From Candidatus Promineifilaceae bacterium (GTDB lineage: Bacteria > Chloroflexota > Anaerolineae > Promineifilales > Promineifilaceae): a stretch of 59,264 nucleotides of DNA. The notes beneath the pieces were generated by a model. It ran no database searches. It saw only the letters and a list, made by a program, of their open reading frames with translations, and was not told the DNA's origin. This document shows positions 1-59,264 of the stretch, one piece after another. The stretch lies in contig JBNKZT010000001.1 of the NCBI GenBank assembly GCA_050301775.1, positions 1 to 59,264 on the forward strand. The letters are read 5' to 3'. How positions within the stretch are numbered: the stretch's first letter is position 1; each line of letters starts with the position of its first letter. A program made the position numbers and the translations under genes.

Positions 1-394
1 TCATTTGCTGAAAATCTGCACCGCTCACTTCCAGAAGCAGCTCGCCGGCGACGTTGTGGAATTGCACTTTTTTCAAATTTGGCGTCAGCAGTGTCCAATG
101 GTCATGGGTGACGATGAACACGTCCGCACCGGAGCGGGCCAGCGTACCCAATCCTTCACCGACCGTGTATTGGATCGCCTTTTGCCCATCTACCGTCACG
201 ACCTGCGGGTTGCCCAGCTCATCGGTCAAAGGTGCGAACAAGGTCATACGTACCGTCGCCGCCAGGATTTGCTGTTGGGCGTCCGCGTCAATCGTGTATG
301 AGGAAGCCAGAACTGTTTTGTTGAATTTCGTGAAGCCTAACGCGCTACTCACTACTAAAAGGGTTAAACTGCTGAACAAGATTTTGCGTAACAT
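1..394 (-). CDS. Secreted hypothetical protein, 5' part only (gene runs past the left window edge)
   Basis: Own minus-strand translation from ATG at 394-392: MLRKILFSSLTLLVVSSALGFTKFNKTVLASSYTIDADAQQQILAATVRMTLFAPLTDELGNPQVVTVDGQKAIQYTVGEGLGTLARSGADVFIVTHDHW... It is stop-free to the edge and has a signal-peptide-like N-terminus. It is missing from the ORF track only because no stop lies in the window. Confidence 0.5.
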   Translation of the reverse strand, partial: MLRKILFSSLTLLVVSSALGFTKFNKTVLASSYTIDADAQQQILAATVRMTLFAPLTDELGNPQVVTVDGQKAIQYTVGEGLGTLARSGADVFIVTHDHWTLLTPNLKKVQFHNVAGELLLEVSGADFQQM

Positions 395-470
395 TTTCCA
401 CCTCGCTACTTGCTGCGCCGCTGTCCCTTGCAGCGCTGTGAAATCTCTTGTTCGCAGTTTCGTTTGTCCC

Positions 471-669
471 CGTCATCAGCCTGTCTCAGTGGCGTCAACG
501 GTTCAAAACTTAGCGTCAACAAATCGTCAACATTTCAACTCTTTCGTTATGTAAAATTTAGGGCGGCATTGTTGGACGTGACTGGTTGACGATTTAGCGT
601 CGCCAACCGTCAACATTTTGGGGAAAATCGTCAACAAAGCCTCAAAACCGGTCATTTTTATGCTAGGAT
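471..669 (+). promoter_or_regulatory. Array of phased CGTCAAC heptamer repeats ending at an extended -10 (TGCTAGGAT, 661-669); candidate SARP operator/promoter in the divergent intergenic region
   Basis: Forward copies start at 471 (CGTCATC), 493, 514, 525, 608 and 629 (all CGTCAAC). Degenerate copies start at 640 (CCTCAAA) and 650 (GGTCATT). An inverted copy GTTGACG lies at 585-591. Spacings are 22, 21, 11, 83, 21, 11 and 10 nt, roughly multiples of one helical turn. The last repeat ends about 8 nt before TAGGAT. Confidence 0.5.
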
Positions 670-779
670 AAGGGTAGGAGTCATCCACGAATTCGACCCG
701 CCCCTGGAACCGGGTTCACGCTGACATCTCCAACATCATTCAGATAAATGGTCTGCCTGCCAGGCAGCCTGACAGGCAA

Positions 780-3700
780 ATGGACAGGAGGTCAATCATG
801 GGTACGTTGTCCTTGGCTCTTCTTGGTCGGTTTCAGGCTGTGTTAGATGGTGAAGTGCTGGCAGGTTTTCGCACCAACAAAGTCCAGGCGCTGCTCATCT
901 ACCTGGCGGTAGAACGAGCCAATCCCCATCGCCGCGAGTCGTTGATGACGCTGCTGTGGCCGGGCATGCCGGAACGCTCGGCGCGGCATAATTTGCGGCA
1001 GGTTCTCTATCATCTGCGGCGAGAAATTCCCGATTTGTCTCCTAAAGATAGTTCAGGTCAGACAACGGCCGTTCCCCTAATCCTGGCCAACCGTCAGACC
1101 ATCCAACTAAATCCACTGGCTGACGTTTGTATTGACACAGCCCAATTCGAAGCCCATTCGCGACAGGCACAAACCCATGACCACCTCGATTTGCTTACCT
1201 GCCGCGCCTGCCATCAGGAATTGGAAACGGCCGTCGCCCTCTACCGCGGCGATTTCCTGGCCGACTTCTACCTGGACGACAGCAACGAATTCGAAGAGTG
1301 GGCTGAGACTTCCCGGCAAACTTACCGCCGCAAGGCCCTCGATGCGCTGGAAACCTTGACAACCGTCAACACCCGCCAGAAAGCGTTCACTGAAGCCCGA
1401 GCCTTTGCCGAGCAGCAGCTTGAAATAGATGAACTGCGCGAAAGCGGCTACCGGCAGCTCATGGAAATTATGGCTCTCAGCGGGCAGCGTGAAGAAGCGT
1501 TGGCGCTGTACGAAACTTGCCGCCGCCGCCTGGCTGAAGAGTTGGGAATGGCCCCCACCACCCAAACGACGGCGCTTTACGAAAGAATCCAGGCCGGCGA
1601 CTTACGCTTTGACGTCCCCCAGGTTCAGGGTGTGCGCGGCTACGACCTCAAAGAAGAAATCGGCGAGGGCGCTTTTGGGACAATTCACCGGGCCATTCAA
1701 CCTGGCATTGGCCGGGAAGTGGCCGTGAAGGTAATTCGTCGCCGTTACGCCAATGATCCCGAATTTATCCGTCGTTTTGAGGCCGAAGCTCAAACCATCG
1801 CCCGCCTGGAACATCCCTACATTGTCCCCCTCTACGATTATTGGCGCGATCCGGAAGGGGCGTACCTGGTTATGCGCCTGCTGCGCGGCGGCAATCTGCT
1901 GGCTTCTTTAGAGGGCGGCCCCTGGGGAGTTGAGCCGACACTCAAGATGCTGGATCAGATCGCTTCTGCGCTGGCGGCTGCCCACCGGCAAGGCATCGTG
2001 CATCGGGACATCAAACCGGCCAACGTTCTTTTCGACGAAGCTGGCAATGCTTACTTGTCGGATTTTGGTATTGCCAAGAATTTGACGGGCGATATGCGGT
2101 TAACGGCCGTTGGCGCCATCATGGGCACACCCGACTACATCTCCCCGGAACAGCTACTCAACGATCCGGTCAGCCCTCAATCCGATCTGTACAGCCTGGG
2201 GGCTGTCTTGTACGAGACGTTGACCGGCGAAAAGCCCTTCCCCGATGCCTCCCTGGCCATGATCATCCAAAAGCAGCTCAACGAACCCATCCCACCGGTC
2301 AGCGCCAGCCGTTCCGATTTACCACGCCAGATTGACGCTGTCATCCAACGGGCGACGGCCAAAAGACCGCGTGATCGTTACCCGGATGTATTGGCAATGG
2401 CAGAAGCGTTCCGCCAGGCGACCCGTGAAAATGGGGTTCATGTGGCAGGGGTAACGCCTGTGCTGAGCGAAGTCGGAGTAGCCGTTCCCGCCGCAGTAGA
2501 CATCATCAACCCCTACAAAGGGCTGCGCGCCTTCCAGGAAGCCGACGCCGCCGACTTTTACGGCCGTGAAACCCTGGTCGAGCAATTAGTGGCCCGACTG
2601 GCCGAAAGCCGTTTCCTGGCCGTCGTCGGTCCCAGCGGCAGCGGCAAATCCAGCGCCGTTAAAGCCGGCCTGATTCCCGCCTTGCGTGAGGGGGCCGTCC
2701 CTGGTTCCGAAAAATGGTTTGTGGCCGAGATGGTTCCCGGCAGTTACCCGATGGAGGAATTAGAACTGGCCCTGCTGCCCATCGCCGTCGATCCGCCGCC
2801 CAGCCTGCTGGAACCGCTGCAAAAGGATAAGCGGGGGCTGCTGCGCACCGTCCGCCGCATTTTGCCCGATGAAGATGGGGCGCAATTGCTCCTGGTTGTG
2901 GATCAGTTTGAAGAGTTGTTTACGCTGGTCGAGGACGAAGCCCGACGGGTACATTTCTTAGACAGCCTGCTGGCTGCCCTCGCTGCGCCGCGCACGCCCC
3001 TGCGGGTGGTGGTGACGCTGCGGGCCGATTTCTATGATCGGCCGTTACAGTACCAGCCTGTTGGCGAACTGTTCAAACAGCATACGGAAGTCGTCCTGCC
3101 GCTAACCCAGGACGAATTGACCTGGGCCATTCAAGAACCGGCGCGGCGGGTTGGCGTGGGCATCGAAGAGGGCGTTGTAGCGGCGATGACTACCGACGTC
3201 GTTGACCAGCCCGGCGCACTGCCCCTGCTGCAATATGCGCTGACGGAGCTATTTGAGGAACGCCAGGATCATACGATGAGCCTGGCAAGTTACCGGGCGA
3301 TTGGCGGCGTGCCCGGCGCATTGGCCCAGCGCGCCGAGGAACTGTACGCCAATCTGGACTCAACCGAACAGGAGCGAGTTCGCCAGTTGTTCTTACGCCT
3401 GGTGACATTGGGCGAGGGCGTGGAAGATACACGGCGACGCGTGCGGTTGTCAGAGTTGGAAGCGTTATCGGTAAACGGTAAACAGTTATCGGTAAACGGT
3501 GATCGGTTGTCGGAAAACGAATTTCCGATTACTGATAGCCGATTACCGCTCACCAAATTCGGGGAACACCGTATCCTCACCTTTGACCGCGACCCCAACA
3601 CGCGAGAACCCACCGTCGAAGTCGCTCACGAAGCGCTGCTGCGCGAATGGCCCCGGCTGCGCCGCTGGCTGGATCAGAGCCGTGATGACATACGGATTCA

Positions 3701-6125
3701 GCGTCGTCTGGCTGCCGCCGCCGCCGAATGGGAACAATCCAGCCGCGATGAAGGATTTTTACTGCGCGGTTCACGGCTGGACTTGTTTTCCGGCTGGACG
3801 GCCGTTTCCGATCTGGCACTGACTCACGTTGAAAAAACATTTCTCGACACCTGCCTGACCGCCCAGCAAGAACGCCGGACAGCAGAAACAGCCCGGCAGC
3901 AGCGTGAACTGGAAACGATCCGGCAGTTGGCCGAAACTGAAAAAGTACGCGCCGATGAACAAACTCGATCGGCCAATCAACTGAGGCGGCGAGCGGTTTA
4001 TTTATCGGGTGCATTACTTATCGCTGCTGTTCTAGCTGTCGCCGCCCTCCTGTTTGGGCGGCAGGCCACAAAAAACGAACGGCTCGCTACCTCGCGGGAA
4101 TTGGCTGCCGCCGCACTCAACAACCTGGATGTAGACCCGGAGCGCAGTGTGTTATTAGCGCTACAGGCATTGTCAGAAGCCTACACAATCGAGGCCGAAA
4201 ATGCTCTACACGAGTCCATCCCAGAGTTGCATCTGTTGCACACATTAACCGGCCATACCGAAATGGTTGAGAGCGTCGCTGTTAGCCCGGATAGAACACG
4301 CCTGGCTTCAGCCAGCGACGATGGAATCGTAAAAGTATGGGATGTTACGACGGGCCAAGAACTATTGAGTTTCTCCACTTATCACACCGGAATTTCTATC
4401 TTCGGCCTCGCCTTCAGCCCGGATGGCGCCCGCATGGCGACAGCCAGCGATGATCAGACTGCGAAAGTGTGGGATACCACCACCGGTGAGCAATTGCTCG
4501 TCATCAATCATGGCGCTCCCCTCAGCGCCGTCGCCTTTAGCCCAGATGGGAAGCGCCTGGCAACGGCTGGCGCCGACGCAACAGCGAGGGTATGGGACAG
4601 CGCCTCCGGTCAACAACTGCTCGTCCTGACCGGCCATGCCGAGGCAATCCGGGCTGGCAGCATTCATCCCGGAGGTGTCATTGGCGTCATCTTCGCGCCA
4701 AACGGAAAACGACTCGTGACAGCCGGCGCCGATGGGACAGCCAGACTCTGGGATGCTGAGAATGGACAGGCGTTGTCGGTCATATCTGGCCATACGAACG
4801 AGATCTACATTGCCCTGAGTCCGGACGGGCAACGCTTGTTGACGGGTGGCTACGATGGATTCGTGAAGCTATGGGATATTTCGTCGGGGGCGGAGACAAA
4901 TGAGCCGTTGGTCATCATCAACCACGAGCAGTCGGCCCGCGCTGCCGCCTTCAGCCCAGATGGAACGCGGGTTGCGGCTGCCAGTCAGGATGGCGCGGCC
5001 AGGGTCTGGGATGCCGCTTCAGGGAGGAGATTGCTTACGCTGGTAGGCCACGCTGGAGTGGTGGACGATCTGACTTTTACGCCCGATGGGACGCGCCTGG
5101 TCACCGTGGGCGAAGACAAGACCGTAAAAGTATGGGACCTCGCCCCTGGAAGAGAATTGCTCACTCTGGTCGGCGCCGGGTCGCCTGCATACAGTCCTGA
5201 CGGGAAACGCCTGGCCACGGCTCAATCCGATGGTACGGTCGCTGTTCGGGACAGCACAACCGGTCAGGAGTTGCTAATCCTGGCAGGACACCCTGAATTT
5301 GGGACATTCCACATCGCATTTAGCCCAGACGGCAAACATCTGGCCACGGCCAGTTGGGACAGAACCGCCAAGCTGTGGGACGCTTCGACCGGCTCAGAGC
5401 TATTCACCTTGTCCGGCCACACGGATTACATCTTTAACGTTTCTTTCAACCAGGACGGGACCTGCCTGGTGACATCCAGCGCGGATGGGACAGCCAAAGT
5501 GTGGAATACGCGCACAGGCCAGGAGTTGTTTACGCTGCTTGGCCACAGCCGCTGGGTCCAGGGCGCCGCTTATAGCCCGGATGGGATGCGTATCGCAACG
5601 AGCAGCGACGATGGGACGGCGAGGATCTGGGATGCAGTTACTGGTCAAGAGTTGGAGACTCTGAACGCTGGGGTTAGTCTGTCAAGTATTGCGTTTAGCC
5701 CGGATGGTAAGCTCCTGGCGGCGGGCAGAAGTGATGGCAAGGTAATGGTCTGGGATATCTCGGGGGCAGAAAGCCGCGTGATAACGACTTTATCCGGTCA
5801 TTCAGCGTTTATCGGTCGCATTACTTTCAGTCCAGATGGCGCTCGCCTGGCCACGTCCAGCTTCGACGGGACAGCCAAGTTATGGGATCTGAAGACAGGT
5901 CAGGAGTGGCTGACGCTCTCTGCTGAGGACCCCCTGGACACGGCAATATTCAGCCCGGACGGGACACGATTGGCTACAGGTGCCTTTGGCGGTGGGCAGG
6001 TGAGGGTTTATGTCTTGGAACTTGAAGACCTGGTGGAACTGGCCCAGTCGCGTATCACTCGCTCGCTGACGGATGAGGAATGCCAGCGTTTTTTGCATGT
6101 GGCGGTGTGTCCGGAACGGCCGTAA
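780..6125 (+). CDS. Giant multidomain signalling protein: SARP (wHTH+BTAD) + Ser/Thr protein kinase + STAND-type P-loop NTPase + TM helix + 14 WD40 repeats
   Basis: Track ORF of 1781 aa. SARP/BTAD: LLGRFQAVLDGEVL..FRTNKVQALLIYLAVE, YRGDFLADFY, ESGYRQLMEIMALSGQREEALALYETCRRRLAEELG. Kinase: VAVKVI, HRDIKPANVLF, DFGIAK, GTPDYISPEQ. P-loop: VVGPSGSGKSS with LLLVVDQFEE. TM: AVYLSGALLIAAVLAVAALLFG. There are 14 units of the type SPDG..LATAS.DGTAKVWD. The start could also be the ATG at 798. Confidence 0.92.
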   Translation: MDRRSIMGTLSLALLGRFQAVLDGEVLAGFRTNKVQALLIYLAVERANPHRRESLMTLLWPGMPERSARHNLRQVLYHLRREIPDLSPKDSSGQTTAVPLILANRQTIQLNPLADVCIDTAQFEAHSRQAQTHDHLDLLTCRACHQELETAVALYRGDFLADFYLDDSNEFEEWAETSRQTYRRKALDALETLTTVNTRQKAFTEARAFAEQQLEIDELRESGYRQLMEIMALSGQREEALALYETCRRRLAEELGMAPTTQTTALYERIQAGDLRFDVPQVQGVRGYDLKEEIGEGAFGTIHRAIQPGIGREVAVKVIRRRYANDPEFIRRFEAEAQTIARLEHPYIVPLYDYWRDPEGAYLVMRLLRGGNLLASLEGGPWGVEPTLKMLDQIASALAAAHRQGIVHRDIKPANVLFDEAGNAYLSDFGIAKNLTGDMRLTAVGAIMGTPDYISPEQLLNDPVSPQSDLYSLGAVLYETLTGEKPFPDASLAMIIQKQLNEPIPPVSASRSDLPRQIDAVIQRATAKRPRDRYPDVLAMAEAFRQATRENGVHVAGVTPVLSEVGVAVPAAVDIINPYKGLRAFQEADAADFYGRETLVEQLVARLAESRFLAVVGPSGSGKSSAVKAGLIPALREGAVPGSEKWFVAEMVPGSYPMEELELALLPIAVDPPPSLLEPLQKDKRGLLRTVRRILPDEDGAQLLLVVDQFEELFTLVEDEARRVHFLDSLLAALAAPRTPLRVVVTLRADFYDRPLQYQPVGELFKQHTEVVLPLTQDELTWAIQEPARRVGVGIEEGVVAAMTTDVVDQPGALPLLQYALTELFEERQDHTMSLASYRAIGGVPGALAQRAEELYANLDSTEQERVRQLFLRLVTLGEGVEDTRRRVRLSELEALSVNGKQLSVNGDRLSENEFPITDSRLPLTKFGEHRILTFDRDPNTREPTVEVAHEALLREWPRLRRWLDQSRDDIRIQRRLAAAAAEWEQSSRDEGFLLRGSRLDLFSGWTAVSDLALTHVEKTFLDTCLTAQQERRTAETARQQRELETIRQLAETEKVRADEQTRSANQLRRRAVYLSGALLIAAVLAVAALLFGRQATKNERLATSRELAAAALNNLDVDPERSVLLALQALSEAYTIEAENALHESIPELHLLHTLTGHTEMVESVAVSPDRTRLASASDDGIVKVWDVTTGQELLSFSTYHTGISIFGLAFSPDGARMATASDDQTAKVWDTTTGEQLLVINHGAPLSAVAFSPDGKRLATAGADATARVWDSASGQQLLVLTGHAEAIRAGSIHPGGVIGVIFAPNGKRLVTAGADGTARLWDAENGQALSVISGHTNEIYIALSPDGQRLLTGGYDGFVKLWDISSGAETNEPLVIINHEQSARAAAFSPDGTRVAAASQDGAARVWDAASGRRLLTLVGHAGVVDDLTFTPDGTRLVTVGEDKTVKVWDLAPGRELLTLVGAGSPAYSPDGKRLATAQSDGTVAVRDSTTGQELLILAGHPEFGTFHIAFSPDGKHLATASWDRTAKLWDASTGSELFTLSGHTDYIFNVSFNQDGTCLVTSSADGTAKVWNTRTGQELFTLLGHSRWVQGAAYSPDGMRIATSSDDGTARIWDAVTGQELETLNAGVSLSSIAFSPDGKLLAAGRSDGKVMVWDISGAESRVITTLSGHSAFIGRITFSPDGARLATSSFDGTAKLWDLKTGQEWLTLSAEDPLDTAIFSPDGTRLATGAFGGGQVRVYVLELEDLVELAQSRITRSLTDEECQRFLHVAVCPERP
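3464..3552 (+). repeat. Palindromic repeat element inserted in frame inside the SARP-kinase-STAND gene
   Basis: Direct repeat GTTATCGGTAAACGGT x2 (3464-3479 and 3485-3500), followed by an imperfect hairpin GGTAAACGGTGATCGGTTGTCGGAAA / TTTCCGATTACTGATAGCCGATTACC. It is translated as LSVNGKQLSVNGDRLSENEFPITDSRLPL, a low-complexity stretch between otherwise ordinary protein sequence. Confidence 0.55.
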
Positions 6126-6140
6126 TCTCAGCAAAACTTA

Positions 6141-6149
6141 TGCTACAAT
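6141..6149 (+). promoter_or_regulatory. Extended -10 box TGCTACAAT, 6 nt upstream of the ATG at 6156 (predicted leaderless transcript)
   Basis: TACAAT lies at 6144-6149, is preceded by TGC, and the ATG is at 6156. There is no room for a Shine-Dalgarno sequence. Confidence 0.4.
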
Positions 6150-6155
6150 GATGCT

Positions 6156-9140
6156 ATGACCAAGCTATCCCTCTCGGTACTTGGCCCCTTTGCTGCTTCG
6201 TTGGATGAACGGCCGTTAACCCAATTCCGTACCAAAAGCGTTCAGGCGCTGCTGGTCTATCTGGCCTGCCAGCCGGAAGTCCACTCGCGCGAGCAGTTGA
6301 TGGCTCTGCTCTGGCCGGACATCCCGCAGCAATCGGCTCAGGGCAGTTTGCGCCAGACGCTGTACCTGCTGCGCAAAGCGATTCCTGAACTGCCATCACG
6401 CGATGGCAGCGGCATGGTTCCCCTCCTGCTGACTGACCGGCAGACGATACAGATGAACCCGAACGGCAGTTTCGACCTGGACCTACGCACCTTCACCGAA
6501 AAGCTCAAAGGGGACGAGTCTGGCTGGCCGGAAGCGGTTACCCTGTACCGGGGCGATTTCCTGGCCGATTTTTACTTACCAGACAGCGCTCCCTTTGAAG
6601 AATGGGCCGCCGCCCGCCGCGGCGATTTGCGCCGTCAGGTTCTGGATGCGCTGGACACGCTCACAAAAAACAATATCCAGTCCAATGACCTGGACACAGC
6701 CGAAACCTACGCCCGCCGCCAGCTAGAGCTTGACAACCTGCGGGAGAGTGCCCACAGGCAGTTGATGGAGATTTTGGCCAGGAACAGCCGTCGCCGGGCC
6801 GCCTTGTCCCATTACGAAATCTGCCGCCAACTTTTGCAAGATGAACTGGGTATTGAGCCTTCGGCCGAAACGCAGGCGCTCTACCAGCAAATACGCTCCG
6901 GTGCATCACCTTTCGTGCTGCCTACAAAGGGAACTCCAGACACAATTATCAAACCATCACCGAGAACTGTGGCCCATCCGCCCCACAACCTACCGACTCA
7001 GGTGACCGCCTTTGTCGGTCGGCAGCGTGAACTCTCACAGACTGCCAATCTACTTAAAGGCACTCGGCTGCTGACCTTAACCGGGCCAGGCGGCTCTGGC
7101 AAGACCCGATTAGCTTTGCAGCTAGCTGCGGCACAACTAACACACTTCCCCGATGGTGTTTTCTTTGTTTCTCTGGCTTCGCTCAAAGATCCACGGCTGG
7201 TCGAACAAACCATCGCCAGCATTTTGGATGTCAAACCAGTCGAGGGACAGAGCGTCCTGAAAGCTTTGCAAGATTATCTGAGGCCGAAACAGGTCTTGCT
7301 AATCCTGGACAATTACGAGCATTTACTTGATGCGGCGACCGTTGCCAGCAACTTGCTATCGTCGACCGACCAACTGCGGATTGTGGCCACCAGCAGGGAA
7401 CCACTCCAATTGCGCGGCGAACAACTTTACCCGGTGCCCCCCCTCCGGTTGCCTGGAGAAGACGCTGAGACCAAGGATGAAGTAGCCCAGGTAGAGGCTG
7501 TGCAACTCTTTCTCCTCCGCGCCCAGGCCACCGACCCCACTTTCCAATTAACCGACGACAACTTGGCAACTGTAGTGACCATCTGCCAACGCCTGGATGG
7601 TCTGCCCCTGGCCCTGGAATTGGCCGCTGCTCGTCTGAGTGCTTACTCGCCCGCCTTACTTTTGGAACGTCTCTGCAGCCGACTGAACGTGTTGACCAGG
7701 GGGCTGCGCGACTTACCCCATCGGCAGCAAACGCTGCGGGATACCATCGCCTGGAGCTACGACCTGCTTAACGATGACGAGCAGTTGCTCTTTTCTCGAT
7801 TGGGTGTTTTCGCTGGCCGTTGGACTTTAACCGACGCTGAGGCAGTCTGTAGTCCCGGCTTGTCTGTGGCGGTGGCCGATGGCCTCGAGTCACTTATCGA
7901 CAAGAATTTAGTGCAACTGGCGAGAGAAATGATTGACCAATCCTGCTATGACATGCTGGCCGCTATCCGCGAGTTCGCCGTCGAGCAACTCCAGATTGAT
8001 CAAGAAGAGTTAGCTGTTGTGGAACGGCTGGCTCGCCATGTGGCCAACCAACTGCCAGCGACAGTCCCCACCGACCGTTATGGCGCCAACCGGCAAATCT
8101 GGTTTAAGTTTCTGGCACTGGAGATGGATAATATTCGCACCGCATTGGCTTATTTTCTTGACCACGCCGAAGTAGAGCCAGTTCAGCAAATCATAGACGA
8201 GGTGTCCGATTACTGGGCGGATCGGCTTGTCGAGGAAGGCAGCGATTGGCTGGATAGGTTACTCGACCTGTTGGGCGACGACCCAACGGCCGCCAGAGGG
8301 AAGGCGCTTTTCCAACAAGGGAATCTATACGTTTATGGTTATGACAATCGGCGGGCAGCGGCTCTCTTGGAAGCAAGCACCCAATGTTTTCAAGCCTGTA
8401 ACGATCAGCAGGGTTTGTTTGACGCGCTTGATTCACTTGGGCTGGCTTATCACGCACTCGGTGATTACGAACAAATGCGCCAGACTTTTAAAAAGCTTAT
8501 TCCCCTCGCTGAGAAATTGGGCGACAACTCAGCCTTGCGTCGTGCGCTGTGTAGGAGTGTTTTGGGAACAACTGATTTTATCAAAGCGCGAGAGACCTTA
8601 TGTCGTTGTCTGGAACTGGCCGCCGAAGACGGTCAACCGGGTACTTTCTACAAGCAGTGGCTTGCCGATATTGAGATACGACTAGGCAACTATACCCTAG
8701 CCAGCAACATGTTACGAGAATGCCAGACAGCCTGGCAACAGATGGGCCAAGAGCGCAGCGTGGTCGCGATTCACTTTTTGCTGGGTGAGGCTGAGATAAG
8801 ACGTGGCCAACTCAACGACGCTGGTCGTATCCTAACAGAGGGCCTGGATTTAGTCAGCGACTTCGCCGACGTTGATTTTCCACCCTATTTTTACGAGCGC
8901 TTCGCCACACTGGCCGCTGCCCATGGGGATTTTGAGCGGGCAGCGCAACTGTTCGGAGCGGCCGAGGCCGCTCGTGAGCTGCCGGGGGCCACAGCCCTCA
9001 ACCCCGAGTATCGGCCAGCCTATGAGAAGGACGTGGCTGTTGTTCGGGCCGGGTTGTCTGAGGCGGCGTTTGCATCCGCCTGGCAGCGCGGTCGGGTTAT
9101 GAGTATTGAAGAAGCCACGGCTTTCGCACTTGGGAGATAA
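6156..9140 (+). CDS. AfsR-like regulator: SARP (wHTH+BTAD) + NB-ARC/AAA-type ATPase + TPR-like repeats
   Basis: Track ORF of 994 aa. The N-terminus is paralogous to the upstream gene (VLGPFAASLDERPLTQFRTKSVQALLVYLAC; YRGDFLADFYL; ESAHRQLMEILARNSRRRAALSHYEICRQLLQDELG). P-loop LTGPGGSGKTRLALQLA, Walker-B-like LLILDNYEHLL, and a helical repeat C-terminus. Confidence 0.9.
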   Translation: MTKLSLSVLGPFAASLDERPLTQFRTKSVQALLVYLACQPEVHSREQLMALLWPDIPQQSAQGSLRQTLYLLRKAIPELPSRDGSGMVPLLLTDRQTIQMNPNGSFDLDLRTFTEKLKGDESGWPEAVTLYRGDFLADFYLPDSAPFEEWAAARRGDLRRQVLDALDTLTKNNIQSNDLDTAETYARRQLELDNLRESAHRQLMEILARNSRRRAALSHYEICRQLLQDELGIEPSAETQALYQQIRSGASPFVLPTKGTPDTIIKPSPRTVAHPPHNLPTQVTAFVGRQRELSQTANLLKGTRLLTLTGPGGSGKTRLALQLAAAQLTHFPDGVFFVSLASLKDPRLVEQTIASILDVKPVEGQSVLKALQDYLRPKQVLLILDNYEHLLDAATVASNLLSSTDQLRIVATSREPLQLRGEQLYPVPPLRLPGEDAETKDEVAQVEAVQLFLLRAQATDPTFQLTDDNLATVVTICQRLDGLPLALELAAARLSAYSPALLLERLCSRLNVLTRGLRDLPHRQQTLRDTIAWSYDLLNDDEQLLFSRLGVFAGRWTLTDAEAVCSPGLSVAVADGLESLIDKNLVQLAREMIDQSCYDMLAAIREFAVEQLQIDQEELAVVERLARHVANQLPATVPTDRYGANRQIWFKFLALEMDNIRTALAYFLDHAEVEPVQQIIDEVSDYWADRLVEEGSDWLDRLLDLLGDDPTAARGKALFQQGNLYVYGYDNRRAAALLEASTQCFQACNDQQGLFDALDSLGLAYHALGDYEQMRQTFKKLIPLAEKLGDNSALRRALCRSVLGTTDFIKARETLCRCLELAAEDGQPGTFYKQWLADIEIRLGNYTLASNMLRECQTAWQQMGQERSVVAIHFLLGEAEIRRGQLNDAGRILTEGLDLVSDFADVDFPPYFYERFATLAAAHGDFERAAQLFGAAEAARELPGATALNPEYRPAYEKDVAVVRAGLSEAAFASAWQRGRVMSIEEATAFALGR

Positions 9141-9247
9141 GCGGGGAATTTCTTTTCAAAACTGGGCCGTAATTTAATGTCCGGGTTATTCCTTTCGGTG
9201 TTTGGATTTTTTGTCGCTTACCTGGATGAACGGCCGTTTTGACGAAC

Positions 9248-11209
9248 TCACTTTAGCTGCACAAGCCCTAATCGTTCCAGCAGTTCAAATTCGCGCACAA
9301 TGAGTTCAGCATCGCGGATACCAATTTCCATTTCGATCCGGTCGATTATGTCCAGGACAGTGCACCGGCCGTCGGCCCAATATTCGGCCAGCGTTTGGGC
9401 GGTGTAGGCTCCCTTCCGGTCTTTGCGGAATTGGTAAAGTTCCTCTTTTTCGGCAGCGGTTAATTCGGCCGTGGACCCAATGGCCAACCCTGGTCCGCGA
9501 TAATTTCGCTTGGGAATGAGCGTAGCTGCTTTTTGTTCCCATTCGCCCGGTTCTGCCGGGGCTACGGATTCACCGTTACTGAAAGAGTCGATGCGGGCGC
9601 GGGCTAATTCGGTGAATTGCAGCGCCTCATCGTAAATGTCTTCCAGGATCGGTCCCACATCAGCCCAGAGACGGTGGAGAGAATTCAGTCCGGCGCGAAA
9701 ACGATCCAGTTGGTAGTCGAGTTGGCGGTTGGGCATTCCCCCTTTACTATTTCCCTTCTCCACCATCTCTGTCACCAGCCCCTGTGCCCGATGGGCCAGC
9801 CGGGCCTGGAAGCGGGCTAGCATCTCGTGGGCCAGCCAGGCTGTTTCCTTTTCGCCGGCCGTGGCGATGAAATAGGCAAACGCCGCCGCCAGCGTGCCGG
9901 AACGATGCAACGTCGCCGGGCTGACCTTCTCAAGCGTATCCTGCGATGTGTGGTAAAACTTGTCCGGCCACTGGATGAACATCGGCATGGGCACGCCTAC
10001 CGTCGGGTCAGAAAAAATGTAATGGTCCGAGCCGCCGGTGAAGCCGGTGGTGGCATAGCGAAAATGGGCGTAGCCTTCCAGTCCGCCGTAGGTCTCCACG
10101 TCGTCGAACAATTCCTCGCGCAGCCGCTCGGCTAAATCGACGGCAAATGAAGCGGCAGCATCGGGCGGCCGCTCCAGAACCATGACCGCCCCTGTTTGCT
10201 CCTGATCAGCGCCAACCATGTCTAGATTTAGCCCGGCGATCATGCCCGGAATGTCAGCCTCGTGCCGCGAGAGGTAGGCGAAGGAGCCAGTCATTTCCGG
10301 CATCCACAGGAAGCGGATGCTGCGTTTAGGTGGTGGCAGCTGGCCATTGTCAATCAGCCGCTTGAGGGTGCGGGCCGCTTCCAGGTTGGCGGCCACCCCG
10401 CTGCCGTTGTCGTTGGCCGAGGGCTGGGGGTGGCAGAGATGGCTGACCAGGATGGTTTGTTCGTTGGGATGGGTTGTGCCGGGGAGTACGGCCGTTACCA
10501 CCTCAATCTCGCCATCATACAATTCAGCCTGAATATCGGCACGCACCTTGACCGGCCCCTTCTTGAGCAGGCCGCGCAGCCACTGCCCCTGGCGCGGAGT
10601 CAAGACAAAACCAAGACATTCCGTTTCATCGCCCGTCCACCAAAACGAGGTGTACTGCCGGGCATCGGCCAAGTCCATCGGCAGGCGCACTGGCGGGGCC
10701 AGCGCCATCCCGTCAAACAAAATGCCAATCGCGCCAAACTTTTCCACCGCCAACTGCTGCACGCGGCTTACGCTGCCATTCGTCAGGACGATTTTGCCGG
10801 TCACATCCAAGCCATCGTAATCAGCTTCTTCCTGACCGTCTTCCACCAGCACCACTTCCGCTTCGCCCTGAAAGGGGATGCTGCGCTGGATGAGGGCGAT
10901 TTTCTCTTCGCGGTAATCGGCCAGTTTGCGTGCTTCTTTCTCCGGTTCGATGAGGTGCAGCGTGGCGCTGGCGGCCGACCATTCCTGGAAAGAGTGGGCT
11001 TCCCAAAACTTCGTTTGATAATTGGCTGGATAGGTTTCGATGTGGGCTTCCAGTCCCGCTTTTTGCAGTTCGTCCAACACGTATTGGGCGGCGGCGCGGT
11101 AGCCGGGGCTGGCCTGGATGCGGTGGTGGCGGATAATGGCGGCGACGTCTTCTTTAGCGGCCGTTCCGGAAAACTCTCTGCGGATGATGGAAAAAGTCTT
11201 CTTTAACAT
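9248..11209 (-). CDS. M28-family aminopeptidase-like protein (DUF4910-type architecture)
   Basis: Track ORF 9248..11254. The likely start is the ATG at 11209 (MLKKTFSIIRREF). The metallopeptidase motif region is HLCHPQPSANDNGSGVAANLEAA, with LNLDMVG and GGSDHYIF. The family assignment is from memory of these motifs. Confidence 0.8.
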   Translation of the reverse strand: MLKKTFSIIRREFSGTAAKEDVAAIIRHHRIQASPGYRAAAQYVLDELQKAGLEAHIETYPANYQTKFWEAHSFQEWSAASATLHLIEPEKEARKLADYREEKIALIQRSIPFQGEAEVVLVEDGQEEADYDGLDVTGKIVLTNGSVSRVQQLAVEKFGAIGILFDGMALAPPVRLPMDLADARQYTSFWWTGDETECLGFVLTPRQGQWLRGLLKKGPVKVRADIQAELYDGEIEVVTAVLPGTTHPNEQTILVSHLCHPQPSANDNGSGVAANLEAARTLKRLIDNGQLPPPKRSIRFLWMPEMTGSFAYLSRHEADIPGMIAGLNLDMVGADQEQTGAVMVLERPPDAAASFAVDLAERLREELFDDVETYGGLEGYAHFRYATTGFTGGSDHYIFSDPTVGVPMPMFIQWPDKFYHTSQDTLEKVSPATLHRSGTLAAAFAYFIATAGEKETAWLAHEMLARFQARLAHRAQGLVTEMVEKGNSKGGMPNRQLDYQLDRFRAGLNSLHRLWADVGPILEDIYDEALQFTELARARIDSFSNGESVAPAEPGEWEQKAATLIPKRNYRGPGLAIGSTAELTAAEKEELYQFRKDRKGAYTAQTLAEYWADGRCTVLDIIDRIEMEIGIRDAELIVREFELLERLGLVQLK

Positions 11210-11228
11210 GGTTGCTTCCAAAATTTTT

Positions 11229-11293
11229 GGACACGGATAAACGCTGATAAACACGGATTAAAAAATCAGTGTAAATCCGTGTGATCCGTGTCC
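11229..11293. repeat. Decamer-unit palindromic element (hairpin) between the ybaK-like gene and the peptidase gene
   Basis: GGACACGGATAAACGCTGATAAACACGGATT ..loop.. AAATCCGTGTGATCCGTGTCC. The left arm is three 10-nt units (ACACGGATAA/ACGCTGATAA/ACACGGATTA). The outer 10 bp and the inner 9 bp pair perfectly. Confidence 0.7.
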
Positions 11294-11295
11294 CA

Positions 11296-11784
11296 TTAAT
11301 TCTTTCCCAGGCTGACAATTTCGATATCACCCAACGCCCGGCGTAAATCGGCGCTGGACAGGATGATGGTTGTGCCACGGAAGCCGGAACCCAACGATAC
11401 TTCCTCCGGCACAAAGATGCTTTCATCGGCCAGGATGCGCAGCGGCGCCGGCAGGCCAAACGGGGCAACGGCCCCCCGCTCGTAGCCGGTGACGCGGCGC
11501 ACCTCTTCTTCATTGGCGGTGGTCAGCCGCTTTTCGCCCAGATAACGGCGCAGCGCCTTCCAATCGATCTGCTGCGGCCCGGCCATCAGCACCATGACAA
11601 ACTCGTCGGCCGACAGGCGAAAGAGGATGGAGCGAATGACCTGCTCCGGCTGCTGGCCGCGCTCGGCCGCCGCCTGTTCCAGCGAACGCACCGGCCCCGG
11701 ATGGCGGAATTCGCGGTGAGGTACATTCATCTCGGTCAACGCAAGGCTAACGGGTGTAGGATCAGTCATCGAGTTGGGTTTCAA
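11296..11784 (-). CDS. YbaK/EbsC-family aminoacyl-tRNA deacylase domain protein
   Basis: Track ORF of 162 aa. It has the typical YbaK-domain stretch RSILFRLSADEFVMVLMAGPQQIDWKALRRYLGEKRLTTANEEEVRRVTGYERGAVAPFG. Confidence 0.8.
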   Translation of the reverse strand: MKPNSMTDPTPVSLALTEMNVPHREFRHPGPVRSLEQAAAERGQQPEQVIRSILFRLSADEFVMVLMAGPQQIDWKALRRYLGEKRLTTANEEEVRRVTGYERGAVAPFGLPAPLRILADESIFVPEEVSLGSGFRGTTIILSSADLRRALGDIEIVSLGKN

Positions 11785-12208
11785 TTTGTTTTACAAACTG
11801 GTGCAACTGTTTGCGTTCTTCACGGAGGAGGGGCAGGTTTTCGTCGTAGGCGTGTCGGATGCGAGCGCGTTCTTTGGGCCACAAGTCGGGATTAGTAGTG
11901 AAGATGACACGGCCGTTCCGCACAATCTCCATTCCCAACACCGGATCCAAATCAGGCGAGACCAAAGCTAAACTTACTTCTTTATCCAACAAGTTTTGCA
12001 GTTCGACCAGCCAGCGCAGCTTTGTCCCCGAATCAAGCGATTCGGCGGAATCAAGCGATTTAGAGGGCCACACAGCCAGGTCTACGTCGCTGCCCGGATG
12101 GGTTTGGCCGGTTGCCTGGGAGCCAAACAGAACACACAACCTTACCGGGTGTGTCTGGCACCAGTCGTGAACGGCCGTTATGATTTGCAAAACATCCTTA
12201 TCACTCAT
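11762..12208 (-). CDS. Nucleotidyltransferase-domain protein (MNT/minimal NTase type)
   Basis: Track ORF 11762..12274. The likely start is the ATG at 12208 (MSDKDVLQII). NTase motif LFGSQATGQTHPGSDVDLAVW. It overlaps the downstream gene by 23 nt. No HEPN partner is visible. Confidence 0.75.
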   Translation of the reverse strand: MSDKDVLQIITAVHDWCQTHPVRLCVLFGSQATGQTHPGSDVDLAVWPSKSLDSAESLDSGTKLRWLVELQNLLDKEVSLALVSPDLDPVLGMEIVRNGRVIFTTNPDLWPKERARIRHAYDENLPLLREERKQLHQFVKQIETQLDD

Positions 12209-12303
12209 AATGAAGATGATACCGGATGGCACAAGGTTGCACAATCCCTGAACAAAAAAGTGAACGGCAACCAACCTACGGATTACCGTTCACGAAATAC
12301 GGA

Positions 12304-13437
12304 TTACGGCAAAACTTCTTTCAACGCCGCCAACAGCAGCAGCACATTTTCCGGGCGGCTGTTGAAGCCCATGAGACCGACGCGCCAGATTTGGCCGGCC
12401 AGCGGTCCGAAGCCGCCGGCGATTTCGATGTTGTACTCGCGCAGCAGGCGGCCGGCCACCGCTTTGGCGTCCACGCCTTCGGGGACGCGCACGGTGGTCA
12501 GGCTGGGCAGGCGGTATTCGTGGGGTACGTGGCATTCGATGCCCATCTCGACCAGACCCTCCCAGAACAGTTCGGCGTTGGCTTGATGGCGTGCCCAGCG
12601 GGCTTCCAACCCCTCTTCGGCGACCAGGCGCAGCGCTTCGCGCAGGGCGTAGTTCATGTTGATGGGCGCGGTGTGGTGATAGGTGCGCTCACTGCCCCAA
12701 TATTTGCTCAACATGGACATGTCCAGATACCAGTTGGCGACTTTGGTCTTGCGATTGTTCAGTTTTTCCACGGCGCGCGGGCCGAGGGTCAGCGGGGCGA
12801 CACCAGGCGGGCAGCTCAAACATTTCTGGCTGCCGCTGTAAGCCACATCGACGCCCCATTCATCCAGCATGAGGGGCACGCCGCCTAGACTGGTAACGCT
12901 GTCGATGAGCAGCAGGCAGTCGAATTCGCGGCACAAATCGGCCACGCCTTCCAATGGCTGGCGAGCGCCCGTGGAAGTTTCGGCATGAACCAGGGCCAGG
13001 ATAGCCGGGCGGTGCTGTTCCAGTCCGGCGCGAATGTCATCCAGGCTGAATACATCGCCCCAGGGCTTTTCGATCTGGCGCACATCGCCGCCGTAACGGC
13101 CGGCCATATCAACCAGGCGTAAGCCAAAGTAGCCGTTGACGCCGACAAGAACGACGTCGCCCGGCTCGACGGTGTTGGCGACGCTGGCTTCCATGGCTGC
13201 GCTGCCGGTGCCGCTGACGGGGATGGTGAACTGGTTATCGGTTTGCCAGGCATAGCGCAGCAGTTCCTGGACTTCGTTCATCAATTCAATGAATTTGGGG
13301 TCAAGATGGCCGACCTGGCGCATACTGAGGGCTTGCAGAACGCGCGGGTGGGCGTTGGACGGGCCAGGGCCAAGCAGCAGACGCGGCGGGACGTCGAGCT
13401 GGCTGGCCTGGATACGATGGGTATTGTTGATTTGCAT
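12304..13437 (-). CDS. Class-V aminotransferase, alanine-glyoxylate / serine-pyruvate (AGXT) type
   Basis: Track ORF of 377 aa. LLLGPGPSNAHPRVLQA at the N-terminus, a PLP-lysine region YSGSQKCLSCPPG, and overall AGXT-like length and layout. Confidence 0.88.
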   Translation of the reverse strand: MQINNTHRIQASQLDVPPRLLLGPGPSNAHPRVLQALSMRQVGHLDPKFIELMNEVQELLRYAWQTDNQFTIPVSGTGSAAMEASVANTVEPGDVVLVGVNGYFGLRLVDMAGRYGGDVRQIEKPWGDVFSLDDIRAGLEQHRPAILALVHAETSTGARQPLEGVADLCREFDCLLLIDSVTSLGGVPLMLDEWGVDVAYSGSQKCLSCPPGVAPLTLGPRAVEKLNNRKTKVANWYLDMSMLSKYWGSERTYHHTAPINMNYALREALRLVAEEGLEARWARHQANAELFWEGLVEMGIECHVPHEYRLPSLTTVRVPEGVDAKAVAGRLLREYNIEIAGGFGPLAGQIWRVGLMGFNSRPENVLLLLAALKEVLP

Positions 13438-13461
13438 GATTTGGGTTCTCCTTTTTTAATA

Positions 13462-13492
13462 GGACGCAGACGAACGCGGATGACGCGGATTA
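13462..13492. repeat. Half copy of the decamer-unit element
   Basis: GGACGCAGACGAACGCGGATGACGCGGATTA aligns unit by unit with 11229-11259 and 46653-46684. No inverted partner is present here. Confidence 0.55.
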
Positions 13493-13539
13493 AAGATGGT
13501 AGAGCGAGGGAAGCCATTTTACCCTCTCGCTCTAGTTGA

Positions 13540-14145
13540 TTGGAATCATACGCCGGGCGGGGTAAAATTTCAAGGATGGAGGCTTTTATGTTGCAATCGA
13601 ATTTATTACGTGGTGAACGGGTGCGGTTAACGGCCGTCACCCCCGCCGACCTCCCCACACTGACCCAATGGTGGGCCGACGCCGATTTCCTGCGCCTGTA
13701 CGACTCCGTCCCGGCCTATCCGCAAACGGAAGCGCAGTTGGTGAAACGGATTGAGGATGGGCAGAAGGGAGACCGGACGTTTTTGTTTGGGATACGGCCG
13801 TTAACCACCACCGATCTCCTCGGCTTGCTGGAACTGGATGGGGTCATGTGGGCACACGGTACAACCTTTGTTAGTATTGCCATTGGGGATGAAGAAAATA
13901 GGGGGAAGGGATACGGCCGTGAAGCCATGCAGATCGCCCTCAAATTTGCCTTCCGCGAACTCAACCTGCACCGCGTCTGCCTGACCGTCTTTAGTTACAA
14001 CCAGGCCGCCATCAAACTGTACGAATCCCTCGGCTTCACCCGTGAAGGCACCTACCGGGAACATCTGCACCGCGACGGCCAGCGCCACGACATGATCTTG
14101 TATGGCTTGCTGCGCCATGAGTGGCCAATAAAAGCCGACCGCTGA
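13540..14145 (+). CDS. GNAT-family N-acetyltransferase (RimJ/RimL-like)
   Basis: Track ORF of 201 aa. Acetyl-CoA-binding region IGDEENRGKGYGREAMQIALKFAFRELNLHRVCLTVFSYNQAAIKLYESLGF. The start is uncertain; alternatives are ATG 13576 and 13588. Confidence 0.85.
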   Translation: MESYAGRGKISRMEAFMLQSNLLRGERVRLTAVTPADLPTLTQWWADADFLRLYDSVPAYPQTEAQLVKRIEDGQKGDRTFLFGIRPLTTTDLLGLLELDGVMWAHGTTFVSIAIGDEENRGKGYGREAMQIALKFAFRELNLHRVCLTVFSYNQAAIKLYESLGFTREGTYREHLHRDGQRHDMILYGLLRHEWPIKADR

Positions 14146-14178
14146 CAGGCTAATAGCTGACAAACTGACAAGCTGACC
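14141..14178. repeat. Short-period (about 7-nt) tandem array GCTGACA-like at the 3' end of the GNAT gene
   Basis: GCTGACAG GCTAATA GCTGACA AACTGACA AGCTGACC. It overlaps the GNAT stop codon at 14143-14145. Confidence 0.5.
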
Positions 14179-14371
14179 GCCATCCACTCCAAATGGTACA
14201 AAAGTCGGGTGAAAAGCCACCCTGACAGGTGAACATCACGTAAAAAAAACCGCCGTACTACTTCTCACTATGCTATCATGTGCCTAAGTAAATATTGAGG
14301 CAGAAAGCGGCCTTTTAACCCTACATCATTCATCATCCCGCCTTCATCCTTTTTATTTCTGGCAGGTCAAC

Positions 14372-15538
14372 ATGGCAAAAATCGATCCTATTTCGTTATT
14401 ACAAAATGTGTTTCCTGAACTAAATAAGGAAGACATCGCCACCCTGAACCAGGCTGCCGACAGCCAATCCTATGCCGCTGGAACAGATATTTTATTGGAA
14501 GGGGAAACCGGCACAACCTTATTCATTTTGGGGATTGGTCAAGCTGATATCCTTGTTCAGGCTAACAATCAAGAAATTTTGATCGACACCGTTGGCCCTA
14601 ACAGTTACTTCGGAGAAATGGCCTTTTTAGGCGAGACAACACGGACAGCCACCATCCGAGCCAAGACTGACTGCCAGGTTTTGACCCTTGATGAAATAGA
14701 TTTCATGCCCATTGCCCGGGCCAACCCCAATTTGCTGCGTAATTTACTGCGGCAGATCATCGGCCATCTTCGACGCAACGATCAAGCCGTCATTAGCGAA
14801 CTCAATGCCAAAAACACAGATTTAGAGCAGGCTTACGCCGATCTGGCCGAACAAGAAGAGCTGCGCACACAGTTCATTGCCACCCTTTCTCACGAAATTC
14901 GCACCCCGCTGACCTCTGTTCGCGGCTTCCTGGGTCTGATTGCTCAGGGTGCGCTCCAAGGTGATTCGCTGCGCGTGGCCATGGATTCAATTTCGCGCAA
15001 TGTCGAGCGTATGGTTGGCCTGACCAATGATTTGCTGCTCATGTATGAGATGCATCCCACTTCCATGGAATTCAGTTCTGTCAATTTAGCGGATGTATTG
15101 ATTGAAGCCCTTCATGATGCCCGCACCGCTCTAAACGGCACTACAACCGGTGTCAAACTGGATATTGCACCTGATTTACCTCAGCTTTATGCCGATCGAC
15201 GAGCCTTGACTTTGGCGGTGCGGGCGCTGACAGAAAATGCTTTCAAATTCAACCCCAATCAGCTGCCAATTTCAATTCGGGCGGCAACCAATGGCAACAA
15301 TGAAGTAATCATTACTGTGGAGGATAAGGGTATAGGCATTCCAGCGGCCGAACAGTCGCGTATTTTTGAACCTTTTGTCCGCCTGGAGAAGGAAGGCGGC
15401 ACTAATTTGTTCCCCGGTTTAGGCGTAGGATTAACAATCGCCCGATTTGTGGTGGAAAGGCATAATGGCCGTATCGAAGTCAAGAGTACACCCAATCAAG
15501 GCAGCACCTTTACGATTCATCTGCCCCAGTTAGCCTGA
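14372..15538 (+). CDS. Cyclic-nucleotide-binding domain + histidine kinase (HisKA + HATPase_c)
   Basis: Track ORF of 388 aa. cNMP-binding signature FGEMAFLGETTRTATIRA, H-box SHEIRTPLTSVRGF, and G-boxes EDKGIGIP and GLGVGLTIARFVV. Confidence 0.9.
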   Translation: MAKIDPISLLQNVFPELNKEDIATLNQAADSQSYAAGTDILLEGETGTTLFILGIGQADILVQANNQEILIDTVGPNSYFGEMAFLGETTRTATIRAKTDCQVLTLDEIDFMPIARANPNLLRNLLRQIIGHLRRNDQAVISELNAKNTDLEQAYADLAEQEELRTQFIATLSHEIRTPLTSVRGFLGLIAQGALQGDSLRVAMDSISRNVERMVGLTNDLLLMYEMHPTSMEFSSVNLADVLIEALHDARTALNGTTTGVKLDIAPDLPQLYADRRALTLAVRALTENAFKFNPNQLPISIRAATNGNNEVIITVEDKGIGIPAAEQSRIFEPFVRLEKEGGTNLFPGLGVGLTIARFVVERHNGRIEVKSTPNQGSTFTIHLPQLA

Positions 15539-15825
15539 TTTAGCCCCAAAATAACACCGCCTGCCCCCATTTTAACGCCAATTTGTCTCCTAATTGACGG
15601 CATGTTCCGTTTCGTATACACTATATGATAGAAGATTTAGGAACCTGTCTCAATTCATGACACAATCAGTACGATCAACACGATCTTACCTTGTTTATTC
15701 CCCTTTCGTAAGGTATATTTTCTGCGTCCAGCAGGAAAAAATCCCTGCTGACCAAACAGAATGGTTATCCTCAACCGTTCAAACCTACTATAAGAAGAGA
15801 GAGATTTTAATTTGAGCGGAGTGCT

Positions 15826-16830
15826 ATGACCCATTTACTTGAAGTCAGAGATCTTGTCACCAAATTTTATACGGAACAAGGCGTTGTCAACGCTGTTAAC
15901 GGTATTTCATACACCTTGGATGAAGGGGAATCCATCGCGATTGTTGGTGAAAGTGGTTCCGGCAAATCGGTTGGCGTGTTGTCCATCATGGGGCTGATCC
16001 CCAGCCCGCCCGGTCGGGTGGATAGTGGGCAGGCGTTGTTTAACGGCCGTGACATGATCCACATGAAAAGCGAAGAGCTGCGCCACATCCGCGGACGGGA
16101 AATGGCTATGGTCTTCCAGGATCCGATGACCTCGCTTAACCCAGTGCTGACCGTAGGTTATCAGTTAACAGAATCACTCAAGCTCCATTTGGCAATGGAT
16201 GATGCTCAAGCCAAAAAACGGGCAGCGGAGATGCTCGAACTGGTAGGGATTCCCAACCCGGAAGAGCGACTATCTGACTATCCCCATCAATTTTCTGGCG
16301 GTCAGCGGCAGCGCGTCATGATTGCGATGGCTTTGTCCTGTAATCCCTCCCTCCTCATTGCCGATGAGCCAACCACAGCGCTGGATGTAACGATTCAAGC
16401 CCAGATTGTAGAACTGATCAAGCAGCTTCAGGAAAAATTGGGGATGGCCCTCATCTGGATCACCCATGACCTGGCATTGGTCGCCGGCATGGTGGACAAA
16501 GTGGCTGTGATGTACGCCGGGTTTATTGTTGAGCAGGCGACGGTTCATGATTTGTATAAACGGCCGTTGCACCCCTACACCCTCGGCCTCCTGCACTCTA
16601 TGCCCAAACTGGATGCCAAAGACCAGCAGCGTCTGGCCTCCATCGATGGCCTCCCCCCCGATCTGCGACAAGATTTCAAATCTTGCCCATTTGCCCCCCG
16701 ATGCCCCTATGCGATTGATAAATGCAAGCAAGAAAACCCGCCTTTATTGCCCACCGGGCCAAATCGCGTATCTGCCTGCTGGCGCTGGGAAGACCTCCGC
16801 GAAGAAACTGGTTTTGGAGTTAACGCATGA
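15826..16830 (+). CDS. Peptide (Opp/Dpp-type) ABC transporter ATP-binding protein, D-type
   Basis: Track ORF of 334 aa. Walker A GESGSGKS, signature [15 protein letters not shown], Walker [13 protein letters not shown], and a Cys-containing oligopeptide C-terminal extension. Confidence 0.92.
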
Positions 16831-17834
16831 GTCAAGAAAACGGAAAAGAAGTATTCATTGAAGTTCGCAACCTGAAAAAACATTTTCCAATTATGCGCGG
16901 TATATTTCGCCGCCAGGTAGGGGCCGTTAAAGCCGTGGATGGTGTTTCCTTCGATATTTACAAAGGTGAAACACTCGGACTTGTCGGCGAAAGTGGCTGT
17001 GGCAAATCCACAACCGGGCGCAGCATTCTACAGCTATTAAAACCCACAGATGGCCAAGTCCACTTCAAAGGACAGGACCTGACCAAATTGGGACAGAACG
17101 AACTCCGTAGAACGCGCCGGCATATGCAAATGATTTTCCAGGATCCATATGCCTCCCTCAATCCGCGTATGACCGTTGGCAACATCATTGGCGAACCATT
17201 GGAAATCCACAACATCGGCGATACCAACAGCCGCAAAGAACGCGTCAAAGAACTGCTAAAAATCGTGGGGCTTAATCCTTATTTCATCAATCGCTATCCC
17301 CATGAATTCTCTGGTGGACAGCGGCAGCGCATTGGTGTCGCCCGCGCCCTGGCTACAAACCCCGATTTCATTGTGGCCGATGAACCCATTTCGGCGCTGG
17401 ATGTCTCCATTCAAGCCCAGGTCGTCAACTTATTGGATGACCTGAAAGCAGAGCTAGGGCTGACCTACCTTTTTATTGCCCACGACCTGTCCATGATTCG
17501 CTACATTAGCGATCGGGTAGCCGTGATGTACTTAGGCAAAGTTGTTGAACTGAGCGAAAAAGACCAGGTCTTCGATCATGCGCTCCATCCCTATACACAA
17601 GCCCTTCTGTCGGCTATTCCTATCCCGGATCCCGAAAAAGAAGAAAAGCGGCAGCGCCTGATTTTGGAAGGCGGTGTACCCAGCCCGGCAAACCCGCCCA
17701 GTGGCTGCCATTTCCATCCTCGTTGTTCTTACGCAACTGACATCTGCCATGAAGTTGACCCTGAGTTTCGTAACATGGGTGCAAACAACAACCCCCACTG
17801 GGTTGCCTGTCATCATGCCGAACAGTTTGCTTAA
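16827..17834 (+). CDS. Peptide (Opp/Dpp-type) ABC transporter ATP-binding protein, F-type
   Basis: Track ORF of 335 aa. [36 protein letters not shown], with a 4-nt overlap with the upstream ATPase gene. Confidence 0.92.
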
Positions 17835-18036
17835 AGATGGCATATTGCCATGTAGATAACCGATCTAATTTATGAATCGCTATCAAGTGTATAGAGTAAT
17901 CTATACACCACCAATTAAGTTTAATAGAAATTTTCAAGGAGGTGAGGCCTGACAATTAGCTGAATTTTAGAAGATAATGGTTTACGCTTATTTAATTTTC
18001 TCAAAAATCCATTAATTTGGAGGAGGTTTAGAAAAA

Positions 18037-19923
18037 ATGTTGAAGAAGAAAAGTTTGTTATTTGTAGCCCTCATGGTGGTTGCTCTTTTAGTGGTTGCTT
18101 GCCAACCCGAAGTTGTAACCGAAACCGTTGAGGTGCCCGTAGAAGTAACCCGTGTTATTACCGAAACCGTCGTGGAAGAAGGCCAGACAGTTGAGGTGAC
18201 CCGTGTTGTCGAGACCGTGGTTGAAGCTCCGGTTGAAGAAGAACCGGCAATGGCAGAACCAGTGACCAGTTATGGTGCTTCGACAACTGACATCCCCACC
18301 CTTGATCCACAAATTGCGGAAGATGTGGTGTCTAACACCTACATCGAGAACCTGTTTGTAGCTCTAACCGCTTATGATCTGGAAACAACCGAGATCGTGC
18401 CTGAAGCGGCCACGAGTTGGGACATCAGTGAAGATGGTCTGGTTTACACTTTCACTCTGCGCAACGACATTCCCTGGGTAAAACACAACCCGGTTACCGG
18501 CGAAACAGTTCAGGTTATGCGCCCGCTCTTTGATGACGCTGGCGAGCCGGCTGGTGAAGAACCCGCTTTTGTAACTGCTCAAGACTTCGTTTACAGCATC
18601 AAGCGCGCCTGTGATCCCAATATTGGCTCCTACTACAGCAGTGTGATTGCCCCGCAGGTTTTGGGTTGCTCTGCCGTATTGAACGCAGAAGATCCGGAGA
18701 ATATCCCTCAAGAATTGTGGGATGGGATTGGCGTGAGTGCTCCTGATGCCGCCACATTGGTTATCAACCTAGAATTCCCGGCCGGCTACTTCCTTTCCAT
18801 GACCCCGATGTGGACACTGGCGGCAGTGCCGCAGTGGACGATTGAAGAACACGGCGACAGCTGGATTGAAGCCGGTAATATTGTCACCAGCGGCCGTTAC
18901 GTCCTCAATGAATGGGTCCACAACGTGCGCCGTATCGTCGTCCGCAACCCCCTTATGCCGGCCGACATGTATGGTACTGGAAACATCGAAAAGATCGTGA
19001 CCAATGTCGTGCCCGACACCAGCACGGAATATGCCCTCTGGCTCAACGGCGAAGTTGACCGAACAAACATTCCTGAAGCTGAATTGGAATCTCACCTAGC
19101 CCAGTACGGCGACGAAACCATCCAGATCGCTGACCTGGCGGTGTTCTATATTGCTTTCCGTATGACCAAACCGCCGTTTGATGACGCCCGCGTCCGCCGC
19201 GCTTTTGGCGCTGCTTTCGACAGCGCTACCTACATTGCCACCGTGCGCCAGGGCCAGGGCTTGCCCATGAAACACTTCGCGCCTCCTGGCATCTTCGGTG
19301 CGCCGCCCATCAATGAAGTTGGTGTGGGCTTCGATCCAGAATTCGCCGCCGCGCAATTGGCAGAAGCCGGTTATCCCAACTGCGAAGGCTTCCCGACCGT
19401 AACCCTGCTGGGCTACAGCGGCCAAAGCACCCTCAACTGGATTGAGTTCGCCCAGGCCAACTGGTCCGAAAACCTCGGCTGCTCCGCCGACCTGATCCAG
19501 ATCGAACAGCAGCCGTTCAGCGAACTGCTGACAGCGACCGCTGCCGATGCGCCCGACGAAGAAGCGCCGCACATGTGGACGCTTGGTTGGGGTCCCGACT
19601 ATGCTGACGAAAACAACTGGGTTGGCGACGTACTCTGGTGTGAGACCGACAATCGCTCCAAGCGTACCTGCAACGAAATCGACGACATGATCGTTGAAGC
19701 CCGCCTGGAAACCGATCCGGCCACGCGTATCGAAATGTACGCCGCAATCGAAGAAGCTTTCTTCGGCTATGAGGGTGAATATCCCTTCTTCCCCATTTTC
19801 CTGCGCATTGCTTACGTTGGTTTGCACAGCTGGTATGACTATAATCCCGCCTTGTTCGGTGGCGATCAGTGGTACAACTACACAATCGACCAGGAAGCTC
19901 AAATGGCCGCTCAGGGCATGTAA
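18037..19923 (+). CDS. ABC transporter substrate-binding protein, family 5 (peptide/nickel type), lipoprotein
   Basis: Track ORF of 628 aa. Lipobox LLVVAC, a Val/Glu/Thr-rich linker, then a family-5 SBP-like body (e.g. YTFTLRNDIPWVKH, GPDYADENNW). GGAGGAGG lies 8 nt upstream of the ATG. Confidence 0.88.
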   Translation: MLKKKSLLFVALMVVALLVVACQPEVVTETVEVPVEVTRVITETVVEEGQTVEVTRVVETVVEAPVEEEPAMAEPVTSYGASTTDIPTLDPQIAEDVVSNTYIENLFVALTAYDLETTEIVPEAATSWDISEDGLVYTFTLRNDIPWVKHNPVTGETVQVMRPLFDDAGEPAGEEPAFVTAQDFVYSIKRACDPNIGSYYSSVIAPQVLGCSAVLNAEDPENIPQELWDGIGVSAPDAATLVINLEFPAGYFLSMTPMWTLAAVPQWTIEEHGDSWIEAGNIVTSGRYVLNEWVHNVRRIVVRNPLMPADMYGTGNIEKIVTNVVPDTSTEYALWLNGEVDRTNIPEAELESHLAQYGDETIQIADLAVFYIAFRMTKPPFDDARVRRAFGAAFDSATYIATVRQGQGLPMKHFAPPGIFGAPPINEVGVGFDPEFAAAQLAEAGYPNCEGFPTVTLLGYSGQSTLNWIEFAQANWSENLGCSADLIQIEQQPFSELLTATAADAPDEEAPHMWTLGWGPDYADENNWVGDVLWCETDNRSKRTCNEIDDMIVEARLETDPATRIEMYAAIEEAFFGYEGEYPFFPIFLRIAYVGLHSWYDYNPALFGGDQWYNYTIDQEAQMAAQGM

Positions 19924-19950
19924 TCAGGCTCTGATTTAGCCTTTTTCTTT

Positions 19951-19978
19951 GGGGGAGCAGTTACAAAACTGCTCCCCC
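19951..19978 (+). terminator. Perfect 10-bp stem-loop just after the SBP gene (possible attenuating terminator or mRNA stabiliser)
   Basis: GGGGGAGCAG ttacaaaa CTGCTCCCCC. No clear T-run follows, so this is a stem-loop rather than a canonical intrinsic terminator. Confidence 0.45.
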
Positions 19979-20273
19979 ATTCCACCTCTTCATTTCGGCC
20001 TTTAGGAGCCATGTTTGTATTTTGTTCAGTGAGTGGTGTTTGTTGGTCAGGTCATCATAAAATAATCAACATTTGACAAGACTTGATAACCAAACACTTA
20101 TTACTGAACAAATGTAACTGCTGTAAAGGAAGCAGCCATTTCGATGAGCGAAGCGAGAAAAAATCTTTATCGTCTAATACGATAGGCAAGATTTCTCCCT
20201 CTGGTCGAAATGATACTTGTGCAATTACGAATAGCTAATTTTCAAAAACCATTTACTGATTTGAGAGGTTGTT

Positions 20274-21245
20274 ATGATTACCTACATTATTCGCCGTCTG
20301 TTAATTTCTATTCCGGTTATCTTTTTGATCGTGTTGGTCACTTTCTTGTTAGTCCAGGCAATGCCCGGTGGCCCTTTTGACACCGTAGGTACAAAAGCAA
20401 TGCCGGAATATATGCGGCGAATCATGGAAGAAAGGTACGGCCTTAATCAACCCGTGTCGGTGCAGTTTTTTAACTACCTTGGCAACCTCTTAAAAGGCGA
20501 TTTAGGCCCCATGCTGCGTTTACGCAGCCAGGATGTGAATGATATTGTGTCCGAAACCTTTCCGGTTTCCTTCCAGTTAGGAGCCATGTCTCTGATGCTA
20601 GGCTTCGGCATTGGCATTCCGGCGGGCATTCTAGCGGCATTGAAACATAATACCTTCATTGATTATTCGTCCACATTTATTGCTGTCGTAGCGGCATCGA
20701 TTCCGAATCTCGTTTTAGGCCCTGTTTTGATCCTCATCTTTGGCGTATGGCTAGACTGGTTCCCAATAGCCTTTTGGGGGGCCGAACCGCCGTTTGTTTT
20801 AGGATTTTTGCCCAAATTGACGGTTAATTTTTGGACACATGCCGTTTTACCTGTCTTTGCGTTGGGGACGGCATATTCCGCCGGTATCGCCCGTCTGACA
20901 CGAGCCGGTCTGTTAGAAACTTTGGATTCGGATTACATTCGCACGGCACGCGCCAAGGGGCTGCATGAGCGTGTGATCATTGCTATTCATGCTTTAAAGA
21001 ATTCACTTATCCCTGTTGTAACCATTGTTGGGCCGCTGCTGGCTGGCGCCGTGACCGGTGCTTTTATCACAGAGACCATTTTTGCCTTAAATGGGATGGG
21101 ACGGCGATTTGTCGAAAGTATCAACCAGCGAGAATATTTTTTGCAAACGAGTTTGACACTGATTTTTGGCATTTTATTAATCGCGGGCAACCTTTTGGTG
21201 GATATCCTTTACGCCTGGTTGGATCCGCGTATTCGTTACGATTAA
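20274..21245 (+). CDS. Peptide ABC transporter permease, B-type
   Basis: Track ORF of 323 aa. It has the typical OppB/DppB N-terminus MITYIIRRLLISIPVIFLIVLVTFLLVQAMPGGPF and the EAA-loop region DYIRTARAKGL. Confidence 0.92.
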   Translation: MITYIIRRLLISIPVIFLIVLVTFLLVQAMPGGPFDTVGTKAMPEYMRRIMEERYGLNQPVSVQFFNYLGNLLKGDLGPMLRLRSQDVNDIVSETFPVSFQLGAMSLMLGFGIGIPAGILAALKHNTFIDYSSTFIAVVAASIPNLVLGPVLILIFGVWLDWFPIAFWGAEPPFVLGFLPKLTVNFWTHAVLPVFALGTAYSAGIARLTRAGLLETLDSDYIRTARAKGLHERVIIAIHALKNSLIPVVTIVGPLLAGAVTGAFITETIFALNGMGRRFVESINQREYFLQTSLTLIFGILLIAGNLLVDILYAWLDPRIRYD

Positions 21246-21381
21246 TCATGAGTCCCCACTGTTCATTGTTAAGTTGGCAGTTTCCAGAAAGCCAGTTTCG
21301 GGAATTGTAATTCCTGAAACATTCAGTTTACTACGAAAGTGTAACCTGGTTTGAAATGAATTTTTTGTTAGGAAATGAATT

Positions 21382-22413
21382 ATGATTGCAGAATTGGAAT
21401 TAGAACAGGTAAAAGAGGAAACGAAAGGACGCAGCCCAGGGCAAGATGCCTGGCGTGAATTTCGTCGCAACAAGATCGCGGTGGCTGGTGGAATTTTCAT
21501 TATCATTTTAGTTATTGTGGCTTTGGCTGCCCCCATATTTGCCCCTTATCACTATGCTACCCAAAATAATCTTAATAATCGGGCTAAGCCAATGGAAGCA
21601 TACATTGTAACAACAGACAAATTGCCCGAATGTAATTGGGCGAATACGCCATTGGAATGGGGCTGCACGCTGTTTATATTTGGTTCGGACGCATTGGGTA
21701 GAGATATTTGGAGCCGGGTTGTATACGGCGCTCGCGTATCTTTGGCGGTAGCGATTGTGGCCTCGACGGTTTCGCTGAGTATTGGGATTATCTATGGGAC
21801 GGTCTCCGGTTATGCCGGTGGTGTAGTTGACAATGTCATGATGCGCATTGTTGACTTTATGTATGCAATCCCTTTGCTGCCGATCATTATTTTGATGACA
21901 GTATATTTTAAGGCGCTGTCTCGAGCCGGCGTTTCGACAGGAGTCGCTGGTTTTCTTATTCAGCTCGATCGGTCAGCCGGCGGGCTGCTGTTTGTCTTTA
22001 TTGCTTTGGGCGCGTTGAGCTGGATTGGTATGGCCCGGCTGGCTCGCGGCCAGGTACTCTCTTATAAACAAAAAGAGTTTGTGGAAGCGGCTACGGCAAT
22101 GGGTGCGACCAATTCTCGTATCATTTTTAAACATTTGTTACCGAATATCATTGGTCCACTGTTGATTTCTGAAAGTCTGGCCATACCAGGTTACATTTTC
22201 CTGGAAGCAGCGCTCAGTTTTATCGGGCTGGGCGTCAATCCGCCTACTCCAAGTTGGGGGGCCATGATTACTGAAGGCTATCAAGGTCTTCGGTCTAATC
22301 CGCATTTGGTACTGGTGCCAGGCATGGCTTTGGTTTTAACGACGCTGGCTTTTAATTTCATGGGGGATGGCTTGCGTGACGCGTTTGATCCGCGGATGCG
22401 TGGGAAACATTAA
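21382..22413 (+). CDS. Peptide ABC transporter permease, C-type
   Basis: Track ORF of 343 aa. OppC/DppC-like features: RRNKIAVAGGIFIIILVIVALAAPIFAPY, FGSDALGRDIWSRVVYGARVSL and EFVEAATAMGA. Confidence 0.92.
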   Translation: MIAELELEQVKEETKGRSPGQDAWREFRRNKIAVAGGIFIIILVIVALAAPIFAPYHYATQNNLNNRAKPMEAYIVTTDKLPECNWANTPLEWGCTLFIFGSDALGRDIWSRVVYGARVSLAVAIVASTVSLSIGIIYGTVSGYAGGVVDNVMMRIVDFMYAIPLLPIIILMTVYFKALSRAGVSTGVAGFLIQLDRSAGGLLFVFIALGALSWIGMARLARGQVLSYKQKEFVEAATAMGATNSRIIFKHLLPNIIGPLLISESLAIPGYIFLEAALSFIGLGVNPPTPSWGAMITEGYQGLRSNPHLVLVPGMALVLTTLAFNFMGDGLRDAFDPRMRGKH

Positions 22414-22428
22414 AGATTTGCCCGTTAG

Positions 22429-22527
22429 GCAAGCGCAGTTTTTAACTTGTGCATTTTAAGCGGAAAAAACTGCGTTTGCTTAAGAGGAATCGTTTTCTTT
22501 TTGAAAAGTTATTTGTAAACGATTCCA
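22429..22527 (+). terminator. Two consecutive long stem-loops downstream of the last permease gene
   Basis: GCAAGCGCAGTTTTT(20 nt)AAAAAACTGCGTTTGC at 22429-22479, and GGAATCGTTT(21 nt)AAACGATTCC at 22487-22527. Confidence 0.45.
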
Positions 22528-22581
22528 AATTGTCATTCCTGTGGCGAACTAAATTTGGAGTGAAGAGGAAGAACAAGTGTA

Positions 22582-23199
22582 ATGAAGGGACGAAGAGCAT
22601 TAGTTTTAATGATTGGGGTGTTGATTCTGGCCAGTCTGGCATGTAGTCAAGCAGGTGAGATTTTAACACCGGCTGAAGCGACAGCGCGCGCAGTAGAAGC
22701 AGCACCCGTTTTTACAACAGGTGGTTCATCGGTGGAAGGTGGTATGTTTGAGGCCGGGGATAAAGCGGCGTTGACAGACCGCAGCTTTTTGGTGAATCTG
22801 TATGATGCTCCTGGTGGTAAAGTTTCGGCGGGACAGGAACGTGGCGCTGAAGTGACTGTGTTGGAGGTTTCGACTGAAGCGGGTAACGTCTGGTACAAAA
22901 TTGAAGCGCCGACGGGCGAAGCCTGGGTCCCAGCAAAAAATCTTGAGGCCCTGGAAGGTGAAGCGGGAACTACTATTGAAGGGCCGCAGCCAGGTGATGG
23001 CGCTTATTTGCAGGGAAGGAGCTTCCTGGTGAACTTATTAGATACACCGGGTGGGAAAATGATAGCCGGTCAGGAACGTGGTATGGCGATTACTATTTTG
23101 CAGGTTGTCGAGGTTGACGGTGCTGTGTGGTATCAAATTGACGCGCCAACTGGCCAGGGTTGGGTACCAGCAGAGAATATTACGACTGAAGCACCGTAA
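22582..23199 (+). CDS. Lipoprotein with two tandem SH3b-like domains
   Basis: Track ORF of 205 aa. Lipobox LASLAC. Internal duplication: RSFLVNLYDAPGGKVSAGQERGAEVTVLEV..GNVWYKIEAPTGEAWVPAKNL versus RSFLVNLLDTPGGKMIAGQERGMAITILQV..GAVWYQIDAPTGQGWVPAENI. Confidence 0.7.
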   Translation: MKGRRALVLMIGVLILASLACSQAGEILTPAEATARAVEAAPVFTTGGSSVEGGMFEAGDKAALTDRSFLVNLYDAPGGKVSAGQERGAEVTVLEVSTEAGNVWYKIEAPTGEAWVPAKNLEALEGEAGTTIEGPQPGDGAYLQGRSFLVNLLDTPGGKMIAGQERGMAITILQVVEVDGAVWYQIDAPTGQGWVPAENITTEAP

Positions 23200-23329
23200 G
23201 CTTTTCTGAATCTTACAGCTTAGTAAGCGGCCGACAATAAATTATCTAGTCGGAAGGCCGCTTACTCTAAGCCTGTTCGCCAATTCCGCTAACTTATTTG
23301 CGAACGGGCACTTAATATAATTGATAACG

Positions 23330-23368
23330 CAGGGAAGCGTAGATTCAGATCGGCGCTTCCCTGTTTTT
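23330..23368 (+). terminator. Intrinsic terminator
   Basis: CAGGGAAGCG (14-nt loop) CGCTTCCCTG followed by TTTTT. A second hairpin lies upstream at about 23223-23268 (AGTAAGCGGCCGAC...GTCGG..GGCCGCTTACT). Confidence 0.7.
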
Positions 23369-23394
23369 ATTGGATGGGGCTTGGGAATTGTGTG

Positions 23395-25194
23395 ATGTAC
23401 GCTTTGCTTAATCTGAGCAGGAAATTGCAAAACAAACCACATGCCTTGTGGTTTGTTGTTGGTTTGTTTTTTTTGTTGTCGGCCTGTTCTGGCGGAGCCG
23501 CTCGAGAGTGGCTGAATGCGCCAGATTGGAGTCATGGGCTGCCATTGCAGGAGACGCGAATCGGTGATCCGGTGGCATTAACGCTGGATGATGACGGGGG
23601 CATTTATTTATTGTTTGTCACGGCCGTTAACTCACAGCTTGCACCCAAAATTGTCGCCTTGAACCGGCAGGCGGAACATGTATGGGAACAAACACTGCCG
23701 ATTACCCTTTCACAACCCGATAAGCCGATCCTACTTTGGGATGGCCAGGTGTTGAACTTGCTGTGGCTGGCGAGTAACAGCCTGTACCAGGCGCAGCTAG
23801 ACACGGCCGGTAATATGGTAATGGAACCGAGCCAGTTGTCCGGGGATACGATTGTGGCTGCGTTTGACGCGGCAGTATCCCCGGACGGGCGGCTGACGGT
23901 CTGGTATGCCGGGCGGCGGAATACTCCAGGGCTGTATGCGCTGCCAGGTGGCAGTTTGACAAACGAGGCAGTTTTGGTCGATGCAGAGGGGATACGGCCG
24001 TCACTCCAATACGACAACGCCGGCAATTTACATAGTTCCTGGACGCATTATCCACCAGGGTATGGTGACACGGTTTATTTTTATGCGGTTTATGATGCGG
24101 GCCTGTTTGAAGCAGGGCGGGAAACGGCCGTATACCGTTCCCAACCCAAACCGTCGGACATTATGACCGGCCCCTGGCTGGGAATGGACAGCCAACTTGT
24201 TTACCTCTTCTGGAACATCTCGGTGCGGACCGGACCGGAAGCGGGGAAAGTTCTAACCCAGTATCTAACTTTCCCGCCTGGCCATCCGGCACTGTTTTCT
24301 GGACCGCAGGCGATTATTGTGCCGGGTACGGCTGATTTGGACTATGCTTACGAACCGGATGCGGGGCTGACGGCCGGACAGCGTGTTTTTCCAATTGACA
24401 TCTACCCAGCGACAACGGCCGTTACCGATGCCGCCTTGCTCACAACCAATCAACCTGCCCCGGAAATGGCCGTCGCTTTTGATGCCTTGATCCCATATGA
24501 ATTCCGCAAAGAACGGGGGCAGATAGGTGTCTTGTACCTACAAAACTGGCAGGTCAATGGCTACCAACTACTCAGCTTCACCCCCAATGCCTCCGTTATG
24601 CCGACGATTGTCAGTGATGCCAACGACTACCTCTATTTGACCTGGTTGGAGCGCGCCGACTCCGGTGGGTTCCAGATTTATTTTGCCAGCACCGCGCCCG
24701 ATCTTGTTGAAGCATTATCAGACGTGACGACAGGTGATTTGGCCCGAATAGGCCGGGAAACAACCTTTGGCTTACTATCAGGCGCGGTTTTATCGCCCAT
24801 CCTGGTCGCACTGTGGGCTTTGCTGCCCATGTTCGTGTTGTATATCACTTCGATTCTGCGTCGCGGACAGCCAGGCAAACGAGTCTTAGTTGGCACAATA
24901 ATCAGTTTACTATTGGCCTTTGCCGCTTATTGGTTGATGAAGCTGGCGACAATCCCCGGTATTCGTAGTTACGTACCTTTTTCGGCCTGGGTTCCGGGAA
25001 TACCGGTCTGGCTGCAAGCTGCCTTGCAGATTGGCGTACCGATTGTGACGACACTGGCCGGGATTGCTGCCGCCTGGTATTTTACGTATCGGCGCAATTC
25101 GGAATCAATTCTGAATTTTTTGTTTATTTTTATCGCCGTAGATGGCTTGATCACAATGGCTATTTATGGCTTCCAGTTTTATAATGTGATTTAG
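23395..25194 (+). CDS. Hypothetical lipoprotein/membrane protein: large extracytoplasmic domain plus C-terminal multi-TM region
   Basis: Track ORF 23374..25194. The likely start is ATG 23395 (MYALLNLSRKLQNKPHALWFVVGLFFLLSAC, lipobox). The C-terminal third has several hydrophobic helices (AVLSPILVALWALLPMFVLYI, LVGTIISLLLAFAAYWLM, and others). I recognise no family motif. Confidence 0.7.
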   Translation: MYALLNLSRKLQNKPHALWFVVGLFFLLSACSGGAAREWLNAPDWSHGLPLQETRIGDPVALTLDDDGGIYLLFVTAVNSQLAPKIVALNRQAEHVWEQTLPITLSQPDKPILLWDGQVLNLLWLASNSLYQAQLDTAGNMVMEPSQLSGDTIVAAFDAAVSPDGRLTVWYAGRRNTPGLYALPGGSLTNEAVLVDAEGIRPSLQYDNAGNLHSSWTHYPPGYGDTVYFYAVYDAGLFEAGRETAVYRSQPKPSDIMTGPWLGMDSQLVYLFWNISVRTGPEAGKVLTQYLTFPPGHPALFSGPQAIIVPGTADLDYAYEPDAGLTAGQRVFPIDIYPATTAVTDAALLTTNQPAPEMAVAFDALIPYEFRKERGQIGVLYLQNWQVNGYQLLSFTPNASVMPTIVSDANDYLYLTWLERADSGGFQIYFASTAPDLVEALSDVTTGDLARIGRETTFGLLSGAVLSPILVALWALLPMFVLYITSILRRGQPGKRVLVGTIISLLLAFAAYWLMKLATIPGIRSYVPFSAWVPGIPVWLQAALQIGVPIVTTLAGIAAAWYFTYRRNSESILNFLFIFIAVDGLITMAIYGFQFYNVI

Positions 25195-25222
25195 GTGAAA
25201 GCGGGAAGATATTTAGAATTCT

Positions 25223-25369
25223 ATGAAGGCCGTTCTCCCGCTTCCCCTGAGTAAACCGCAGAGAAATGACGTATTATTCATCCCAATACTTTTTGCGGTT
25301 TACCTGGCAGGCTGTCGGGAAAGTCAAAACCAGTCAATCAATCAGCGAATTAGCCCTCTGAAATACTAA
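25223..25369 (+). CDS. Candidate 48-aa small lipoprotein (below the ORF-track cutoff)
   Basis: Own translation: MKAVLPLPLSKPQRNDVLFIPILFAVYLAGCRESQNQSINQRISPLKY. It has a charged n-region, a hydrophobic core and a LAGC lipobox. There is no homology evidence. Confidence 0.25.
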   Translation: MKAVLPLPLSKPQRNDVLFIPILFAVYLAGCRESQNQSINQRISPLKY

Positions 25370-25385
25370 CAAGCAAACCGGCCAT

Positions 25386-26081
25386 CTACTCCTCCGGTGG
25401 CGCGGAAATGAAGACCCAATAATGCTTGTATGTACTGTTCGCAACATAGGCATAACCGATACCGTAGTTGGTCTGATCCGCCCAAAACGTGTCTTCCGCC
25501 AGCACGTGGGTGCGATGTCCGGCCGAGTTCAACCAACCCGCCCAGGTTGCGGACGCAGTCGTGTAACCGGCGGCAATGGATTCGATGTTGTTGGCATCGT
25601 TCGCCGTACCGTACCAGGTTGGTAAAGCATAACCTGCTTGCCGGACCAGGTAATTGGGTCCGTACCCATCGGGGTTGGTATGGCTGAAATAATTGCGTGT
25701 TCCCATGTCCAATGCCCGCTCACGCGCCACCTGGGCCAGCGTAGGATCACAGATCATGAACGGCCGTCCCTGATCGGGATGATTGATGGCAAAACTGGCA
25801 ATTTCCTGTTCCTGTGGATTAAGTTCACATTCGAACGGTCGTACAACAAGCGGCAAATAAACAAATTTATCAAGTGCGGCAGCGGTGTCGCTTGGCGGGT
25901 TCTCCGACGCTGTGGATGGGAAAATCGGCTCAGGAAGTTGTGTTGGGCTTTCTCCAATGACAGGGGTTGTTGGCAAATTATCTTGTGCGCTCGCGAGTCT
26001 GGCGATAATGAAGATGGCTGAAACGAGCAGCAAACCCAAGACGATGGTTAGTATTTGATAGGCTTTGGGTTTCACTTTCAT
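25386..26081 (-). CDS. Secreted CAP/SCP (PR-1-like, YkwD-type) domain protein
   Basis: Track ORF of 231 aa. N-terminal TM/signal, a Pro-rich linker, and CAP motifs YFSHTNPDG, AGWLNSAGHRTHVL and YWVFI. It contains VYLPLVV between the linker and the CAP domain. Confidence 0.85.
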   Translation of the reverse strand: MKVKPKAYQILTIVLGLLLVSAIFIIARLASAQDNLPTTPVIGESPTQLPEPIFPSTASENPPSDTAAALDKFVYLPLVVRPFECELNPQEQEIASFAINHPDQGRPFMICDPTLAQVARERALDMGTRNYFSHTNPDGYGPNYLVRQAGYALPTWYGTANDANNIESIAAGYTTASATWAGWLNSAGHRTHVLAEDTFWADQTNYGIGYAYVANSTYKHYWVFISAPPEE

Positions 26082-26094
26082 GAATTATCTCCAT

Positions 26095-26206
26095 TTAGAC
26101 TCAGCAGATCCAGATTTTTGCCACAGATTTCACGAATTACACGAAAACAAGCGCCTAATTTGTGAGATTCGTGACATTCGTGGCAGATTTTGGATCTACT
26201 TAGACT
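26095..26206. mobile_element. MITE-like element: about 98 bp with roughly 45-nt imperfect terminal inverted repeats, flanked by a 7-bp direct repeat TTAGACT
   Basis: TTAGACT (26095-26101) | CAGCAGATCCAGATTTTTGCCACAGATTTCACGAATTACACG ... TGTGAGATTCGTGACATTCGTGGCAGATTTTGGATCTAC | TTAGACT (26200-26206). The core is built of CACGAAT/CACAGAT decamer units, as at 48121-48190. Confidence 0.55.
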
Positions 26207-26331
26207 GATTAATTTTATTATCGTTGCTGAAACTGGCAATTGGTACAGTACGTTGGGCCTACCCAATGTCGGACAAACAGGTGCAATGGTGCTGTTTCAA
26301 GCTGTGTTTTTTTGAAACTGGGTGTTGTGGG

Positions 26332-27159
26332 TTAGTTGTGCCTGATTTGAATGTTTAGCGCAGACGTTAGAGAGTTCATAAGGGTAACGGCCGTTCCCTC
26401 TTTCTCTAAAGTGATGCTGATAAGCTTCCCATTCATGTCCTCAAATTTAGTCTGCTCGGAAAACCCGGCCGCTTGCAAAACCTGAATGTAATCCAGATCG
26501 GCACTTTCCTTCTCGAACTGGCAGTTGATGACGTATTGGCCTTCATTGGGGCTAAGGACGGCCGTTAATTCACACGATTCGGGCGGTGGCACCAGGGGGG
26601 CGGGCCATTGGAGGGGAACGGCCGTTGGCGGACTATTGGGGACTGGGACAGCATCCTGAATGACGGCCTTGAACCCATTGGTGTAAATATCGTAAACGGC
26701 CGTGTCGCCACCCGCTTCCAGGCGCATGTGATAATCGCCTTTCGTGATGTCAACCGCGTCAAACTCACCCCGCTTTAGCTTTTCTTCCGAACTGTCAGAA
26801 AAACCTTCTTGCGAATAAACGAGATATTCAAGCGCGAACCCGGCCTTTTCCAGTTGGTCCAGGTATTGTTCAATTTGACGATCAGTCACCGACTCGTAAA
26901 AAATTCTAACCTTGTCGGAACCGCCCATGACCAAATTGATGCTGCCATCCAAAACAGGAATAGCATCCGGGATATATTCCGGCCATTGGGCACTGTCGCC
27001 AAACACCGCCGGCGCAGCCCCATTATCAGCGCCGGTTGATTGACTGCCGGTCAGACCTTCAGCAGTTGAGTCATTGACGACCTCATTGTCGTTCCCGCAG
27101 CTAATGAGCGTTAAAAGCGAAAATAGGACGATAAAGAACGTTGCGAATTTAGCTCCCAT
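26332..27159 (-). CDS. Hypothetical lipoprotein
   Basis: Track ORF of 275 aa. Signal plus lipobox FSLLTLISCGN. Two loosely similar alpha/beta segments (IEQYLDQLEKAGFALEY and LDYIQVLQAAGFSEQ). No family is recognised. Confidence 0.7.
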   Translation of the reverse strand: MGAKFATFFIVLFSLLTLISCGNDNEVVNDSTAEGLTGSQSTGADNGAAPAVFGDSAQWPEYIPDAIPVLDGSINLVMGGSDKVRIFYESVTDRQIEQYLDQLEKAGFALEYLVYSQEGFSDSSEEKLKRGEFDAVDITKGDYHMRLEAGGDTAVYDIYTNGFKAVIQDAVPVPNSPPTAVPLQWPAPLVPPPESCELTAVLSPNEGQYVINCQFEKESADLDYIQVLQAAGFSEQTKFEDMNGKLISITLEKEGTAVTLMNSLTSALNIQIRHN

Positions 27160-27250
27160 TTGTTAACCCCTTTTCCGGTTGAAGCGTGCGTTGGCTTTCC
27201 GGTGCCTATCGATTTGAATATTATGCAAGACATAAAAGTTCAAGTCAATT

Positions 27251-27482
27251 AAATCAATTGGGTGTGTTTCAAATGGGTTAAAATCAACCGTAGGGGCGAG
27301 ACAGGCGGGAAAGGCGTTGCTGGATCACCAAAACGTTTGTTCCCGCCTGTCTCGCCCGCTTGGTCAGCCATCGGGCGAGACGGTGCGGAGACAAGGTTAT
27401 CTGTTCTGTCCAACTCATATCCGCACCGTCTCGCCCCTACGATAAACCATAACTGAAATGAAACACACCCAAATCAATTGGG
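27251..27482. repeat. Nested-hairpin, MITE-like or structured-RNA element
   Basis: Outer inverted repeat TTGGGTGTGTTTCA (27258-27271) / TGAAACACACCCAA (27459-27472), with AAATCAATTGGG on both flanks. Inner hairpins are GGGGCGAGACAGGCGGGAA...TTCCCGCCTGTCTCGCCC and GGGCGAGACGGTGCGGA...TCCGCACCGTCTCGCCCCTAC. GTAGGGGCGAGAC at the 5' end also pairs with GTCTCGCCCCTAC at the 3' end. Confidence 0.6.
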
Positions 27483-27771
27483 AAAAGAGCGCAGGCAGCT
27501 TGCCTGCCCTGCGAAATGGAGTAGGGTATGAGAAAATTGGCGCATTCGGTGGAGACCGGTTATACTGCCCGGCTTTTGTTGACTGTCCCAAACCCATTTA
27601 GGAGAGACAGAAGCTTATATTTTCGGGCTAAGAGTGCGACTTGGCTCACCTGAGGAATCGTTGACAAATAATTGTTAAAAAGAAACCGATTCCTTTCAAG
27701 CAGGCGCGATTTTTAAACTTATACCATTGAATTAAAAAAGCAGCGCTTGCCCGAGTCAAGGAGACTTTATC

Positions 27772-29073
27772 TTGAATTTTGAACAATTCTCACTTGATCC
27801 GCGCCTGGAGGCCGGTATCAAGGCTGTCGGTTATACCGAACCTACCCCCATCCAACAACAAGCTATTCCCGTCGTCCTGGAAGGACGTGATGTTCTGGGC
27901 CTGGCCCAAACCGGAACCGGCAAAACGGCCGCTTTCGCCTTACCCATTTTGCAGCGATTGACCAAAGGGGCGCTGCGCCGGACACGCGTCCTCATTGTCG
28001 CCCCCACGCGGGAACTGGCTGAACAAATCCACGAAGCAATTGGTGAACTGGGTCAAAAAACCAAAGTACGCAGCGCCACTGTTTACGGCGGCGTGGGTAA
28101 AGGCCCGCAGATAGCCGCCTTAAAAAGCGGTGTCGAAATCGTCGTGGCCTGCCCGGGGCGGCTGCTCGACTTGATGGGCGAAGGGGTTGTTGACCTGTCG
28201 CAAATCGAGGTGTTGGTATTGGACGAGGCCGATCGAATGTGCGATATGGGCTTTTTGCCTGACATCCGCCGCATCCTCAAACAACTGCCGGAAAAACGGC
28301 AAACGCTTTTCTTTTCGGCAACGATGCCCGACGATACACGTGAACTGGCCGACACTATCCTCAAAAATCCGGCAACCGTGCAAATCGGGATGATCGCCCC
28401 GGCGAAGACGGTGGCCCACGCCCTGTATCCAGTCCCACAAGACCTGAAAACAGATATGATGATGGTGATGCTGGAACAGATGGCGATTGGGCGGGCGTTG
28501 ATTTTCACGCGCACCAAGTACCGGGCGCGTAATCTGGCGCGAAAACTGGAACGGCAGAAGTATCGAGTGGCGGCGCTGCAAGGCAATATGTCACAAAATC
28601 AGCGGCAGAAGGCGATTAATGGCTTCCGTGACGGCAAAGTTGATATTTTAGTAGCGACGGACATTGCGGCGCGCGGGATTGATGTGCCGGACATCTCGCA
28701 TGTGATTAATTTTGATATGCCGGACACAGTGGATGCGTACACCCACCGGATCGGCCGTACCGGTCGGGCGCTGGAAACGGGTGAAGCATTTACGTTTACT
28801 GCGCCTGATGACGAAGCAATGGTGCGTGATATTGAAAGACTGCTGGGTAAGCCGATTGAACGGCGGCGGTTGGAAGGGTTTGCTTATGGCGCTTTTAACC
28901 CGGAAGATCGTCCACGGCCGTACAGCAATGGTACGAATCAGGGCAGCAAGAACGGCTCTAACCGTAATCGCGGCCAACGAAACAGCAACCGTCAACAGTC
29001 GCCGCGCCGTTCTTCGGCCCGTTCTTCGGCCCGTTCTTCGGCCAGATCATCCCAAGTGCGCGGCAATAAATAG
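27772..29073 (+). CDS. DEAD-box ATP-dependent RNA helicase (RhlE-like) with Arg/Ser-rich tail
   Basis: Track ORF of 433 aa with a TTG start. Q-motif GYTEPTPIQ, AQTGTGKT, PTRELA, DEAD, SAT and HRIGRTGR. The tail is RRSSARSSARSSARSS. Confidence 0.93.
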   Translation: MNFEQFSLDPRLEAGIKAVGYTEPTPIQQQAIPVVLEGRDVLGLAQTGTGKTAAFALPILQRLTKGALRRTRVLIVAPTRELAEQIHEAIGELGQKTKVRSATVYGGVGKGPQIAALKSGVEIVVACPGRLLDLMGEGVVDLSQIEVLVLDEADRMCDMGFLPDIRRILKQLPEKRQTLFFSATMPDDTRELADTILKNPATVQIGMIAPAKTVAHALYPVPQDLKTDMMMVMLEQMAIGRALIFTRTKYRARNLARKLERQKYRVAALQGNMSQNQRQKAINGFRDGKVDILVATDIAARGIDVPDISHVINFDMPDTVDAYTHRIGRTGRALETGEAFTFTAPDDEAMVRDIERLLGKPIERRRLEGFAYGAFNPEDRPRPYSNGTNQGSKNGSNRNRGQRNSNRQQSPRRSSARSSARSSARSSQVRGNK

Positions 29074-29115
29074 ATCGCGGCGACTTCCCCATTTCTCGTT
29101 TCATCTGACAATATG

Positions 29116-29148
29116 GAGCGTACCGGTTCAAAACCGGTACGCTCTTTT
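29116..29148 (+). terminator. Intrinsic terminator of the helicase gene
   Basis: A perfect 13-bp stem GAGCGTACCGGTT caaa AACCGGTACGCTC followed by TTTT. Confidence 0.8.
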
Positions 29149-29223
29149 GCCTTGCCGGTAAACCTTTGTGTATAATGTGGCCACACGACAACAGAACATA
29201 AAGTCGTGTAACGGGTAATTTTT

Positions 29224-30195
29224 ATGAATAGATCTTATTTTTTTGTGATTGGTTTGTTGGTGGTTGGTTTGTTGGGTACGGCCTGTGCTGAACAGGATGG
29301 ACCGGAAATTGTGCCGACAACGGCCGTTTCTGCCCCCACCATTCCCCCGACCGCAGCCATTATTCCCACGCCGACTGCCATCCCACCGACGCCAACGCCC
29401 ACCGAACCAATGGCGGCGCTGGTCAACAACCAACCCATTTTCCTGGCCGAGTATGAACAGGAGTTGGCCCGATACGAGCAAGCCCTGTTAGAAATGGGCA
29501 GCACGCCCGACGCGGATGGTGTCAATTACCGGGCACAGGTATTGGATGTATTGATTGAAAAAGAGCTGATTGTCCAGGCCGCGACCCAACGGGGTATCAC
29601 GATAGGAGCCGAAACAGTTAACGCCAAATTGGCTGAACTGGAAAGCGCTGCCGGTGAAACAGGCAATTTCGATGCCTGGTTGTCAGCCAACCAGTGGACA
29701 CGGGAACAGTTCCAAATCGCATTGGCCGAAGAAATGTTGACAGAAGCTGTTGTGGCTGATGTGACTGCCGCCGTGCCGACCACAGCCGAACAGGTCTGGG
29801 CGCGCTACCTGCAAGTTGATGACCTGGCGCTGGCCGAGAGTCTTTTACAACAAATCCAGGCGGGCGCTGACTTTGGCACATTGGCCAACCAATATTCATT
29901 AGATCGTATCACGGCCGAAAACGGTGGCGACCTGGATTATTTTGCGCGGGGTTCATTGTTGATAACGGCCGTAGAAGAAGCAGCCTTTGCTCTCCAACCC
30001 GGAGAAATAAGTGCCGTCATTACCGATACCGGTCTGGATGGTGTCCCCACCTATTATTTGGTACAAACACTGGAGCGGGATCCGGAACGGCCGTTAAAAG
30101 CCAATATGCGGTATACTATGTTACAACAAGCCTTTGAAACGTGGCTGGACGGGTTGTGGCAGTCAGCTGACATTACCCGGTTGATTGAATCGTAA
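29224..30195 (+). CDS. Secreted parvulin-type peptidyl-prolyl isomerase (SurA/PrsA-like)
   Basis: Track ORF of 323 aa. Signal/lipobox-like LLGTAC, a Pro/Thr linker, a SurA-N-like helical part, and a PpiC region ADFGTLANQYSLDRITAENGGDLDYFARGSLLITAVEEAAFALQPGEISAVI. Confidence 0.85.
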   Translation: MNRSYFFVIGLLVVGLLGTACAEQDGPEIVPTTAVSAPTIPPTAAIIPTPTAIPPTPTPTEPMAALVNNQPIFLAEYEQELARYEQALLEMGSTPDADGVNYRAQVLDVLIEKELIVQAATQRGITIGAETVNAKLAELESAAGETGNFDAWLSANQWTREQFQIALAEEMLTEAVVADVTAAVPTTAEQVWARYLQVDDLALAESLLQQIQAGADFGTLANQYSLDRITAENGGDLDYFARGSLLITAVEEAAFALQPGEISAVITDTGLDGVPTYYLVQTLERDPERPLKANMRYTMLQQAFETWLDGLWQSADITRLIES

Positions 30196-30201
30196 GAGAA
30201 A

Positions 30202-31026
30202 GTGAGGGGAAACGTGGACAGAAAAAAACGCCGTGGCTGCGGCTCGATTATCCAAAATGTCGTTGCTATTCTGTTTCTTTTAGTCGCTTTGCTGGTGGTG
30301 GCCGGATTCGTGGCTGTCTTTTTCATGCCCGATTTGCTGGAACTGACTCCCTTGGCCGGGCTGGTACGGACAGAAGATACAACCAACCCAGCAGATGCAC
30401 CGACAGCGGCCGTTGCCGCCGTTGTGCCCTCCCTGACGCCAACCAATACGCCCAATTCGCTGCTGCCCACCTGGACGCCTAAATCTGAGGTTCCAACTCC
30501 GGAACCACTGCCCACCAATACGCGGAAACCGACTTTAGAGCCGTCCATCACGCCGACGCTTCCAACCAAAACACCCACACCGACCGCAACAAACACCCCA
30601 ACCAGCACCCCCACAGAAACCCCGATTGGCCCAACGCCTACAGCAAGTCCGACAAAATCGGCCTTCCCCTTTACAAAATCTGATACCAGCCCATTTTATT
30701 TGCGGAATTTCGCCAACAATGCCGGGTGTGATTGGATGGGAATTGCCGGGGAAGTATTAGATTTAAACCGTAATCCGGTGGCAGGTGGCAGTTATCAGGT
30801 GCATGTGTGGGGCAGTGGAATTGATGCCCGCTTGTCCGTGGGGTCGGCCCCCGCCTACAGCCCGTCCGGTTGGGAGCAGTTCCTGTTTGATTCGCCGGTT
30901 GTTCGCGATTATTCGGTGCAGTTAGAGTCGAGCAGCGGCACGGCCGTTTCCGAGGCTTATCGCGTCCAATCCCGCGCCAGCTGTAACCAAAACCTGGTAC
31001 GTTTCGATTTTATCCAAAATCACTAA
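30202..31026 (+). CDS. Membrane-anchored protein with a long Pro/Thr-rich linker and an uncharacterised C-terminal domain
   Basis: Track ORF of 274 aa (GTG start; GTG 30214 is also possible). TM AILFLLVALLVVAGFVAVFF, a PT-rich stretch of about 100 aa, and a C-terminal domain of about 110 aa with 2 Cys (NAGCDWMGIAGEVLD...SRASCNQNLVRFDF). Confidence 0.7.
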   Translation: MRGNVDRKKRRGCGSIIQNVVAILFLLVALLVVAGFVAVFFMPDLLELTPLAGLVRTEDTTNPADAPTAAVAAVVPSLTPTNTPNSLLPTWTPKSEVPTPEPLPTNTRKPTLEPSITPTLPTKTPTPTATNTPTSTPTETPIGPTPTASPTKSAFPFTKSDTSPFYLRNFANNAGCDWMGIAGEVLDLNRNPVAGGSYQVHVWGSGIDARLSVGSAPAYSPSGWEQFLFDSPVVRDYSVQLESSSGTAVSEAYRVQSRASCNQNLVRFDFIQNH

Positions 31027-31028
31027 CA

Positions 31029-31420
31029 GATTGGTCAGAGGATACGACCCCATTTTCCACATTCACCACTACTGTCACTCCCCTCACAGCCAGCCACCCG
31101 TTCACCTACACCTGGCAGGCGACTGGGCAGCTAACAGTTGTCCAAACCGGAGGCATCACTGATATTGTCGTTTATTCCTGGCCAAACACTAGTACTGCTT
31201 TCCATAAGTCCGCATAAGGTTTGTAGTGCCCATTTTAGTGGGTCGCCCGGCTAAAGTCGTTACTACAAACCTGATAAGGATTTACGAAAACGTGTACTAG
31301 AACAAAAACCATCACGGTGACGGTGGAAAATGAGGTGGACGGGCGGTGACGACGCCCCATACCGTTGATGTGGAGCCACTTCGGGTTTGTTTGCCGGTAG
31401 TATTGGAGGAGGAGTGGGGG
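31029..31420 (+). pseudogene. Relic of the 3' end of a P2-like paralog (PKD-like domain + CLPVV tail), disrupted by a ~104-bp insertion and a 1-nt deletion
   Basis: Own translation: DWSEDTTPFSTFTTTVTPLTASHPFTYTWQATGQLTVVQTGGITDIVVYSWPNTS.. then ..TKTITVTVENEVDG(frameshift)VTTPHTVDVEPLRVCLPVVLEEE. It aligns at DNA level to 36960-37228 of the intact gene. GGGCGGTGACG here versus GGGCCGGTGACG there gives the frameshift. Confidence 0.75.
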
Positions 31421-31516
31421 GGGGAACGGCCGTTGCACCCCCAATAAAAACTAAAGAGCAATCGTAAGCGAGGCAATTTACACTTTCACTACAGCAATAA
31501 ATAGAAGGAGAATGCA

Positions 31517-33844
31517 ATGAAGACACGGGGAGCCTCATGGGCCATTACAATTGGGTTTAGCCTGACCTTTTTAACTCTATTCATTTTGACCACCGTCGGC
31601 CAGTTAACGGCCGCGCCAACCGAAATGCCGGCCGCCGTCGCCGGTGGACTATACGCCAACCGGCGCAGTGATGGCGTCATCAAAACGTCCACCCAGGGCA
31701 TTCACGGGCCTAAAACGTGTACCGATTTCGGCGATCCTTATTCGCCCCTCAACAGCGTCTGGGCGCCCGGCCTTTACACCTACACCTACCGCATCCGCAT
31801 TCCCGATAACTATCCATCGGACATTATCCGGGTGGAACTGTTTGATCCCGACACGATCAACAATGCTGTGGCCAGTACAATCATTACGCATACGGATACG
31901 GCCGTTGCCAACGGCCTGCCCATTACCCAAACGTTAAGCTGCCTTCCCAACGACCAGAAGGATGCCTGTCTGGTGGATACTGGCGAAAATCTCCTGGTTG
32001 GAGTAGATCAGGAGCAAATCAATCCTTTTTGGATAGTCCGCGTTGATGAAAATCGGGGTTACGGCCCCGATGACGGGAATGGCGTGTGTGGCCAACCCAC
32101 TTATTATACGCCGGTCTACAACACCCAAACCGCCTACAAACTGTATTACCAGGCCGATGCCGGTGGTGGCATAACCCAGACCGTCAACCTAGCCACCTAT
32201 ACCGGCCAAGTTGACGATGGTGTGCGCGACTCTGGCGAGCACCAGACTGATTTGCGCTGGGTCTCACCGGGTGCAGCCGCCAATTATGACCAATTGGCCG
32301 CTGCCCCCACCGACTGCGGCAGTCCCAATGGCGGCGATTATGACCCCGTTGCTTGCCCCGGCGGCACGGCCGCCGGTTCCGGCAGTGGGTTTGAAGTCAG
32401 TATCTCCCAGGATTTGGCCAACATCGCCGCCGATCCGGTTACGGGCGAGCGTTATTTGTATCTGGCCGTCGCTACAATTAATGGTGCGTCAGAAAATGTA
32501 TTCGAATTATGGGCCGGACCGCCCGATTATGTGGCTACTATCGCCGGCGAAGTTAATCAACGCAATCTACAAATCTACAACAATCCCGGCAGCCATAACT
32601 CAGATGGGATAATCATCTTTACGGATAAATATCTACCGCAAAATACGATGACGGATACTCTGGTTGACAGCCCCTTGATGTATGTAGGCCCGGAATATGC
32701 CGGTGCGGAAATTTATATTACCCACTTTGATTTCGACGCCGGTACACAACCACCCATCACCTTTTCGCTGGCCTCGCTGGCCCTGACTGATTGGTCGATG
32801 ACCTTTGGCCTGCCAGGCGTGGATGACCCCGATGGCGTGGCCGCCGGCGTGCGCTGCCTGCCCGGCCTCTGTAACAACCAGTGGGTAACTCCAGCCTATA
32901 CCCTCACCCTGCCGGGCGATTTGAGTCAGTGTGATTGGCTCAATCCCAATCCGGCCGACTGCACGCCCTTTTACGGCGGGCGGTTGATGGCCCGCTATTA
33001 TGGAGGCAGCTACGGCAACACCTTTGGCTGGCAGGTAACGTTGTCGGAACCGGTTGCCGCACCTTTGCAGGGATGTGCCGCTTTCCCCATCGCCGTCCAG
33101 GATGAGATTCGTTCGGTAACGGCCGTAACCGGCCCCAATCCCTATCCCAACCTGACCGACTTTATCTATCCGGCCGACCCGCCAGCCTATGACAGATTTA
33201 TGTCCCATTCAGCGGACATTCCTTTAGCGGCGGCCGAGCCGGGTCATGTATTCAAATTGGTTGGCGAGGGATTTAGCGTAGGTAATTATGGCTGGCTGGT
33301 ATGGAACGCGGGACGGCCGTTCACCGCCGATACGTTAGCCGCCAGCCTGACCTGGCCGGGCGACAGCCTGGACTATGCCGATCATAGTGACGCGGGTACG
33401 GCCGTTGGCAGTTTTTCGCATGTTGTTCGCGGTTATGTTAACCCCATCAACCCCGCTGACGTGACGCTCAACACCCAGAATCCGGTATTGGCCAGCCCGG
33501 CGACGATTCATGATGGACCGGTGCAAACGGCCGTTAACACGCTCATTGACTCCAACCGGCTGTTACGGCTGCCTTTATGGAATACGGGGGATGGGGGGAA
33601 CGGCCGTTACACCATCAGCAGCTTTGCCATCTTCCGCATCGTCGGCTACGGCACGACTGCTGGGGAGGGGGACTGGCTGCTGCTGGAGTTTGTCGGCCAG
33701 GATACGTCGTGCGGTCAACAGTTACCCACCAGCGTCAGGCTGCATGAGGTCGCGGCCGGCGGCTCGCCAGGGTTTATGCCGGCAGTGACGGCGGCATTCC
33801 TGCTACTGACTGGTTTGGGTTTAGTGATGTGGCGGAGAAGGTAG
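31517..33844 (+). CDS. P1: large secreted Cys-rich protein of unknown function (shared module A + module B), PGF-motif/TM/RRR C-terminal anchor
   Basis: Track ORF of 775 aa. GAAGGAG lies 6 nt upstream of the ATG. N-terminal TM/signal. Motifs shared with P2/P3: GP..C..FGDP(Y/F)SP.NS.WA, Y(T/H)YRI.IP..YPSD..RVE.FDPD.IN, INPFW.VR.DENRG, GNG.CG.P, H.TD..W.SPG, G.SEN.F.LWAGP, RC.PG.C...W, CTPFYGG. Module B motifs: GC.AFPIA, GN(Y/F)GWL.WN, SLTWPGDSLDY, LRLP.W, GFA.FR. Tail: SPGFMPAVTAAFLLLTGLGLVMWRRR. Confidence 0.85.
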   Translation: MKTRGASWAITIGFSLTFLTLFILTTVGQLTAAPTEMPAAVAGGLYANRRSDGVIKTSTQGIHGPKTCTDFGDPYSPLNSVWAPGLYTYTYRIRIPDNYPSDIIRVELFDPDTINNAVASTIITHTDTAVANGLPITQTLSCLPNDQKDACLVDTGENLLVGVDQEQINPFWIVRVDENRGYGPDDGNGVCGQPTYYTPVYNTQTAYKLYYQADAGGGITQTVNLATYTGQVDDGVRDSGEHQTDLRWVSPGAAANYDQLAAAPTDCGSPNGGDYDPVACPGGTAAGSGSGFEVSISQDLANIAADPVTGERYLYLAVATINGASENVFELWAGPPDYVATIAGEVNQRNLQIYNNPGSHNSDGIIIFTDKYLPQNTMTDTLVDSPLMYVGPEYAGAEIYITHFDFDAGTQPPITFSLASLALTDWSMTFGLPGVDDPDGVAAGVRCLPGLCNNQWVTPAYTLTLPGDLSQCDWLNPNPADCTPFYGGRLMARYYGGSYGNTFGWQVTLSEPVAAPLQGCAAFPIAVQDEIRSVTAVTGPNPYPNLTDFIYPADPPAYDRFMSHSADIPLAAAEPGHVFKLVGEGFSVGNYGWLVWNAGRPFTADTLAASLTWPGDSLDYADHSDAGTAVGSFSHVVRGYVNPINPADVTLNTQNPVLASPATIHDGPVQTAVNTLIDSNRLLRLPLWNTGDGGNGRYTISSFAIFRIVGYGTTAGEGDWLLLEFVGQDTSCGQQLPTSVRLHEVAAGGSPGFMPAVTAAFLLLTGLGLVMWRRR

Positions 33845-33904
33845 AGAGGGAAGGCAACTGTTACCCCGCCACCCAAATTTCTATTTACAATTGTGGAGGA
33901 AGCC

Positions 33905-36900
33905 ATGAAAAAACGTGCCGTGTTGGCCATTTTGCTTGTCAATATTGTTTCAGTTTTGATTATTTTGCAGGTTAACCAGGCGGCGGCGACGGTAACGGCC
34001 GTGCAGCCCGCCGATGTTTATATCGGACGTAGAACGTCAACCGGCATCATTAATACGTCAAACTTGTCCATTTTTGGCCCCAATATTTGTATCTATTACG
34101 GCGACCCATTCTCGCCCTGGAACAGCCCCTGGGCGCCTAACTCTTACACCTACCATTACCGCATCCTCATTCCGTCCGATTATCCTTCCGATGTCCTGCG
34201 CGTGGAACTGTTCGACCCCGATTCTATAAACCAGGCGACCAATACCCATGCTATTAGCTATTCAGCCAATGCCCACGCTCTCGATCCAGTGAGTTTCCCA
34301 CTGGGGACCGTCAATAAAAATTGCAGTAGCTCAGATCGTAGGAACGCTTGCTTGATAAGCACCGGCGAAATGAGTCTAGTCGATCCTACGGGTGCCCCAC
34401 CGGTATTGTTGGACCAGATAAATCCATTTTGGTTTGTGCGTATAGATGAAAATCGTGGTGCTGGAGCTGCTCCTGGTAATGGGCTTTGTGGCATGCCCGG
34501 TTATTATAATCCTGCTTTTAACACATCAACCCTTTACGAACTGTTTTACTACACTCAAAACTCCGATGGCTCAACGACCAGGACTCCCCTGGCAAACTAC
34601 ACTGGTCAAACAGGTGATAATATTCGTGATGATGGAAGCCATTTGACCGACATGCATTGGGTTTCGCCCGGCGGCACTCAAATCTACGACCAACCGGCTG
34701 CCGTACCGGTTGATCCTGGTTCGTCCAGCGATTTTGAATTGAGCATTGCTCAAGACCTTCCCGGCATTGTCACCGACCCAGCGACTGGCGATCGGTATGT
34801 TTACCTGGACATCACCACCTTGAGCGGTGCTTCGGAGAATGGCTTCGATATTTGGGCCGGGCCGCTTTATCCAGATGTTTCCAGTGATGTAAATATTCGT
34901 AATATTCGGGTTCTCAACAGCCCTTCCAGCCACAACGCCAAAGGCGTGGTCGTATCCGCTTTAGAGTACAATCTCGTCAACTCTAATTACAGCAACGTGA
35001 TTGACATTCCCTTGACTTACGTTAATGCAGATCAGGCTGGGCAGCCCGTTTATGTATCCTTGTTCGATACCGATTCTGGTGCAGAGCCTCCTATCATTTT
35101 TTACCTGGATACGGTGCCTGAATCGGATTGGTCACTTACTTTTGGCGCTGGCGATCCTGATCCGGATGGGGTTAGCGGCCGTTGCAAGCCCGGTTTCTGT
35201 GACGGCAAATGGGTCGATCCGCTTTACCAAATTCAAATGCCGGACTTGACGAGCGCCTGCGACCTGGCCAATCCTGATTCACAGATTTGCACCCCATTTT
35301 ACGGCGGCCGCCTCATGGCTCATTATATCGGTGGGGTTGGCGACACGTACGCCTGGCAGGTCAACGCCGAAGAAGGTCAGCCTGATCCAACGGCCGGCTG
35401 CTCCGCTTTTCCCATTGCCATCAGCAAATTTGTTCGCTCCGTATCACCACCCGGTTCAGGGGCTAACCCTTATCCTGATGCCAATGATTTTGATTATCCC
35501 GACGGTAAAGACGCACCCGAACCACCGGAGTATATTGATTTTCCAAACCATATACCTGATGTGCCCTTGCTCCAGGCCAAGGAAGGCTCTGTTTTTCTGG
35601 TTAGAGCAGGGACTCAGCCGGGCAATTTTGGCTGGCTGCTGTGGAACAATATCTACCAGACAGGCAGTGCTGCTACTTTAAGTCGAAGTTTAACCTGGCC
35701 TGGTGACAGTCTTGACTATCCTTTTAATGGTTATTACGAACCAGGCGATCCGACGGACATGTCGCTGGGTATTGATGACTGGGTGGCTAGCAATGATGGT
35801 AATGTCAACTCAATGGATGTTCTCCAGGCATTGAATGAACACATTGATCTGGGACGCGTTCTCCGGCTGCCTATTTGGGATTATTCTACTCAAGTTACCG
35901 GAGATACTATGTACCAGATGAGCGGATTCGCCTTGTTCCGTTTGCAGGGCTACAACATCAGTCAAAACTGGCTGCTGCTGGAGTTTATTGGCTGGGATGA
36001 CTCTTGTGGCCAGGAAACAGTCTATTCAGAGAGCGTCACGATTGACGGTCCGGTAACAGGGCTGGTGAATACATCCCATACATTTACGGCGACGGTCAGC
36101 CCTATTACAACGACGCTGCCGTTATCGTACACTTGGGAAGCAACCGATCATGCACCTGTTACGCACAGCAGCGGTTTGACCGATGTCATTTCCTACACCT
36201 GGTCGATTACGGGCACTAAAACTATTACGGTTTCTACCCGATATGGCGTTGTTGATACACATACGATCACGATTGACCCGGCGCTGGCCGATTTGACGAT
36301 TGGGGATTTGACGCTGCTCTCCCCGTTGCCTATTGCCGCCAATGAGCCGGTGGACTTTCAGGTAACCATTAGCAACACCGGTGACGTGGCCACCAATCAG
36401 ACATTTTTCGTTGATGTGTTCCTGGACCCCACGGAAGTGTATTCGACCAGTATCCCCCTCAACCAGAGTTCTGGTTACGTGGCGGTTGGTTCGTTGGGCG
36501 CACATGCCAGCCGGGTGATCACGATGACGACAGCCGGCTTTGCTACCGAACCAGACCCGCATCAGGTGTATGCGATGGTGGACTCGGTGCGGCAGGTGAG
36601 CGAAGGGAATGAAGCGAATAACATTGTCGGGCCTTTAGTTGTCAATGACGTGGGCGTACCACTACACTCAATTACACTGCTGCCTAACTGTGGCACTGGT
36701 CCTGACGTGCAGTTTACGGTGATGGGTTTTAACTGGCCGCAAAATACGGATGTTCACTTATACTGGGACTATATGCTTCAAAGCATAATCCAGACAGGGG
36801 GCCTCACCTCTTTTTCACAGACCTGGCAAAAATTTGGGCTATCGGATGGGAGTTATACCTTAACTGCGGTCGCAAATGGTCATACGGCAACGGCCGTATT

Positions 36901-37228
36901 CACCGTCCCTTGCCCATCAGCCCCCATGGCTGTTACCGTCAATGGTCCAACAACAAACCTGGTCAACGCTACAGGCACGTTCACTGCCACCGTCACCCCC
37001 CTCACCGTCACCCAGCCGTTCACTTACACCTGGCAGGCCACCGGCCAGCCCGACATTGTCCAGACCGGCGGCTTTACGGATACGGTTGCCTACACCTGGG
37101 CCATCACCGGGACGAAAACCATCACGGTTACGGTGGAAAATGGGGTGGACGGGCCGGTGACGACCACCCATACCGTTGAAGTGGAGCCTTTCCGGTGTTA
37201 TTTGCCGGTGGTGTTAAAAGAGGAGTGA
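33905..37228 (+). CDS. P2: paralog of P1 (modules A + B) extended by PKD-like, CARDB-like and Ig-like domains; CYLPVV tail
   Basis: Track ORF 33893..37228. The likely start is ATG 33905 (MKKRAVLAIL), with GGAGGA 5 nt upstream. It has the same conserved Cys/motif set as P1. There are two PKD-like repeats (..FTATVSPITTTLPLSYTWEATD.. and ..FTATVTPLTVTQPFTYTWQATG..), a CARDB-like segment ADLTIGDLTLLSPLPIAANEPVDFQVTISNTGDVAT, and the protein ends VEPFRCYLPVVLKEE. Confidence 0.88.
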   Translation: MKKRAVLAILLVNIVSVLIILQVNQAAATVTAVQPADVYIGRRTSTGIINTSNLSIFGPNICIYYGDPFSPWNSPWAPNSYTYHYRILIPSDYPSDVLRVELFDPDSINQATNTHAISYSANAHALDPVSFPLGTVNKNCSSSDRRNACLISTGEMSLVDPTGAPPVLLDQINPFWFVRIDENRGAGAAPGNGLCGMPGYYNPAFNTSTLYELFYYTQNSDGSTTRTPLANYTGQTGDNIRDDGSHLTDMHWVSPGGTQIYDQPAAVPVDPGSSSDFELSIAQDLPGIVTDPATGDRYVYLDITTLSGASENGFDIWAGPLYPDVSSDVNIRNIRVLNSPSSHNAKGVVVSALEYNLVNSNYSNVIDIPLTYVNADQAGQPVYVSLFDTDSGAEPPIIFYLDTVPESDWSLTFGAGDPDPDGVSGRCKPGFCDGKWVDPLYQIQMPDLTSACDLANPDSQICTPFYGGRLMAHYIGGVGDTYAWQVNAEEGQPDPTAGCSAFPIAISKFVRSVSPPGSGANPYPDANDFDYPDGKDAPEPPEYIDFPNHIPDVPLLQAKEGSVFLVRAGTQPGNFGWLLWNNIYQTGSAATLSRSLTWPGDSLDYPFNGYYEPGDPTDMSLGIDDWVASNDGNVNSMDVLQALNEHIDLGRVLRLPIWDYSTQVTGDTMYQMSGFALFRLQGYNISQNWLLLEFIGWDDSCGQETVYSESVTIDGPVTGLVNTSHTFTATVSPITTTLPLSYTWEATDHAPVTHSSGLTDVISYTWSITGTKTITVSTRYGVVDTHTITIDPALADLTIGDLTLLSPLPIAANEPVDFQVTISNTGDVATNQTFFVDVFLDPTEVYSTSIPLNQSSGYVAVGSLGAHASRVITMTTAGFATEPDPHQVYAMVDSVRQVSEGNEANNIVGPLVVNDVGVPLHSITLLPNCGTGPDVQFTVMGFNWPQNTDVHLYWDYMLQSIIQTGGLTSFSQTWQKFGLSDGSYTLTAVANGHTATAVFTVPCPSAPMAVTVNGPTTNLVNATGTFTATVTPLTVTQPFTYTWQATGQPDIVQTGGFTDTVAYTWAITGTKTITVTVENGVDGPVTTTHTVEVEPFRCYLPVVLKEE

Positions 37229-37307
37229 GGAGGTAAACGGCCGTTGTTCCCATCACATAACCAGTAACAGTCGCCAGGGAACGGTCGTTCATTTTTTGGA
37301 GAAAGCC

Positions 37308-39110
37308 ATGAATAAACAAAATATCTCTTTAGCCGCCGCTATTGTCGTCAGCCTGCTCATGCTGGTCTTCCTCACCCACAATATTGCCTCATACAGTTCA
37401 GAAATTCAGAGTGGGGATACGGCCGTTGCCGTTCCCCCACCGCCAGTTAAAAGAACGATCACTTCTTTTTACTCTTTGATTTATGGTCCCAACATCTGCA
37501 CCAGTTTTGGTGATCCGTTTTCTCCCTGGAACAGTGTTTGGGCGCTAGGGTCTTACACTTACCATTATCGGATCATCATCCCCGATGATTACCCTGACGA
37601 TGTTTTGCGCGTGGAGATTTTTGACCCCGATTCCATCAATCGTGCTGAAAATACGGCCGAGATGTTTCATACGGAAACGGCCGTAAACGCCGGCTTCCCA
37701 CTTTTCGAAACCCGCTCCTGCACAGACGACCAGAGATTTAGCTGTCTTCTCGATACAGGAGAATTGGCTCTAACAACCGGGGATCCGCCGCTGGATTTTA
37801 CCAGCATCAACCCCTTTTGGTTGGTACGCGTCGACGAAAATCGGGGCGGAGGTACCCCGCCGGGTAATGGCACATGCGGTATTCCTGCCGCCTACGACGC
37901 GGCTTTTAACACCTCAACACTTTTTGAACTTTTCTACTATGCCCAAAACAGCGACGGCACAATCACGAAAATACCTCTATCAAGATATACCGGACAGGCT
38001 GGGGATAGTCTTCGCGACAATGGTAATCATCAAACCGATTTGCATTGGATTTCCCCAGGTGGAACGAGATTGTACGATCAACCGGCTGATGTGCCGGTAG
38101 ACCCGGGTTCCCCAGGCGATTTTGAACTCAGTGTTGCCAACGATTTGCCCGGCATCATCATTGATCCCTACACAAACAAACGAACCATTTACCTGGACAT
38201 TACCTCTTTACAAGGCGCTTCCGGCAATGGCTTTGATCTCTGGGCCGGACCGCTGTATCCCGATATTTCCAGCGATGCCAATGTTCGAAATGTTCAACTT
38301 ATCGACGATCCTCAGGCCCATGACACACAGGGTGTTTTCGTTGAACCGTTAGGACAATGGCCAATCCACTCAGCCTACGAATACCCTTACGAAATGCCGC
38401 TGATATACGTTGATGCGCAGAATGCCGGTAAATCAGCTTATGTTTCTTTGTTTGACACCGATGAGGGCACACAACCGCCCATTACCTTCTATTTTGATAC
38501 CATTCCCGAAGAAGATTGGTCTATGTCGTTTGGTGACGGCGATCCCGATCCAGATGGGGTTTCAGGGCGCTGTAAACCAGGGAGTTGCGACAATCGCTGG
38601 GTAAATCCCGCTTATGAAGTCCAAATTCCTGGGATCCTGGATAATTGTGACTGGGAAAATCCCACGCAAGAAGATTGTACACCATTTTATGGGGGATACC
38701 TGATGGTTCGTTACAATGGCGGGCCGGGAGATACCCATGTTTGGCAGGTTCCTATTGTCAGGCCACAAGTAACAATCGAGCCAGAACACAGCCAAATAGA
38801 TACGACACCGGGTATCACGGTAACTCACGTATTTACCACCACCTGGTTAGAATTTGAAAGGATGAACGACCTGGCGGTTACGGACTCGACCTGGCCTGCT
38901 CAATTGGATTGGTATGCTACTCGCGATCCCTTGGGTGTGACATGGGGAACAATCACGGTCACTGTGTTGCCACCAGATATATTGTGGGTTTCTGACACCT
39001 TTACACTCACGCTCAGTAACGAACCATTGGCCACAGGCACCACCCGGACAACTTTGAATGGTTTGTTTTTGCCGCACCGGGCCTATTTGCCGATGGTTTC
39101 GCAGCCGTAG
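37308..39110 (+). CDS. P3: paralog carrying module A only, then a distinct C-terminal domain; AYLPMV tail
   Basis: Track ORF 37296..39110. The likely start is ATG 37308 (MNKQNISLAAA), with GGAGA upstream. It shares all 8 module-A cysteines with P1/P2 (GPNICTSFGDPFSPWNSVWA ... DCTPFYGGYLMVRYNGG) and ends LFLPHRAYLPMVSQP. Confidence 0.85.
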   Translation: MNKQNISLAAAIVVSLLMLVFLTHNIASYSSEIQSGDTAVAVPPPPVKRTITSFYSLIYGPNICTSFGDPFSPWNSVWALGSYTYHYRIIIPDDYPDDVLRVEIFDPDSINRAENTAEMFHTETAVNAGFPLFETRSCTDDQRFSCLLDTGELALTTGDPPLDFTSINPFWLVRVDENRGGGTPPGNGTCGIPAAYDAAFNTSTLFELFYYAQNSDGTITKIPLSRYTGQAGDSLRDNGNHQTDLHWISPGGTRLYDQPADVPVDPGSPGDFELSVANDLPGIIIDPYTNKRTIYLDITSLQGASGNGFDLWAGPLYPDISSDANVRNVQLIDDPQAHDTQGVFVEPLGQWPIHSAYEYPYEMPLIYVDAQNAGKSAYVSLFDTDEGTQPPITFYFDTIPEEDWSMSFGDGDPDPDGVSGRCKPGSCDNRWVNPAYEVQIPGILDNCDWENPTQEDCTPFYGGYLMVRYNGGPGDTHVWQVPIVRPQVTIEPEHSQIDTTPGITVTHVFTTTWLEFERMNDLAVTDSTWPAQLDWYATRDPLGVTWGTITVTVLPPDILWVSDTFTLTLSNEPLATGTTRTTLNGLFLPHRAYLPMVSQP

Positions 39111-39131
39111 ATTGGGTGGTGAACGGCCGTA

Positions 39132-41006
39132 TCACGCCAAATGCGCCTTCACTGCCTCCGCCACCTCAAGCGGAATGCCCGGTACCGAACCAATCTCTTC
39201 GGCCGTTGCTTTACGCAAATCATCCAGCGAGCCAAAATGGGCCAGCAAAATCTGCCGCCGCTTTTTGCCGACGCCGGGCACGCTGTCCAAAACCGAAGCC
39301 ACGCCCACTTTGGCGCGCCGTTTGCGGTGCCCCTCATTGGCAAAACGATGTGCTTCATCCCGCACCCGCTGCACCAGATACAGCGCTTCCGAGCGGCGCG
39401 AGAGCAAAATCGACTTTGACTGCCCTGGTACAAACAACTCTTCTTCCTGTTTGGCCAGTCCTGTCAACGGCACCTCATCTTGCAGATCGAACTGGGCCAA
39501 AACATCCACGGCCATCGACAACTGCCCTTTACCCCCGTCCACAATCAGCAAATCGGGCAGCAATGACCAGGCAGTGTCTTTCTTGATCTGGCCAATCTGA
39601 CTGGGATCGTGCAGTTCACCGGCCAGTGTGTCCTTGTAGCGCTGGAAACGGCGCGTCAGCACTTCCTTCATCGCGCCGTAATCGTCATTGCCCACCGTCT
39701 GCACATTAAAGCGGCGGTAGTCGCTTTTGCGCGGCGCCCCCTGGACAAACACCACCATCGAGCCGACCGTTTGCGCCCCCTGCGTGTGGCTGATGTCATA
39801 GCATTCAATGCGCGCCGGCGGCGTCGGCAAATTCAGCGCCTCTTGCAGTTCCGTCATGGCCGTGACGTGTTTGGAGCGGTCGGCGGCCCACTGTTGGCGC
39901 AGCGTGGCCAACGTGTCGGCGGCGTTGTTGGCGGCCATTTGCACCAGTTCTTTCTTTTTGCCCCGCTGCGGAATTTGTAGCGTAACTTTGGTGCCCCGCT
40001 TCTGCTTCAGCCACTGCTCGATAATCATCGCTTCGGCCACCTCGTTGGGCAGCAGGACTTCTTTGGGAATGTGGGCGGCTTCATCATAAAACTGGGTCAG
40101 GAAATCTTGCAGCACATCGCCATCACTTTCGTCTTCTGTGCCGTCCAGTAAGAAATATTCCCGGCCAATCAGCTTGCCATGCCGGATGAAAAAGATTTGC
40201 ACGCAGGCGTCTCCCTGTTCACGAGCAAAGGCCACAACGTCTTGATCGGTGCTGGCCGCGCCGATGACTTTTTGTTTGGCCACCACTTTATCCACAGCCC
40301 GCAGTTGGTCACGGATTTCGGCCGCTTTTTCAAACTGCAAGTTTTCGGCCGCCTTGTTCATCCGCGCTTCCAATTGTTTGGCGATATGTTCTGATTTGCC
40401 GTTGAGAAAATCCATTAACTGTTGGATCATGCCGCGATACTGCTGTTTGTTAACTGCGCCAATACAGGGACCATTACACAGCTTAATGTCGTAGTACAAA
40501 CAGGCGCGGGCATCGTTTCCGGTGATATTCCGGTCACAAGTCAGGTAGGGGAAGATTTTGCGCAGCAGGTCTAATGTTTGGTGAACAGCCCAAACGGAGG
40601 CATATGGGCCAAAGTAGCGGGAGCCATCGCGGACCATCCGCCGGGTGACGGTGACTTTGGGGTAATTATCGGCCCAATGTATTTTGATGTAGGGCATCCG
40701 CTTGTCGTCTTTGAGTTGGATGTTGTAGCGGGGGCGGTGCTTTTTGATGAGATTCATCTCTAGCAGCAGTGCTTCCAGTTCGGAATCGGTGGTGATGATC
40801 TCTATATCGGTAATCTGGCGGCGTAACTGCTCCGTTTTGGTGCGGTCGACTTTGGCGGCAAAGTAGGAGCGGACACGGTGGCGTAGATTGACCGATTTGC
40901 CGACGTAAATGATGGTTCCGCTTTTATCTTTGTGCAGATAAACGCCGGGCTTCTGGGGCAGGTTTTTAAGGATTTTCTGGATGTTTTCGGGTGGTGTGTA
41001 AGCCAT
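39132..41006 (-). CDS. uvrC: Excinuclease ABC subunit C
   Basis: Track ORF of 624 aa. GIY-YIG N-terminus (PGVYLHKDKSGTIIYVGKSVNLRHRVRSYF), a UvrBC-interaction region, an endonuclease-V-like domain and a C-terminal (HhH)2 (IPGVGKKRRQILLAHFGSLDDLRKATAEEI). Confidence 0.95.
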   Translation of the reverse strand: MAYTPPENIQKILKNLPQKPGVYLHKDKSGTIIYVGKSVNLRHRVRSYFAAKVDRTKTEQLRRQITDIEIITTDSELEALLLEMNLIKKHRPRYNIQLKDDKRMPYIKIHWADNYPKVTVTRRMVRDGSRYFGPYASVWAVHQTLDLLRKIFPYLTCDRNITGNDARACLYYDIKLCNGPCIGAVNKQQYRGMIQQLMDFLNGKSEHIAKQLEARMNKAAENLQFEKAAEIRDQLRAVDKVVAKQKVIGAASTDQDVVAFAREQGDACVQIFFIRHGKLIGREYFLLDGTEDESDGDVLQDFLTQFYDEAAHIPKEVLLPNEVAEAMIIEQWLKQKRGTKVTLQIPQRGKKKELVQMAANNAADTLATLRQQWAADRSKHVTAMTELQEALNLPTPPARIECYDISHTQGAQTVGSMVVFVQGAPRKSDYRRFNVQTVGNDDYGAMKEVLTRRFQRYKDTLAGELHDPSQIGQIKKDTAWSLLPDLLIVDGGKGQLSMAVDVLAQFDLQDEVPLTGLAKQEEELFVPGQSKSILLSRRSEALYLVQRVRDEAHRFANEGHRKRRAKVGVASVLDSVPGVGKKRRQILLAHFGSLDDLRKATAEEIGSVPGIPLEVAEAVKAHLA

Positions 41007-41009
41007 TGG

Positions 41010-41429
41010 TTATTGGTCGGTTTGGTCAGGCCATAATTGGAAACCGGCCTGGACAAAATGCTGGTCGAAGGAAAAGGCTTGCCAAAGATGAAGTTGGCGC
41101 ATTAAGATAAAGCTCGTGCAATCGGTAAATGCCCATTCTTTGTCATCATAGGCCTGAAACATTTCCCAGGCAGCCTGCCAGGTACTCTCATCAACATGAA
41201 TGATTTCCACATTTTTAGCAGCAAGTAGCCATAAGCCAAATCGAGTCGCCGCGCCATGCCCGCTCCGTTTGAGTAGAATGGTTAATGCTTCGTCGAAAAC
41301 ATAATCGCTGGTTTGGATAGTAACGGATTGTCCTTCCAATTGGCGGAAGCTGGCTGAAGCCGCTCGATGGTATTTGTCACTTTTATCGAAGAGGGCAACC
41401 CAGCCGCTGCTATCTGCAAACAGGTTCAT
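41010..41429 (-). CDS. vapC: PIN-domain toxin (VapC-type)
   Basis: Track ORF 41010..41456. The likely start is ATG 41429 (MNLFADSSGWVALFDKSDKYH), giving an ATGA overlap with the antitoxin stop. It has PIN-like acidic residues (D at the N-terminus, DEALT, FTDCTSF). Confidence 0.8.
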   Translation of the reverse strand: MNLFADSSGWVALFDKSDKYHRAASASFRQLEGQSVTIQTSDYVFDEALTILLKRSGHGAATRFGLWLLAAKNVEIIHVDESTWQAAWEMFQAYDDKEWAFTDCTSFILMRQLHLWQAFSFDQHFVQAGFQLWPDQTDQ

Positions 41430-41716
41430 TTGTCTTCTTCTGTCTCCGGATCCCAATCGCGGGTATAAATGTATTTGTCGTGATTGACTGAGCCGTCGGT
41501 AATGCCACTTTCAACCATGCCGATGATGTTCCAGATGGGGTCGTCGGCCGTTAAGATGTGACCTTCTTCTTTGGCAGGGGATTCGGTGACGTATTGGGCC
41601 AGCGCTTCCCGGATTTGGATGGCCATGGTGATGCCTTCGGCGTCGGCGCGATCTTTTAGCTGTTCGTAAATATCGCGGGGCAGGTAGACCTGTGTGCGAA
41701 CCATTTTCTCAGACAT
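41426..41716 (-). CDS. Ribbon-helix-helix antitoxin (VapB/CopG-like) with an extended C-terminal tail
   Basis: Track ORF 41426..41797. The likely start is ATG 41716 (MSEKMVRTQVYLPRDIYEQLKDRADAEGITMAIQIREALAQYV). RHH fold pattern, with a 4-nt overlap with vapC. Confidence 0.75.
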   Translation of the reverse strand: MSEKMVRTQVYLPRDIYEQLKDRADAEGITMAIQIREALAQYVTESPAKEEGHILTADDPIWNIIGMVESGITDGSVNHDKYIYTRDWDPETEEDK

Positions 41717-41802
41717 GATATTTCTCCGCTCGATAGATGTATGTAATATACATCTGTTGCGCCGGGGTGTCAACGGCCGTAACCACCCTCTCCCCACTAA
41801 AC

Positions 41803-41838
41803 AAAAAAAGAGGAACGGTTTACGGCCGTTCCTCTTTT
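41803..41838 (-). terminator. Intrinsic terminator downstream of the DUF11-protein gene (A-run/T-run on both sides)
   Basis: AAAAAAAG AGGAACGG tttacgg CCGTTCCTCT TTT. On the minus strand the hairpin is followed by a run of 7 T. The loop/stem contains an ACGGCCGT copy. Confidence 0.75.
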
Positions 41839-41864
41839 GACATCCTTGTTTGAATTAAACTGAT

Positions 41865-42536
41865 TTAACGAATAACCACCGGCAGGTAAACTTCGTATTG
41901 AGTTGGCTGAACAATGAGGGTGACTTCGGCCTGGTTGTTACCGGTGAATGCATCGATGTCGGATGAGATAACGGCCGTACTTACCAAACTTGTCTTCGCA
42001 TTGATTGAAGGATCAACGACACCCGTCACAATAACCGTTCCCGTCACACCGGGTGCTAAATCCTCCACATGCATGACATAGCCTGTCCCGTCCACTAATG
42101 TCACTCCTGGTCCTTTGCTTTCAAAAGTCGTCTGAATGAGGTTCGACGGTTTTTTATAGTCAATCACCACACCGGTGGCTGTAGCGTTGCCATCATTGCG
42201 GAAGGTCACAATGTAAGTCACAACCTGCCCTGGTTCGACCACTGTCGGCGTCACTACATGAGTAATCGACAGGTCAGGCGCGGCGTCGGTGGCCACCGGC
42301 TCATGCCAAAAACCACCGCTGAGGCTGAATTCGCCGCCGGACATCGTGCCGGCGTCGGGCTGACCAGCCGTACCGACAACTTCCAGGCCGCCGCCGCTGC
42401 TGCGCCCGCCGCCGCCGTCAAACGTAAACCAGGGCAAGCTGAAGGTTGGCTCCTGGGTAAATCCATGCCGGTTAATCAGGGCCAGGGCCGCGATTAAAGC
42501 CAGCAGCGGAACCAGGATTTTGCTTTTTCTGTTCAT
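41865..42536 (-). CDS. Secreted DUF11 (conserved repeat domain) protein with VYLPVV tail
   Basis: Track ORF of 223 aa. Signal peptide LVPLLALIAALALI. DUF11-like PDLSITHVVTPTVVEPGQVVTYIVTFRNDGNATATGVVI. It ends PTQYEVYLPVVIR. Confidence 0.8.
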   Translation of the reverse strand: MNRKSKILVPLLALIAALALINRHGFTQEPTFSLPWFTFDGGGGRSSGGGLEVVGTAGQPDAGTMSGGEFSLSGGFWHEPVATDAAPDLSITHVVTPTVVEPGQVVTYIVTFRNDGNATATGVVIDYKKPSNLIQTTFESKGPGVTLVDGTGYVMHVEDLAPGVTGTVIVTGVVDPSINAKTSLVSTAVISSDIDAFTGNNQAEVTLIVQPTQYEVYLPVVIR

Positions 42537-42578
42537 GATGAGTCCTTTCGACTGCTTTTGGCAACTTCCGAAAATGCC

Positions 42579-45122
42579 TTACTGAGCGGTAGCCATCCAG
42601 TTGATAGATACAGCCTGGCTGTCGGGATATGCATAAAGCAAACCTATGTTGGACCCGCCGTAATAGCTGACGGCCGGTTGACCATCGATAACAGCTAACG
42701 AAGTAGCCCCATTCCATCCCGAATAAGCGGCAGCCCCAACAACAGTAGGCGTATTCCACGAAGCACCATTAGCATCACCGGCCTGGGCAAACTTCACCTG
42801 GGAATTTGAATAGTCAAAGTAGCTGATGGCTGGTTTACCATCAACGACTACCAGCGAGGAATATTCACCAACATCGCCTACAGTATCTACACCAATTGGT
42901 GTGTTCCAGGTTGTGCCATTGGCATCACTGGCCTGAACATACAGTAAATCATTTGAAGCGTAGTCGTAATAGCTAATAGCCGGTTTGTTATTGACCAGGG
43001 CTAATGAACTGTCCAGTCCGTCAGTACCCACCGTATCGATGACGACGGAAGTGTTCCAGGTTGACCCATTGGCATCACTGGCTTGAATGTATTTCAAAGA
43101 GGTATTTGTTCTGTCATAATAACTGATAGCCGGTTTATCATTTACGACCAGGAGTGAATTGAATTCGCCAACCCTACCAGTCGAATCTACTCGTACCGGG
43201 GTGTTCCAGGTTGTACCATCGGCATCTTGGGCCTGGACATACATCAAATCATCTTTGTTGCTGTCTTCATAATAACTAATGGCCGGTTTGCCATTTACCA
43301 CAGCCAAGGAAGTGTGCGTGCCCACCTGACCGGAATCTACCGTAACGGGCGTATTCCAGGTTGCCCCATTAGCGTCTGCGGTCTGGACATATTTCAAGCT
43401 GTCGTTGGTCGTGTCGTGGTAGCTGATAGCCGGGCTGCCATTGACGATGGCCATGGACAGGTGGTCGCCGACGTTGCCAGCTGCGTCCACGGTGACCGGG
43501 GCACCCCAGGTCGTGCCGGCAGCATCCAACGCCTGGACGTATTTCAAATCGCCATTTGTCGCGTCGTAGTAGCTGATGGCCGGTTTGCCGTTGACCAGAA
43601 GTAGGGCCGAGTATTGCCCGACATTGCCATTGGCATCTACTGTGGTGGCACTGGCGACTGCTGTGAAGAGCGCCTGGGCTGTAAACCCATCGGTTGTTAC
43701 GTCGGTGACAAATAATCGAGCGCCACCGGCCAGTATCGATGAATTTGTTTGTAATGTCAGGTTGACAATTGGCTCAGAAGTAAACGCTGTATCAAAAACA
43801 ACCGGGAACTGCACGGCCGTTGTCGAACCAAACCCACCCAGGTCGGGGACGTTAATTTTGCCCGATTGCAGGTTGGCCGATCCGCCGCTGCCCATGAGAC
43901 TGCTTAAATCAACCGAAATCGTGCCGCCGCCGTCGGTGATTTCTAGCACTGCACCATTCAGGCTGGCTGACAGGTTAAACTCATTGCCCGGGTCAGCATC
44001 GGCGTCACCTGTATTTGCAATGGTTGTGCCATTAATTGCAATGCCATCCCCGGCGTCGTAAGTTGGACCGGGTTCACCTTGCGGGCCTTGTTCACCCTGG
44101 GGGCCTTGCGGACCCATCAGACCTTGCTCGCCTTGCAAACCCTGTTCACCCTGCGGGCCTTGTTCGCCTTGTAGTCCTTGCTCGCCTTGTAAACCCTGTT
44201 CACCCTGCAGGCCTTGTTCACCCTGTGGTCCTTGGGGACCCATCAGACCTTGTTCGCCCTGCGCGCCTTGTTCACCCTGGGGACCTTGCGGACCCATGGG
44301 GCCAACTGCGCCGTCAGTGCCAGCGGGGCCTTGTTCGCCTTGCGGGCCTTGCGGACCAGTTGCACCGTCAGCGCCGGCCGGGCCTTGCTCGCCTTGTGGT
44401 CCTTGCGGGCCGGCGGGGCCTTGTTCGCCTTGTATTCCTTCGGGCAGGCTGATGGTTCCGCCGCCGCCAGAGAGGATCAGGTTACTGCCATCCAGAGTCA
44501 GGATTTGTAATTCGTTGGTGGGGTCAGCGTCAGCGTCTTCCGTGCCATCTTGCAAGCTGCTCAAATCCAGGGCGATGGTGCCACCAGCGTCGGTCAGTTC
44601 CAGGGTTGTGCCGGTAAGGAGCAGGCTGGTAACGAGTTCGTTGAGCGGATCGGCGTCTTCGTCACGGCCGTATAACGCATAGGGTGCGGCCGTTAAGGGC
44701 TGCATCGGGGTCAACGCCGTCAGCGGCGTAACGCCATCGGGAGCAACATGAATCGACAACCAGCGGGCCGAGCCATCAAAAGCGCCAATGCCGAAATCGA
44801 GTTCGACGGTAAACAGACCATCGGTTACCAGAACATCGGGGAGGATAACGGTGCTGCCAACTTGTACGGCCGTTGCCGCATCTGCGCCATCGTAAAGGTA
44901 AAACTCAAAATCAAACAGGCCATTGGCCGGTGTACCATCTTGATTAAGCTGACCCTGATAGGTAAAGCCTTGACTCAATGGGGATGCGGCTGCACCGCGG
45001 CTGAAAACGGCTAAAATGAGTAAAAATATGAGGACAGCCAGGAAGGTTAAGAGACTGTTTTGTTTTTGTTTCGACCCAGCGCTCAATCTTCCAAACGGAT
45101 ACTGGTTGTTACGAAAATTCAT
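42579..45122 (-). CDS. Collagen-like surface fibre protein: N-terminal beta-sandwich-like region, about 40 G-X-Y triplets, H-type-lectin-like segment, 7-blade beta-propeller
   Basis: Track ORF 42579..45152. The likely start is ATG 45122 (MNFRNNQ), with GAGGAG 8 nt upstream. TM/signal [60 protein letters not shown]... tract. [29 protein letters not shown]. Seven units of about 45 aa of the type [33 protein letters not shown]. Confidence 0.85.
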
Positions 45123-45377
45123 TTGTTTTGCTCCTCGTGCGAAACCCAGCAACCATTACCGGCATAAACCAATTGAAAAAATCATGGGAATGTATTGAAA
45201 AAATTTGGGGTTGCGAACTACTTCCGCCAATAATGGTTATTTATTTGTTTGCACAAAATATTTTCTGTCATTAATAATGTACCACTGGATTGTTAAAATA
45301 TTTGTTACAATCGTAAGATTTCTACCTGGGAAAAAGGTACTGGGGAGCAGGGTACTAGGCGGCTGGCACGTTGCCGC

Positions 45378-45383
45378 TATAAT
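45378..45383 (+). promoter_or_regulatory. -10 box TATAAT, 6 nt upstream of ATG 45390 (leaderless candidate)
   Basis: GCTATAATcaagacATG. The preceding 230 nt are AT-rich and shared with the divergent collagen-like gene. Confidence 0.35.
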
Positions 45384-45389
45384 CAAGAC

Positions 45390-46646
45390 ATGCGTGAAAG
45401 CGAAATGAAACAACGGCGGGTTTTGCTGCTGCTGACCAATCACACGTACCGTGCCCCGGCGTTTTTGGCGGCAGCGGAACAATTGGGGATCGAGGTGGTG
45501 CAGGCGTTGGATATGCCCCACCAGTTAGCAGCGCAGCGGCCGGTTGAGTTGGGACTGGATTATCAGGATGTAGGGACGGCCGTTGCCACCATCACCCAAT
45601 ACGCCCAAACCAAACCATTTGACGCCATCCTGGCTGTTGATGACAGCGGCAGCTTACTGGCAGCGCAAGCCAGTGCTGCGCTGGGGCTGCCCCACAATGA
45701 TCCGGCGGCCGCCGAAGCGGCCCGCAACAAATACCGGATGCGGCAGCTTTTGAGCCAATCGGGGATTTTGTCACCACGTTTCCGGCGGTTTTCCACGTCC
45801 GATGCGATTGCTGACGTAGCGGCGCAGGTAAGCTATCCCAGCGTGGTCAAGCCGTTGGCGCTTTCCGGCAGCCGGGGGGTGATGCGGGTAGATGATGCAG
45901 GGGCATTGGAAACGGCCGTATCCCGTCTTACCGCCATCCTGGACAAAACTGAACCGGGACCACACCATTACCTCATCGAGGATTACATCCCTGGCGTAGA
46001 GGTGGCGCTGGAAGGGATGGTGGACAACGGCCGTTTAACCGTTTTGTCCCTGTTTGATAAGCCGGATCCGCTGGATGGCCCCTTCTTCGAGGAAACAATT
46101 TACGTCACACCCTCACGCCTGCCGGCGGCAGATCAGGCCGCGATTGCCGATTGTACGGCACGCGCCGCCGCGACACTAGGATTGCGGCGCGGCCCCGTCC
46201 ATGCCGAACTGCGCCTCAATGAGGCCGGCCCCTGGCTGGTGGAAATCGCCGGCCGTTCGATTGGCGGGCTGTGTTCGCAGACACTGCGCTTTGGGCTAGA
46301 TGTGTCGCTGGAGGCGCTGATTTTGCGCCAGGCGTGCGGCTTGCCCTGGCAGTTTGCCCCATCCCAGCAGGCCAGTGGGGTGATGATGATCCCTATCCCG
46401 GAAGCGGGTTTGCTGAAAGGGGTGACCGGCATTGAAGCGGCGGAAGCCGTACCACTGATTGAAAGTGTGGAAATAACGGCCCCGCTCAATTACCCACTGG
46501 TGCCGCTGCCGGAAGGGGAAAGCTATCTGGGGTTTATTTTTGCCCGGGGCGAGACGGCAACGGCTGTTGAACAAGCTCTACGTGATGCCCACAATCAGCT
46601 CCAATTCAAGATTACCCCCCACATTCCCCTTACGTTGGCCAGATGA
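45390..46646 (+). CDS. ATP-grasp domain protein (carboxylate-amine ligase type)
   Basis: Track ORF of 418 aa (alternative start ATG 45405, MKQRRVLLL). ATP-grasp layout: pre-ATP-grasp Rossmann-like N-terminus, NKYRMRQLL, YPSVVKPLALSGSRGV, LIEDYIPGVEVALEG, GPVHAELRL, EIAGRSIGG. Confidence 0.8.
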   Translation: MRESEMKQRRVLLLLTNHTYRAPAFLAAAEQLGIEVVQALDMPHQLAAQRPVELGLDYQDVGTAVATITQYAQTKPFDAILAVDDSGSLLAAQASAALGLPHNDPAAAEAARNKYRMRQLLSQSGILSPRFRRFSTSDAIADVAAQVSYPSVVKPLALSGSRGVMRVDDAGALETAVSRLTAILDKTEPGPHHYLIEDYIPGVEVALEGMVDNGRLTVLSLFDKPDPLDGPFFEETIYVTPSRLPAADQAAIADCTARAAATLGLRRGPVHAELRLNEAGPWLVEIAGRSIGGLCSQTLRFGLDVSLEALILRQACGLPWQFAPSQQASGVMMIPIPEAGLLKGVTGIEAAEAVPLIESVEITAPLNYPLVPLPEGESYLGFIFARGETATAVEQALRDAHNQLQFKITPHIPLTLAR

Positions 46647-46652
46647 TTTTTT

Positions 46653-46686
46653 GGCCCACAGATAAACGCAGATGAACCCGGATTTT
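46653..46686. repeat. Copy of the three-decamer element overlapping the annotated start of the next gene
   Basis: GGCCCACAGATAAACGCAGATGAACCCGGATTTTTT aligns with 11229-11263 (units CCACAGATAA/ACGCAGATGA/ACCCGGATTT). Confidence 0.55.
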
Positions 46687-48099
46687 TTGTCGGCATTTGA
46701 ATTGCAACCACCCGCAATGGTCGCTTTTGTTGGCGGCGGGGGCAAAACGAGCTTGATGTTTGCCCTGGCTAACGTGCTGCCAGGCCGGGTCGTGACGACA
46801 ACGACGACACGTATCTTCGCCGCCCAGATGAAGCTGTCACCGACGGTATGCTTTTTTACCGCAAAGGACGCGAAGAACGCAAAGAAAAACAAAGAAAACT
46901 TTGCGCTCTCTGCACCCTTTGCGGTTGATTCCTTCACAGAACTTTCAGACGCGCTTGATCGATTTGGGCAGTGTCTGGTGGTGGGGGCAGTAGGCGAAGG
47001 CAAAGATCGGGAAAAGGCGCTGGGCGTGCCGCCGACGCTGTCCGGCCAACTGTTGGCCCGCCCGGATGTTGATTTTGTCCTGGTCGAGGCCGATGGCTCG
47101 CGGATGCGGCCGATTAAAGCGCCCGCCGACCATGAACCGGTTATCCCGCCGGAGACGACACTGGTGGTGCTGGTGGTGGGGATTGATGCGGTCGGCGGCC
47201 CGGTTGGGGAAGTGGCCCACCGGCCGGAACTGCTATGTTCGGTAATTGGTAAGCCGTATTCGGTAAACCGTAGGCTGACGCCGAAGGATGTGGCCGTTTT
47301 GCTGACACATCCGCAGGGGGGATTGAAGGGCGTGCCGAAAAATGCACGGGTTATACCGTTCATCAACAAGGTAGAAACGGCCGATCAACTAACCGCCGCC
47401 CGCCAGATTGCCTATCACGCCTTACGCCTGACGCCTGACGCATCATGCCTTACGCAAGTCGTCATCGGCGCAATCCAGTCGCAGCAGCCTATCCGCGAGG
47501 TACACAAACGGGTAATGGCCGTTGTCCTGGCTGCCGGGCAGGCAAAACGCATGGGACAAACCAAGCAGTTGCTGCCGTGGGGGAAAACGACGGTGCTGGG
47601 GCAGGTGTTGCAGAATGTGGCGGAAACGGCCGTACACAATACCCTCGTCGTCACCGGTCATGATGCGGAAAAAGTTGAGCAGATTGCCATTGGAGAAGGG
47701 GCGGGAACTGTTTTCAATCCTGATTATGCTTCCGGTGAAATGGTGTCGTCGTTGCAAACGGCCGTTCGCCATTTGCCGGACCACGTCGCTGCCGTTCTCG
47801 TCATCCTGGCCGACCAGCCGATGGTGGAAACGGGAACCATCAACCAACTGCTTGAGGCATACTGGCAGCAAAAAAGCGGCCTGATTGCCCCTGAATTCCA
47901 GGGGCAGCGCGGCAATCCGGTTTTGATTGACCGCACTTATTTTGCTGAACTATTGGAATTGCCCCCCAGCGCGGCCCCCCGCCATTTGCTGCGCCATCAC
48001 GAAGCCGGCCTGCACCTCGTCCCTGTGACCAGCGACTCTATTTTGCGTGACCTGGATAATCCCGGCGAATACGAGCGTTGGCGTCCTGAAATCCCCTAA
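46672..48099 (+). CDS. Fusion protein: YqeC-like (selenium-dependent molybdenum hydroxylase accessory family) + MocA/MobA-like molybdenum cofactor nucleotidyltransferase
   Basis: Track ORF of 475 aa. N-terminal half: VAFVGGGGKTSLMFALA..VVTTTTTRIF..VEADGSRMRPIKAP..HEPVIP (YqeC-type). C-terminal half: VMAVVLAAGQAKRMGQTKQLLPWG..ADQP (MobA-like NTP transferase). The true start may be downstream (MVAFVGGGG), because the first codons lie in a repeat element. Confidence 0.8.
   Translation: MNPDFLSAFELQPPAMVAFVGGGGKTSLMFALANVLPGRVVTTTTTRIFAAQMKLSPTVCFFTAKDAKNAKKNKENFALSAPFAVDSFTELSDALDRFGQCLVVGAVGEGKDREKALGVPPTLSGQLLARPDVDFVLVEADGSRMRPIKAPADHEPVIPPETTLVVLVVGIDAVGGPVGEVAHRPELLCSVIGKPYSVNRRLTPKDVAVLLTHPQGGLKGVPKNARVIPFINKVETADQLTAARQIAYHALRLTPDASCLTQVVIGAIQSQQPIREVHKRVMAVVLAAGQAKRMGQTKQLLPWGKTTVLGQVLQNVAETAVHNTLVVTGHDAEKVEQIAIGEGAGTVFNPDYASGEMVSSLQTAVRHLPDHVAAVLVILADQPMVETGTINQLLEAYWQQKSGLIAPEFQGQRGNPVLIDRTYFAELLELPPSAAPRHLLRHHEAGLHLVPVTSDSILRDLDNPGEYERWRPEIP
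46858..46925 (+). repeat. Palindromic element inserted in frame in the YqeC-like half
   Basis: ACCGCAAAGG acgcgaagaacgcaaagaaaaacaaagaaaactttgcgctctctgca CCTTTGCGGT, with perfect 10-bp outer arms and partly pairing inner arms (ACGCAAAG/CTTTGCGC). It is translated as TAKDAKNAKKNKENFALSAPFAV. Confidence 0.6.
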
Positions 48100-48120
48100 A
48101 CTGGATAAACCAGAAAAGAG

Positions 48121-48190
48121 TCTGCCACGAATTTCACGAATGAAGAAAAATTAGTGCCATTTGTGAAATTCGTGTCGAAAAATTCTTGTA
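48121..48190. repeat. CACGAAT-decamer palindromic element, shorter relative of 26102-26199
   Basis: TCTGCCACGAATTTCACGAATgaagaaaaattagtgccATTTGTGAAATTCGTGtcgaaaaattcttg. It lies in the convergent intergenic region between the yqeC-mocA fusion and add. Confidence 0.6.
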
Positions 48191-48243
48191 CACCGTGCAA
48201 AAATTTCGCTGATAAGGTACTGATCCCTCAATCCCCGCTTTCT

Positions 48244-49284
48244 TTATAATCCCAACTCGGCCCGCAGGTGAGTGAATTCAACCTGGAACTGTTTTGCCAT
48301 CGCCGACCGCACTTGGAGTTTTTGAAGACTGGCCTGGACGCCATTAAGCACCAGCTTCTCAATCGTGGCCACGTCAAAGCCAAACGTTTTGGCAACAGCC
48401 AGATATTCATTCGTCAAGGTTGTGTTAAACATGGGCGGATCGTCGGAATTGATGGTGACGAACAGCCCTTCGTCCAATAGGCGCGGCAGCGGATGTTCGG
48501 CCAGTGATGGAGCTACCTTCAGGCAAACATTACTCGTAGGGCTGACGTCTAGCGGGATTTGCCGCTGCCACAGGTAGGCCACCAGTTCCGGGTCTTCCAG
48601 GCAGCGCACACCATGCCCGATGCGCGTTGCTTGCAAGGTGCGAATCGCTCCCCAAATGCTGGCCGGTCCTTCCGTTTCCCCGGCATGAGGCAGACTGGCC
48701 AGTCCGGCAGCCCGCGCCCGATCAAACGCTGCGGTAAATAGTTGCGGCGGATTGCCAACCTCTGCCCCGCCAACCCCAAAACCAACGATGCCCTGGTCTT
48801 TGCCGCTGATTGCCCAATCGGCCACCAGCAGGCTGTGTTCTACCGGGCGGACGCCGCGTGAAACATCGGGAATCCAGACGGTTTGAACGCCTAATTCATC
48901 GACCGCCCACTGCTGCGCTCGACTTAGCGCCGCTAATTGCTCGGAAAAAGGAATACCGTTTTCACCGTTGGCATGGGTGTAGGGCGTGAAAATGACTTCG
49001 CTGTAGCGGATGTTTTGTGCCGCCTGGCCGCGCAGGAACTCGCGGGCAATTAGTTCGAAATCGTCGGCGGTGGCGATGCAGGCGCAAATTGCCAGGTAAA
49101 CTTCGATAAAATGGTCAAAATCGGTGAAGGTGTACCAATCGCGCAGCCCCTGGACCGTATTGGCGGGCAGCGGCTTCCGGTTGCGGCGGGCTAGCTGGAG
49201 CAGTGTCTCTGGCTGGATGGAGCCTTCCAGGTGAACGTGCAGCTCAACTTTGGGCATGGCGCGGATGAATTGATCTAGAGACAT
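48244..49284 (-). CDS. add: Adenosine deaminase
   Basis: Track ORF of 346 aa. Metal and catalytic motifs: PKVELHVHLEGS, HAGE (SLPHAGETEG), RIGHGV and the NSDDP-type INSDDPPMF. Confidence 0.92.
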   Translation of the reverse strand: MSLDQFIRAMPKVELHVHLEGSIQPETLLQLARRNRKPLPANTVQGLRDWYTFTDFDHFIEVYLAICACIATADDFELIAREFLRGQAAQNIRYSEVIFTPYTHANGENGIPFSEQLAALSRAQQWAVDELGVQTVWIPDVSRGVRPVEHSLLVADWAISGKDQGIVGFGVGGAEVGNPPQLFTAAFDRARAAGLASLPHAGETEGPASIWGAIRTLQATRIGHGVRCLEDPELVAYLWQRQIPLDVSPTSNVCLKVAPSLAEHPLPRLLDEGLFVTINSDDPPMFNTTLTNEYLAVAKTFGFDVATIEKLVLNGVQASLQKLQVRSAMAKQFQVEFTHLRAELGL

Positions 49285-49290
49285 TTGCAG

Positions 49291-49758
49291 TTACTCGTTG
49301 TCTTGTTTTTGCATAAATCGCTCTAATTGTTTCCCAATAATGGGATAGCGAAAATCTTTGCCTTGAACGGTCATGATAGCAGCGATAACACCATAAATCA
49401 CAAAGATAGCGCCACCAAGGAAAATGGCGCCCATGGTTATGAAGGGTATGAAAAAACCAATCATCTCACCCGGCGCCCCTGGAGCACTTGATTCAGCAAA
49501 GGGAATCGTCAAAAACATCCCGAAAAACGAAATCATATAACAACCCATACCAATAAACCAGGCCAAAATCATGGTTAATTGGTAAACAATCGCTTGAAGG
49601 GCTTGAAACGCAACAAACTCTGATTTGTCCTTTTGCGTAGCCCAAATGACAATTGGACCAATGACACCCATCAACGGCAGCAAGGCTGTTATGTGCGACA
49701 AAGCAGCCATAATACGATCATTTTGGTTTGGCGTTTGTATGGATACGCTTTCGTTCAC
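49291..49758 (-). CDS. DUF4870-type small membrane protein
   Basis: Track ORF of 155 aa with a GTG start; AGGAG lies 8 nt upstream. MAALSHITALLPLMGVIGPIVIWATQKDKSEFVAFQALQA, with 3-4 TM helices. Confidence 0.75.
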   Translation of the reverse strand: MNESVSIQTPNQNDRIMAALSHITALLPLMGVIGPIVIWATQKDKSEFVAFQALQAIVYQLTMILAWFIGMGCYMISFFGMFLTIPFAESSAPGAPGEMIGFFIPFITMGAIFLGGAIFVIYGVIAAIMTVQGKDFRYPIIGKQLERFMQKQDNE

Positions 49759-49923
49759 GCGTTTGTCTCCTGACTTGTTTGAAATGGCTTCCCACCTGGT
49801 TCATAAAACATTGGGTAGAACCTGCGAAACCGGTAAGATTTTTGCTGTCAACCGATTATACAATATTGTCGCGCTTGAGCGACTTGAATGGTTGCAAATT
49901 AAGAATCTCCGCTGCCAGGAAGA

Positions 49924-51819
49924 TTACGGCCGTTCCGGGACAACAAGCGACAGCCACTCTGTATTGACAAAACTACCATCCTCAACAACCTGATACATGC
50001 TCACCCGCACCGCTACCGGATTGGCGCCGGGCGGCACGTTCAATCGGTAAAAACTGCGGACTACTTCCCCGGTTTGCCAGCGCGATGTGGGGTAACGGCC
50101 GGCTACCGGATGATTACGATCGGCCTGAGTCAGAATATCCTGCGGGCCGGTAGGTGGGTCTTGGGCTACTAAATGGATGGCAATGCTGTAATCGGACAAG
50201 CCAGCGCGTTGGGCCTGCCAATCAACTGACAACAACAGGGCATCGGCCGATTCCCAGGTTAGTTCGGCCTGTTGGATAAGGACGCCATTGCCTAAATCGA
50301 ACAGAGCCGTCTCCGGCGCAACCGGTTCAATCAGCGGTTCCGTTTTGATTTCCACCAATCCCGGCGCAGCTACCGCCAGATAAACATCACTGCCCAACAC
50401 CTCTTCCCACCAGTCAACAGGTCGTTGGAAAAACGTTTCGCGGGGTGTGATTAAACGGCGACCTTCGGCGATATAGTCTTTGAAGGGGGCATTATGGTCA
50501 ACCAGCGTTACGCCTTCCAGTTGACCCCGGTAAGCCTGGGCATAAGCCGCACCCCAAAAATTATGGCCCCACAAAATCATGAGGATAGTTGGCTCATCAG
50601 GGTTTGCAATCTGGTCGGCGACGGCAATGGAGGCTTCCACGGTGCGATCTTTGGTGATGGCCACAACTTGCGGATAGTTGCGCCAGCCGGCATAGAGCGT
50701 ACCAATGGCCAACAGGATCAGGAGTATGTGGCCAAAGATTGGCCGCCAATTATAGAAGCGGGAGATGAGCAAGGCCCATCCCAAACCGGTAAACATGGCC
50801 ACGGGCAGTTTGACGGCCAGCAGGGCATCGCCGACAAAGCCAGCGTAGATGAGCAGCGGCACGACGGCGAAGGGCAGCCAGATGAAATGGGCGGCGGGCA
50901 TGATGCGCCAGTAGGCGCGGCGCGGTTTGTTGATGAAAAACAGGCCGCCCAGTCCCAGGCCAATCAGGAGCAGTGGCAAATCGTCGTTGAGGATTTGCAA
51001 GGTGACGCGCCCTTTTTCCAGCCAGGTGTAACCGGTAGTGGAGCGCTCGGTGAAACGACCGGCTTTGATGTTGAGGAAAGCGCGCCAGAAACCATCCCAG
51101 GTGCTGGTGTTGCCGAACGTCCAATCGGCGCCCATCCATTCACGCAGCGGCATGTAAAAATAGAGCAGCAGGGCGATGAGGCTGAGGCCAATGAGGGCCG
51201 GCAGGTTTTTCCAGACGATACGCCAACGGGGAAAGACGATGAGAAATACGCCGGGCAGGACGCCCATGACGGAACGGCCGTGAAACACACCCTGGCTCAA
51301 AAAAAAGGTCAACCATAGCAAGTCGCGCCGCTCCCCGGTGCGGTCGAAGCGCAGAGCAAAGTAGAAAATGGCGGCGACAAACATCATGCTCATGCTGTGG
51401 ACTTCGGCCAGGGAGGAATCGATCCAGACGGAGGTGGCGACGGCGAAGGTGATGGGTCCCAGCACGGCCGGCAGGCGTCTGGCGCCCAGTTCGAGGGCGG
51501 TTTGGGTGAGGAATACGGCCGTTACCGCTCCCCACAACAGTGACACCAACGATGACCCCAACGCCGGTTTGATGCCCACCCATCGCAAAATGGTTACGAT
51601 GAAGGAGCCGGTGATGGAGTAGAGCGGGTACCCGGTGAAATGGATCGTGCCCCAGCGAGGTAAGGCGTTCTGGATTTCACCGACGTCGGTGACGTAGGGA
51701 TGGCTGCCGCCGTTGATGTGGGTTTGCAGGGTGATGGTGAAGAGGACGGCCGTTACCAATCCAGCCAATAATGCTATATTCCATGAATAACGATTTCCCT
51801 GTTTATTAAACAGCATCAA
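49924..51819 (-). CDS. DUF2723 / TMEM260-like polytopic membrane glycosyltransferase-fold protein
   Basis: Track ORF of 631 aa. N-terminal VTDVGEIQNALPRWGTIHFTGYPLYSITG, about 11 TM helices, and a C-terminal soluble domain. Confidence 0.75.
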   Translation of the reverse strand: MMLFNKQGNRYSWNIALLAGLVTAVLFTITLQTHINGGSHPYVTDVGEIQNALPRWGTIHFTGYPLYSITGSFIVTILRWVGIKPALGSSLVSLLWGAVTAVFLTQTALELGARRLPAVLGPITFAVATSVWIDSSLAEVHSMSMMFVAAIFYFALRFDRTGERRDLLWLTFFLSQGVFHGRSVMGVLPGVFLIVFPRWRIVWKNLPALIGLSLIALLLYFYMPLREWMGADWTFGNTSTWDGFWRAFLNIKAGRFTERSTTGYTWLEKGRVTLQILNDDLPLLLIGLGLGGLFFINKPRRAYWRIMPAAHFIWLPFAVVPLLIYAGFVGDALLAVKLPVAMFTGLGWALLISRFYNWRPIFGHILLILLAIGTLYAGWRNYPQVVAITKDRTVEASIAVADQIANPDEPTILMILWGHNFWGAAYAQAYRGQLEGVTLVDHNAPFKDYIAEGRRLITPRETFFQRPVDWWEEVLGSDVYLAVAAPGLVEIKTEPLIEPVAPETALFDLGNGVLIQQAELTWESADALLLSVDWQAQRAGLSDYSIAIHLVAQDPPTGPQDILTQADRNHPVAGRYPTSRWQTGEVVRSFYRLNVPPGANPVAVRVSMYQVVEDGSFVNTEWLSLVVPERP

Positions 51820-51945
51820 TTTAACCTGGCTCCTTGCAAAAATGTGTCATAAAAAAGGCCAACAACCAGTGATTAGTCAGACAGGATGAAGTATATCCTA
51901 TTTTTGCCAAGATAATGGGGTAATGGCAGCGTAAAATAGCTGGGC

Positions 51946-51951
51946 TATACT
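51946..51951 (+). promoter_or_regulatory. -10 box TATACT, 6 nt upstream of ATG 51958 (leaderless candidate)
   Basis: GGCTATACTtgtcacATG. Confidence 0.35.
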
Positions 51952-51957
51952 TGTCAC

Positions 51958-52476
51958 ATGGGAACACAGAATACAGAATGGCCCGTAGAGATTATTCGCA
52001 GTGCCAAGCGTAGAAAAACAGTCAGCGCAGAATTGAAGGGTGGTGTTTTGATTGTACGCGCACCGGCTCAAATGAGTGATGGGCAGTTAATGCCGATTAT
52101 TGAAAAGCTGCAAATGCGTCTGCGTAAAAAGGTGCAGCGCGCACCCAAATCTGATGCTGAGTTAGTGCAGCTTGCGCAGCGGCTCAATAAATCCTATTTT
52201 TCAGGCGAGTTGAAGTGGCAGTCCATTCGCTATGTGACCAATCAGGACAAGCGTTTTGGCAGCTGCACGCCCAGTCAAGGGACCATCCGCATTAGTGACC
52301 GTCTGGCCGCAATGCCTGATTGGGTTCTGGAATATGTTGTGATGCACGAGCTGGCTCATTTGCAGGAGGCCAATCACGGTGCGCGTTTCTGGAAACTGGT
52401 CAATCGCTACCCGCTGACGGAACGGGCGCGGGGCTATTTGATGGCGGTTGGGCTGGAGGAAGGAACTGACACGTAA
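51958..52476 (+). CDS. DUF45 / YgjP-like zinc metallopeptidase-fold protein (M48 superfamily)
   Basis: Track ORF of 172 aa. RFGSCTP..GTIRISDRL and the zincin motif VVMHELAHLQEANHGARFW. Confidence 0.85.
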   Translation: MGTQNTEWPVEIIRSAKRRKTVSAELKGGVLIVRAPAQMSDGQLMPIIEKLQMRLRKKVQRAPKSDAELVQLAQRLNKSYFSGELKWQSIRYVTNQDKRFGSCTPSQGTIRISDRLAAMPDWVLEYVVMHELAHLQEANHGARFWKLVNRYPLTERARGYLMAVGLEEGTDT

Positions 52477-52524
52477 TCGGTAATCAAAATGCAATTATCA
52501 AAAACACCGATCACCCTATTTCCC

Positions 52525-53019
52525 TTACTTTTGATGAATCTGCCGGTAGCCGCGATTCCAGTAAATGAGCGGCGCTTCGTCGGGGCGGGGAACGGCGCTG
52601 GCTTGAACCAGCCCCAGATAGATGGTGTTGTTGCCGGTATTCAGGCGATCATAGATGGTGCAGTCCAGCCAGGCCAGCGCATTTTTGAGGATGGGGGCGC
52701 CGGTAACGGCCGTACCCCAATCCCCTATCCCAAACCGATCTTCATCCTTAATCCAGGCAAAACGGTTCGATAATTCCGTTTGGTCATGCGCCAGAATATT
52801 GACGGCAAAGACCGTACCTTCCTGTTCCAGCATATCATAAGCATTGTTCCGATGGTCAATCGTAATCATGATTAGCGGCGGTTTAGGCGAAATAGATGAA
52901 AAAGCTGACACTGTCAGGCCGTGGGGAACTTCGTTCCTCGGTGTTTTGACGGTGACAATGGTCACGCCGGCGGGGAAATGGCGCAGGGCTTCCCGGTAAT
53001 CTTCAGAACCTATAGTCAT
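52525..53019 (-). CDS. Flavin reductase (FMN-binding split-barrel, HpaC-like)
   Basis: Track ORF of 164 aa. ALRHFPAGVTIVTV..HGLTVSAFSSISPKPPLIMITI. Confidence 0.88.
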   Translation of the reverse strand: MTIGSEDYREALRHFPAGVTIVTVKTPRNEVPHGLTVSAFSSISPKPPLIMITIDHRNNAYDMLEQEGTVFAVNILAHDQTELSNRFAWIKDEDRFGIGDWGTAVTGAPILKNALAWLDCTIYDRLNTGNNTIYLGLVQASAVPRPDEAPLIYWNRGYRQIHQK

Positions 53020-54011
53020 AACGTTTCTCTTCCTTTATTGTTTTGGTCAGGCAGCCCTAAAAACGTGCGAACGACCGCCGCTATATCTGTTAAATCGTCG
53101 ATTTGACCGGCCCAATCCGCATGTTGCGGGCCAACGAGTATCGTCGGCACTGGATTGCGTGTGTGCTGGCGCTGTGATTTGTCTTCAATATTGCCGTGGT
53201 CGCTGGTGATGATCAGCAGGCCATGTTCATCGTCCCAGGTGTCCAAAAGGCCGCCCAGCGCGCCATCGATCATCTCCAGATGGACCACAGCCTGGGCCAG
53301 CGACCCGCGATGGCCGCTGCGGTCGCTGGGCCAATGTTCGAAGAAGCTGAAATGATGGGTTTGGGCAATGGCGGCAATACGTCCCCCGGCCTCGGCCAGA
53401 GTCATGATGGGGATGTCGTCGTAGCCCAGATGTTCCTGCCAGGCCTGACCGGTAAAACCAGGGCTGACCGCACGGCCGTTCCGCAAATCAGCCACATCCA
53501 TCAACGACAATCCGGCGCTGGTCGCCGCCAGAGGGACGCTGGAAAACAGCCGTTTACCGCTGTTGATGCCGTCAAAATAACCCTGTGGATAGGGGGTGAT
53601 GAGCGCCGCCCGGCCACCGGCAGCAGTCACGTCGTGAAAAAGGGTTCCCTGGTGGATGATGTCGGCAACGGCCGTATTCGGTTTTGGTCCGTAATGTTCG
53701 CCCACCAACTGGGGCACGTTGCGCCCGGTCAAAATGGCCGCCTGCCCGGTAGCGCTCTGCGGCTTGCCTGGCAGTCCTAAATTGGGGTCGGTGGGGATGA
53801 GGCTGGCCCGGTTGGTGATGATACGGTTTTTCCCTTGCAAAAACCAGTTGTCGCCCAGCAAATTAGTCAGGTTGGGGAGAACGGCCGTGACAAACGGGTT
53901 CACATCCGGGTCCGGCCCGCCCAGTCCAACGCCATCCATGAAAAAGAGCAGAACGTGGCGGGAGATTAGAGGTTGGAGATTGGAGATTGGAGATTGTTTA
54001 TTCTGTTTCAA
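53016..54011 (-). CDS. Alkaline-phosphatase-superfamily 'metalloenzyme' protein (phosphopentomutase / cofactor-independent PGM-like)
   Basis: Track ORF of 331 aa. LLFFMDGVGLG near the N-terminus, FFEHWPSDRSGH, and ITSDHGN. The first 17 codons (QSPISNLQPLIS) are encoded by a TTGGAGA tandem array, so the true start is uncertain. Confidence 0.7.
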   Translation of the reverse strand: MKQNKQSPISNLQPLISRHVLLFFMDGVGLGGPDPDVNPFVTAVLPNLTNLLGDNWFLQGKNRIITNRASLIPTDPNLGLPGKPQSATGQAAILTGRNVPQLVGEHYGPKPNTAVADIIHQGTLFHDVTAAGGRAALITPYPQGYFDGINSGKRLFSSVPLAATSAGLSLMDVADLRNGRAVSPGFTGQAWQEHLGYDDIPIMTLAEAGGRIAAIAQTHHFSFFEHWPSDRSGHRGSLAQAVVHLEMIDGALGGLLDTWDDEHGLLIITSDHGNIEDKSQRQHTRNPVPTILVGPQHADWAGQIDDLTDIAAVVRTFLGLPDQNNKGRETL

Positions 54012-54903
54012 AATAATCTAAATCAATTTTCTTAATCGTGTATTGAGCTACTTCACTTACTCCAACCCCATGATCTATCATCAATTCCGCCAATTGTTCG
54101 CCATCAATCAGTACGATTTTCTTCTCAATACGGGTTACGTAGTCTTTTGCAGTTTTAGAGAAATTCGAAGTTGTAATCAAAACGCCTTTTCTGGCTCTAA
54201 AACCTTCCAGACTGCCTGCGAAAGTCTGGACTACGGGGCGACCTACCGTTCCTTCCCACCTTTTTGCCTGAATATACACAACATCCAAACCTAATTTGTC
54301 TTCTTTAATGATGCCATCGATACCACCATCACCACTTTGACCAACTGCTTGACCTGCATCCTTTTTTGAACCACCATAACCCATTGCAACTAATAAATCC
54401 ACTACCAAGCTTTCAAAGAAACCAGGTGTGCAAATTTTAGCCAAACTTAATAGCTCTTGTGCAAGTTCTTGCCGAAGTTCTTGGTAGCTTGATTCTAGCG
54501 ATTCCTCTGGTGTTTGCTCAGAAACTGATTCGGGAGTTTCTTTATCATCATTTTGTTTTGATGATGTGCGGAATTCAACAAATTCGGGGAATTGTTTGAG
54601 AAATTTCAGGTCTATCTTTTCTGGTTTAGACTTTAATACTTGTTGACCGCGTTCTGTTATACGGAATTTTCCTCTCCCTTCACTTTTTAATAGATTTGCT
54701 TTCCTTAAATGGGTTGTTGCCCAACCAATACGATTATTGAATCTTTTCTGTCTTCCACTTGGCAGATGTTCTTTTAGATCTTGCTCAGTTAATTGAAACG
54801 TAATTGCCAGTGTTTCGATAACTTCACTGTTTGTATGCTCTTTTCCATCTCCCGCCAACATCAAAAGTGGCAACATTAAACTTTGAAAATCTGGAACGGC
54901 CAT
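53998..54903 (-). CDS. mrr: Mrr-type (type IV, modification-dependent) restriction endonuclease
   Basis: Track ORF of 301 aa. Mrr_N winged helix (PDFQSLMLPLLMLAGDGKEHT..RFNNRIGWATTHLRKANLL) and Mrr catalytic core (DGGIDGII..VYIQAKRW). It is visibly AT-rich relative to its neighbours. Confidence 0.9.
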   Translation of the reverse strand: MAVPDFQSLMLPLLMLAGDGKEHTNSEVIETLAITFQLTEQDLKEHLPSGRQKRFNNRIGWATTHLRKANLLKSEGRGKFRITERGQQVLKSKPEKIDLKFLKQFPEFVEFRTSSKQNDDKETPESVSEQTPEESLESSYQELRQELAQELLSLAKICTPGFFESLVVDLLVAMGYGGSKKDAGQAVGQSGDGGIDGIIKEDKLGLDVVYIQAKRWEGTVGRPVVQTFAGSLEGFRARKGVLITTSNFSKTAKDYVTRIEKKIVLIDGEQLAELMIDHGVGVSEVAQYTIKKIDLDYFETE

Positions 54904-54977
54904 AACCCACCTCGTTATTTGAATGAATCAAAAGGTTTTTTAAGAGTTTACTGAGATTGGTTCGGCTGTCAACTTGA

Positions 54978-55466
54978 TTACCTTAGGGTAGAAATTTTTT
55001 GAGTTACATCGTCAGGCGACAACGAACCGACATTGCGCCAGACTTCATCGCCCGATTTGTCGAACAGGATAAACGTGGGCGTAAAGCGGAAATTAAGCCG
55101 TTGTAACAAATCAGCGGCGCTGTCGTCTTGAACGTTGAGGCGTACGACCTGTACCGCGTCACCCCACTCTGCTTCTAGCCCATCAACGATGGGCCTGGCC
55201 TGGCGGCAGGCCGCTCAATAATCGGAATACAATTCCAGGAAAACGGGCTGGCCGGGATCGGCCAGCAGCATTTCCACCTCATTGGCCGCAGTCCCTTTGG
55301 TTTCGGTTTGGAGCAGAAAGTAACCCACGATAATCAGGGCCAGCAGCCCGCCGATGAGGGACAGACGACTGAGTAACGGCCGTTGCCGCCACACCACCGC
55401 CAATATCAACAAGCCCAATGGCAAAACCAGCGAGAACACGGCCGAATATTGATTAACGATTTGCAT
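54978..55466 (-). CDS. Membrane-anchored thioredoxin-fold protein with in-frame TGA at 55217-55215 in the redox motif (U-A-A-C): predicted selenoprotein, or a Cys-to-stop pseudogene
   Basis: Track ORF 55215..55502 ends ...PGQPVFLELYSDY at a TGA. My in-frame continuation is stop-free for 79 codons: AACRQARPIVDGLEAEWGDAVQVVRLNVQDDSAADLLQRLNFRFTPTFILFDKSGDEVWRNVGSLSPDDVTQKISTLR, then TAA at 54980-54978. This is the remainder of a thioredoxin fold (cis-Pro TPT). The likely start is ATG 55466 (MQIVNQYSAVF, TM helices). Confidence 0.6.
55178..55194 (-). promoter_or_regulatory. Candidate bacterial SECIS hairpin 20 nt downstream of the in-frame UGA
   Basis: Minus-strand RNA: UGA GCGGCCUGCCGCCAGGCCAG GCCCAUC GUU GAUGGGC. 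It has a 7-bp stem and a G/U-containing apical loop. A second small hairpin GGCCUG CCGC CAGGCC lies directly after the UGA. Confidence 0.4.
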
Positions 55467-55573
55467 AGCCGCGAGTGTAACGGAATCGTCCGGCAAGCAC
55501 AAACAGTTTCATGAGCGTTTCAGCTAATCAGCGATTCGCTGATCGCTGACCGGCTGACAAGCTGATGGCTAAT

Positions 55574-55582
55574 TGGTACAAT
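55574..55582 (+). promoter_or_regulatory. Extended -10 box TGGTACAAT, 9 nt upstream of ATG 55592 (very short leader or none)
   Basis: TGGTACAATcatcaggcaATG. It is preceded by the palindrome ATCAGCGAtTCGCTGAT (55527-55543) and GCTGAC-type short repeats. Confidence 0.35.
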
Positions 55583-55591
55583 CATCAGGCA

Positions 55592-56023
55592 ATGAACGAC
55601 GAGTCCCTGATCATCATTAACGAACAGGTCAGCATTCCGGCGGCCGAACTGCAATTTCGCTTTTCCACCAGCAGCGGGCCGGGCGGCCAACACGTCAACC
55701 GCTCGGCGACACGGGTAACGCTGCTGTTTGACGTGGCCCAGTCGCCCAGCCTGGACGAGACCGTGCGCGCCCGGCTGCTGCAAAAGCTGGCCCCGCGCCT
55801 GGATAAGGAAGGCGTTCTGCACATCGACGTTCAAGAATCACGCAGCCAGTACCGGAATCGGGAAACGGCCGTGCTTCGCTTCCAACTCATCCTGGCCAAC
55901 GCCCTCAAACAGCCCAAAAAACGGCGCAAAACCAAACCCAACCGGGCCGCCATCGAGCGCCGCCTGACCGAAAAAAAGCAGCACAGCCAGCGCAAGCAAG
56001 AGCGCCGGCAAAGCTGGGAATGA
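55592..56023 (+). CDS. arfB: Alternative ribosome-rescue factor ArfB (peptidyl-tRNA hydrolase, GGQ class)
   Basis: Track ORF 55565..56023. The likely start is ATG 55592 (MNDESLIIINEQV). GGQ motif SSGPGGQHVNRSATRV and a basic C-terminal tail KKRRKTKPNRAAIERRLTEKKQHSQRKQERR. Confidence 0.9.
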   Translation: MNDESLIIINEQVSIPAAELQFRFSTSSGPGGQHVNRSATRVTLLFDVAQSPSLDETVRARLLQKLAPRLDKEGVLHIDVQESRSQYRNRETAVLRFQLILANALKQPKKRRKTKPNRAAIERRLTEKKQHSQRKQERRQSWE

Positions 56024-56122
56024 AGGGTTGAAGGAGTGAAAGGGTGAAGGGGTGAAGAGACTGTAATCAGCTATTCGACTATAAGACTATGAGATTACGA
56101 GACTACACAACTACGAGACCAC
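56022..56122. repeat. Two short-period (8-nt) tandem arrays filling the arfB - cyclase intergenic spacer
   Basis: GGGTTGAAG GAGTGAAAG GGTGAAGG GGTGAAGA, then GACTATAA GACTATGA GATTACGA GACTACACAACTACGA GACCACA, ending at ATG 56123. Confidence 0.5.
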
Positions 56123-56776
56123 ATGACTATTATTGACATTAGCCGCAATTTGGAAAAAGGGATGGCCGTCTGGCCGGGAGATACGCCCTATCATTTAGAA
56201 ATCGTGTTGGATCGACAGCACGGTAATGTGGTCAACCTGACAACGTTAACCCTGAGCGCCCACACCGGCAGCCACGCCGACGCACCGCGCCATTTTACGG
56301 ATGAGGGGTTGACAATGGAGCAAGTGGATTTACGGCCGTATTGGGGCCCCGCCCTCGTTGTTACCGTCAGCAAAACCGCCGGACCGCTGCTGCCGGCCGA
56401 TTTCGCCGCCACTGATTTGCGCGGCGCGGAACGGCTGCTGGTGCGCACGCCGCTGCAAGGGCTGCCCTTCGACCAGTTCCCCGACGCTGTGCCTCATCCC
56501 AGCCCGGAACTGGCCGACTTTTTGGGTGAGTTAGGCATCCTGCTCTACGGAACCGACACGCCTTCGATGGATGCCATCGACAGCAAAGACCTGCCCGGCC
56601 ATAATGCTTTGCTGCGCAACGGGATTGCTATTTTGGAAGGATTAGATTTGTCGGGGGCGGGGGACGGCCGTTACGAACTCGTTGCTCTCCCCCTAAAAAT
56701 TGTGGGCGGGGATGGCAGTCCGGTGCGGGCGGCGTTGAGGAGTTGGCAAGTTGGCGAGAAAGCGAGTGACGAGTGA
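56123..56776 (+). CDS. Cyclase-family protein (arylformamidase / kynurenine formamidase-like)
   Basis: Track ORF of 217 aa. Metal-binding motif HTGSHADAPRHF, plus GTDTPSMD and LPLKIVGGDGSPVRA. Confidence 0.85.
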   Translation: MTIIDISRNLEKGMAVWPGDTPYHLEIVLDRQHGNVVNLTTLTLSAHTGSHADAPRHFTDEGLTMEQVDLRPYWGPALVVTVSKTAGPLLPADFAATDLRGAERLLVRTPLQGLPFDQFPDAVPHPSPELADFLGELGILLYGTDTPSMDAIDSKDLPGHNALLRNGIAILEGLDLSGAGDGRYELVALPLKIVGGDGSPVRAALRSWQVGEKASDE

Positions 56777-56791
56777 AGCAGCCTCATCTAA

Positions 56792-56820
56792 TTGACATGT
56801 GACACCACATACGGTACTAT
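56792..56820 (+). promoter_or_regulatory. Sigma-70-type promoter TTGACA-17 nt-TACTAT with the predicted TSS at or next to ATG 56829 (leaderless hicA)
   Basis: TTGACA lies at 56792-56797 and TACTAT at 56815-56820. The ATG follows 8 nt later. Confidence 0.5.
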
Positions 56821-56828
56821 AAATCACA

Positions 56829-57074
56829 ATGACACAGCGAGAAAAACGGCTCGCCAAAATTCGCAACAATCCGAAAAATGTTCGTTTTGACGATCTGAAT
56901 CGCGTGCTGCGCGATTATGGATTTGAGCGGCGACAACCAAAAGGTGGCTCCAGTCATTATTTCTATTTTCTTGGCGACAGGCGCTTGACCATTCCGATGA
57001 AACGGCCGTTTGTGAAAGCCATTTACGTCAAGCAAGTTTTGAGCATCCTGGAGGAAATTGATGATGAACGATAA
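56829..57074 (+). CDS. hicA: HicA-family mRNA interferase toxin
   Basis: Track ORF of 81 aa. RFDDLNRVLRDYGFERRQPKGGSSHYFY. Confidence 0.85.
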   Translation: MTQREKRLAKIRNNPKNVRFDDLNRVLRDYGFERRQPKGGSSHYFYFLGDRRLTIPMKRPFVKAIYVKQVLSILEEIDDER

Positions 57075-57435
57075 AACAATTGAGTATTATTTGGACTTAC
57101 CCTATACCATTGAATTCCAACAAGATAAATCCGATCCGCAACATCCAGTATGGTTTGCCAAAGTGAAGGAACTGCCCGGCTGCATGACGGAAGCTGACAA
57201 AGTGGAAGAAGCCGCCGAGATGATTCAAGATGCAATGGTAACCTGGATTCAAGGGTCATTGGACGCCGGTCTTGCCATTCCCGAACCGCAAAGTGACTCA
57301 CAATACAGCGGCAAATTTTCGGTGCGCTTGCCTAAATCTTTGCACCGCGATTTGGTAGAAGTTGCCGAACGCGAGGGCGTTAGCCTGAATCAATACATTA
57401 ATGTCATGCTTAGTCGGGTCATTGGATCGCATTAA
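57058..57435 (+). CDS. hicB: HicB-family antitoxin with C-terminal RHH DNA-binding domain
   Basis: Track ORF of 125 aa. HicB fold (WFAKVKELPGCMTEADKVEEA) and RHH (GKFSVRLPKSLHRDLVEVAEREGVSLNQYINVMLS). It overlaps hicA by 17 nt. Confidence 0.85.
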   Translation: MMMNDKTIEYYLDLPYTIEFQQDKSDPQHPVWFAKVKELPGCMTEADKVEEAAEMIQDAMVTWIQGSLDAGLAIPEPQSDSQYSGKFSVRLPKSLHRDLVEVAEREGVSLNQYINVMLSRVIGSH

Positions 57436-57702
57436 CAACAATTTCTCTGAACTGAAATGAGCCGTTAACGTGTATTGTTTACGGCCGTGTTCTGGCTAGT
57501 CAAACATAAGAAGCGTGCCAGTATGAGCGATCAGTAATCCGAACAATCTGGAACCAGCGACGAGATTTGCGTCGATAATATCGAGGATAGCAAAGTTGTT
57601 GCGGTTGGCTGGCACAACGGCCGTTTCCCCACCCCCAGGCTGCTTTTTTTTATCTTTCACATCAGGGATTTACACAGCCCATTTTGGAGGTTAATCTCAA
57701 CT

Positions 57703-58252
57703 TTATGAACGAGTGAGTTCGCCCCTTAGGTCAGTTTGCATCAACGATTTAATGGTTGTGGTGGGTAAGTTCTGGCTAAAAAGATAAAACAGCTTGGCCA
57801 AAGCAGCTTCAACCGTCAAATCATAACCGCTATTCAGCCGCCAGAATCATGGCCGTGATCAGGTTTTCACGGGCATCATTGCGGGCTTCACAAAGCGGGA
57901 CTTGCGAGCCGGTCAAAATGACCGGCTTACGCAAACCCTCCAGCATAAACGGCAGCGCCGACGCGGTATAGGCCATCGTATCGGTGCCGTGTAAAATGAC
58001 AAACCCGTCATAATCGTCATACCGGTCGGCAATATCTTGGGCAATTTTCAGCCAATCACGCGGAGTCATATTGGCCGAATCAAGTAAGGGATTGTACTCG
58101 TGCAAGTCGTAGTCGGGCAGGGGCAGGTTGTCCAAGGTTGAAATTTGGGCCATTTGTTCCGCCAGGTAGCCCGGCGCAGGAGCGTAGCCATTGGGCGTCT
58201 TTCTCATGCCGATAGTGCCGCCGGTGTTGGCGATGTAAACGCGCTTGGTCAT
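57703..58252 (-). pseudogene. ansA: Type I L-asparaginase gene with an internal deletion of about 155 codons plus a frame change
   Basis: Track ORF 57830..58252 encodes residues 1-140 (RVYIANTGGTIGM, ILHGTDTMAYTASAL, PVILTGSQVP) and stops at TAG. In another frame, directly downstream, I read YDLTVEAALAKLFYLFSQNLPTTTIKSLMQTDLRGELTRS, then TAA at 57705-57703. That matches the extreme C-terminus of AnsA-type enzymes as I remember it (E. coli ...DMTVEATLTKLHYLLSQELDTETIRKAMSQNLRGELT). Confidence 0.7.
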
Positions 58253-58258
58253 GTTCTT

Positions 58259-59212
58259 TTACGGAAGTACGTTCACCGCATTGCGTGTTTCCACACCGCG
58301 CAGGCAGTCTAATACCTTGCTGACGATTTGGGTGGACACATTGCGCTGTGCTTCGGCTGTACTGGCTCCCAGGTGGGGGGTGTGCAGCACGTTGGGCAGA
58401 CCAAGTAAGGGATTGTCGGCGGCCGGTGGTTCGCTGGTGTACACATCCAATGCTGCTGCTTTCACATGCCCGTTTTGTAACGCATCAGCCAGGGCGGCTT
58501 CGTCAATTAGTTTGCCACGAGCGACATTGACGATGACAACGCCTTTTTTCATCTTTTTGATGGCCGAGTCGTTGATCATTTGGGTGGTTGCGGGGGTAAC
58601 GGCCGTATGCAATGTCAAATAATCAGCCTGTGACAAAACCTGGTCCAGATCAACTAATGACACATCCAACGCAGCCGCCTCTTCCGCCTTCACAAACGGA
58701 TCATGGGCCAGCACCGTCATGCCAAATGCTTTGGCTCGTTCGGCAACCAGGCGCCCAATCCGGCCCAAGCCGACAATGCCCAACACCTTGCCGAATAGTT
58801 CCGTCCCGGCAAACTGCGCCCGGTTCCATTCACCGGCGGCCAGCGAATTATGTGCCGGAACGGTGTACCGGGTGACGGCCAGCATAAGGGCCATCGTCTG
58901 TTCGGCCGTGGCTACACTGTTCGATCCTGGTGTGTTCATCACGACAACGCCATGATTGGTTGCGGCGGCGATGTCGATATTGTCTACGCCAATCCCGGCC
59001 CGGCCTATCACCTTGAGCTTTTTACCAGCGGCAATGACATCGGCGTCAGGCCGCGTATCGCTGCGAATAATCAGTCCATCGTACTCCGGGATAATGGCCA
59101 GCAATTCTTCTTTGCTCAAGCCAGTTTTCATGTCGTAGGCGGCATCGGCCGCTTTGTCCAGCATGTCCAGTCCGGCAGCGCCTAATTTATCAGAAACGAG
59201 AATTCGATACAT
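58259..59212 (-). CDS. serA: D-3-phosphoglycerate dehydrogenase, short form without ACT/ASB domains
   Basis: Track ORF of 317 aa. MYRILVSDKLG..., the NAD-binding motif GIVGLGRIGRLVA, and catalytic R/E/H positions (NVARG, HLGAST). Confidence 0.85.
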   Translation of the reverse strand: MYRILVSDKLGAAGLDMLDKAADAAYDMKTGLSKEELLAIIPEYDGLIIRSDTRPDADVIAAGKKLKVIGRAGIGVDNIDIAAATNHGVVVMNTPGSNSVATAEQTMALMLAVTRYTVPAHNSLAAGEWNRAQFAGTELFGKVLGIVGLGRIGRLVAERAKAFGMTVLAHDPFVKAEEAAALDVSLVDLDQVLSQADYLTLHTAVTPATTQMINDSAIKKMKKGVVIVNVARGKLIDEAALADALQNGHVKAAALDVYTSEPPAADNPLLGLPNVLHTPHLGASTAEAQRNVSTQIVSKVLDCLRGVETRNAVNVLP

Positions 59213-59223
59213 TGTATTTCCCC

Positions 59224-59264
59224 TTACTGTGCCAAAAATTCGTCAATCGCCGCGAACAGTTCTT
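59224..59264 (-). CDS. 3' end of an unidentified gene entering from the right window edge
   Basis: Minus-strand reading ..ELFAAIDEFLAQ, then TAA at 59226-59224. Only 13 codons are visible. Confidence 0.25.
   Translation of the reverse strand, partial: ELFAAIDEFLAQ

Follow-up and report, generated by a model that had tools for sequence, protein, structure and literature searches.

Why does one eight-letter palindrome, ACGGCCGT, recur so often in a stretch of Chloroflexota DNA, and does whatever maintains it act on the DNA or on the encoded proteins? The stretch analyzed here (the window) comprises all 59,264 bp of a contig region from a metagenome-assembled genome of the Promineifilaceae/'Ardenticatenaceae' clade, in the Anaerolineae.

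Abundance and spacing of the octamer

An exact count over the whole window gave 70 copies of ACGGCCGT (Table 1), in agreement with the roughly 70 reported in a preliminary description made by reading the sequence; each of the 46 example positions listed there matches a real site within 0-9 nt. Dinucleotide shuffles of the window contained a mean of 1.19 copies and a maximum of 4. Markov models of orders 0-5, trained with the motif masked, predicted 1.15-1.91 copies (O/E 37-61), so the earlier chance figure of one or two was accurate and the excess holds in all non-circular models. The order-6 (maximal-order) estimate was 54.9; it is circular because the constituent heptamers occur mostly within the octamer (70 of 85 ACGGCCG and 70 of 84 CGGCCGT), and thus does not refute the excess. 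ACGGCCGT is the commonest 8-mer of any type in the window, where the second palindromic octamer has 7 copies. ACGGCCGT therefore truly qualifies as a highly iterated palindrome (HIP) in this genome. Its interpretation as a mobile repeat or as a structural RNA was rejected.

The motif-free stretches noted previously are all real, but the patchiness is weaker than they seemed to indicate: the 70 sites are distributed in a near-Poisson manner, their spacing is compatible with an exponential distribution (KS P = 0.14), and gaps of 2-3 kb are present in about 90% of random placements. The 0.9-kb mrr gene has no copy, an absence that is not significant by itself. Of all the gaps, the one of 7,060 bp (16560-23620) alone would be unexpected among 70 randomly placed points (P about 0.01). 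Foreign origin of this opp block was rejected, since the block is strongly conserved, keeps its synteny, and has been inherited vertically; ACGGCCGT is missing from the oppFABC coding regions in all four genomes compared, and these regions encode no compatible peptide. The patchiness mostly reflects chance or protein constraint.

Table 1. Exact copies of ACGGCCGT in the window (without strand; ORF strand in brackets) and, in the last row, the longest motif-free stretch
Position	Context	Phase	Orthologs and remarks
1065..1072	ORF 780-6125(+)	0 (T-A-V)	
1227..1234	ORF 780-6125(+)	0 (T-A-V)	
2103..2110	ORF 780-6125(+)	0 (T-A-V)	
2560..2567	ORF 780-6125(+)	1 (Y-G-R)	
3798..3805	ORF 780-6125(+)	0 (T-A-V)	
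6116..6123	ORF 780-6125(+)	2 (E-R-P-stop)	stop codon overlapped
6209..6216	ORF 6156-9140(+)	2 (E-R-P-L)	
9230..9237	intergenic, convergent ORFs either side		no hairpin
10488..10495	M28 peptidase ORF 9248-11254(-)	0 (T-A-V)	kept in L387, L388
11909..11916	ORF 11762-12274(-)	1 (N-G-R)	kept in L386, L388
12171..12178	ORF 11762-12274(-)	0 (T-A-V)	kept in L386, L388
13630..13637	GNAT ORF 13540-14145(+)	0 (T-A-V)	kept in L386, L387, L388
13794..13801	GNAT ORF 13540-14145(+)	2 (I-R-P-L)	kept in L386, L387; L388 has GCGGCCGT
13913..13920	GNAT ORF 13540-14145(+)	1 (Y-G-R)	kept in L386, L387, L388
16043..16050	oppD-like ORF 15826-16830(+)	1 (N-G-R)	kept in L386, L387, L388
16560..16567	oppD-like ORF 15826-16830(+)	2 (K-R-P-L)	kept in L386 only
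23620..23627	ORF 23374-25194(+)	0 (T-A-V)	kept in L386
23994..24001	ORF 23374-25194(+)	2 (I-R-P-S)	kept in L386
24124..24131	ORF 23374-25194(+)	0 (T-A-V)	kept in L386
24415..24422	ORF 23374-25194(+)	0 (T-A-V)	kept in L386; L388 has TCGGCCGT
25760..25767	CAP-domain ORF 25386-26081(-)	2 (G-R-P-F)	
26387..26394	ORF 26332-27159(-)	0 (T-A-V)	kept in L386
26558..26565	ORF 26332-27159(-)	0 (T-A-V)	missing in L386
26618..26625	ORF 26332-27159(-)	0 (T-A-V)	L386 has ACGACCGT
26696..26703	ORF 26332-27159(-)	0 (T-A-V)	kept in L386
28914..28921	DEAD-box helicase ORF 27772-29073(+)	2 (P-R-P-Y)	
29320..29327	PpiC/SurA-like ORF 29224-30195(+)	0 (T-A-V)	
29965..29972	PpiC/SurA-like ORF 29224-30195(+)	0 (T-A-V)	
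30087..30094	PpiC/SurA-like ORF 29224-30195(+)	2 (E-R-P-L)	
30940..30947	ORF 30202-31026(+)	0 (T-A-V)	
31426..31433	intergenic, 84 nt upstream of ORF 31517		flanks GGGGGGGGGA / TGCACCCCC
31898..31905	TadG-like ORF 31517-33844(+)	0 (T-A-V)	
33119..33126	TadG-like ORF 31517-33844(+)	0 (T-A-V)	
33313..33320	TadG-like ORF 31517-33844(+)	2 (G-R-P-F)	
33398..33405	TadG-like ORF 31517-33844(+)	0 (T-A-V)	
33527..33534	TadG-like ORF 31517-33844(+)	0 (T-A-V)	
33600..33607	TadG-like ORF 31517-33844(+)	1 (N-G-R)	
33995..34002	ORF 33893-37228(+)	0 (T-A-V)	
36890..36897	ORF 33893-37228(+)	0 (T-A-V)	
37237..37244	intergenic, directly past stop of ORF 33893-37228		no significant hairpin
37419..37426	ORF 37296-39110(+)	0 (T-A-V)	
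37677..37684	ORF 37296-39110(+)	0 (T-A-V)	
39123..39130	intergenic, convergent ORFs 37296-39110 / uvrC		
41773..41780	RHH antitoxin-like ORF 41426-41797(-)	2 (L-R-P-L)	
41822..41829	intergenic		5' arm and loop part of intrinsic terminator hairpin 41806-41838, - strand
41971..41978	ORF 41865-42536(-)	0 (T-A-V)	
43813..43820	ORF 42579-45152(-)	0 (T-A-V)	
44664..44671	ORF 42579-45152(-)	1 (Y-G-R)	
44866..44873	ORF 42579-45152(-)	0 (T-A-V)	
45576..45583	ATP-grasp ORF 45390-46646(+)	0 (T-A-V)	
45912..45919	ATP-grasp ORF 45390-46646(+)	0 (T-A-V)	
46027..46034	ATP-grasp ORF 45390-46646(+)	1 (N-G-R)	
47626..47633	YqeC/MobA-like ORF 46672-48099(+)	0 (T-A-V)	
47758..47765	YqeC/MobA-like ORF 46672-48099(+)	0 (T-A-V)	
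49926..49933	ORF 49924-51819(-)	R-P-stop type	stop codon overlapped
51274..51281	ORF 49924-51819(-)	1 (H-G-R)	
51515..51522	ORF 49924-51819(-)	0 (T-A-V)	
51746..51753	ORF 49924-51819(-)	0 (T-A-V)	
52706..52713	flavin reductase ORF 52525-53019(-)	0 (T-A-V)	
53472..53479	ORF 53016-54011(-)	1 (N-G-R)	
53668..53675	ORF 53016-54011(-)	0 (T-A-V)	
53881..53888	ORF 53016-54011(-)	0 (T-A-V)	
55376..55383	small doubtful ORF 55215-55502(-), or intergenic	2 if coding	
55865..55872	ORF 55565-56023(+)	0 (T-A-V)	
56332..56339	ORF 56123-56776(+)	2 (L-R-P-Y)	
56664..56671	ORF 56123-56776(+)	1 (D-G-R)	
57002..57009	small doubtful ORF 56829-57074(+), or intergenic	2 if coding	
57481..57488	intergenic, convergent ORFs either side		
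57617..57624	intergenic, convergent ORFs either side		
58599..58606	ORF 58259-59212(-)	0 (T-A-V)	
16568..23619	motif-free: oppF-A-B-C and SH3 protein		syntenic, vertically inherited

Codon phase and the encoded proteins

Site mapping bore out the earlier statement that the octamer uses all three codon phases, both coding strands, and intergenic DNA, with about 39-41 sites in the T-A-V phase, 10 in [YHND]-G-R, 13-14 in x-R-P-x, and 6-7 between genes. Density was alike in coding (1.19/kb) and intergenic DNA (1.11/kb). The copy placed by the preliminary description in a terminator loop (41821) was confirmed as part of a true terminator hairpin (z = -4.96). A small ORF, 31263-31538, surrounds the site at 31426..31433, and the public record has no call for it.

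A codon or peptide by-product would require the excess to follow a favored peptide in one phase. Compatible peptides are about 90% saturated with the word overall (T-A-V, 41/44; [YHND]-G-R, 10/13; x-R-P-[FLSYCW], 12/13), and the T-A-V tripeptide is itself inflated 5-fold (44 observed vs. 8.7 expected), with phase 1 and phase 2 peptides at baseline frequency. Saturation and inflation together indicate that the word shapes the peptides rather than the reverse, and the by-product reading was rejected because the excess extends to every codon phase and to DNA between genes. Gains in uvrC arose by amino-acid replacement (K-A-I/V to T-A-V; G-K to G-R). The proteins around ACGGCCGT have thus been reshaped, the extra T-A-V being made by replacement, and a directional force drove the word to near-saturation. 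Collectively, the Markov, phase, intergenic, and saturation tests support the original proposal of selection on DNA rather than peptide, and ACGGCCGT is almost certainly a DNA-level word of the HIP type.

Relatives, orthologs, and phages

The core on which the octamer is built, CGGCCG, ranks first among palindromic hexamers in all close relatives examined, including a hexamer-only genome, L012, with 52 copies (next hexamer, 9). The outer pairs are fixed by sub-lineage, as A..T (ACGGCCGT) or as C..G or G..C (CCGGCCGG or GCGGCCGC), and A-type genomes are monophyletic in a UvrC tree. Each dialect inflates its own tripeptide: TAV in L014 (27 vs. 3.2 expected), PAG in L004 with CCGGCCGG (24 vs. 4.5), and AAA in L008 with GCGGCCGC (17 vs. 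3.1); cross-controls were zero. Among one-off variants of ACGGCCGT, changes at positions 1/8 are overrepresented (O/E 2.16) and those at positions 3-6 underrepresented (0.56-0.66), the pattern also reported for HIP1 (PMC4390886).

At orthologous positions in relatives, ACGGCCGT was retained above control 8-mers (13/15, 5/6, and 6/12 vs. rates of 0.39, 0.31, and 0.16), and a separate ortholog set kept 8 of 11 (control, 0.17); this retention does not separate selection from continuing drive. The three sites of the ATP-grasp gene were compared with the L001 ortholog, where two are conserved and one reads ACGGCCGC, without assignment to window coordinates.

Tailed phages carry ACGGCCGT at equal or higher density: about 19 contigs, chosen because of their clusters of the word, contain 1.3-3.7 copies per kb, including sites in portal, head, and tail genes. 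TAV is inflated there too (172 vs. 24 expected). The control palindrome gave no dense contig.

Flanking symmetry and a proposed mechanism

The A...T flank preference described earlier, AACGGCCGTT, is real (43 of the 70 sites have A at -1, 40 have T at +1, and 20 have both) but forms just the section nearest the octamer of a symmetric signal that extends much farther. Chromosomal sites are the midpoint of about 60 bp in which G-rich and C-rich sequence is arranged with mirror symmetry, with flank skew of 0.61, 0.36, 0.24, and 0.15, reaching -30. The skew held for every codon phase, for sites between genes, and for nine host loci taken one by one; it was about 0 at non-cognate CGGCCG and control palindromes, weak at half-cognate sites, and weak on the phage contigs. 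The two arms vary independently of each other, which fits half-site preferences and disfavors a hairpin as the source. This zone and the phage carriage go beyond the preliminary description.

[quoted passage not shown] The search for a methyltransferase, nuclease, or reader of CGGCCG-type specificity found none in the window, and motif regex and targeted Pfam scans covering about 1.4 Mb of loci from related hosts and about 0.3 Mb of phage loci dense in the word detected none either. The mechanism is therefore modeled on HIP1. The only sequence hints of methylation are modest: an excess of ATGGCCGT, a C-to-T change at position 2 (20 vs. 10.8 expected, which ATG-GCC start contexts could inflate), and one decayed site, ATGGCCGT at 15465..15472, where L386 and L387 have ACGGCCGT.

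By this analogy, a resident cytosine methyltransferase, probably an orphan, would act on the CGGCCG core, a proposal we consider evenly balanced. Because the roughly 60-bp flank signature is limited to complete octamers, we propose that a dimeric protein of DNA repair, recombination, or uptake probably recognizes the whole octamer, likely in methylated form, in a symmetric manner. DNA that bears the word might then gain an advantage: mismatch correction or gene conversion could be biased in its favor, it could be shielded from degradation, or it could be recombined or taken up preferentially. That the benefit arises in recombination, uptake, or self-recognition is a more tentative suggestion. 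As a whole, a HIP word with this mechanism is the best explanation, held with slightly better than even confidence.

Within the library searched, all 21 papers that speak of an iterated palindrome deal with cyanobacteria, and none was found linking this octamer, or any highly iterated palindrome, to Chloroflexota; ACGGCCGT is apparently undescribed. Under the proposed mechanism, the word would spread on every replicon living in these cells, limited solely by protein tolerance, and a change of the outer base pair would create the lineage dialects. With ACGGCCGT in Chloroflexota, a second phylum thus seems to have its own version of HIP1, the unexplained repeat of cyanobacteria.

Abundance, placement and reading frame of the octamer

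An exact search located 70 copies of ACGGCCGT in the window (1.18/kb), in line with the preliminary description, which had put the number at about 70 and whose 46 example coordinates all correspond to real sites (offset 0-9 nt). This palindrome is the commonest of all 8-mers in the window; it is followed by 8-mers that overlap it, and no other palindromic octamer exceeds 7 copies. Among the 130 CGGCCG hexamers, 70 carry the A..T outer pair and every other flank combination occurs at most 7 times. Dinucleotide-preserving shuffles of the window contained a mean of 1.19 copies (maximum 4), and Markov models of order 0-5 with the motif masked predicted 1.15-1.91, close to the one or two copies originally expected by chance. 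The observed-to-expected ratio of 37-61 (approximately 40- to 60-fold enrichment) is not near 1 at any of these orders, so the excess withstands the higher-order Markov check that had been proposed for it. A maximal-order expectation of 54.9 copies was rejected as circular because 70 of 85 ACGGCCG and 70 of 84 CGGCCGT heptamers lie inside the octamer, and these heptamers are thus nearly all parts of it.

Spacing between copies was indistinguishable from exponential (KS P = 0.14), with no regular interval, and the index of dispersion was 1.35 at 1 kb (P = 0.04) and ~1.1 at 2-3 kb. The distribution had been described as patchy, and this holds for the 7,060-bp gap over the opp genes, the sole unusual gap between sites (P ~ 0.01), but not for the placement as a whole, which is near-Poisson. 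The mrr gene, singled out earlier as a motif-free islet, is too short (0.9 kb) for its lack of a site to be significant alone.

Reading frames were assigned from a simple gene call based on longest ORFs (47 in all, 91% coding, a few small ones being doubtful), with two gene assignments set from public gene calls and the ORF list. Approximately 39-41 copies read ACG-GCC-GT (T-A-V; phase 0), 10 read xAC-GGC-CGT ([YHND]-G-R; phase 1), 13-14 read xxA-CGG-CCG-Txx (x-R-P-x; phase 2), and 6-7 are intergenic. As first described, copies occur on both coding strands, and the one at 41822 lies inside a terminator hairpin. Densities are 1.19/kb in coding and 1.11/kb in intergenic DNA. The word encodes 41 of 44 T-A-V tripeptides (39 of 42 without two doubtful ORFs), 10 of 13 [YHND]-G-R and 12 of 13 x-R-P-[FLSYCW], a saturation of ~77-93% across phases. 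The peptides compatible with phases 1 and 2 are saturated yet occur at baseline (13 vs. 10.8 and 13 vs. 11.2 expected, respectively), indicating that every synonymous opportunity has been taken. T-A-V, on the other hand, is the most over-represented tripeptide of the sample, with 44 observed vs. 8.7 expected from amino-acid composition, and this excess implies that ~35 new T-A-V tripeptides were made by amino-acid replacement in phase 0. Replacements yielding the word were seen directly in the uvrC alignment, where K-A-I/V became T-A-V and G-K became G-R.

A coding artefact, in which a favored tripeptide or codon pair makes the word, would suit the ~60% of genic copies that share the T-A-V phase, but 93% of T-A-V tripeptides use the word's codons where codon usage predicts ~14%, the remaining two phases are also saturated, coding and intergenic DNA are equally dense in the word, tripeptides such as V-A-T and A-T-V occur as often as expected, and sister lineages inflate P-A-G or A-A-A instead. 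The preliminary description had proposed selection on the DNA word and named a favored peptide in one phase as the outcome that would overturn it; with phases 1 and 2 saturated at baseline and T-A-V made by replacement, the data came out on the side of the word. A dispersed mobile or structured repeat (REP/BIME, MITE) or a terminator element would accommodate the hairpin copy at 41822, but such elements span at least 20 bp, with stem-loops or terminal inverted repeats, and are mostly intergenic; here the fixed part is 8 bp, ~90% of copies are genic and in frame, including inside conserved genes, flanks are alike in composition and not in sequence, arm-to-arm complementarity is at chance level, 5 of 6 intergenic copies lie outside hairpins, and Rfam gave no match. 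Hairpin or cruciform formation was likewise rejected: flank pairing is no commoner than composition predicts (P = 0.23), and 5 of 6 intergenic sites fold no better than shuffles. These results exclude a coding artefact, a mobile repeat and a structured RNA as explanations.

Three relatives (loci L386, L387 and L388) keep the oppDFABC block in synteny, OppA has homologs 88-89% identical, and the oppF-A-B-C coding regions lack ACGGCCGT in all four genomes compared. Foreign origin of the gap was rejected in view of an ordinary tetranucleotide distance, equally low-GC neighbors that are rich in the word, the synteny and the conservation of OppA. Seven compatible peptides in the window remain "unconverted", none of them in opp, uvrC or mrr; these genes contain no peptide able to host the word. 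A fast-evolving TadG-like protein (best homolog 52% identical), by contrast, holds six copies, and the conserved OppA and UvrC hold none. From these two observations, density of the word tracks tolerance to amino-acid change. Closer orthologs of the TadG-like protein were sought, and a metagenome-contig scan returned one 45%-identical fragment and a protein search nothing above 52%. The mrr gene has a GC3 of 0.28 vs. 0.45-0.76 in adjoining genes and is probably a recent, foreign acquisition; a methylation-dependent Mrr nuclease is an odd companion for a genome suspected of dense cytosine methylation.

Features of the window and of compared loci, with coordinates
Sequence	Position	Strand	Feature	Remark
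Window	780-6125	+	1,781-aa Ser/Thr kinase + nSTAND1 NTPase + ~12 WD40 repeats	With the next gene, adjacent STAND-type giants, signalling or defence-like
Window	6156-9140	+	994-aa BTAD/NB-ARC/TPR protein	Directly after the kinase protein
Window	15465		Decayed site, ATGGCCGT	Word at the same place in L386 and L387
Window	31189/31190		Point at which L081, the public contig of the same organism, has a 133-bp insertion	Missing from window
Window	31517-39110	+	Three large secreted-looking proteins (775, 1,111 and 604 aa)	Fast-evolving, lineage-specific cluster, richest in the octamer; CARDB Pfam match in middle protein only; homologs of first often annotated Tad/TadG-like, all <=52% identical
Window	39132-41006	-	uvrC
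Window	41010-41797	-	PIN-domain toxin + RHH (CopG-like) antitoxin pair	Directly downstream of uvrC
Window	41806-41838	-	Terminator, octamer in stem-loop	Just upstream of PIN/RHH pair; ends ORF 41865-42536
Window	53998-54903	-	mrr, Mrr-family type IV modification-dependent endonuclease	Mrr_N + Mrr_cat domains
L081 (GCA_050300535.1, contig JBNKXX010000005.1)	9540-9672		133-bp insertion	CTAG duplication at flanks; imperfect terminal inverted repeats GCTTGTCGGAAAAG ... CTTTCTCCGACAGC
L388; L386 (relatives, opp locus)	1618-2574 and 3078-3879; 223-1048 (listed jointly)		HepT-like/nucleotidyltransferase toxin-antitoxin pair; in L388 also a PDDEXK/REase-ARP gene	Accessory insertions upstream of opp
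L094 (viral contig)	3630-7083		1,982-aa ORF of 51-nt tandem repeats	Each repeat with ccgACGGCCGTgtt; no dispersed word
L101 (word-dense viral contig)	8314-10738		MvaI/BcnI-family endonuclease + N4/N6 methyltransferase (SPPY motif) + IS1595 transposase
L382-L385 (Nostoc PCC 7120 plasmid alpha)	1-200000		HIP1, 129 copies in 200 kb	129 of 137 CGATCG inside HIP1

Relatives, flanking composition and phages

Matches to the window's UvrC were Anaerolineae MAGs labelled Ardenticatenaceae or Candidatus Promineifilaceae (best 83% identical), and the loci flanking uvrC in these relatives, up to 10 kb on each side, were surveyed for the word and its derivatives.

Outer-pair dialects around the CGGCCG core at the uvrC loci of relatives
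Type	Loci	Occurrence
A-type, ACGGCCGT	L001, L002, L003, L005, L013, L014, L016, L017	0.8-2.15 per kb
C-type, CCGGCCGG	L004, L007	L004: 58 copies in 21.9 kb
G-type, GCGGCCGC	L008 (Ca. Trichofilum aggregatum)	26 copies in 15 kb
Mixed	L001	18 A-type + 11 G-type copies
Hexamer only	L012, L009	CGGCCG over-used, flanks not fixed; L012 52 copies vs. 9 of the next palindromic hexamer
Distant Anaerolineales	UvrC identity <=61%	No such word

At UvrC identities of at least 70% the trait is clade-wide, as one of the three palindromes or as the hexamer alone, and it is absent from the more distant Anaerolineales. L014, L004, L008 and L012 belong to the genomes JACKBX01, JACKCB01, JADJUV01 and WTJY01, respectively, and L002 and L003 to the Microflora Danica MAGs CAVPAL01 and CAVVFA01. 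The six A-type sequences included in a UvrC tree fall together in one clade. In the most extreme genomes, the core is found almost exclusively within the cognate octamer (47 of 52 CGGCCG in L014, 25 of 29 in L003 and 26 of 30 in L008), and each dialect inflates and saturates its own tripeptide: T-A-V in L014 (27 vs. 3.2), P-A-G in L004 (24 vs. 4.5) and A-A-A in L008 (17 vs. 3.1), with cross-controls at zero (for example, 0 of 21 A-A-A in L014 use GCGGCCGC). One-off variants of the word, pooled over 229 sites, had observed-to-expected ratios of 2.16 at positions 1/8, 1.07 at 2/7, 0.56 at 3/6 and 0.66 at 4/5. Other moderately frequent palindromic octamers occur in some unrelated high-GC genomes (distant loci L049, L052, L074 and L079), with raw counts of 12 copies of GGCGCGCC, 13 of GCCGCGGC, and 14 each of CGTCGACG and CGACGTCG in an Ilumatobacteraceae MAG.

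Retention of individual sites was examined in three syntenic loci found via OppA, which cover ~9-27 kb of the window, and in an independent set (window vs. L001 and L003 vs. L016).

Retention of window sites in syntenic loci of relatives
Locus	Window sites kept	Sites only in relative	Identity of control 8-mers	P
L386	13/15	2	0.39	0.002
L387	5/6	1	0.31	0.03
L388	6/12	3	0.16	0.02

The independent set kept 8 of 11 sites against 0.17 for controls (P = 7e-5). Comparison with orthologs had been suggested at the outset, and in every set, small as the samples are, octamer sites were kept more often than control octamers. The decayed site at 15465 differs from the word by C-to-T at position 2, and the same change is the commonest internal one-off variant (20 vs. 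10.8 expected); this coincidence gives a weak hint, from sequence, that the outer C of CGGCCG may be methylated. The conserved neighborhood upstream of opp also contains small accessory insertions in L386 and L388, and L388 has in addition a PDDEXK/REase-ARP gene interrupting the otherwise conserved gene order. Elsewhere, window positions 31000-31530 equal the aligned stretch of JBNKXX010000005.1 except for the 133-bp insertion, and one window protein is encoded there verbatim. The insertion looks like a MITE polymorphic between the two assemblies.

Chromosomal copies of the octamer are embedded in a mirror-symmetric compositional skew that extends ~60 bp, the 5' side being G-rich and the 3' side C-rich on each strand. 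Over 229 pooled sites, (G-C)/(G+C) was 0.61 at -4 to -3, 0.36 at -10 to -5, 0.24 at -20 to -11 and 0.15 at -30 to -21. The skew is borne largely by third codon positions and is present in all three phases, at intergenic sites and in each of nine host loci taken separately; it also surrounds GCGGCCGC in L008 and, more weakly, CCGGCCGG. It was weak at half-cognate sites and ~0 at non-cognate CGGCCG of the same genomes, at GGCC, GCCGGC, GGCGCC and TGGCCA, and at CGGCCG of distant genomes. No covariation links the two arms (P = 0.23), and no folding is seen at intergenic sites, so the skew is not a hairpin requirement. Two readings suit it: a preference for an extended, symmetric binding site, or the trace of a process that begins or ends at complete sites.

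The word is also abundant in phages. IMG/VR was searched for three closely spaced copies, and the contigs were thus picked for clusters; the scans returned 54 loci, of which 35 were dense (>=1/kb and >=6 sites; 304 kb in total), representing ~19 viral contigs with 1.3-3.7 copies/kb. With ACCGCGGT, a control palindrome matched in composition, the same scan gave six loci, all at or below 0.55/kb. Copies lie in portal, major-head, head-protease, tape-measure and minor-tail genes, and viral T-A-V numbered 172 vs. 24 expected, 145 of them encoded by the word. The viral flank skew was weak (0.22, 0.07, 0.04 and 0.05 over 740 sites). Two loci, L094 and L088, were rejected as false positives of the cluster pattern, L094 being a 51-nt tandem repeat. 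Viral scans for CCGGCCGG and GCGGCCGC were swamped by high-GC phages, leaving as usable only a few examples of moderate GC and a pure dialect (L188, L267 and L269). Three related viral contigs (L084, L091 and L097) have a common site spacing of 84, 55 and 57 bp followed by ~1.7, 1.05, 0.35 and 0.95 kb, from which the word appears to be positionally conserved among phages too; in L084 and L091 the spaced sites fall in an ORF of ~2,100-2,200 aa. A CGGCCG-cutting restriction enzyme in these hosts is unlikely since their presumed phages accumulate the site and do not avoid it.

Comparison with HIP1

The preliminary description had named cyanobacterial HIP1 (GCGATCGC) as the nearest precedent, and ACGGCCGT proved HIP1-like in every respect tested without being HIP1. 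Like HIP1, it is the top GC-rich palindromic 8-mer, with a density (~0.6-2.2 per kb) within the published 300-2700 per Mb (0.3-2.7 copies/kb) and an enrichment in the tens, HIP1 being enriched 16- to 317-fold (PMC5861425). Both are enriched and conserved in three frames and in non-coding DNA, and in both the core hexamer occurs almost only inside the octamer (47 of 52 in L014 vs. 129 of 137 CGATCG on the Nostoc plasmid). Sister lineages swap the outer pair and keep the core, as with GCGATCGC and TCGATCGA, and one-off variants concentrate at positions 1 and 8, the pattern reported for HIP1 by Elhai (PMC4390886). Strictly, the name HIP1 applies to GCGATCGC and to GATC/CGATCG derivatives in Cyanobacteria, and alternate HIPs include TCGATCGA, GGGATCCC, GGCGCC, rCCGGy and GCsGC (Elhai 2015, PMC4390886). 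With the unrelated core CGGCCG, which lacks GATC, and its occurrence in Chloroflexota, ACGGCCGT is the same kind of feature and not HIP1 itself, and it is accordingly filed as a HIP.

A further difference lies in the enzymes, and another may lie in the flanks. The HIP1 core is tied to methyltransferases, whereas none was linked to the word among the loci screened. The 129 HIP1 copies of pCC7120alpha, a plasmid and not a chromosome, had a skew of 0.24 at -4 to -3 and ~0 beyond, as against the ~60-bp mirror-symmetric skew at chromosomal copies of the word. A high density in phages was seen for the word, and we know of no such report for HIP1. The flank signature, the mirroring by phages and the dialect series are features added to the HIP kind and are worth following. 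A literature search found the octamer in primers and constructs only and no paper joining highly iterated palindromes with Chloroflexota, the papers on iterated palindromes in the library searched all being cyanobacterial; within that library the octamer is undescribed, and the preliminary description likewise knew of no account of it.

Possible mechanisms and significance

Collectively, these data show a lineage-specific directional force that acts on the DNA word in all resident replicons and is limited by protein constraint. By analogy with HIP1, whose core is methylated by orphan enzymes (PMC4390886), the CGGCCG core would be the target of a methyltransferase, the full octamer would be read by a symmetric protein, and word-bearing DNA might be favored in repair, recombination or uptake. 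Methylated HIP1 stimulates transformation and may boost recombination (bioRxiv 10.1101/2024.09.10.611283; 10.64898/2026.06.24.733823). No CGGCCG methyltransferase was found in the window (Pfam, 46 ORFs) or in related host and viral loci (regular expressions for C5 and N4/N6 motifs, with Pfam on candidates). The methyltransferases met in this screen were an MvaI/BcnI-type pair beside IS1595 (L101) and a Dam-like enzyme (locus L132), neither of which fits CGGCCG; the former is a mobile restriction-modification cassette, probably of CCWGG/CCSGG type and unrelated to CGGCCG. A literature search that included the Nanomotif preprint found nothing relevant on CGGCCG methylation in metagenomes. Elhai's G-mC mismatch-repair model was rejected: it leaves the A..T outer pair unexplained because any GGCC already contains GC.

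One possible but rather unlikely account is that the word is a functionless by-product, near-cognates being ratcheted into the octamer by a methyltransferase together with biased mismatch or very-short-patch-like repair; this corresponds to the "epiphenomenon" reading of alternate HIPs (Elhai, PMC4390886). Dcm/Vsr of E. coli offers a possible model for the drive, since mismatch correction there shifts the frequency of a methyltransferase target (CCWGG) and its one-off neighbors, although the effect is modest and concerns a 5-mer, and no Vsr-like or methyltransferase gene was identified for the word. A ratchet agrees with the limit that protein tolerance sets on accumulation (none in OppA, at 88-89%, or UvrC; six in the TadG-like protein, at 52%), with the one-off spectrum, which is that of a ratchet on the outer positions, with the capture of nearly all CGGCCG of L014, L003 and L008 in cognate octamers and with the irregular, near-Poisson placement, and phages in the same cells would meet the same repair bias. 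Phage densities of 1.3-3.7/kb, however, equal or exceed host densities of 0.65-2.2/kb, which is unexpected with shorter residence unless the drive scales with recombination; ~35 of 44 T-A-V needed a replaced amino acid, which sets the force against purifying selection; and a point-mutation ratchet does not predict 60-bp symmetric flanks specific to complete octamers. HIP1 sites are conserved, and from this same kind of conservation Xu et al. argued for selection (PMC5861425).

A more speculative reading, in which we place rather little confidence, is that a probably methylated CGGCCG palindrome marks resident DNA in filamentous Chloroflexota as a tag of kin, with ACGGCCGT, CCGGCCGG and GCGGCCGC as its outer-pair dialects; a dimeric reader would leave the ~60-bp strand-composition footprint on chromosomes, and phages would copy the tag as self. 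There are two further functional proposals. The word might be an uptake or kin-recognition signal like the USS of Haemophilus or the DUS of Neisseria, with competence preferring the (methylated) word and the outer bases serving as dialects that restrict exchange to close kin. Approximately one copy per kb, presence in all frames, peptides distorted at tolerant positions, weaker extended flank preferences and dialects around a constant core are hallmarks of USS/DUS and are all shared by the word. Known uptake sequences are, on the other hand, asymmetric 9-12-mers with known receptor or uptake machinery, often paired in terminators, while the word has symmetric flanks around a perfect palindrome of 8 bp, is abundant in phages, and has intergenic copies that are not inverted pairs in terminators (a hairpin at 1 of 6 tested). 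Word-dense structural modules of lytic-type phages would have no obvious gain from an uptake tag. Competence genes were not encountered in the sequence examined, and we know of no competence system in this clade. The cyanobacterial precedent points the other way, methylation of HIP1 raising transformation of Synechococcus PCC 7002 up to >100-fold (bioRxiv 10.1101/2024.09.10.611283) and HIP1 abundance co-varying with DNA-uptake genes (bioRxiv 10.64898/2026.06.24.733823). On balance an uptake signal is unlikely.

The second proposal is a palindromic, Chi-like mark of self, by which a helicase-nuclease or surveillance system spares or recombines word-bearing DNA and degrades the rest, phages mimic the mark and hosts switch the outer pair. 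Like the word, Chi is short, G-rich, species-specific, over-represented in the host core genome and lineage-variable in sequence, and it serves as a mark of self that some phages acquire. Such a mark would explain a phage density at or above that of the likely hosts with most of the chromosomal flank signature missing, as well as the quick switching of dialects between sister lineages and the strength of the force, and among the rivals it would best account for phage density and dialect switching together. Known Chi sequences are G-rich, as are the 5' flanks of each half-site here. They are also asymmetric, co-oriented with replication, read by RecBCD/AddAB, few-fold enriched and spaced at ~1 per 5 kb in E. 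coli, whereas the word, a palindrome without orientation, is ~40- to 60-fold enriched and occurs about once per 0.85 kb. No cognate nuclease was identified in the sequence screened, the phage contigs were picked for word clusters, and their hosts are presumed. A Chi-like role has been proposed for HIP1 (bioRxiv 10.1101/2024.09.10.611283), but for the present word we judge it improbable.

Least probable of the functional accounts, and quite doubtful, is a site for a nucleoid-organising or segregation protein, the flank skew being its extended footprint. The flank signature needs the whole octamer while its halves are independent, as for a dimer with extended contacts or spreading, and chromosomes show it strongly, phages weakly. 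A role in chromosome structure has been proposed for HIP1 by Xu et al., who reported a periodicity of 10-90 kb along the chromosome (PMC5861425). Spacing of the word is near-random at the 1-3 kb scale, in a 59-kb window that is short against such a periodicity, and a nucleoid role would not explain why phage structural genes are so dense in the word.

Some 30 years after HIP1 became known, work on methylation-dependent effects on transformation is only beginning to approach its function. An independent HIP with an unrelated core in another phylum means that the phenomenon is not peculiar to cyanobacteria. The Chloroflexota also provide a natural experiment, in that near relatives differ only in the outer pair or in a hexamer-only state, so comparison of their gene content should point to the methyltransferase and the reader; several of the MAGs derive from Nanopore projects, so methylation could be called from existing reads. 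Any mechanism has to allow that the word changes proteins (a 5- to 8-fold excess of one tripeptide) and is also present in phages. The symmetric G/C skew, specific to chromosomes, is a footprint of a new type and may be the record of a process acting at complete sites. If the kin-DNA reading were true, the word would act as a palindromic counterpart of Chi or DUS that has no orientation and evolves through an arms race. It would also mark an independent second origin of the HIP phenomenon, with dialect variation that would let comparative genomics find the writer and reader proteins. The word has practical uses too: in this clade, abundant in activated sludge and soil, it gives a sharp marker with which to bin sequences, assign phages to their hosts and recognize foreign DNA.

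Follow-up and report, generated by a model that had tools for sequence, protein, structure and literature searches.

A cluster of short direct repeats in front of a gene for a SARP-type regulator, in the 59,264-nt stretch of Candidatus Promineifilaceae DNA analysed here (the window), is a likely operator of that adjacent regulator. The boxes are real and conserved and, judged from the sequence, most likely the sites by which the encoded protein, which joins a SARP domain to a kinase, a STAND NTPase and WD40 propellers, controls its own gene. The operator would be of a known kind, in a phylum (Chloroflexota) and with a promoter geometry not described for it before. The first-pass annotation of this DNA had proposed an autoregulatory SARP operator. 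That proposal gains from the recurrence of the boxes in non-syntenic homologous loci and from their covariation with the recognition helix of the protein; what had to be given up is the placement of the repeats relative to the promoter and the treatment of the array as a single unit.

Repeat array and promoter of the SARP-kinase gene

The heptamer CGTCAAC occurs on the plus strand at precisely the five starts first recorded (493, 514, 525, 608 and 629), together with an inverted copy at 585-591 (minus strand, GTTGACG on the plus strand, 16 nt 5' of the 608 box) and a 6/7 copy, CGTCATC, at 471; the successive spacings of 22, 21, 11, 83, 21, 11 and 10 nt were likewise correct. Both strands of the 59 kb contain 17 exact copies, compared with 8.0 +/- 2.7 in shuffles, and six of the 17 are packed into 143 nt, a cluster with a Poisson P of about 1e-10. 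At the CGTCAAC background rate measured outside the array region, six or more copies within 150 nt have a probability of 6e-13, which becomes about 3e-10 when corrected for all such intervals. The remaining exact copies all fall within long ORFs, and comparable clustering among heptamers was found for ACGGCCG alone, which is itself genome-wide. The true repeat core is the 8-mer CGTCAACA, present at 514, 525, 608 and 629; the copy at 493 is CGTCAACG and differs from the other four.

The two boxes nearest the gene, DR1 (608-615) and DR2 (629-636), both on the plus strand and 21 nt apart, are situated at about -68 to -61 and -47 to -40 relative to the predicted transcription start. A weak copy that had been missed, CGTCGCC (DR0; 598-604, plus strand, about -78 to -72), precedes DR1 by 10 nt and is aligned with CCGTCACC or CCGTTACC in the orthologues. 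The GTTGAC of the inverted copy is also kept in orthologues, and in most T-type paralogue loci this copy does not track the box type.

A sigma-70 consensus scan of positions 300-900 returned no -35/-10 pair, and the -10 element was called by conservation. The extended -10 reported earlier, TGCTAGGAT at 661-669 (plus strand, hexamer 664-669), is indeed present, and its counterpart TGnTAnnAT keeps a fixed distance in homologous loci, 21-26 nt past the downstream 8-mer in 41 of them. The region is of the near-consensus extended type (TGTGcTAnnAT), the conserved promoter has no acceptable -35 hexamer, and we infer a transcription start near position 676. The last repeat had been thought to end 8 nt before the -10 box, on the strength of degenerate copies at 640 (CCTCAAA, 5/7) and 650 (GGTCATT, 4/7). 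These are weak matches; none of 24 further non-redundant promoters of this type has a counterpart to them, and no conservation was detected at DR2+11 or DR2+21 in the homologous promoters. The conserved boxes end instead 26-27 nt 5' of the -10 hexamer (27 nt from the end of DR2 in the window, 26 nt in most homologues).

This arrangement bears on the direction of control. A good extended -10 promoter may need no activator, as a near-consensus element of this type can work without a -35, and the L025, L031, L034, L066, L069, L030 clade carries an extra inverted box in the core-promoter spacer, a position typical of repression. The boxes could thus serve negative autoregulation or mixed control rather than activation, which we regard as unlikely: conserved boxes of the window type stand 5' of the core promoter, with their end near -40, a location from which bound proteins as a rule activate, the promoter is devoid of an acceptable -35 hexamer, and the characterised SARPs are all activators (PMC10936776, PMC10972967).

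The translation start had been placed at 780, with a divergent intergenic region of 385 nt. A Shine-Dalgarno sequence (GGAGG, 787-791) and an ATG (798-800), both on the plus strand, are aligned with the start of the orthologues, so that ATG 798 is the likelier start and the intergenic region extends from 395 to 797; the N-termini of the homologues are conserved from the Met of this codon onward. An Rfam search of 380-900 gave no match, and the predicted 5' untranslated region (676-800) folds no better than shuffled sequence (z = -0.3).

The distal boxes, all on the plus strand, comprise the weak CGTCATC (471-477, kept as CCGTCAyC in orthologues), box a 22 nt downstream (CGTCAACG, 493-500), box b after a further 21 nt (CGTCAACA, 514-521) and box c 11 nt later (CGTCAACA, 525-532). 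They form a separate module and not, as first described, one unit with the proximal boxes. In L001, L111 and L113 a distal-type CGTCAACA module stands directly in front of an orthologue of SARP2, the second SARP gene of the window, and constitutes its promoter region, beside the conserved divergent gene; the 11-nt pair formed by boxes b and c is also found before the SARP2 orthologue in L111 and L113. The claim that the copies lie on one face of the helix is supported, and the phasing from module to module is not conserved: a fixed helical phase of distal to proximal module was absent among the orthologues, in which the last distal and first proximal boxes are 83, 104, 83, 154, 128 and 96 nt apart. 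A second promoter behind the distal boxes would be speculative: the candidate element at 550-557, TGTAAAAT, is similar to the TGTGTTAAAAT found ahead of SARP2 orthologues and is not conserved in the other two-module loci.

Between the distal boxes and the left gene lies a block, TGTGAAATCTCTTGTTCGCAGTTTCG (437-462), which is near-invariant in the orthologue alignment and recurs in L001, L006, L009, L111 and L113. It may represent the promoter of the left gene or a site for another factor; a search of the block for a leftward promoter gave no convincing sigma-70 or ECF-type match. The left gene itself (2-394, minus strand) is cut off by the end of the contig and encodes the N-terminal 131 aa of a secreted protein of about 267 aa with a signal peptide, for which a Pfam search found no family and which carries a GNSGGGA motif. 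Homologues are located divergently upstream (tblastn) in L004, L005, L006, L008, L009, L010, L012, L017, L024, L029, L037, L089, L090 and L110, and also in L001 and L111. Consequently, the earlier statement that both flanking and downstream genes begin with SARP domains applies to the genes at 798 and 6156, and not to this one.

Recurrence of the boxes in homologous loci

Ahead of 74 homologous genes, the spacings between exact copies of a 6-mer in direct orientation peak sharply at 21 nt (184 pairs, versus 5.5 in shuffles and 4 in coding controls), with harmonics at 11, 32, 43 and 54 nt. A motif-agnostic scan, in which two 8-mers of whatever sequence, 21 nt apart and alike at 7/8 positions or more, were accepted if TGnTAnnnT followed 21-26 nt downstream, was positive in 33 of the 37 loci with at least 58% protein identity, in half (6/12) of those at 50-57% and in 2 of 24 below 50%; the same scan of 874 kb of control DNA yielded 0 matches. 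Each unit is conserved in its 8-bp core only, and the spacers diverge. Since many of the loci are non-syntenic and the sequence between the boxes has diverged, the repeats represent a phylogenetic footprint rather than shared neutral ancestry. The box pair is linked to a SARP gene in at least 41 homologous loci, and in the window two SARP genes lie 3' of it. Like known SARP operators, the array is composed of direct repeats of a 7-8-bp core at 21 or 11 nt, with a two-turn spacing of 21 rather than 22 nt; the usual placement, 8 bp from the -10 and overlapping the -35, is not found.

These data also bear on a reading in which the repeats have no regulatory function and are a duplication or mobile-element remnant, a set of -35-like TTGACG hexamers on the opposite strand, or iterons. 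The minus-strand GTTGACG does contain TTGAC, and the 21-nt spacing resembles iteron arrays. Such an origin is nevertheless scarcely credible, given the conservation of the 8-bp cores alone amid diverged spacers and the fixed orientation toward the SARP gene; moreover, the variants GTTAACG, GTTTACG and GTTCACG lose the likeness to a -35 element yet are equally conserved, the array region has no adjacent replication gene, and the loci are on chromosomal contigs of up to several Mb. Plasmid or origin iterons, which are tandem repeats of 17-22 bp beside a rep gene or an AT-rich origin, were rejected as a class on similar grounds, 8 bp per unit being conserved instead of the whole repeat and the flanking genes coding for a SARP regulator and a secreted protein.

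The heptamer had been offered as a search motif for a regulon. In the window, in 679 kb of related loci and in a metagenome scan, it led only to SARP-kinase and SARP2 genes. The pattern CGTNANC-N14-CGTNANC matches the window only at 493, at 608 and at 50091, the last a chance match in a coding region, and the CGTCAAC/CGTCAAA pair at 34035/34056, 21 nt apart, was dismissed as part of a gene that codes for a secreted protein. In the 679 kb and the window together, all CGTCAACA pairs lie 5' of a SARP-kinase or SARP2 gene, in the orientation of the gene and 21 or 11 nt apart, except for two (one in L095 with no recognisable gene downstream, and one at -479 in L032). Among 27 metagenome matches to the pattern, 14 have a SARP-kinase homologue downstream, 13 of these within 70-150 nt and one (L098) at about 960 nt; the other 13 are mostly unrelated 21-nt tandem repeats, with a few chance-like matches and L095. 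No biosynthetic cluster was found in the neighbourhood in the window, whose genes code for an M28 peptidase, an aminotransferase, a cNMP-binding histidine kinase, a peptide ABC transporter, UvrC and a collagen-like protein.

Candidate binders and variation of the box

The SARP-kinase gene (798-6125, plus strand) encodes a multimodular protein of 1775 aa, composed according to Pfam of a SARP domain (winged helix-turn-helix and BTAD, residues 1-270) and a Ser/Thr kinase (282-527), followed by an nSTAND1 NTPase (572-985) and WD40 propellers (about 1146-1745). The BTAD (PF03704, residues 112-265) was detected with E=1.6e-23; Pfam Trans_reg_C remained below threshold in the N-terminus (19.1 vs 26.2 bits). 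In the AF2 model of the SARP domain (pLDDT 89.5), a beta-sheet, three helices and a wing are evident, the best Foldseek matches, which cover the whole domain with E 1e-12 to 1e-10, are the SARP domain of AfsR (TM 0.70-0.81) and EmbR, and phmmer aligns residues 2-268 with AfsR 23-266. The modelled N-terminal domain thus has the SARP fold, OmpR-type winged helix included, with the winged helix followed by BTAD as in the SARP family generally. The protein is the presumed binder of the boxes.

SARP2 (6156-9140, plus strand) is AfsR-like, with SARP, NB-ARC/AAA and TPR modules by Pfam (BTAD, PF03704, E=3.8e-24). Its SARP domain is 47% identical to that of the SARP-kinase, and the two genes are probably co-transcribed, since the gap between them is only 30 nt. 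Its product might bind these boxes as well. Reviews describe the SARP distribution as restricted to Actinobacteria (PMC10972967), which concerns where SARPs are known to occur and not how they are built; the homologues and loci considered here are from Anaerolineae metagenome-assembled genomes labelled Promineifilaceae, Ardenticatenaceae or Leptofilum, outside that phylum.

The family box can be written as CGTNANCA. Paralogues use different versions of it (CGTCAACA, CGTTAACA, CGTAAACA, CGTGAACA and others), and the two copies of a pair change together. In none of the eight genomes with two or three assigned paralogues do two of these share a box, an observation that is suggestive and, by a rough estimate, not significant alone.

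The recognition helix of the SARP-kinase spans residues 59-76. Among 491 alignment columns, the highest mutual information with box base 4 is that of residues 72 and 64, with residue 60 in fourth place, and base 6 covaries with residue 68; this covariation is confounded by phylogeny, as the box types mostly follow clades. All four bases occur at box position 4 and are matched to residue 72. At residue 68, Q gives way to another amino acid in L012 and L063 alone, both of which belong to the three loci with C at position 6. Window residue n corresponds to AfsR residue n+20, such that H72 is equivalent to AfsR R92, Q68 to T88 and R60 to S80. In AfsR, R92 and T88 are the two base-specific contacts and S80 contacts the backbone (PMC10936776). 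The combination of Tyr72 with A at position 4 arose three times (in L040, in L026/L027/L032 and in L082), according to a tree built without the recognition helix, in which L040 is nested among C-type loci. Some departures are evident: L024 combines Tyr72 with CGTCAATA, and in the distant clades of L039, L043 and L053 other residues are paired with T at position 4. The covariation of box and helix at positions of AfsR contact suggests that the binder is the protein's own SARP domain.

The OmpR/PhoB winged-helix class as a whole typically uses direct repeats that recur every 11 nt, and an unlinked regulator, for example a response regulator of that type, might bind the boxes, with the SARP gene as a mere target. 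We consider this very improbable, because the box varies with the SARP paralogue to which it is linked, within single genomes too, and covaries with the recognition helix of the linked protein; an unlinked factor would have had to diversify in parallel.

A closer competitor, if also an improbable one and marginally less probable than repression, is SARP2 as the main binder, with the SARP-kinase gene as its target. The same CGTCAACA boxes lie directly 5' of the SARP2 orthologue in L001, L111 and L113, where its helix, SAQGSLRQTLYLLR, is identical to that of the window SARP2. In addition, the SARP-kinase of L019 has the SARP2-like residues G64 and L72 and uses CGTCAACA, so a helix of the SARP2 type is compatible with this box. 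On the other hand, the covariation was measured on the SARP-kinase's own helix, and in L002 and L003 the boxes precede the SARP-kinase gene with no SARP2-type gene in the 6-kb flanks inspected. The two readings are compatible, as both proteins may bind.

Autoregulation by the SARP-kinase could proceed as follows. The SARP domain of the 1775-aa protein would read the 8-bp CGTCAACA through helix 59-76, residues 72 and 68 reading box positions 4 and 6, and SARP2, AfsR-like and probably encoded on the same transcript, might occupy these boxes too. With centres near -43.5 (DR2) and -64.5 (DR1), the proximal boxes resemble class II and class I activator positions, and bound SARP domains would recruit or stabilise RNA polymerase at the extended -10 promoter, giving positive autoregulation. 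By analogy with AfsR, the DNA-bound activity might be released only once the STAND/WD40 part is activated. The 'sigma adaptation' described for AfsR is not simply transferable, because the geometry differs from that of characterised SARP promoters. The distal module (471, 493, 514 and 525) may ancestrally have been part of the promoter region from which the left gene and SARP2 diverged in direction; in the window it probably adds cooperative sites or controls the left gene.

SARPs and their heptamer operators are the textbook case of antibiotic control in Streptomyces. The SARP fold and the logic of phased direct repeats now appear in Chloroflexota, attached to a kinase-STAND-WD40 sensor and putatively controlling its own gene, with a promoter geometry (21-nt spacing, boxes 5' of the -35, extended -10) that departs from the AfsR paradigm. 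The natural specificity series makes a SARP DNA-recognition code testable by point swaps: if the code is true, H72Y should shift preference from CGTCAACA to CGTAAACA, Y71F to CGTTAACA, and Q68N or Q68T to CGTCACCA. The series could also supply orthogonal activator-operator pairs, and the promoter, candidate operator and predicted start provide a handle on bacterial NLR-like proteins with transcriptional output. As a tentative and rather doubtful extension, filamentous Chloroflexota may maintain several NLR-like SARP-kinase-nSTAND1-WD40 sensors per genome, each wired to its own promoter by a private CGTNANCA box read by residues 72 and 68, as insulated positive-feedback switches. The window subfamily, with SARP2 and a secreted, possibly protease-like protein, might then be a self-contained three-gene module that senses and responds in immunity or cell-cell recognition, rather than a regulator of antibiotic clusters.

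Comparison with characterised systems

Winged-helix proteins of the PhoB/OmpR family bind head-to-tail to directly repeated sites, which have a 7-8-bp core and recur every 11 bp. As in the pho boxes, the repeats of the window stand upstream of a promoter without a good -35; unlike here, the 11-bp units of pho boxes adjoin one another and take the place of the -35, about 10 bp 5' of the -10, and their binder is a phosphorylated response regulator without BTAD. A pho-type box was therefore set aside for the window, where the strong boxes, separated by 21 nt, stand 5' of the -35 region and the SARP-kinase protein has no receiver domain, carrying BTAD, kinase and STAND modules instead.

MalT, a STAND NTPase activator, forms oligomers when activated and fills several phased boxes ahead of the maltose promoters. 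It offers a possible analogue for the 5-7 boxes of the window, with the differences that MalT has a LuxR-type helix-turn-helix and unrelated boxes, and that oligomer-dependent binding would be conjecture for the window protein.

The afs box in the afsS promoter of Streptomyces coelicolor (PDB 8HVR, 8K60; PMC10936776) is likewise bound by a protein that combines SARP, STAND NTPase and a repeat sensor, and its direct repeats share one face of the helix. Of each 11-bp repeat, an AfsR protomer touches the first 8 bp (PMC10936776), which matches the 8-bp core conserved here. The afs box differs in having two adjacent 11-bp repeats that occupy -40 to -19 and overlap the -35, the 3' one standing 8 bp from the -10, whereas the strong boxes of the window are 21 nt apart and end 26-27 nt 5' of the hexamer of an extended -10. 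Where AfsR has TPR, the Chloroflexota protein carries a Ser/Thr kinase and WD40 propellers, and its putative target is its own gene.

PimR (SARP-LAL) is, like the window protein, a multidomain SARP with heptamer direct repeats in a divergent intergenic region (pimM-pimR) next to its own gene. It is a large SARP that acts from repeats upstream of the -35 without overlapping it, for which class I type activation was proposed (PMC3367932), and its operator shares the heptamer with SanG and PolR (consensus CGGCAAG; PMC3367932), identical to CGTCAAC at 5/7 positions. The three repeats of the PimR operator are separated by 4-bp spacers (11-nt period) and lie 93 nt from the pimM start, and the gene that PimR activates is that of a different regulator; in the window the dominant spacing is 21 nt, the boxes are nearer the promoter and the putative target is the SARP gene itself. 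PimR is a documented exception to the placement 8 bp from the -10.

The repeat array and its genes

The heptamer CGTCAAC occurs on the forward strand at 493, 514, 525, 608 and 629 and in inverted orientation at 585-591, with a CGTCATC variant at 471 (forward strand), all as reported in the first-pass annotation; CGTCGCC at 598-604 is an additional weak copy. Exact copies number 17 on both strands of the 59,264-nt window, against 8.0 ± 2.7 in shuffled sequences, and six of them are packed into 143 nt. With the background rate taken from outside the clustered region, six copies in 150 nt have a Poisson probability of 6e-13 (allowing for all windows, about 3e-10), and no other heptamer clustering in the window is this strong, except for one genome-wide palindrome. 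The repeat core is actually an 8-mer, CGTCAACA (the box).

The array precedes the SARP-kinase gene (798-6125), whose 1775-aa product contains a BTAD domain (E=1.6e-23) with a weak Trans_reg_C match before it, followed by a Ser/Thr kinase, an nSTAND1 NTPase and WD40 propellers. The AlphaFold model of residues 1-290 (mean pLDDT 89.5) shows a long helix at residues 59-76, and its top structural matches are the AfsR SARP domain (TM 0.70-0.81, E ~1e-12) and EmbR. After a gap of only 30 nt follows SARP2 (6156-9140), an AfsR-like protein (SARP, NB-ARC/AAA and TPR) whose SARP domain is 47% identical to that of the SARP-kinase. Homologues derive from Anaerolineae MAGs labelled Promineifilaceae, Ardenticatenaceae or Leptofilum, the closest match among reference genomes being 70% identical. 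The longest SARP-kinase ORF begins at ATG 780, the start originally annotated; the GGAGG Shine-Dalgarno sequence at 787-791 and the alignment with orthologue starts make ATG 798 the more probable one. A 13-bp hairpin (GCCTGCCAGGCA / GCCTGACAGGCA; 752-780) stands just 5' of this Shine-Dalgarno sequence, and orthologues have a different hairpin at the corresponding place. The SARP-kinase leader as a whole folds no better than shuffled sequences, and matched no Rfam family.

The divergent left gene (2-394, reverse strand) had also been credited with a SARP domain; it encodes a secreted protein instead, of which the contig end leaves the 5' half. Full-length homologues of about 267 aa carry a signal peptide (e.g., 4588-5391, reverse strand, in the homologous locus L111) and, near the C-terminus, a GNSGGGA motif reminiscent of GDSGG in trypsin-like serine proteases; a Pfam search of the left-gene product matched no family. 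Since the gene is retained beside the predicted SARP operator in at least 16 loci, and the distal group of boxes always adjoins it, the left gene is a candidate co-regulated target. A block at 437-462, TGTGAAATCTCTTGTTCGCAGTTTCG, is near-invariant across orthologous loci, and no promoter was recognisable within it; paralogue loci with other boxes carry a related block, cCAGTaTCgcc, some 45 nt 5' of the first proximal box (DR1).

Elsewhere, the palindromic octamer ACGGCCGT is present in 70 copies in 59 kb (1.2 expected; e.g., 1065, 1227, 2103 and 58599); related loci (620 kb) contain it at 0.7 per kb. The octamer would seem to be a highly iterated palindrome similar to HIP1 of cyanobacteria, and our literature search found no description of one of this kind in Chloroflexi. 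Tandem 18/27/54-nt repeats at 44072-44449, within ORF 42579-45152 (reverse strand), give its 857-aa product a collagen-like stretch of G-x-y repeats (Pfam Collagen, E=4.5e-20).

Comparative footprint and composite structure

Three homologous loci with different neighbours (L001, L002 and L003) were compared first. Upstream of the SARP-kinase gene, L001 and L002 display GTTGACG, CGTCAACA-N13-CGTCAACA, about 26 nt and TGCTAnGAT, which is the layout of 585-669 in the window; L003 has the same spacings, with CGTTAGCA/CGTTAACA as its box instead. Scanning one genome per species then yielded 80 loci. Exact 6-mer direct repeats between -350 and -30 in 74 of these show a sharp spacing peak at 21 nt (184 pairs; shuffles gave 5.5 and coding controls 4), with lesser peaks at 11, 32, 43 and 54 nt, and about 45 loci contain an 8-mer pair of the form CGTNANCA 21 nt apart. 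In a motif-agnostic test we sought any 8-mer recurring at a distance of 21 nt (7 or 8 of 8 positions identical) with TGnTAnnnT 21-26 nt further on, and binned the loci by identity to the SARP-kinase protein of the window. This architecture is found in 33 of 37 loci at 58% identity or more, 6 of 12 at 50-57% and 2 of 24 below 50%, with no matches in 874 kb of control DNA. The consensus of 25 non-redundant CGTCAACA promoters, which extends past the search pattern, is C-CGTCAACA-aAT..g..aAAAc-CGTCAACA-AA ... tttTGTGcTA.gAT; from the second box to the T-rich stretch preceding the -10 they exhibit no conservation. Together with the box/helix covariation described below, this footprint makes the proposed SARP operator a well-supported prediction.

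The array is composite. Six orthologous intergenic regions share, in order, the left-gene Shine-Dalgarno sequence, TGTGATTTCTCTTGTTCGCAGTTTCG, the distal boxes, an indel-rich spacer, GTTGAC, CGTcaCCAAC, DR1, DR2 and the extended -10; the phase between the distal and proximal modules is not conserved. In L001, L111 and L113, a distal-type module lies directly upstream of the SARP2 orthologue, and the SARP-kinase gene, with its proximal-type module, is located 2-4 kb beyond. There (L001 2083-2267, L111 5392-5560, L113 315-483), TGTGTTAAAAT or TGTGCTAAAAT ends 6 nt before the SARP2 ATG, suggesting a leaderless SARP2 transcript from the distal-type module. The order in the window is left gene, distal module, proximal module, SARP-kinase gene and SARP2; relative to those three loci SARP2 has been relocated behind the SARP-kinase gene. 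Since the two module types precede different genes in those loci, the window arrangement resembles two promoter regions, sharing one box sequence, that have been fused.

The motif had been offered as a means of finding a regulon, and the 59,264-nt window holds no other box pair. Across the window and 679 kb of loci, only two CGTCAACA pairs (L095 and L032) are not upstream of SARP-kinase or SARP2 genes; the others share the orientation of their gene and are spaced 21 or 11 nt, never 10 or 22. A metagenome-wide scan for box-N13-box-N21-26-TGNTANNNT gave 27 matches. In 14 of them a SARP-kinase homologue follows, within 70-150 nt in 13 cases and at some 960 nt in L098, where a secreted-protein gene intervenes. 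The remaining matches are mostly unrelated tandem repeats. As far as can be seen from these sequences, the operator is autoregulatory. The metagenome contig L095 bears a perfect CGTCAACA-N13-CGTCAACA with a TGTTAGAAT promoter (10946-11006) and no recognisable gene within about 700 nt 3' of it, and could represent a degraded locus or an unrecognised target.

Box variants and the predicted recognition helix

Paralogues use the boxes CGTCAACA, CGTTAACA, CGTTAGCA, CGTAAACA, CGTGAACA, CGTCACCA, CGTTACCA, CGTCAATA and CGTCAAAA. The two copies in a locus vary in step, and in each of eight genomes where two or three paralogues could be assigned, every one of them has a box of its own. When 44 N-terminal regions (500 aa; 491 columns) were compared with base 4 of their own gene's box, mutual information was highest for residues 72 and 64, and residue 60 ranked fourth; all three lie in or beside the predicted recognition helix. 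The phmmer alignment with AfsR has a constant offset of +20, so that H72, Q68 and R60 correspond to AfsR R92, T88 and S80, of which the first two make base-specific contacts and the third a backbone contact in the AfsR-promoter complex (PMC10936776). Covariation remains confounded by phylogeny, but this applies to all columns, and the top covarying columns are those which the SARP-DNA structure would predict.

The CGTCAACA box is accompanied by Y71 with N, H or L at 72, CGTAAACA by Y71-Y72 (5 of 5), CGTTA(A/G)CA by F71-H72 in all close members, and CGTGAACA by Y71 with Q or R at 72. Q68 is substituted only in L012 (N) and L063 (T), two of the three loci with C at box position 6. Residues 72 and 68 track box positions 4 and 6; the same distance of two bp separates the repeat positions that AfsR R92 and T88 read. 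When the helix was left out of a neighbour-joining tree, the combination of Tyr72 and A at position 4 had three separate origins, one of them (L040) nested among CGTCAACA loci; L024, with Tyr72 and CGTCAATA, is an exception. Across the paralogues, box and helix specificities form a natural series.

Promoter geometry and comparison with known SARPs

Counted from an inferred start near 676 (hexamer TAGGAT, 664-669), DR2 (629-636) occupies -47 to -40, DR1 (608-615) -68 to -61, DR0 (598-604) -78 to -72, the inverted copy (585-591) -91 to -85 and the distal boxes (471-532) -205 to -144. In characterised SARP promoters a gap of 8 bp separates the 3' repeat from the -10, and box and -35 overlap; the afs box, for one, spans -40 to -19 (PMC10936776). 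The canonical placement first assigned to the array is not observed: the copies at 640 and 650 would have provided the 8-bp distance, yet they are not conserved. From DR1 to DR2 the intervening sequence is semi-conserved and readable as a degenerate box (e.g., CGGCAAAA at DR1+11 in L004), so a low-affinity middle site, filled cooperatively, is possible. In one paralogue clade (L025, L031, L034, L066, L069 and L030), with boxes CGTTAACA/CGTTAGCA, or CGTTACCA in L030, an inverted copy (TGCTAACG; GGTAACG in L030), absent from the window type, lies in the core promoter between DR2 and the -10 and may be an extra autorepression site.

The box positions of the window resemble class II and class I activator sites, from which positive autoregulation, possibly with both SARPs, would proceed. 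PimR, a large SARP, likewise has heptamers (CGGCAAG) upstream of the -35 (PMC3367932), identical to CGTCAAC at 5 of 7 positions. SARPs have been considered exclusive to one phylum, other than that of the window (PMC10972967); the predicted operator would thus be a known type in variant form, outside that phylum.

Follow-up and report, generated by a model that had tools for sequence, protein, structure and literature searches.

Background

The TadE, TadF and TadG minor pilins of Tad (type IVc) pili are the closest described relatives of the proteins considered here. TadEFG minor pilins were proposed to form tip complexes exposing variable domains, and several interchangeable complexes of this kind are known in Myxococcus (Herrou et al. 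2025, PMC12075869). In filamentous Chloroflexales, Tad pili are the only pili encoded, including tadEEG (PMC7332563). A similar principle is represented by Streptococcus sanguinis PilB, with a vWA domain, and PilC, with a lectin domain, which are modular minor pilins with grafted adhesive domains (summarised in PMC12075869). Two further groups of proteins resemble parts of the locus: the YLP-box proteins, captured by the NCBIfam models NF050076 (sort_motif_YLP) and NF053834 (ultrashort_CTERM), and the parvulin foldases of the PrsA/SurA type. The function of the YLP-box as a sorting motif is putative, and its mechanism is described in no paper.

In this work, sequence comparison, genomic context analysis and structure modelling were applied to a co-directional gene run in a stretch of 59,264 nucleotides (the window) from a filamentous Chloroflexota, a Candidatus Promineifilaceae bacterium. 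A preliminary description had proposed that three tandem paralogs of this run, P1, P2 and P3, belong to an undescribed, diversifying surface system. We propose, with a probability of about 0.6, that they are proteins built from the heads of Tad minor pilins, exported by the Sec pathway, probably retained at the surface and used as adhesins or for ligand recognition.

Results

Organization of the locus and the P1-P3 family

All reading frames of the earlier list were found at their positions. The locus contains the following features:

29115..29145, + strand: intrinsic-terminator-like hairpin (14-bp stem, 8 GC pairs, T tail)
29224..30195, + strand: PrsA/SurA-like parvulin PPIase (SurA_N_3, 1.9e-14; Rotamase_3, 3.4e-14)
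30202..31026, + strand: Pro/Thr-rich membrane-anchored protein (TM segment, residues 11-50)
31058..31435, + strand: relic, frameshifted remains of the 3' part of a P2-like gene
31517..33844, + strand: P1 (775 aa), with signal peptide, modules A and B, and a TM helix plus RRR at the C-terminus
31643..33046, + strand: P1 module A (aa 43-510), all-beta, 8 invariant Cys
33047..33751, + strand: P1 module B (aa 511-745), first and last Cys invariant
33770..33832, + strand: P1 C-terminal hydrophobic helix (aa 752-772), then RRR (Kyte-Doolittle scan)
33893..37228, + strand: P2, 1111 aa with the GTG start and 1107 aa with the ATG at 33905; signal peptide, modules A and B, PKD, CARDB, Ig-like, PKD, YLP tail
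34016-35377, + strand: P2 module A
35387-36016, + strand: P2 module B
36191..36913, + strand: P2 CARDB (aa 767-920) and Ig-like (aa 927-1007) region
37196..37225, + strand: P2 C-terminal tail CYLPVVLKEE, YLP-box-like by eye
37296..39110, + strand: P3, 604 aa with the TTG start and 600 aa with the ATG at 37308; signal peptide, module A (at about 37458-38795), ~100-aa C-terminal domain, YLP tail
39081..39107, + strand: P3 YLP-box tail AYLPMVSQP (NF050076 sort_motif_YLP, NF053834)
39132..41006, - strand: uvrC, in convergent orientation to P3; conserved synteny anchor of the fused genes

P1-P3 are real tandem paralogs, with 48% identity between P1 and P2 and 42% between P1 and P3, a similarity far beyond chance. 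Module A (~470 aa) is common to all three proteins, and module B (~230 aa) is present in P1 and P2 only. The eight invariant cysteines of module A (C26, C100, C109, C149, C405, C410, C430 and C440 in module numbering; P1 has 12 Cys in total) hold across 103 homologs, and together with the signal peptide they make an extracytoplasmic location likely, as had been suggested. The conserved motifs listed earlier for the two modules stand in the main: seven of the ten module-A motifs are literal in every copy, while A3 is literal in two of three copies, A7 in one and A9 in none; five of the six module-B motifs are literal in each carrier and B5 in one of two copies. "Strictly conserved" was thus slightly overstated. 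Database searches returned 299 homologs, and an exhaustive search yielded 736 cluster representatives at E<=1e-3.

A fused module-A gene is convergent with uvrC in 16 other genomes (L002/L053, L009, L013, L018, L019, L021, L026, L036, L038, L040, L041, L056, L059, L061, L062 and L063). In the closest syntenic genome, L021 (uvrC 94% identical at the amino acid level), synteny is limited to the region from P2 onwards (33895-46060 of the window). The ATG at 33905 is the start position of the P2 ortholog. The ~100-aa C-terminal domain of P3, of unassigned type, is 81% identical to that of the L021 ortholog and was found nowhere else. P2 shows 72.6% amino acid identity to its L021 ortholog with dN/dS of 0.135, and P3 shows 85% with dN/dS of 0.162. 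Orthologous P2 and P3 pairs have dN/dS of 0.09-0.16 (uvrC, 0.05), so P2 and P3 are taken to be functional genes; these values indicate purifying selection and do not support the diversification suggested for the locus.

Modules A and B are related to the heads of Tad minor pilins

Both modules fall outside curated families, as the preliminary description had it: Pfam, NCBIfam and PDB sequence searches gave no match, profiles included. Module A is 43-54% identical to the C-terminal part of TadN-bearing proteins, and in its ~600-aa homologs an N-terminal PF13400 domain precedes module A (43 such genes in the GTDB loci). Since PF13400 is present in 25 of the 34 most distant representatives, the pilin context of module A is broader and probably older than the fused form. 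The full length of module B can be aligned to the C-terminal domain of PF07811 (TadE-family) proteins at 34-49% identity; for example, P1 module B matches residues 194-418 of the TadE-type protein L001 TadE418 with 41% identity (BLASTP, E 2e-52). Residues C16, C228, W92 and the WPG motif are invariant in the alignment, and the profile search for module B retrieved only "pilus assembly proteins" of this type and pieces of fused proteins. An earlier, unverified hint at TadG-like proteins was therefore essentially right: module B corresponds to the C-terminal domain of ~420-aa TadE-family proteins, and module A to that of TadG-like PF13400 proteins.

The additional domains described for P2 were also recovered. 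CARDB scored above threshold (8e-09), the PKD matches were weak, and the Ig-like region could be aligned to a ~700-aa TadE/CARDB pilin (TadE702). By BLASTP, the P2 CARDB domain is 47% identical to residues 440-595 of this pilin (E 2e-29), and the Ig-like domain is 42.5% identical to residues 367-453 (E 4e-16).

The AF2 models are of high confidence (P1 module A: pLDDT 96.3, pTM 0.94; P1 module B: pLDDT 90.2). Foldseek gave no fold match for module A in PDB or BFVD and none for module B in PDB. Many TadG proteins have vWA heads, whereas modules A and B are not vWA and are without a solved structural relative; neither predicted fold resembles a known adhesin.

A conserved pilin operon carries the same modules

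Phyletic and neighbourhood profiling, proposed earlier as a check, revealed a conserved operon in about 40 Anaerolineae genomes (Ardenticatenaceae, Promineifilaceae and Ca. Leptofilum), with PF13400 and PF07811 proteins bearing heads A and B encoded side by side:

gene 1: ~700-aa TadE-type pilin with Ig and CARDB domains
gene 2: secreted YLP-tailed protein
gene 3: small membrane protein
gene 4: ~420-aa TadE-type pilin (PF07811), C-terminal half is module B
gene 5: ~620-aa TadG-like pilin (PF13400), C-terminal three quarters is module A
gene 6: giant Flp-like pilin

The TadE and Tad Pfam matches of the operon proteins and their N-termini (GQALVEF, GQSLVEV, GQGIVEY), which fit the prepilin motif G/xxxxE(Y/F), identify them as real pilins. 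Similarly to S. sanguinis PilB and PilC, they combine a pilin N-terminal module with a large C-terminal module; the differences are that here the grafted modules also occur pilin-free and fused together, and that they have no known adhesin fold. No Tad genes are located within the window.

Pilin-borne and fused forms occur together in at least 19 genomes. Pilin and fused copies from the same genome are more similar than those from different genomes, both for module A (63.7% versus 52.0%) and for module B (60.1% versus 47.5%, with the copy from the same genome as top match in 9 of 18 genomes). In a neighbour-joining tree built without support values, the two types are intermingled. The likeness within genomes could stem from fusions that arose repeatedly and recently, and not from functional coupling.

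Export signals and C-terminal anchors

The N-termini of P1-P3 run from K/R through a hydrophobic stretch to AxA. In all three, an ordinary signal peptide takes the place of the pilin N-terminal helix and prepilin motif. As described, the C-terminal anchors differ. P1 has hydrophobic segments at residues 5-30 and 752-772, and the second, followed by RRR, is predicted to be a stop-transfer membrane anchor; it is kept in an ortholog fragment with 83% identity (P0121). P2 and P3 have YLP tails, of which the isolated P3 tail scores 15.0 bits with NF050076 (at the cut-off of 15) and 13.6 bits with NF053834 (cut-off 10). The tail of P2 itself was not reported by the YLP HMM scan; the near-identical tail of a homolog (P0052, RVYLPVVLREE) reaches 11.7 bits with NF053834 (cut-off 10). 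Tails of other family members and of the neighbouring DUF11 protein also reach the NCBIfam cut-offs, and a YLP tail ends 35 of the 42 fused A+B family members. The related but distinct ending of TadG-like pilins, G[LQA]PYL[VI][RK], does not match these models.

Discussion

Proposed function of P1-P3

The claim of an undescribed system is not supported: both modules are part of the minor-pilin repertoire of Tad pili in a single Anaerolineae clade, and an NCBIfam model of the YLP tail already exists. Judged by homology, P1-P3 appear to be a variant of known adhesion machinery. P1 and P2 combine heads A and B in one chain, P3 carries head A alone, and P2 additionally carries the Ig and CARDB region of a third, TadE-type pilin. 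They share with the described tip complexes the idea of variable heads exposed for binding. They differ in lacking the pilin helix, the prepilin motif and any Pfam domain of the Tad or TadE kind, in having a Sec-type signal combined with an anchor or sorting motif at the C-terminus, and, in P1 and P2, in the fusion of heads which the operon encodes as separate subunits.

According to the proposed model, P1-P3 would be exported by Sec, the four disulfides of module A would form outside the cytoplasm, and the proteins would probably be retained in the envelope via the TM helix (P1) or the putative YLP-box sorting motif (P2 and P3). The A-B unit would then present on the cell body the same binding surface as the TadG-like and TadE-like tip heads, with no need for pilus assembly. 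Most likely they serve as binding modules displayed on the surface and linked to the Tad pilus tip, acting as adhesins or in ligand recognition, with the PKD, CARDB and Ig domains possibly forming a stalk. By Rosetta-stone logic, the A-B fusion predicts that heads A and B touch each other in the pilus tip complex.

Alternative explanations

P1-P3 could instead be building blocks of the S-layer or sheath of a filamentous Chloroflexota that attach through the YLP-box, their likeness to pilin heads reflecting domain sharing only. Their large size, secretion, several domains (PKD, CARDB and Ig), C-terminal sorting motif and presence as tandem paralogs next to a DUF11 protein with the same tail (NCBIfam match) would suit such a role. 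We consider it unlikely, given that the family is confined to a single Anaerolineae clade, at 1-3 copies per locus, that lattice-type repeat architecture is absent, and that in both modules the fused copies vary together with the pilin copies of their genome, which is unexpected for a lattice protein.

The same co-variation, together with the interleaved tree and the co-occurrence of both forms, would be explained if the fused proteins were the cell-borne counterpart bound homotypically by pilus tips of sister cells or filaments; such pairing would amount to kin recognition or filament bundling. This purely inferential proposal is quite unlikely: gene conversion between paralogs or recurrent fusion yields the same pattern without binding, and the purifying selection shows no sign of allelic diversification.

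It is very unlikely that P1-P3 are still pilus subunits, with divergent class III signals cut by a prepilin peptidase and a role as interchangeable Tad tips of the kind known in Myxococcus. The P1 start, MKTRG|ASWAITIGF..., is loosely TadG-like (GQSIVLIAL, without Glu at +5), but P2, P3 and most family members have AxA-type cleavage regions and no Gly before the hydrophobic core. Searches of P1-P3 gave no PF13400 or PF07811 match at E<=1, the pilin-like domain of ~100 aa behind the helix of TadG-like proteins is missing, and the C-terminal TM anchor of P1 is hard to reconcile with a pilus subunit.

The conserved acidic and His motifs (FDPD, DENRG, HxTD, FDxD) might point to module A or B as a novel extracellular glycosidase or peptidase, with the other domains as carbohydrate-binding accessories, and weak partial Foldseek matches do include glycoside hydrolase domains and CBMs. 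This is highly improbable: the best matches are insignificant partial jelly-roll or CBM-like ones (E 0.056, TM<=0.2), none of the Foldseek matches is significant (E>=0.056, probability<=0.33), the empty family searches extend to profiles, the acidic motifs suit Ca-binding beta-sandwiches equally well, and the pilin is probably the ancestral context.

Hardly tenable is the initial view that all six co-directional elements make up a single dedicated cell-surface system, with the parvulin as foldase of the cysteine-rich paralogs; despite the shared gene direction after a strong terminator and promoter-like site and the predicted export of the PPIase, it is largely refuted because the elements lack conservation, L021 sharing the run from P2 onwards only, with no upstream counterpart of the PPIase, the Pro/Thr-rich protein or P1.

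Flanking genes and the relic

The left border of the gene run is the 14-bp-stem hairpin, which ends the upstream DEAD-box helicase gene and bears out the terminator described there; the promoter-like site (29147-29176) lies just 3' of it. The PPIase resembles PrsA/SurA-type foldases in its SurA_N_3 and Rotamase domains and in its N-terminal hydrophobic export signal (residues 3-24, with a possible lipobox, LLGTAC), but its gene is not conserved beside the family, and its dedication to P1-P3 is unsupported. A Pfam search with the Pro/Thr-rich protein gave nothing above threshold. Homologs of either protein were found in none of the 80 related loci compared (L001-L080), and the upstream genes differ in other genomes with the family; by gene context, both genes adjoin the paralogs without being conserved partners of the family.

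The "decaying fourth copy" is indeed a relic of a P2-like gene, but it is not a decayed module A. It is 79-84% identical at the nucleotide level to positions 36976-37246, and its three-frame translation, in pieces interrupted by stops, spans the last PKD domain and a "...VCLPVVLEEE" tail.

Tad minor-pilin heads in the P1-P3 proteins

On sequence evidence, the tandem paralogs P1, P2 and P3 are head domains of Tad minor pilins that have been taken off their pilin helices and redeployed as putative surface proteins. The redeployed heads are fused together in P1 and P2, and the proteins are predicted to end either in a membrane anchor or in a YLP-box tail. Each open reading frame of the preliminary description in the region 29224-39110 was found as stated:

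Features of the locus
29224-30195, + strand: parvulin PPIase with a SurA-like N-terminal domain (Pfam)
30202-31026, + strand: Pro/Thr-rich protein with an N-terminal TM segment
31517-33844, + strand: P1, 775 aa
33893-37228, + strand: P2, 1111 aa from GTG, or 1107 aa from the ATG that its ortholog uses
37296-39110, + strand: P3, 604 or 600 aa

P1 shares 48% identity with P2 and 42% with P3. The terminator proposed in front of the locus is real by consensus scan (29115-29145), and a promoter-like site lies downstream of it. The 8 invariant cysteines of module A (~470 aa, present in P1-P3) were confirmed in an alignment of 103 homologs, and most of the motifs that had been called strictly conserved are literal in every copy, four being only partly so. 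Of the additional domains of P2, the Pfam scan recovered CARDB above threshold and PKD as weak matches. P3 consists of module A and a private domain of ~100 aa that is common only to its ortholog. The supposed decaying fourth copy (31058-31435) is not a decayed module A; it is a frameshifted copy of a P2-like 3' end (last PKD domain and tail), with 79-84% nucleotide identity to 36976-37246. P1 has a module-A insertion, DCGSPNGGDYDPVACPGG, at 32300-32360 (aa ~266-284), which brings two extra cysteines; it is absent from P2 and P3 and present in some TadG-like pilins (the homologs P0095 and P0096), a pattern that is another hint of exchange between pilin and fused forms.

Modules A and B compared with known families and folds

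Modules A and B (the latter ~230 aa, in P1 and P2) had been described as assignable to no family, and sequence and fold searches agree that neither has a curated family or a solved structure. The observation behind the preliminary description stands, together with this part of its interpretation; the proposal of an undescribed system does not, the modules being, by homology, Tad minor-pilin heads. Neither module was matched in Pfam or NCBIfam scans of P1-P3, and searching the sequences of the PDB, whether with one sequence or with a profile of 103 sequences, gave no match either. AlphaFold2 models built from homolog alignments reached a pLDDT of 96.3 and a pTM of 0.94 for module A, which is all-beta, and a pLDDT of 90.2 for module B. 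Foldseek against PDB returned nothing significant (best E 0.056 for module A and 0.07 for module B, TM<=0.2), with no significant likeness of either module to a solved adhesin, CBM or enzyme fold; against BFVD, module A likewise had no significant match (best E 4.8e-3, TM 0.14).

Homology to the heads of TadG-like and TadE-like pilins

A homolog search with P1 yielded 299 proteins, and all those with a named source belong to Chloroflexota (Anaerolineae, Ardenticatenaceae, Promineifilaceae and Ca. Leptofilum); a scan of GTDB species genomes found 171 relatives, all within the same clade. In homologs of ~600 aa, PF13400 (Tad, TadE/G-like) lies N-terminal to module A; this domain is matched by the homologs P0081-P0118 and by the gene of the related locus L001 (8.8e-09). 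The C-terminal globular head of these TadG-like minor pilins is homologous to module A of P1-P3, with 43-54% identity between module A and the post-Tad region of 43 genes. The PF13400 domain itself, a hydrophobic pilin helix with a profile of ~47 aa, was found in none of P1, P2 and P3 at E<=1.

The second head belongs to a TadE-like minor pilin (PF07811), a ~420-aa protein whose C-terminal domain is shared with module B. The alignment of module B with 41 of these proteins spans its whole length, the invariant first and last cysteines included, at 34-49% identity for P1. A search with the single module B sequence gave 9 fragments only; the link to TadE proteins was first seen by BLAST of related-locus ORFs and afterwards confirmed by a profile, which retrieved solely "pilus assembly proteins" of this type and fragments of fused proteins. 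PF07811 is present in the TadE proteins of the operon described below (3.9e-12 and 8.8e-10) and was not found by Pfam in P1 or P2. A third pilin is represented in P2, where aa 767-1007 share 42-47% identity with the Ig and CARDB portion of a ~700-aa TadE protein. Heads A and B are therefore joined in P1 and P2, the head region of the third pilin is a further part of P2, and P3 retains head A.

An exhaustive HMMER search recovered 736 cluster representatives at E<=1e-3, 349 of them between 1e-10 and 1e-3. Among the matches listed (the best 150 of 736), 34 of the more distant representatives were considered: PF13400 occurs in 25 of them, and the few named ones are Anaerolineae. The pilin context therefore seems the broader and older of the two, with the fused proteins of Sec type as the derived form.

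The minor-pilin operon in related genomes

All ORFs of 80 fetched loci were compared by BLAST with reference pieces. About 40 of these 80 loci carry a conserved operon with a fixed gene order:

Genes of the conserved operon, in order
Gene 1, ~700 aa: N-terminal TadE domain, then Ig and CARDB domains
Gene 2, ~450 aa: secreted protein with a YLP tail (L001 6547-7911; equivalents in about 37 loci)
Gene 3, ~215 aa: membrane protein
Gene 4, ~420 aa: N-terminal TadE domain; the C-terminal ~220 aa are module B
Gene 5, ~620 aa: Tad-domain protein; the remainder is module A (L001 10001-11860)
Gene 6, large: Flp motif start GQGIVEY, then InlB-type B-repeats (L001 12118-14175; equivalents in about 32 loci)

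The product of gene 2 is a non-pilin that has a Sec signal peptide and lacks any confident Pfam domain. It has a YLP tail in 33 of its 37 copies, and the YLP-box is thus present inside the pilus-tip operon. Gene 6 encodes what is by its sequence a giant Flp-like pilin, in which a B-repeat stretch of 450-900 aa (Flg_new_2, 2.7e-71) follows G/QGIVEY. All 43 TadG-like proteins end in G[LQA]PYL[VI][RK] directly after module A; this end resembles the YLP tail (LP, three hydrophobic residues, one basic) and is not matched by the YLP-box HMMs. In some loci (L011 and L028, 64-69% identity), a 603-aa protein is kept downstream of the operon (L001 14322-16133), with only weak matches to multihaem-cytochrome Pfam models, all under cut-offs.

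N- and C-termini

One alternative holds that P1-P3, with their Tad-type heads, are still pilins. Unlike the TadE proteins of the operon, which begin with GQALVEF and GQSLVEV and so carry the classical G/xxxxE prepilin peptidase motif, P1-P3 have no prepilin motif. A hydrophobicity scan and sequence reading revealed a basic n-region, one hydrophobic segment and an AxA-like c-region at each N-terminus, and these are putatively ordinary, export-type signal peptides.

P1 ends in a TM helix followed by RRR, as does an 83%-identical fragment (P0121). A PGF-CTERM or sortase signal was considered for this terminus; only the LAVTG model responded, with an E-value of 0.23, so the end is treated as a putative plain TM anchor. 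The YLP-box, an ultrashort Y-L-P-hydrophobic-hydrophobic-x-basic tail, is represented by two models of a putative sorting motif, NF050076 (cut-off 15) and NF053834 (cut-off 10). When the isolated tail was scanned, P3 scored at or above both cut-offs (15.0 and 13.6 bits, respectively). The P2 tail, CYLPVVLKEE, is of the YLP type by eye and is unreported by the HMMs; the near-identical tail of the homolog P0052 scores 11.7 bits at the cut-off of 10. Altogether, 35 of 42 members of the fused A+B family end in a YLP tail. Our literature searches found no reports on the YLP-box, or on Tad pili of Ardenticatenales or Promineifilum.

Genomic context and evolution

Fused genes, one to three copies in tandem, converge on uvrC in 16 other genomes; location and tandem arrangement are thus both conserved. 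In the closest syntenic genome (L021), whose UvrC has 94% amino acid identity to that of the window, nucleotide synteny begins at P2: orthologs of P2 and P3 are present, and P1, the relic, the Pro/Thr-rich gene and the PPIase are missing. The BLAST comparison of ORFs from the 80 loci detected no PPIase homolog in any of them. The PPIase is thereby ruled out as a conserved partner, and the suggested system of a foldase plus paralogs is unsupported.

The P2 and P3 ortholog pairs are under purifying selection, with dN/dS values against L021 of 0.135 for P2 (0.087 for its module A part) and 0.162 for P3; the uvrC value is 0.049. The suggested diversification was thus not borne out: positive selection is rejected for the orthologous pairs. 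Among the paralog pairs, synonymous sites are saturated.

The fused genes co-occur and co-vary with the Tad minor-pilin operon. Both are present in at least 19 genomes, where a pilin-borne copy resembles the fused copy of its own genome more closely than those of other genomes (63.7% versus 52.0% for module A; 60.1% versus 47.5% for module B). For module B, the same-genome copy ranks first in 9 of 18 genomes, and in a neighbour-joining tree (without support values) the two types interleave. One ancient duplication without exchange would leave all pilin-fused pairs about equally distant. The closeness of same-genome copies and the interleaving of types therefore suggest that fusion has recurred or that gene conversion has taken place, and that the two forms remain functionally tied.

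Proposed role and alternatives

The observed homology, architecture, N-termini, conserved cysteines, sorting or anchor motifs and purifying selection, together with the co-occurrence and co-variation with the operon, favour the following model. P1-P3 would be exported by Sec, form disulfides after export and be retained on the envelope. They would there display an A-B unit that corresponds to the two heads which TadG-like and TadE-like tip subunits bring together, and this unit could serve as a binding module free of pilus assembly.

The fusion of A and B in one chain also predicts that the two heads are in contact in the pilus tip complex. Such a contact agrees with a recent proposal in which TadEFG minor pilins make up tips that expose variable domains (PMC12075869), as well as with the report that Tad pili, tadEEG included, are the only pili encoded by filamentous Chloroflexales (PMC7332563). 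Surface recognition by Tad pili is poorly understood, and the locus offers a natural Rosetta-stone fusion that predicts which minor-pilin heads touch. It provides two confidently modelled domains (pLDDT 96 and 90) without a solved structural relative, and it would exemplify the reuse of pilus-tip domains in putative pilus-independent surface proteins with a YLP-box tail. The fused proteins could give a soluble, single-chain handle on what the tip binds.

The carriers (Ardenticatenaceae, Promineifilaceae and Ca. Leptofilum) are uncultured filamentous Anaerolineae, represented here by metagenome-assembled genomes only. Activated sludge is rich in Ca. Promineifilum and its relatives, and attachment and bundling there bear on the structure of flocs. 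A further alternative is that the anchored A-B proteins and the A and B tip heads of the same genome form a matched recognition pair: the tip would bind homotypically to the fused copy on a sister cell, and specificity would be kept in step by gene conversion that connects the operon with the genes linked to uvrC. Filamentous Anaerolineae would then possess a pilus-based self-recognition or bundling system; we consider this improbable. Neither it, nor the reading of P1-P3 as pilins, nor their interpretation as envelope lattice proteins or enzymes has positive evidence comparable to that for surface proteins derived from Tad heads.

Neighbouring genes

No Tad machinery or pilin genes (flp, tadV, rcpC, tadZABC or a tadE/tadG operon) were detected by Pfam among the window ORFs of >=130 aa. 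A Pkinase-nSTAND1-WD40 protein (780-6125, + strand, 1781 aa) is followed by a BTAD-AAA-TPR protein (6156-9140, + strand, 994 aa), ~20 kb from P1-P3 and with no adjoining Tad gene. In three independent loci (L001 1-4221, L081 1-3979 and L082 1-4131), a smaller, divergently oriented pair of nSTAND1 and BTAD/AAA_16 genes precedes the minor-pilin operon, and the products of this pair could be regulators of the operon.

Upstream of the locus, a 606-aa ORF (23374-25194, + strand) and a 275-aa putative lipoprotein (26332-27159, - strand) have no Pfam match, and 25386-26081 (- strand) encodes a CAP-family secreted protein. Between uvrC and the DUF11 gene, a PIN-domain protein (41010-41456, - strand) and a small overlapping upstream ORF (41426-41797, - strand) look like a VapBC-type toxin-antitoxin pair; the stretch 41010-41797 has no nucleotide match in the syntenic L021. 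The 223-aa DUF11 protein near P1-P3 (41865-42536, - strand) ends in YEVYLPVVIR and exceeds the cut-offs of both YLP-box models (17.7 versus 15 and 16.8 versus 10). Its gene adjoins that of an 857-aa protein in which collagen triple-helix repeats are combined with a BNR-like propeller (42579-45152, - strand), and the block formed by the two (41865-45152) is syntenic with L021.
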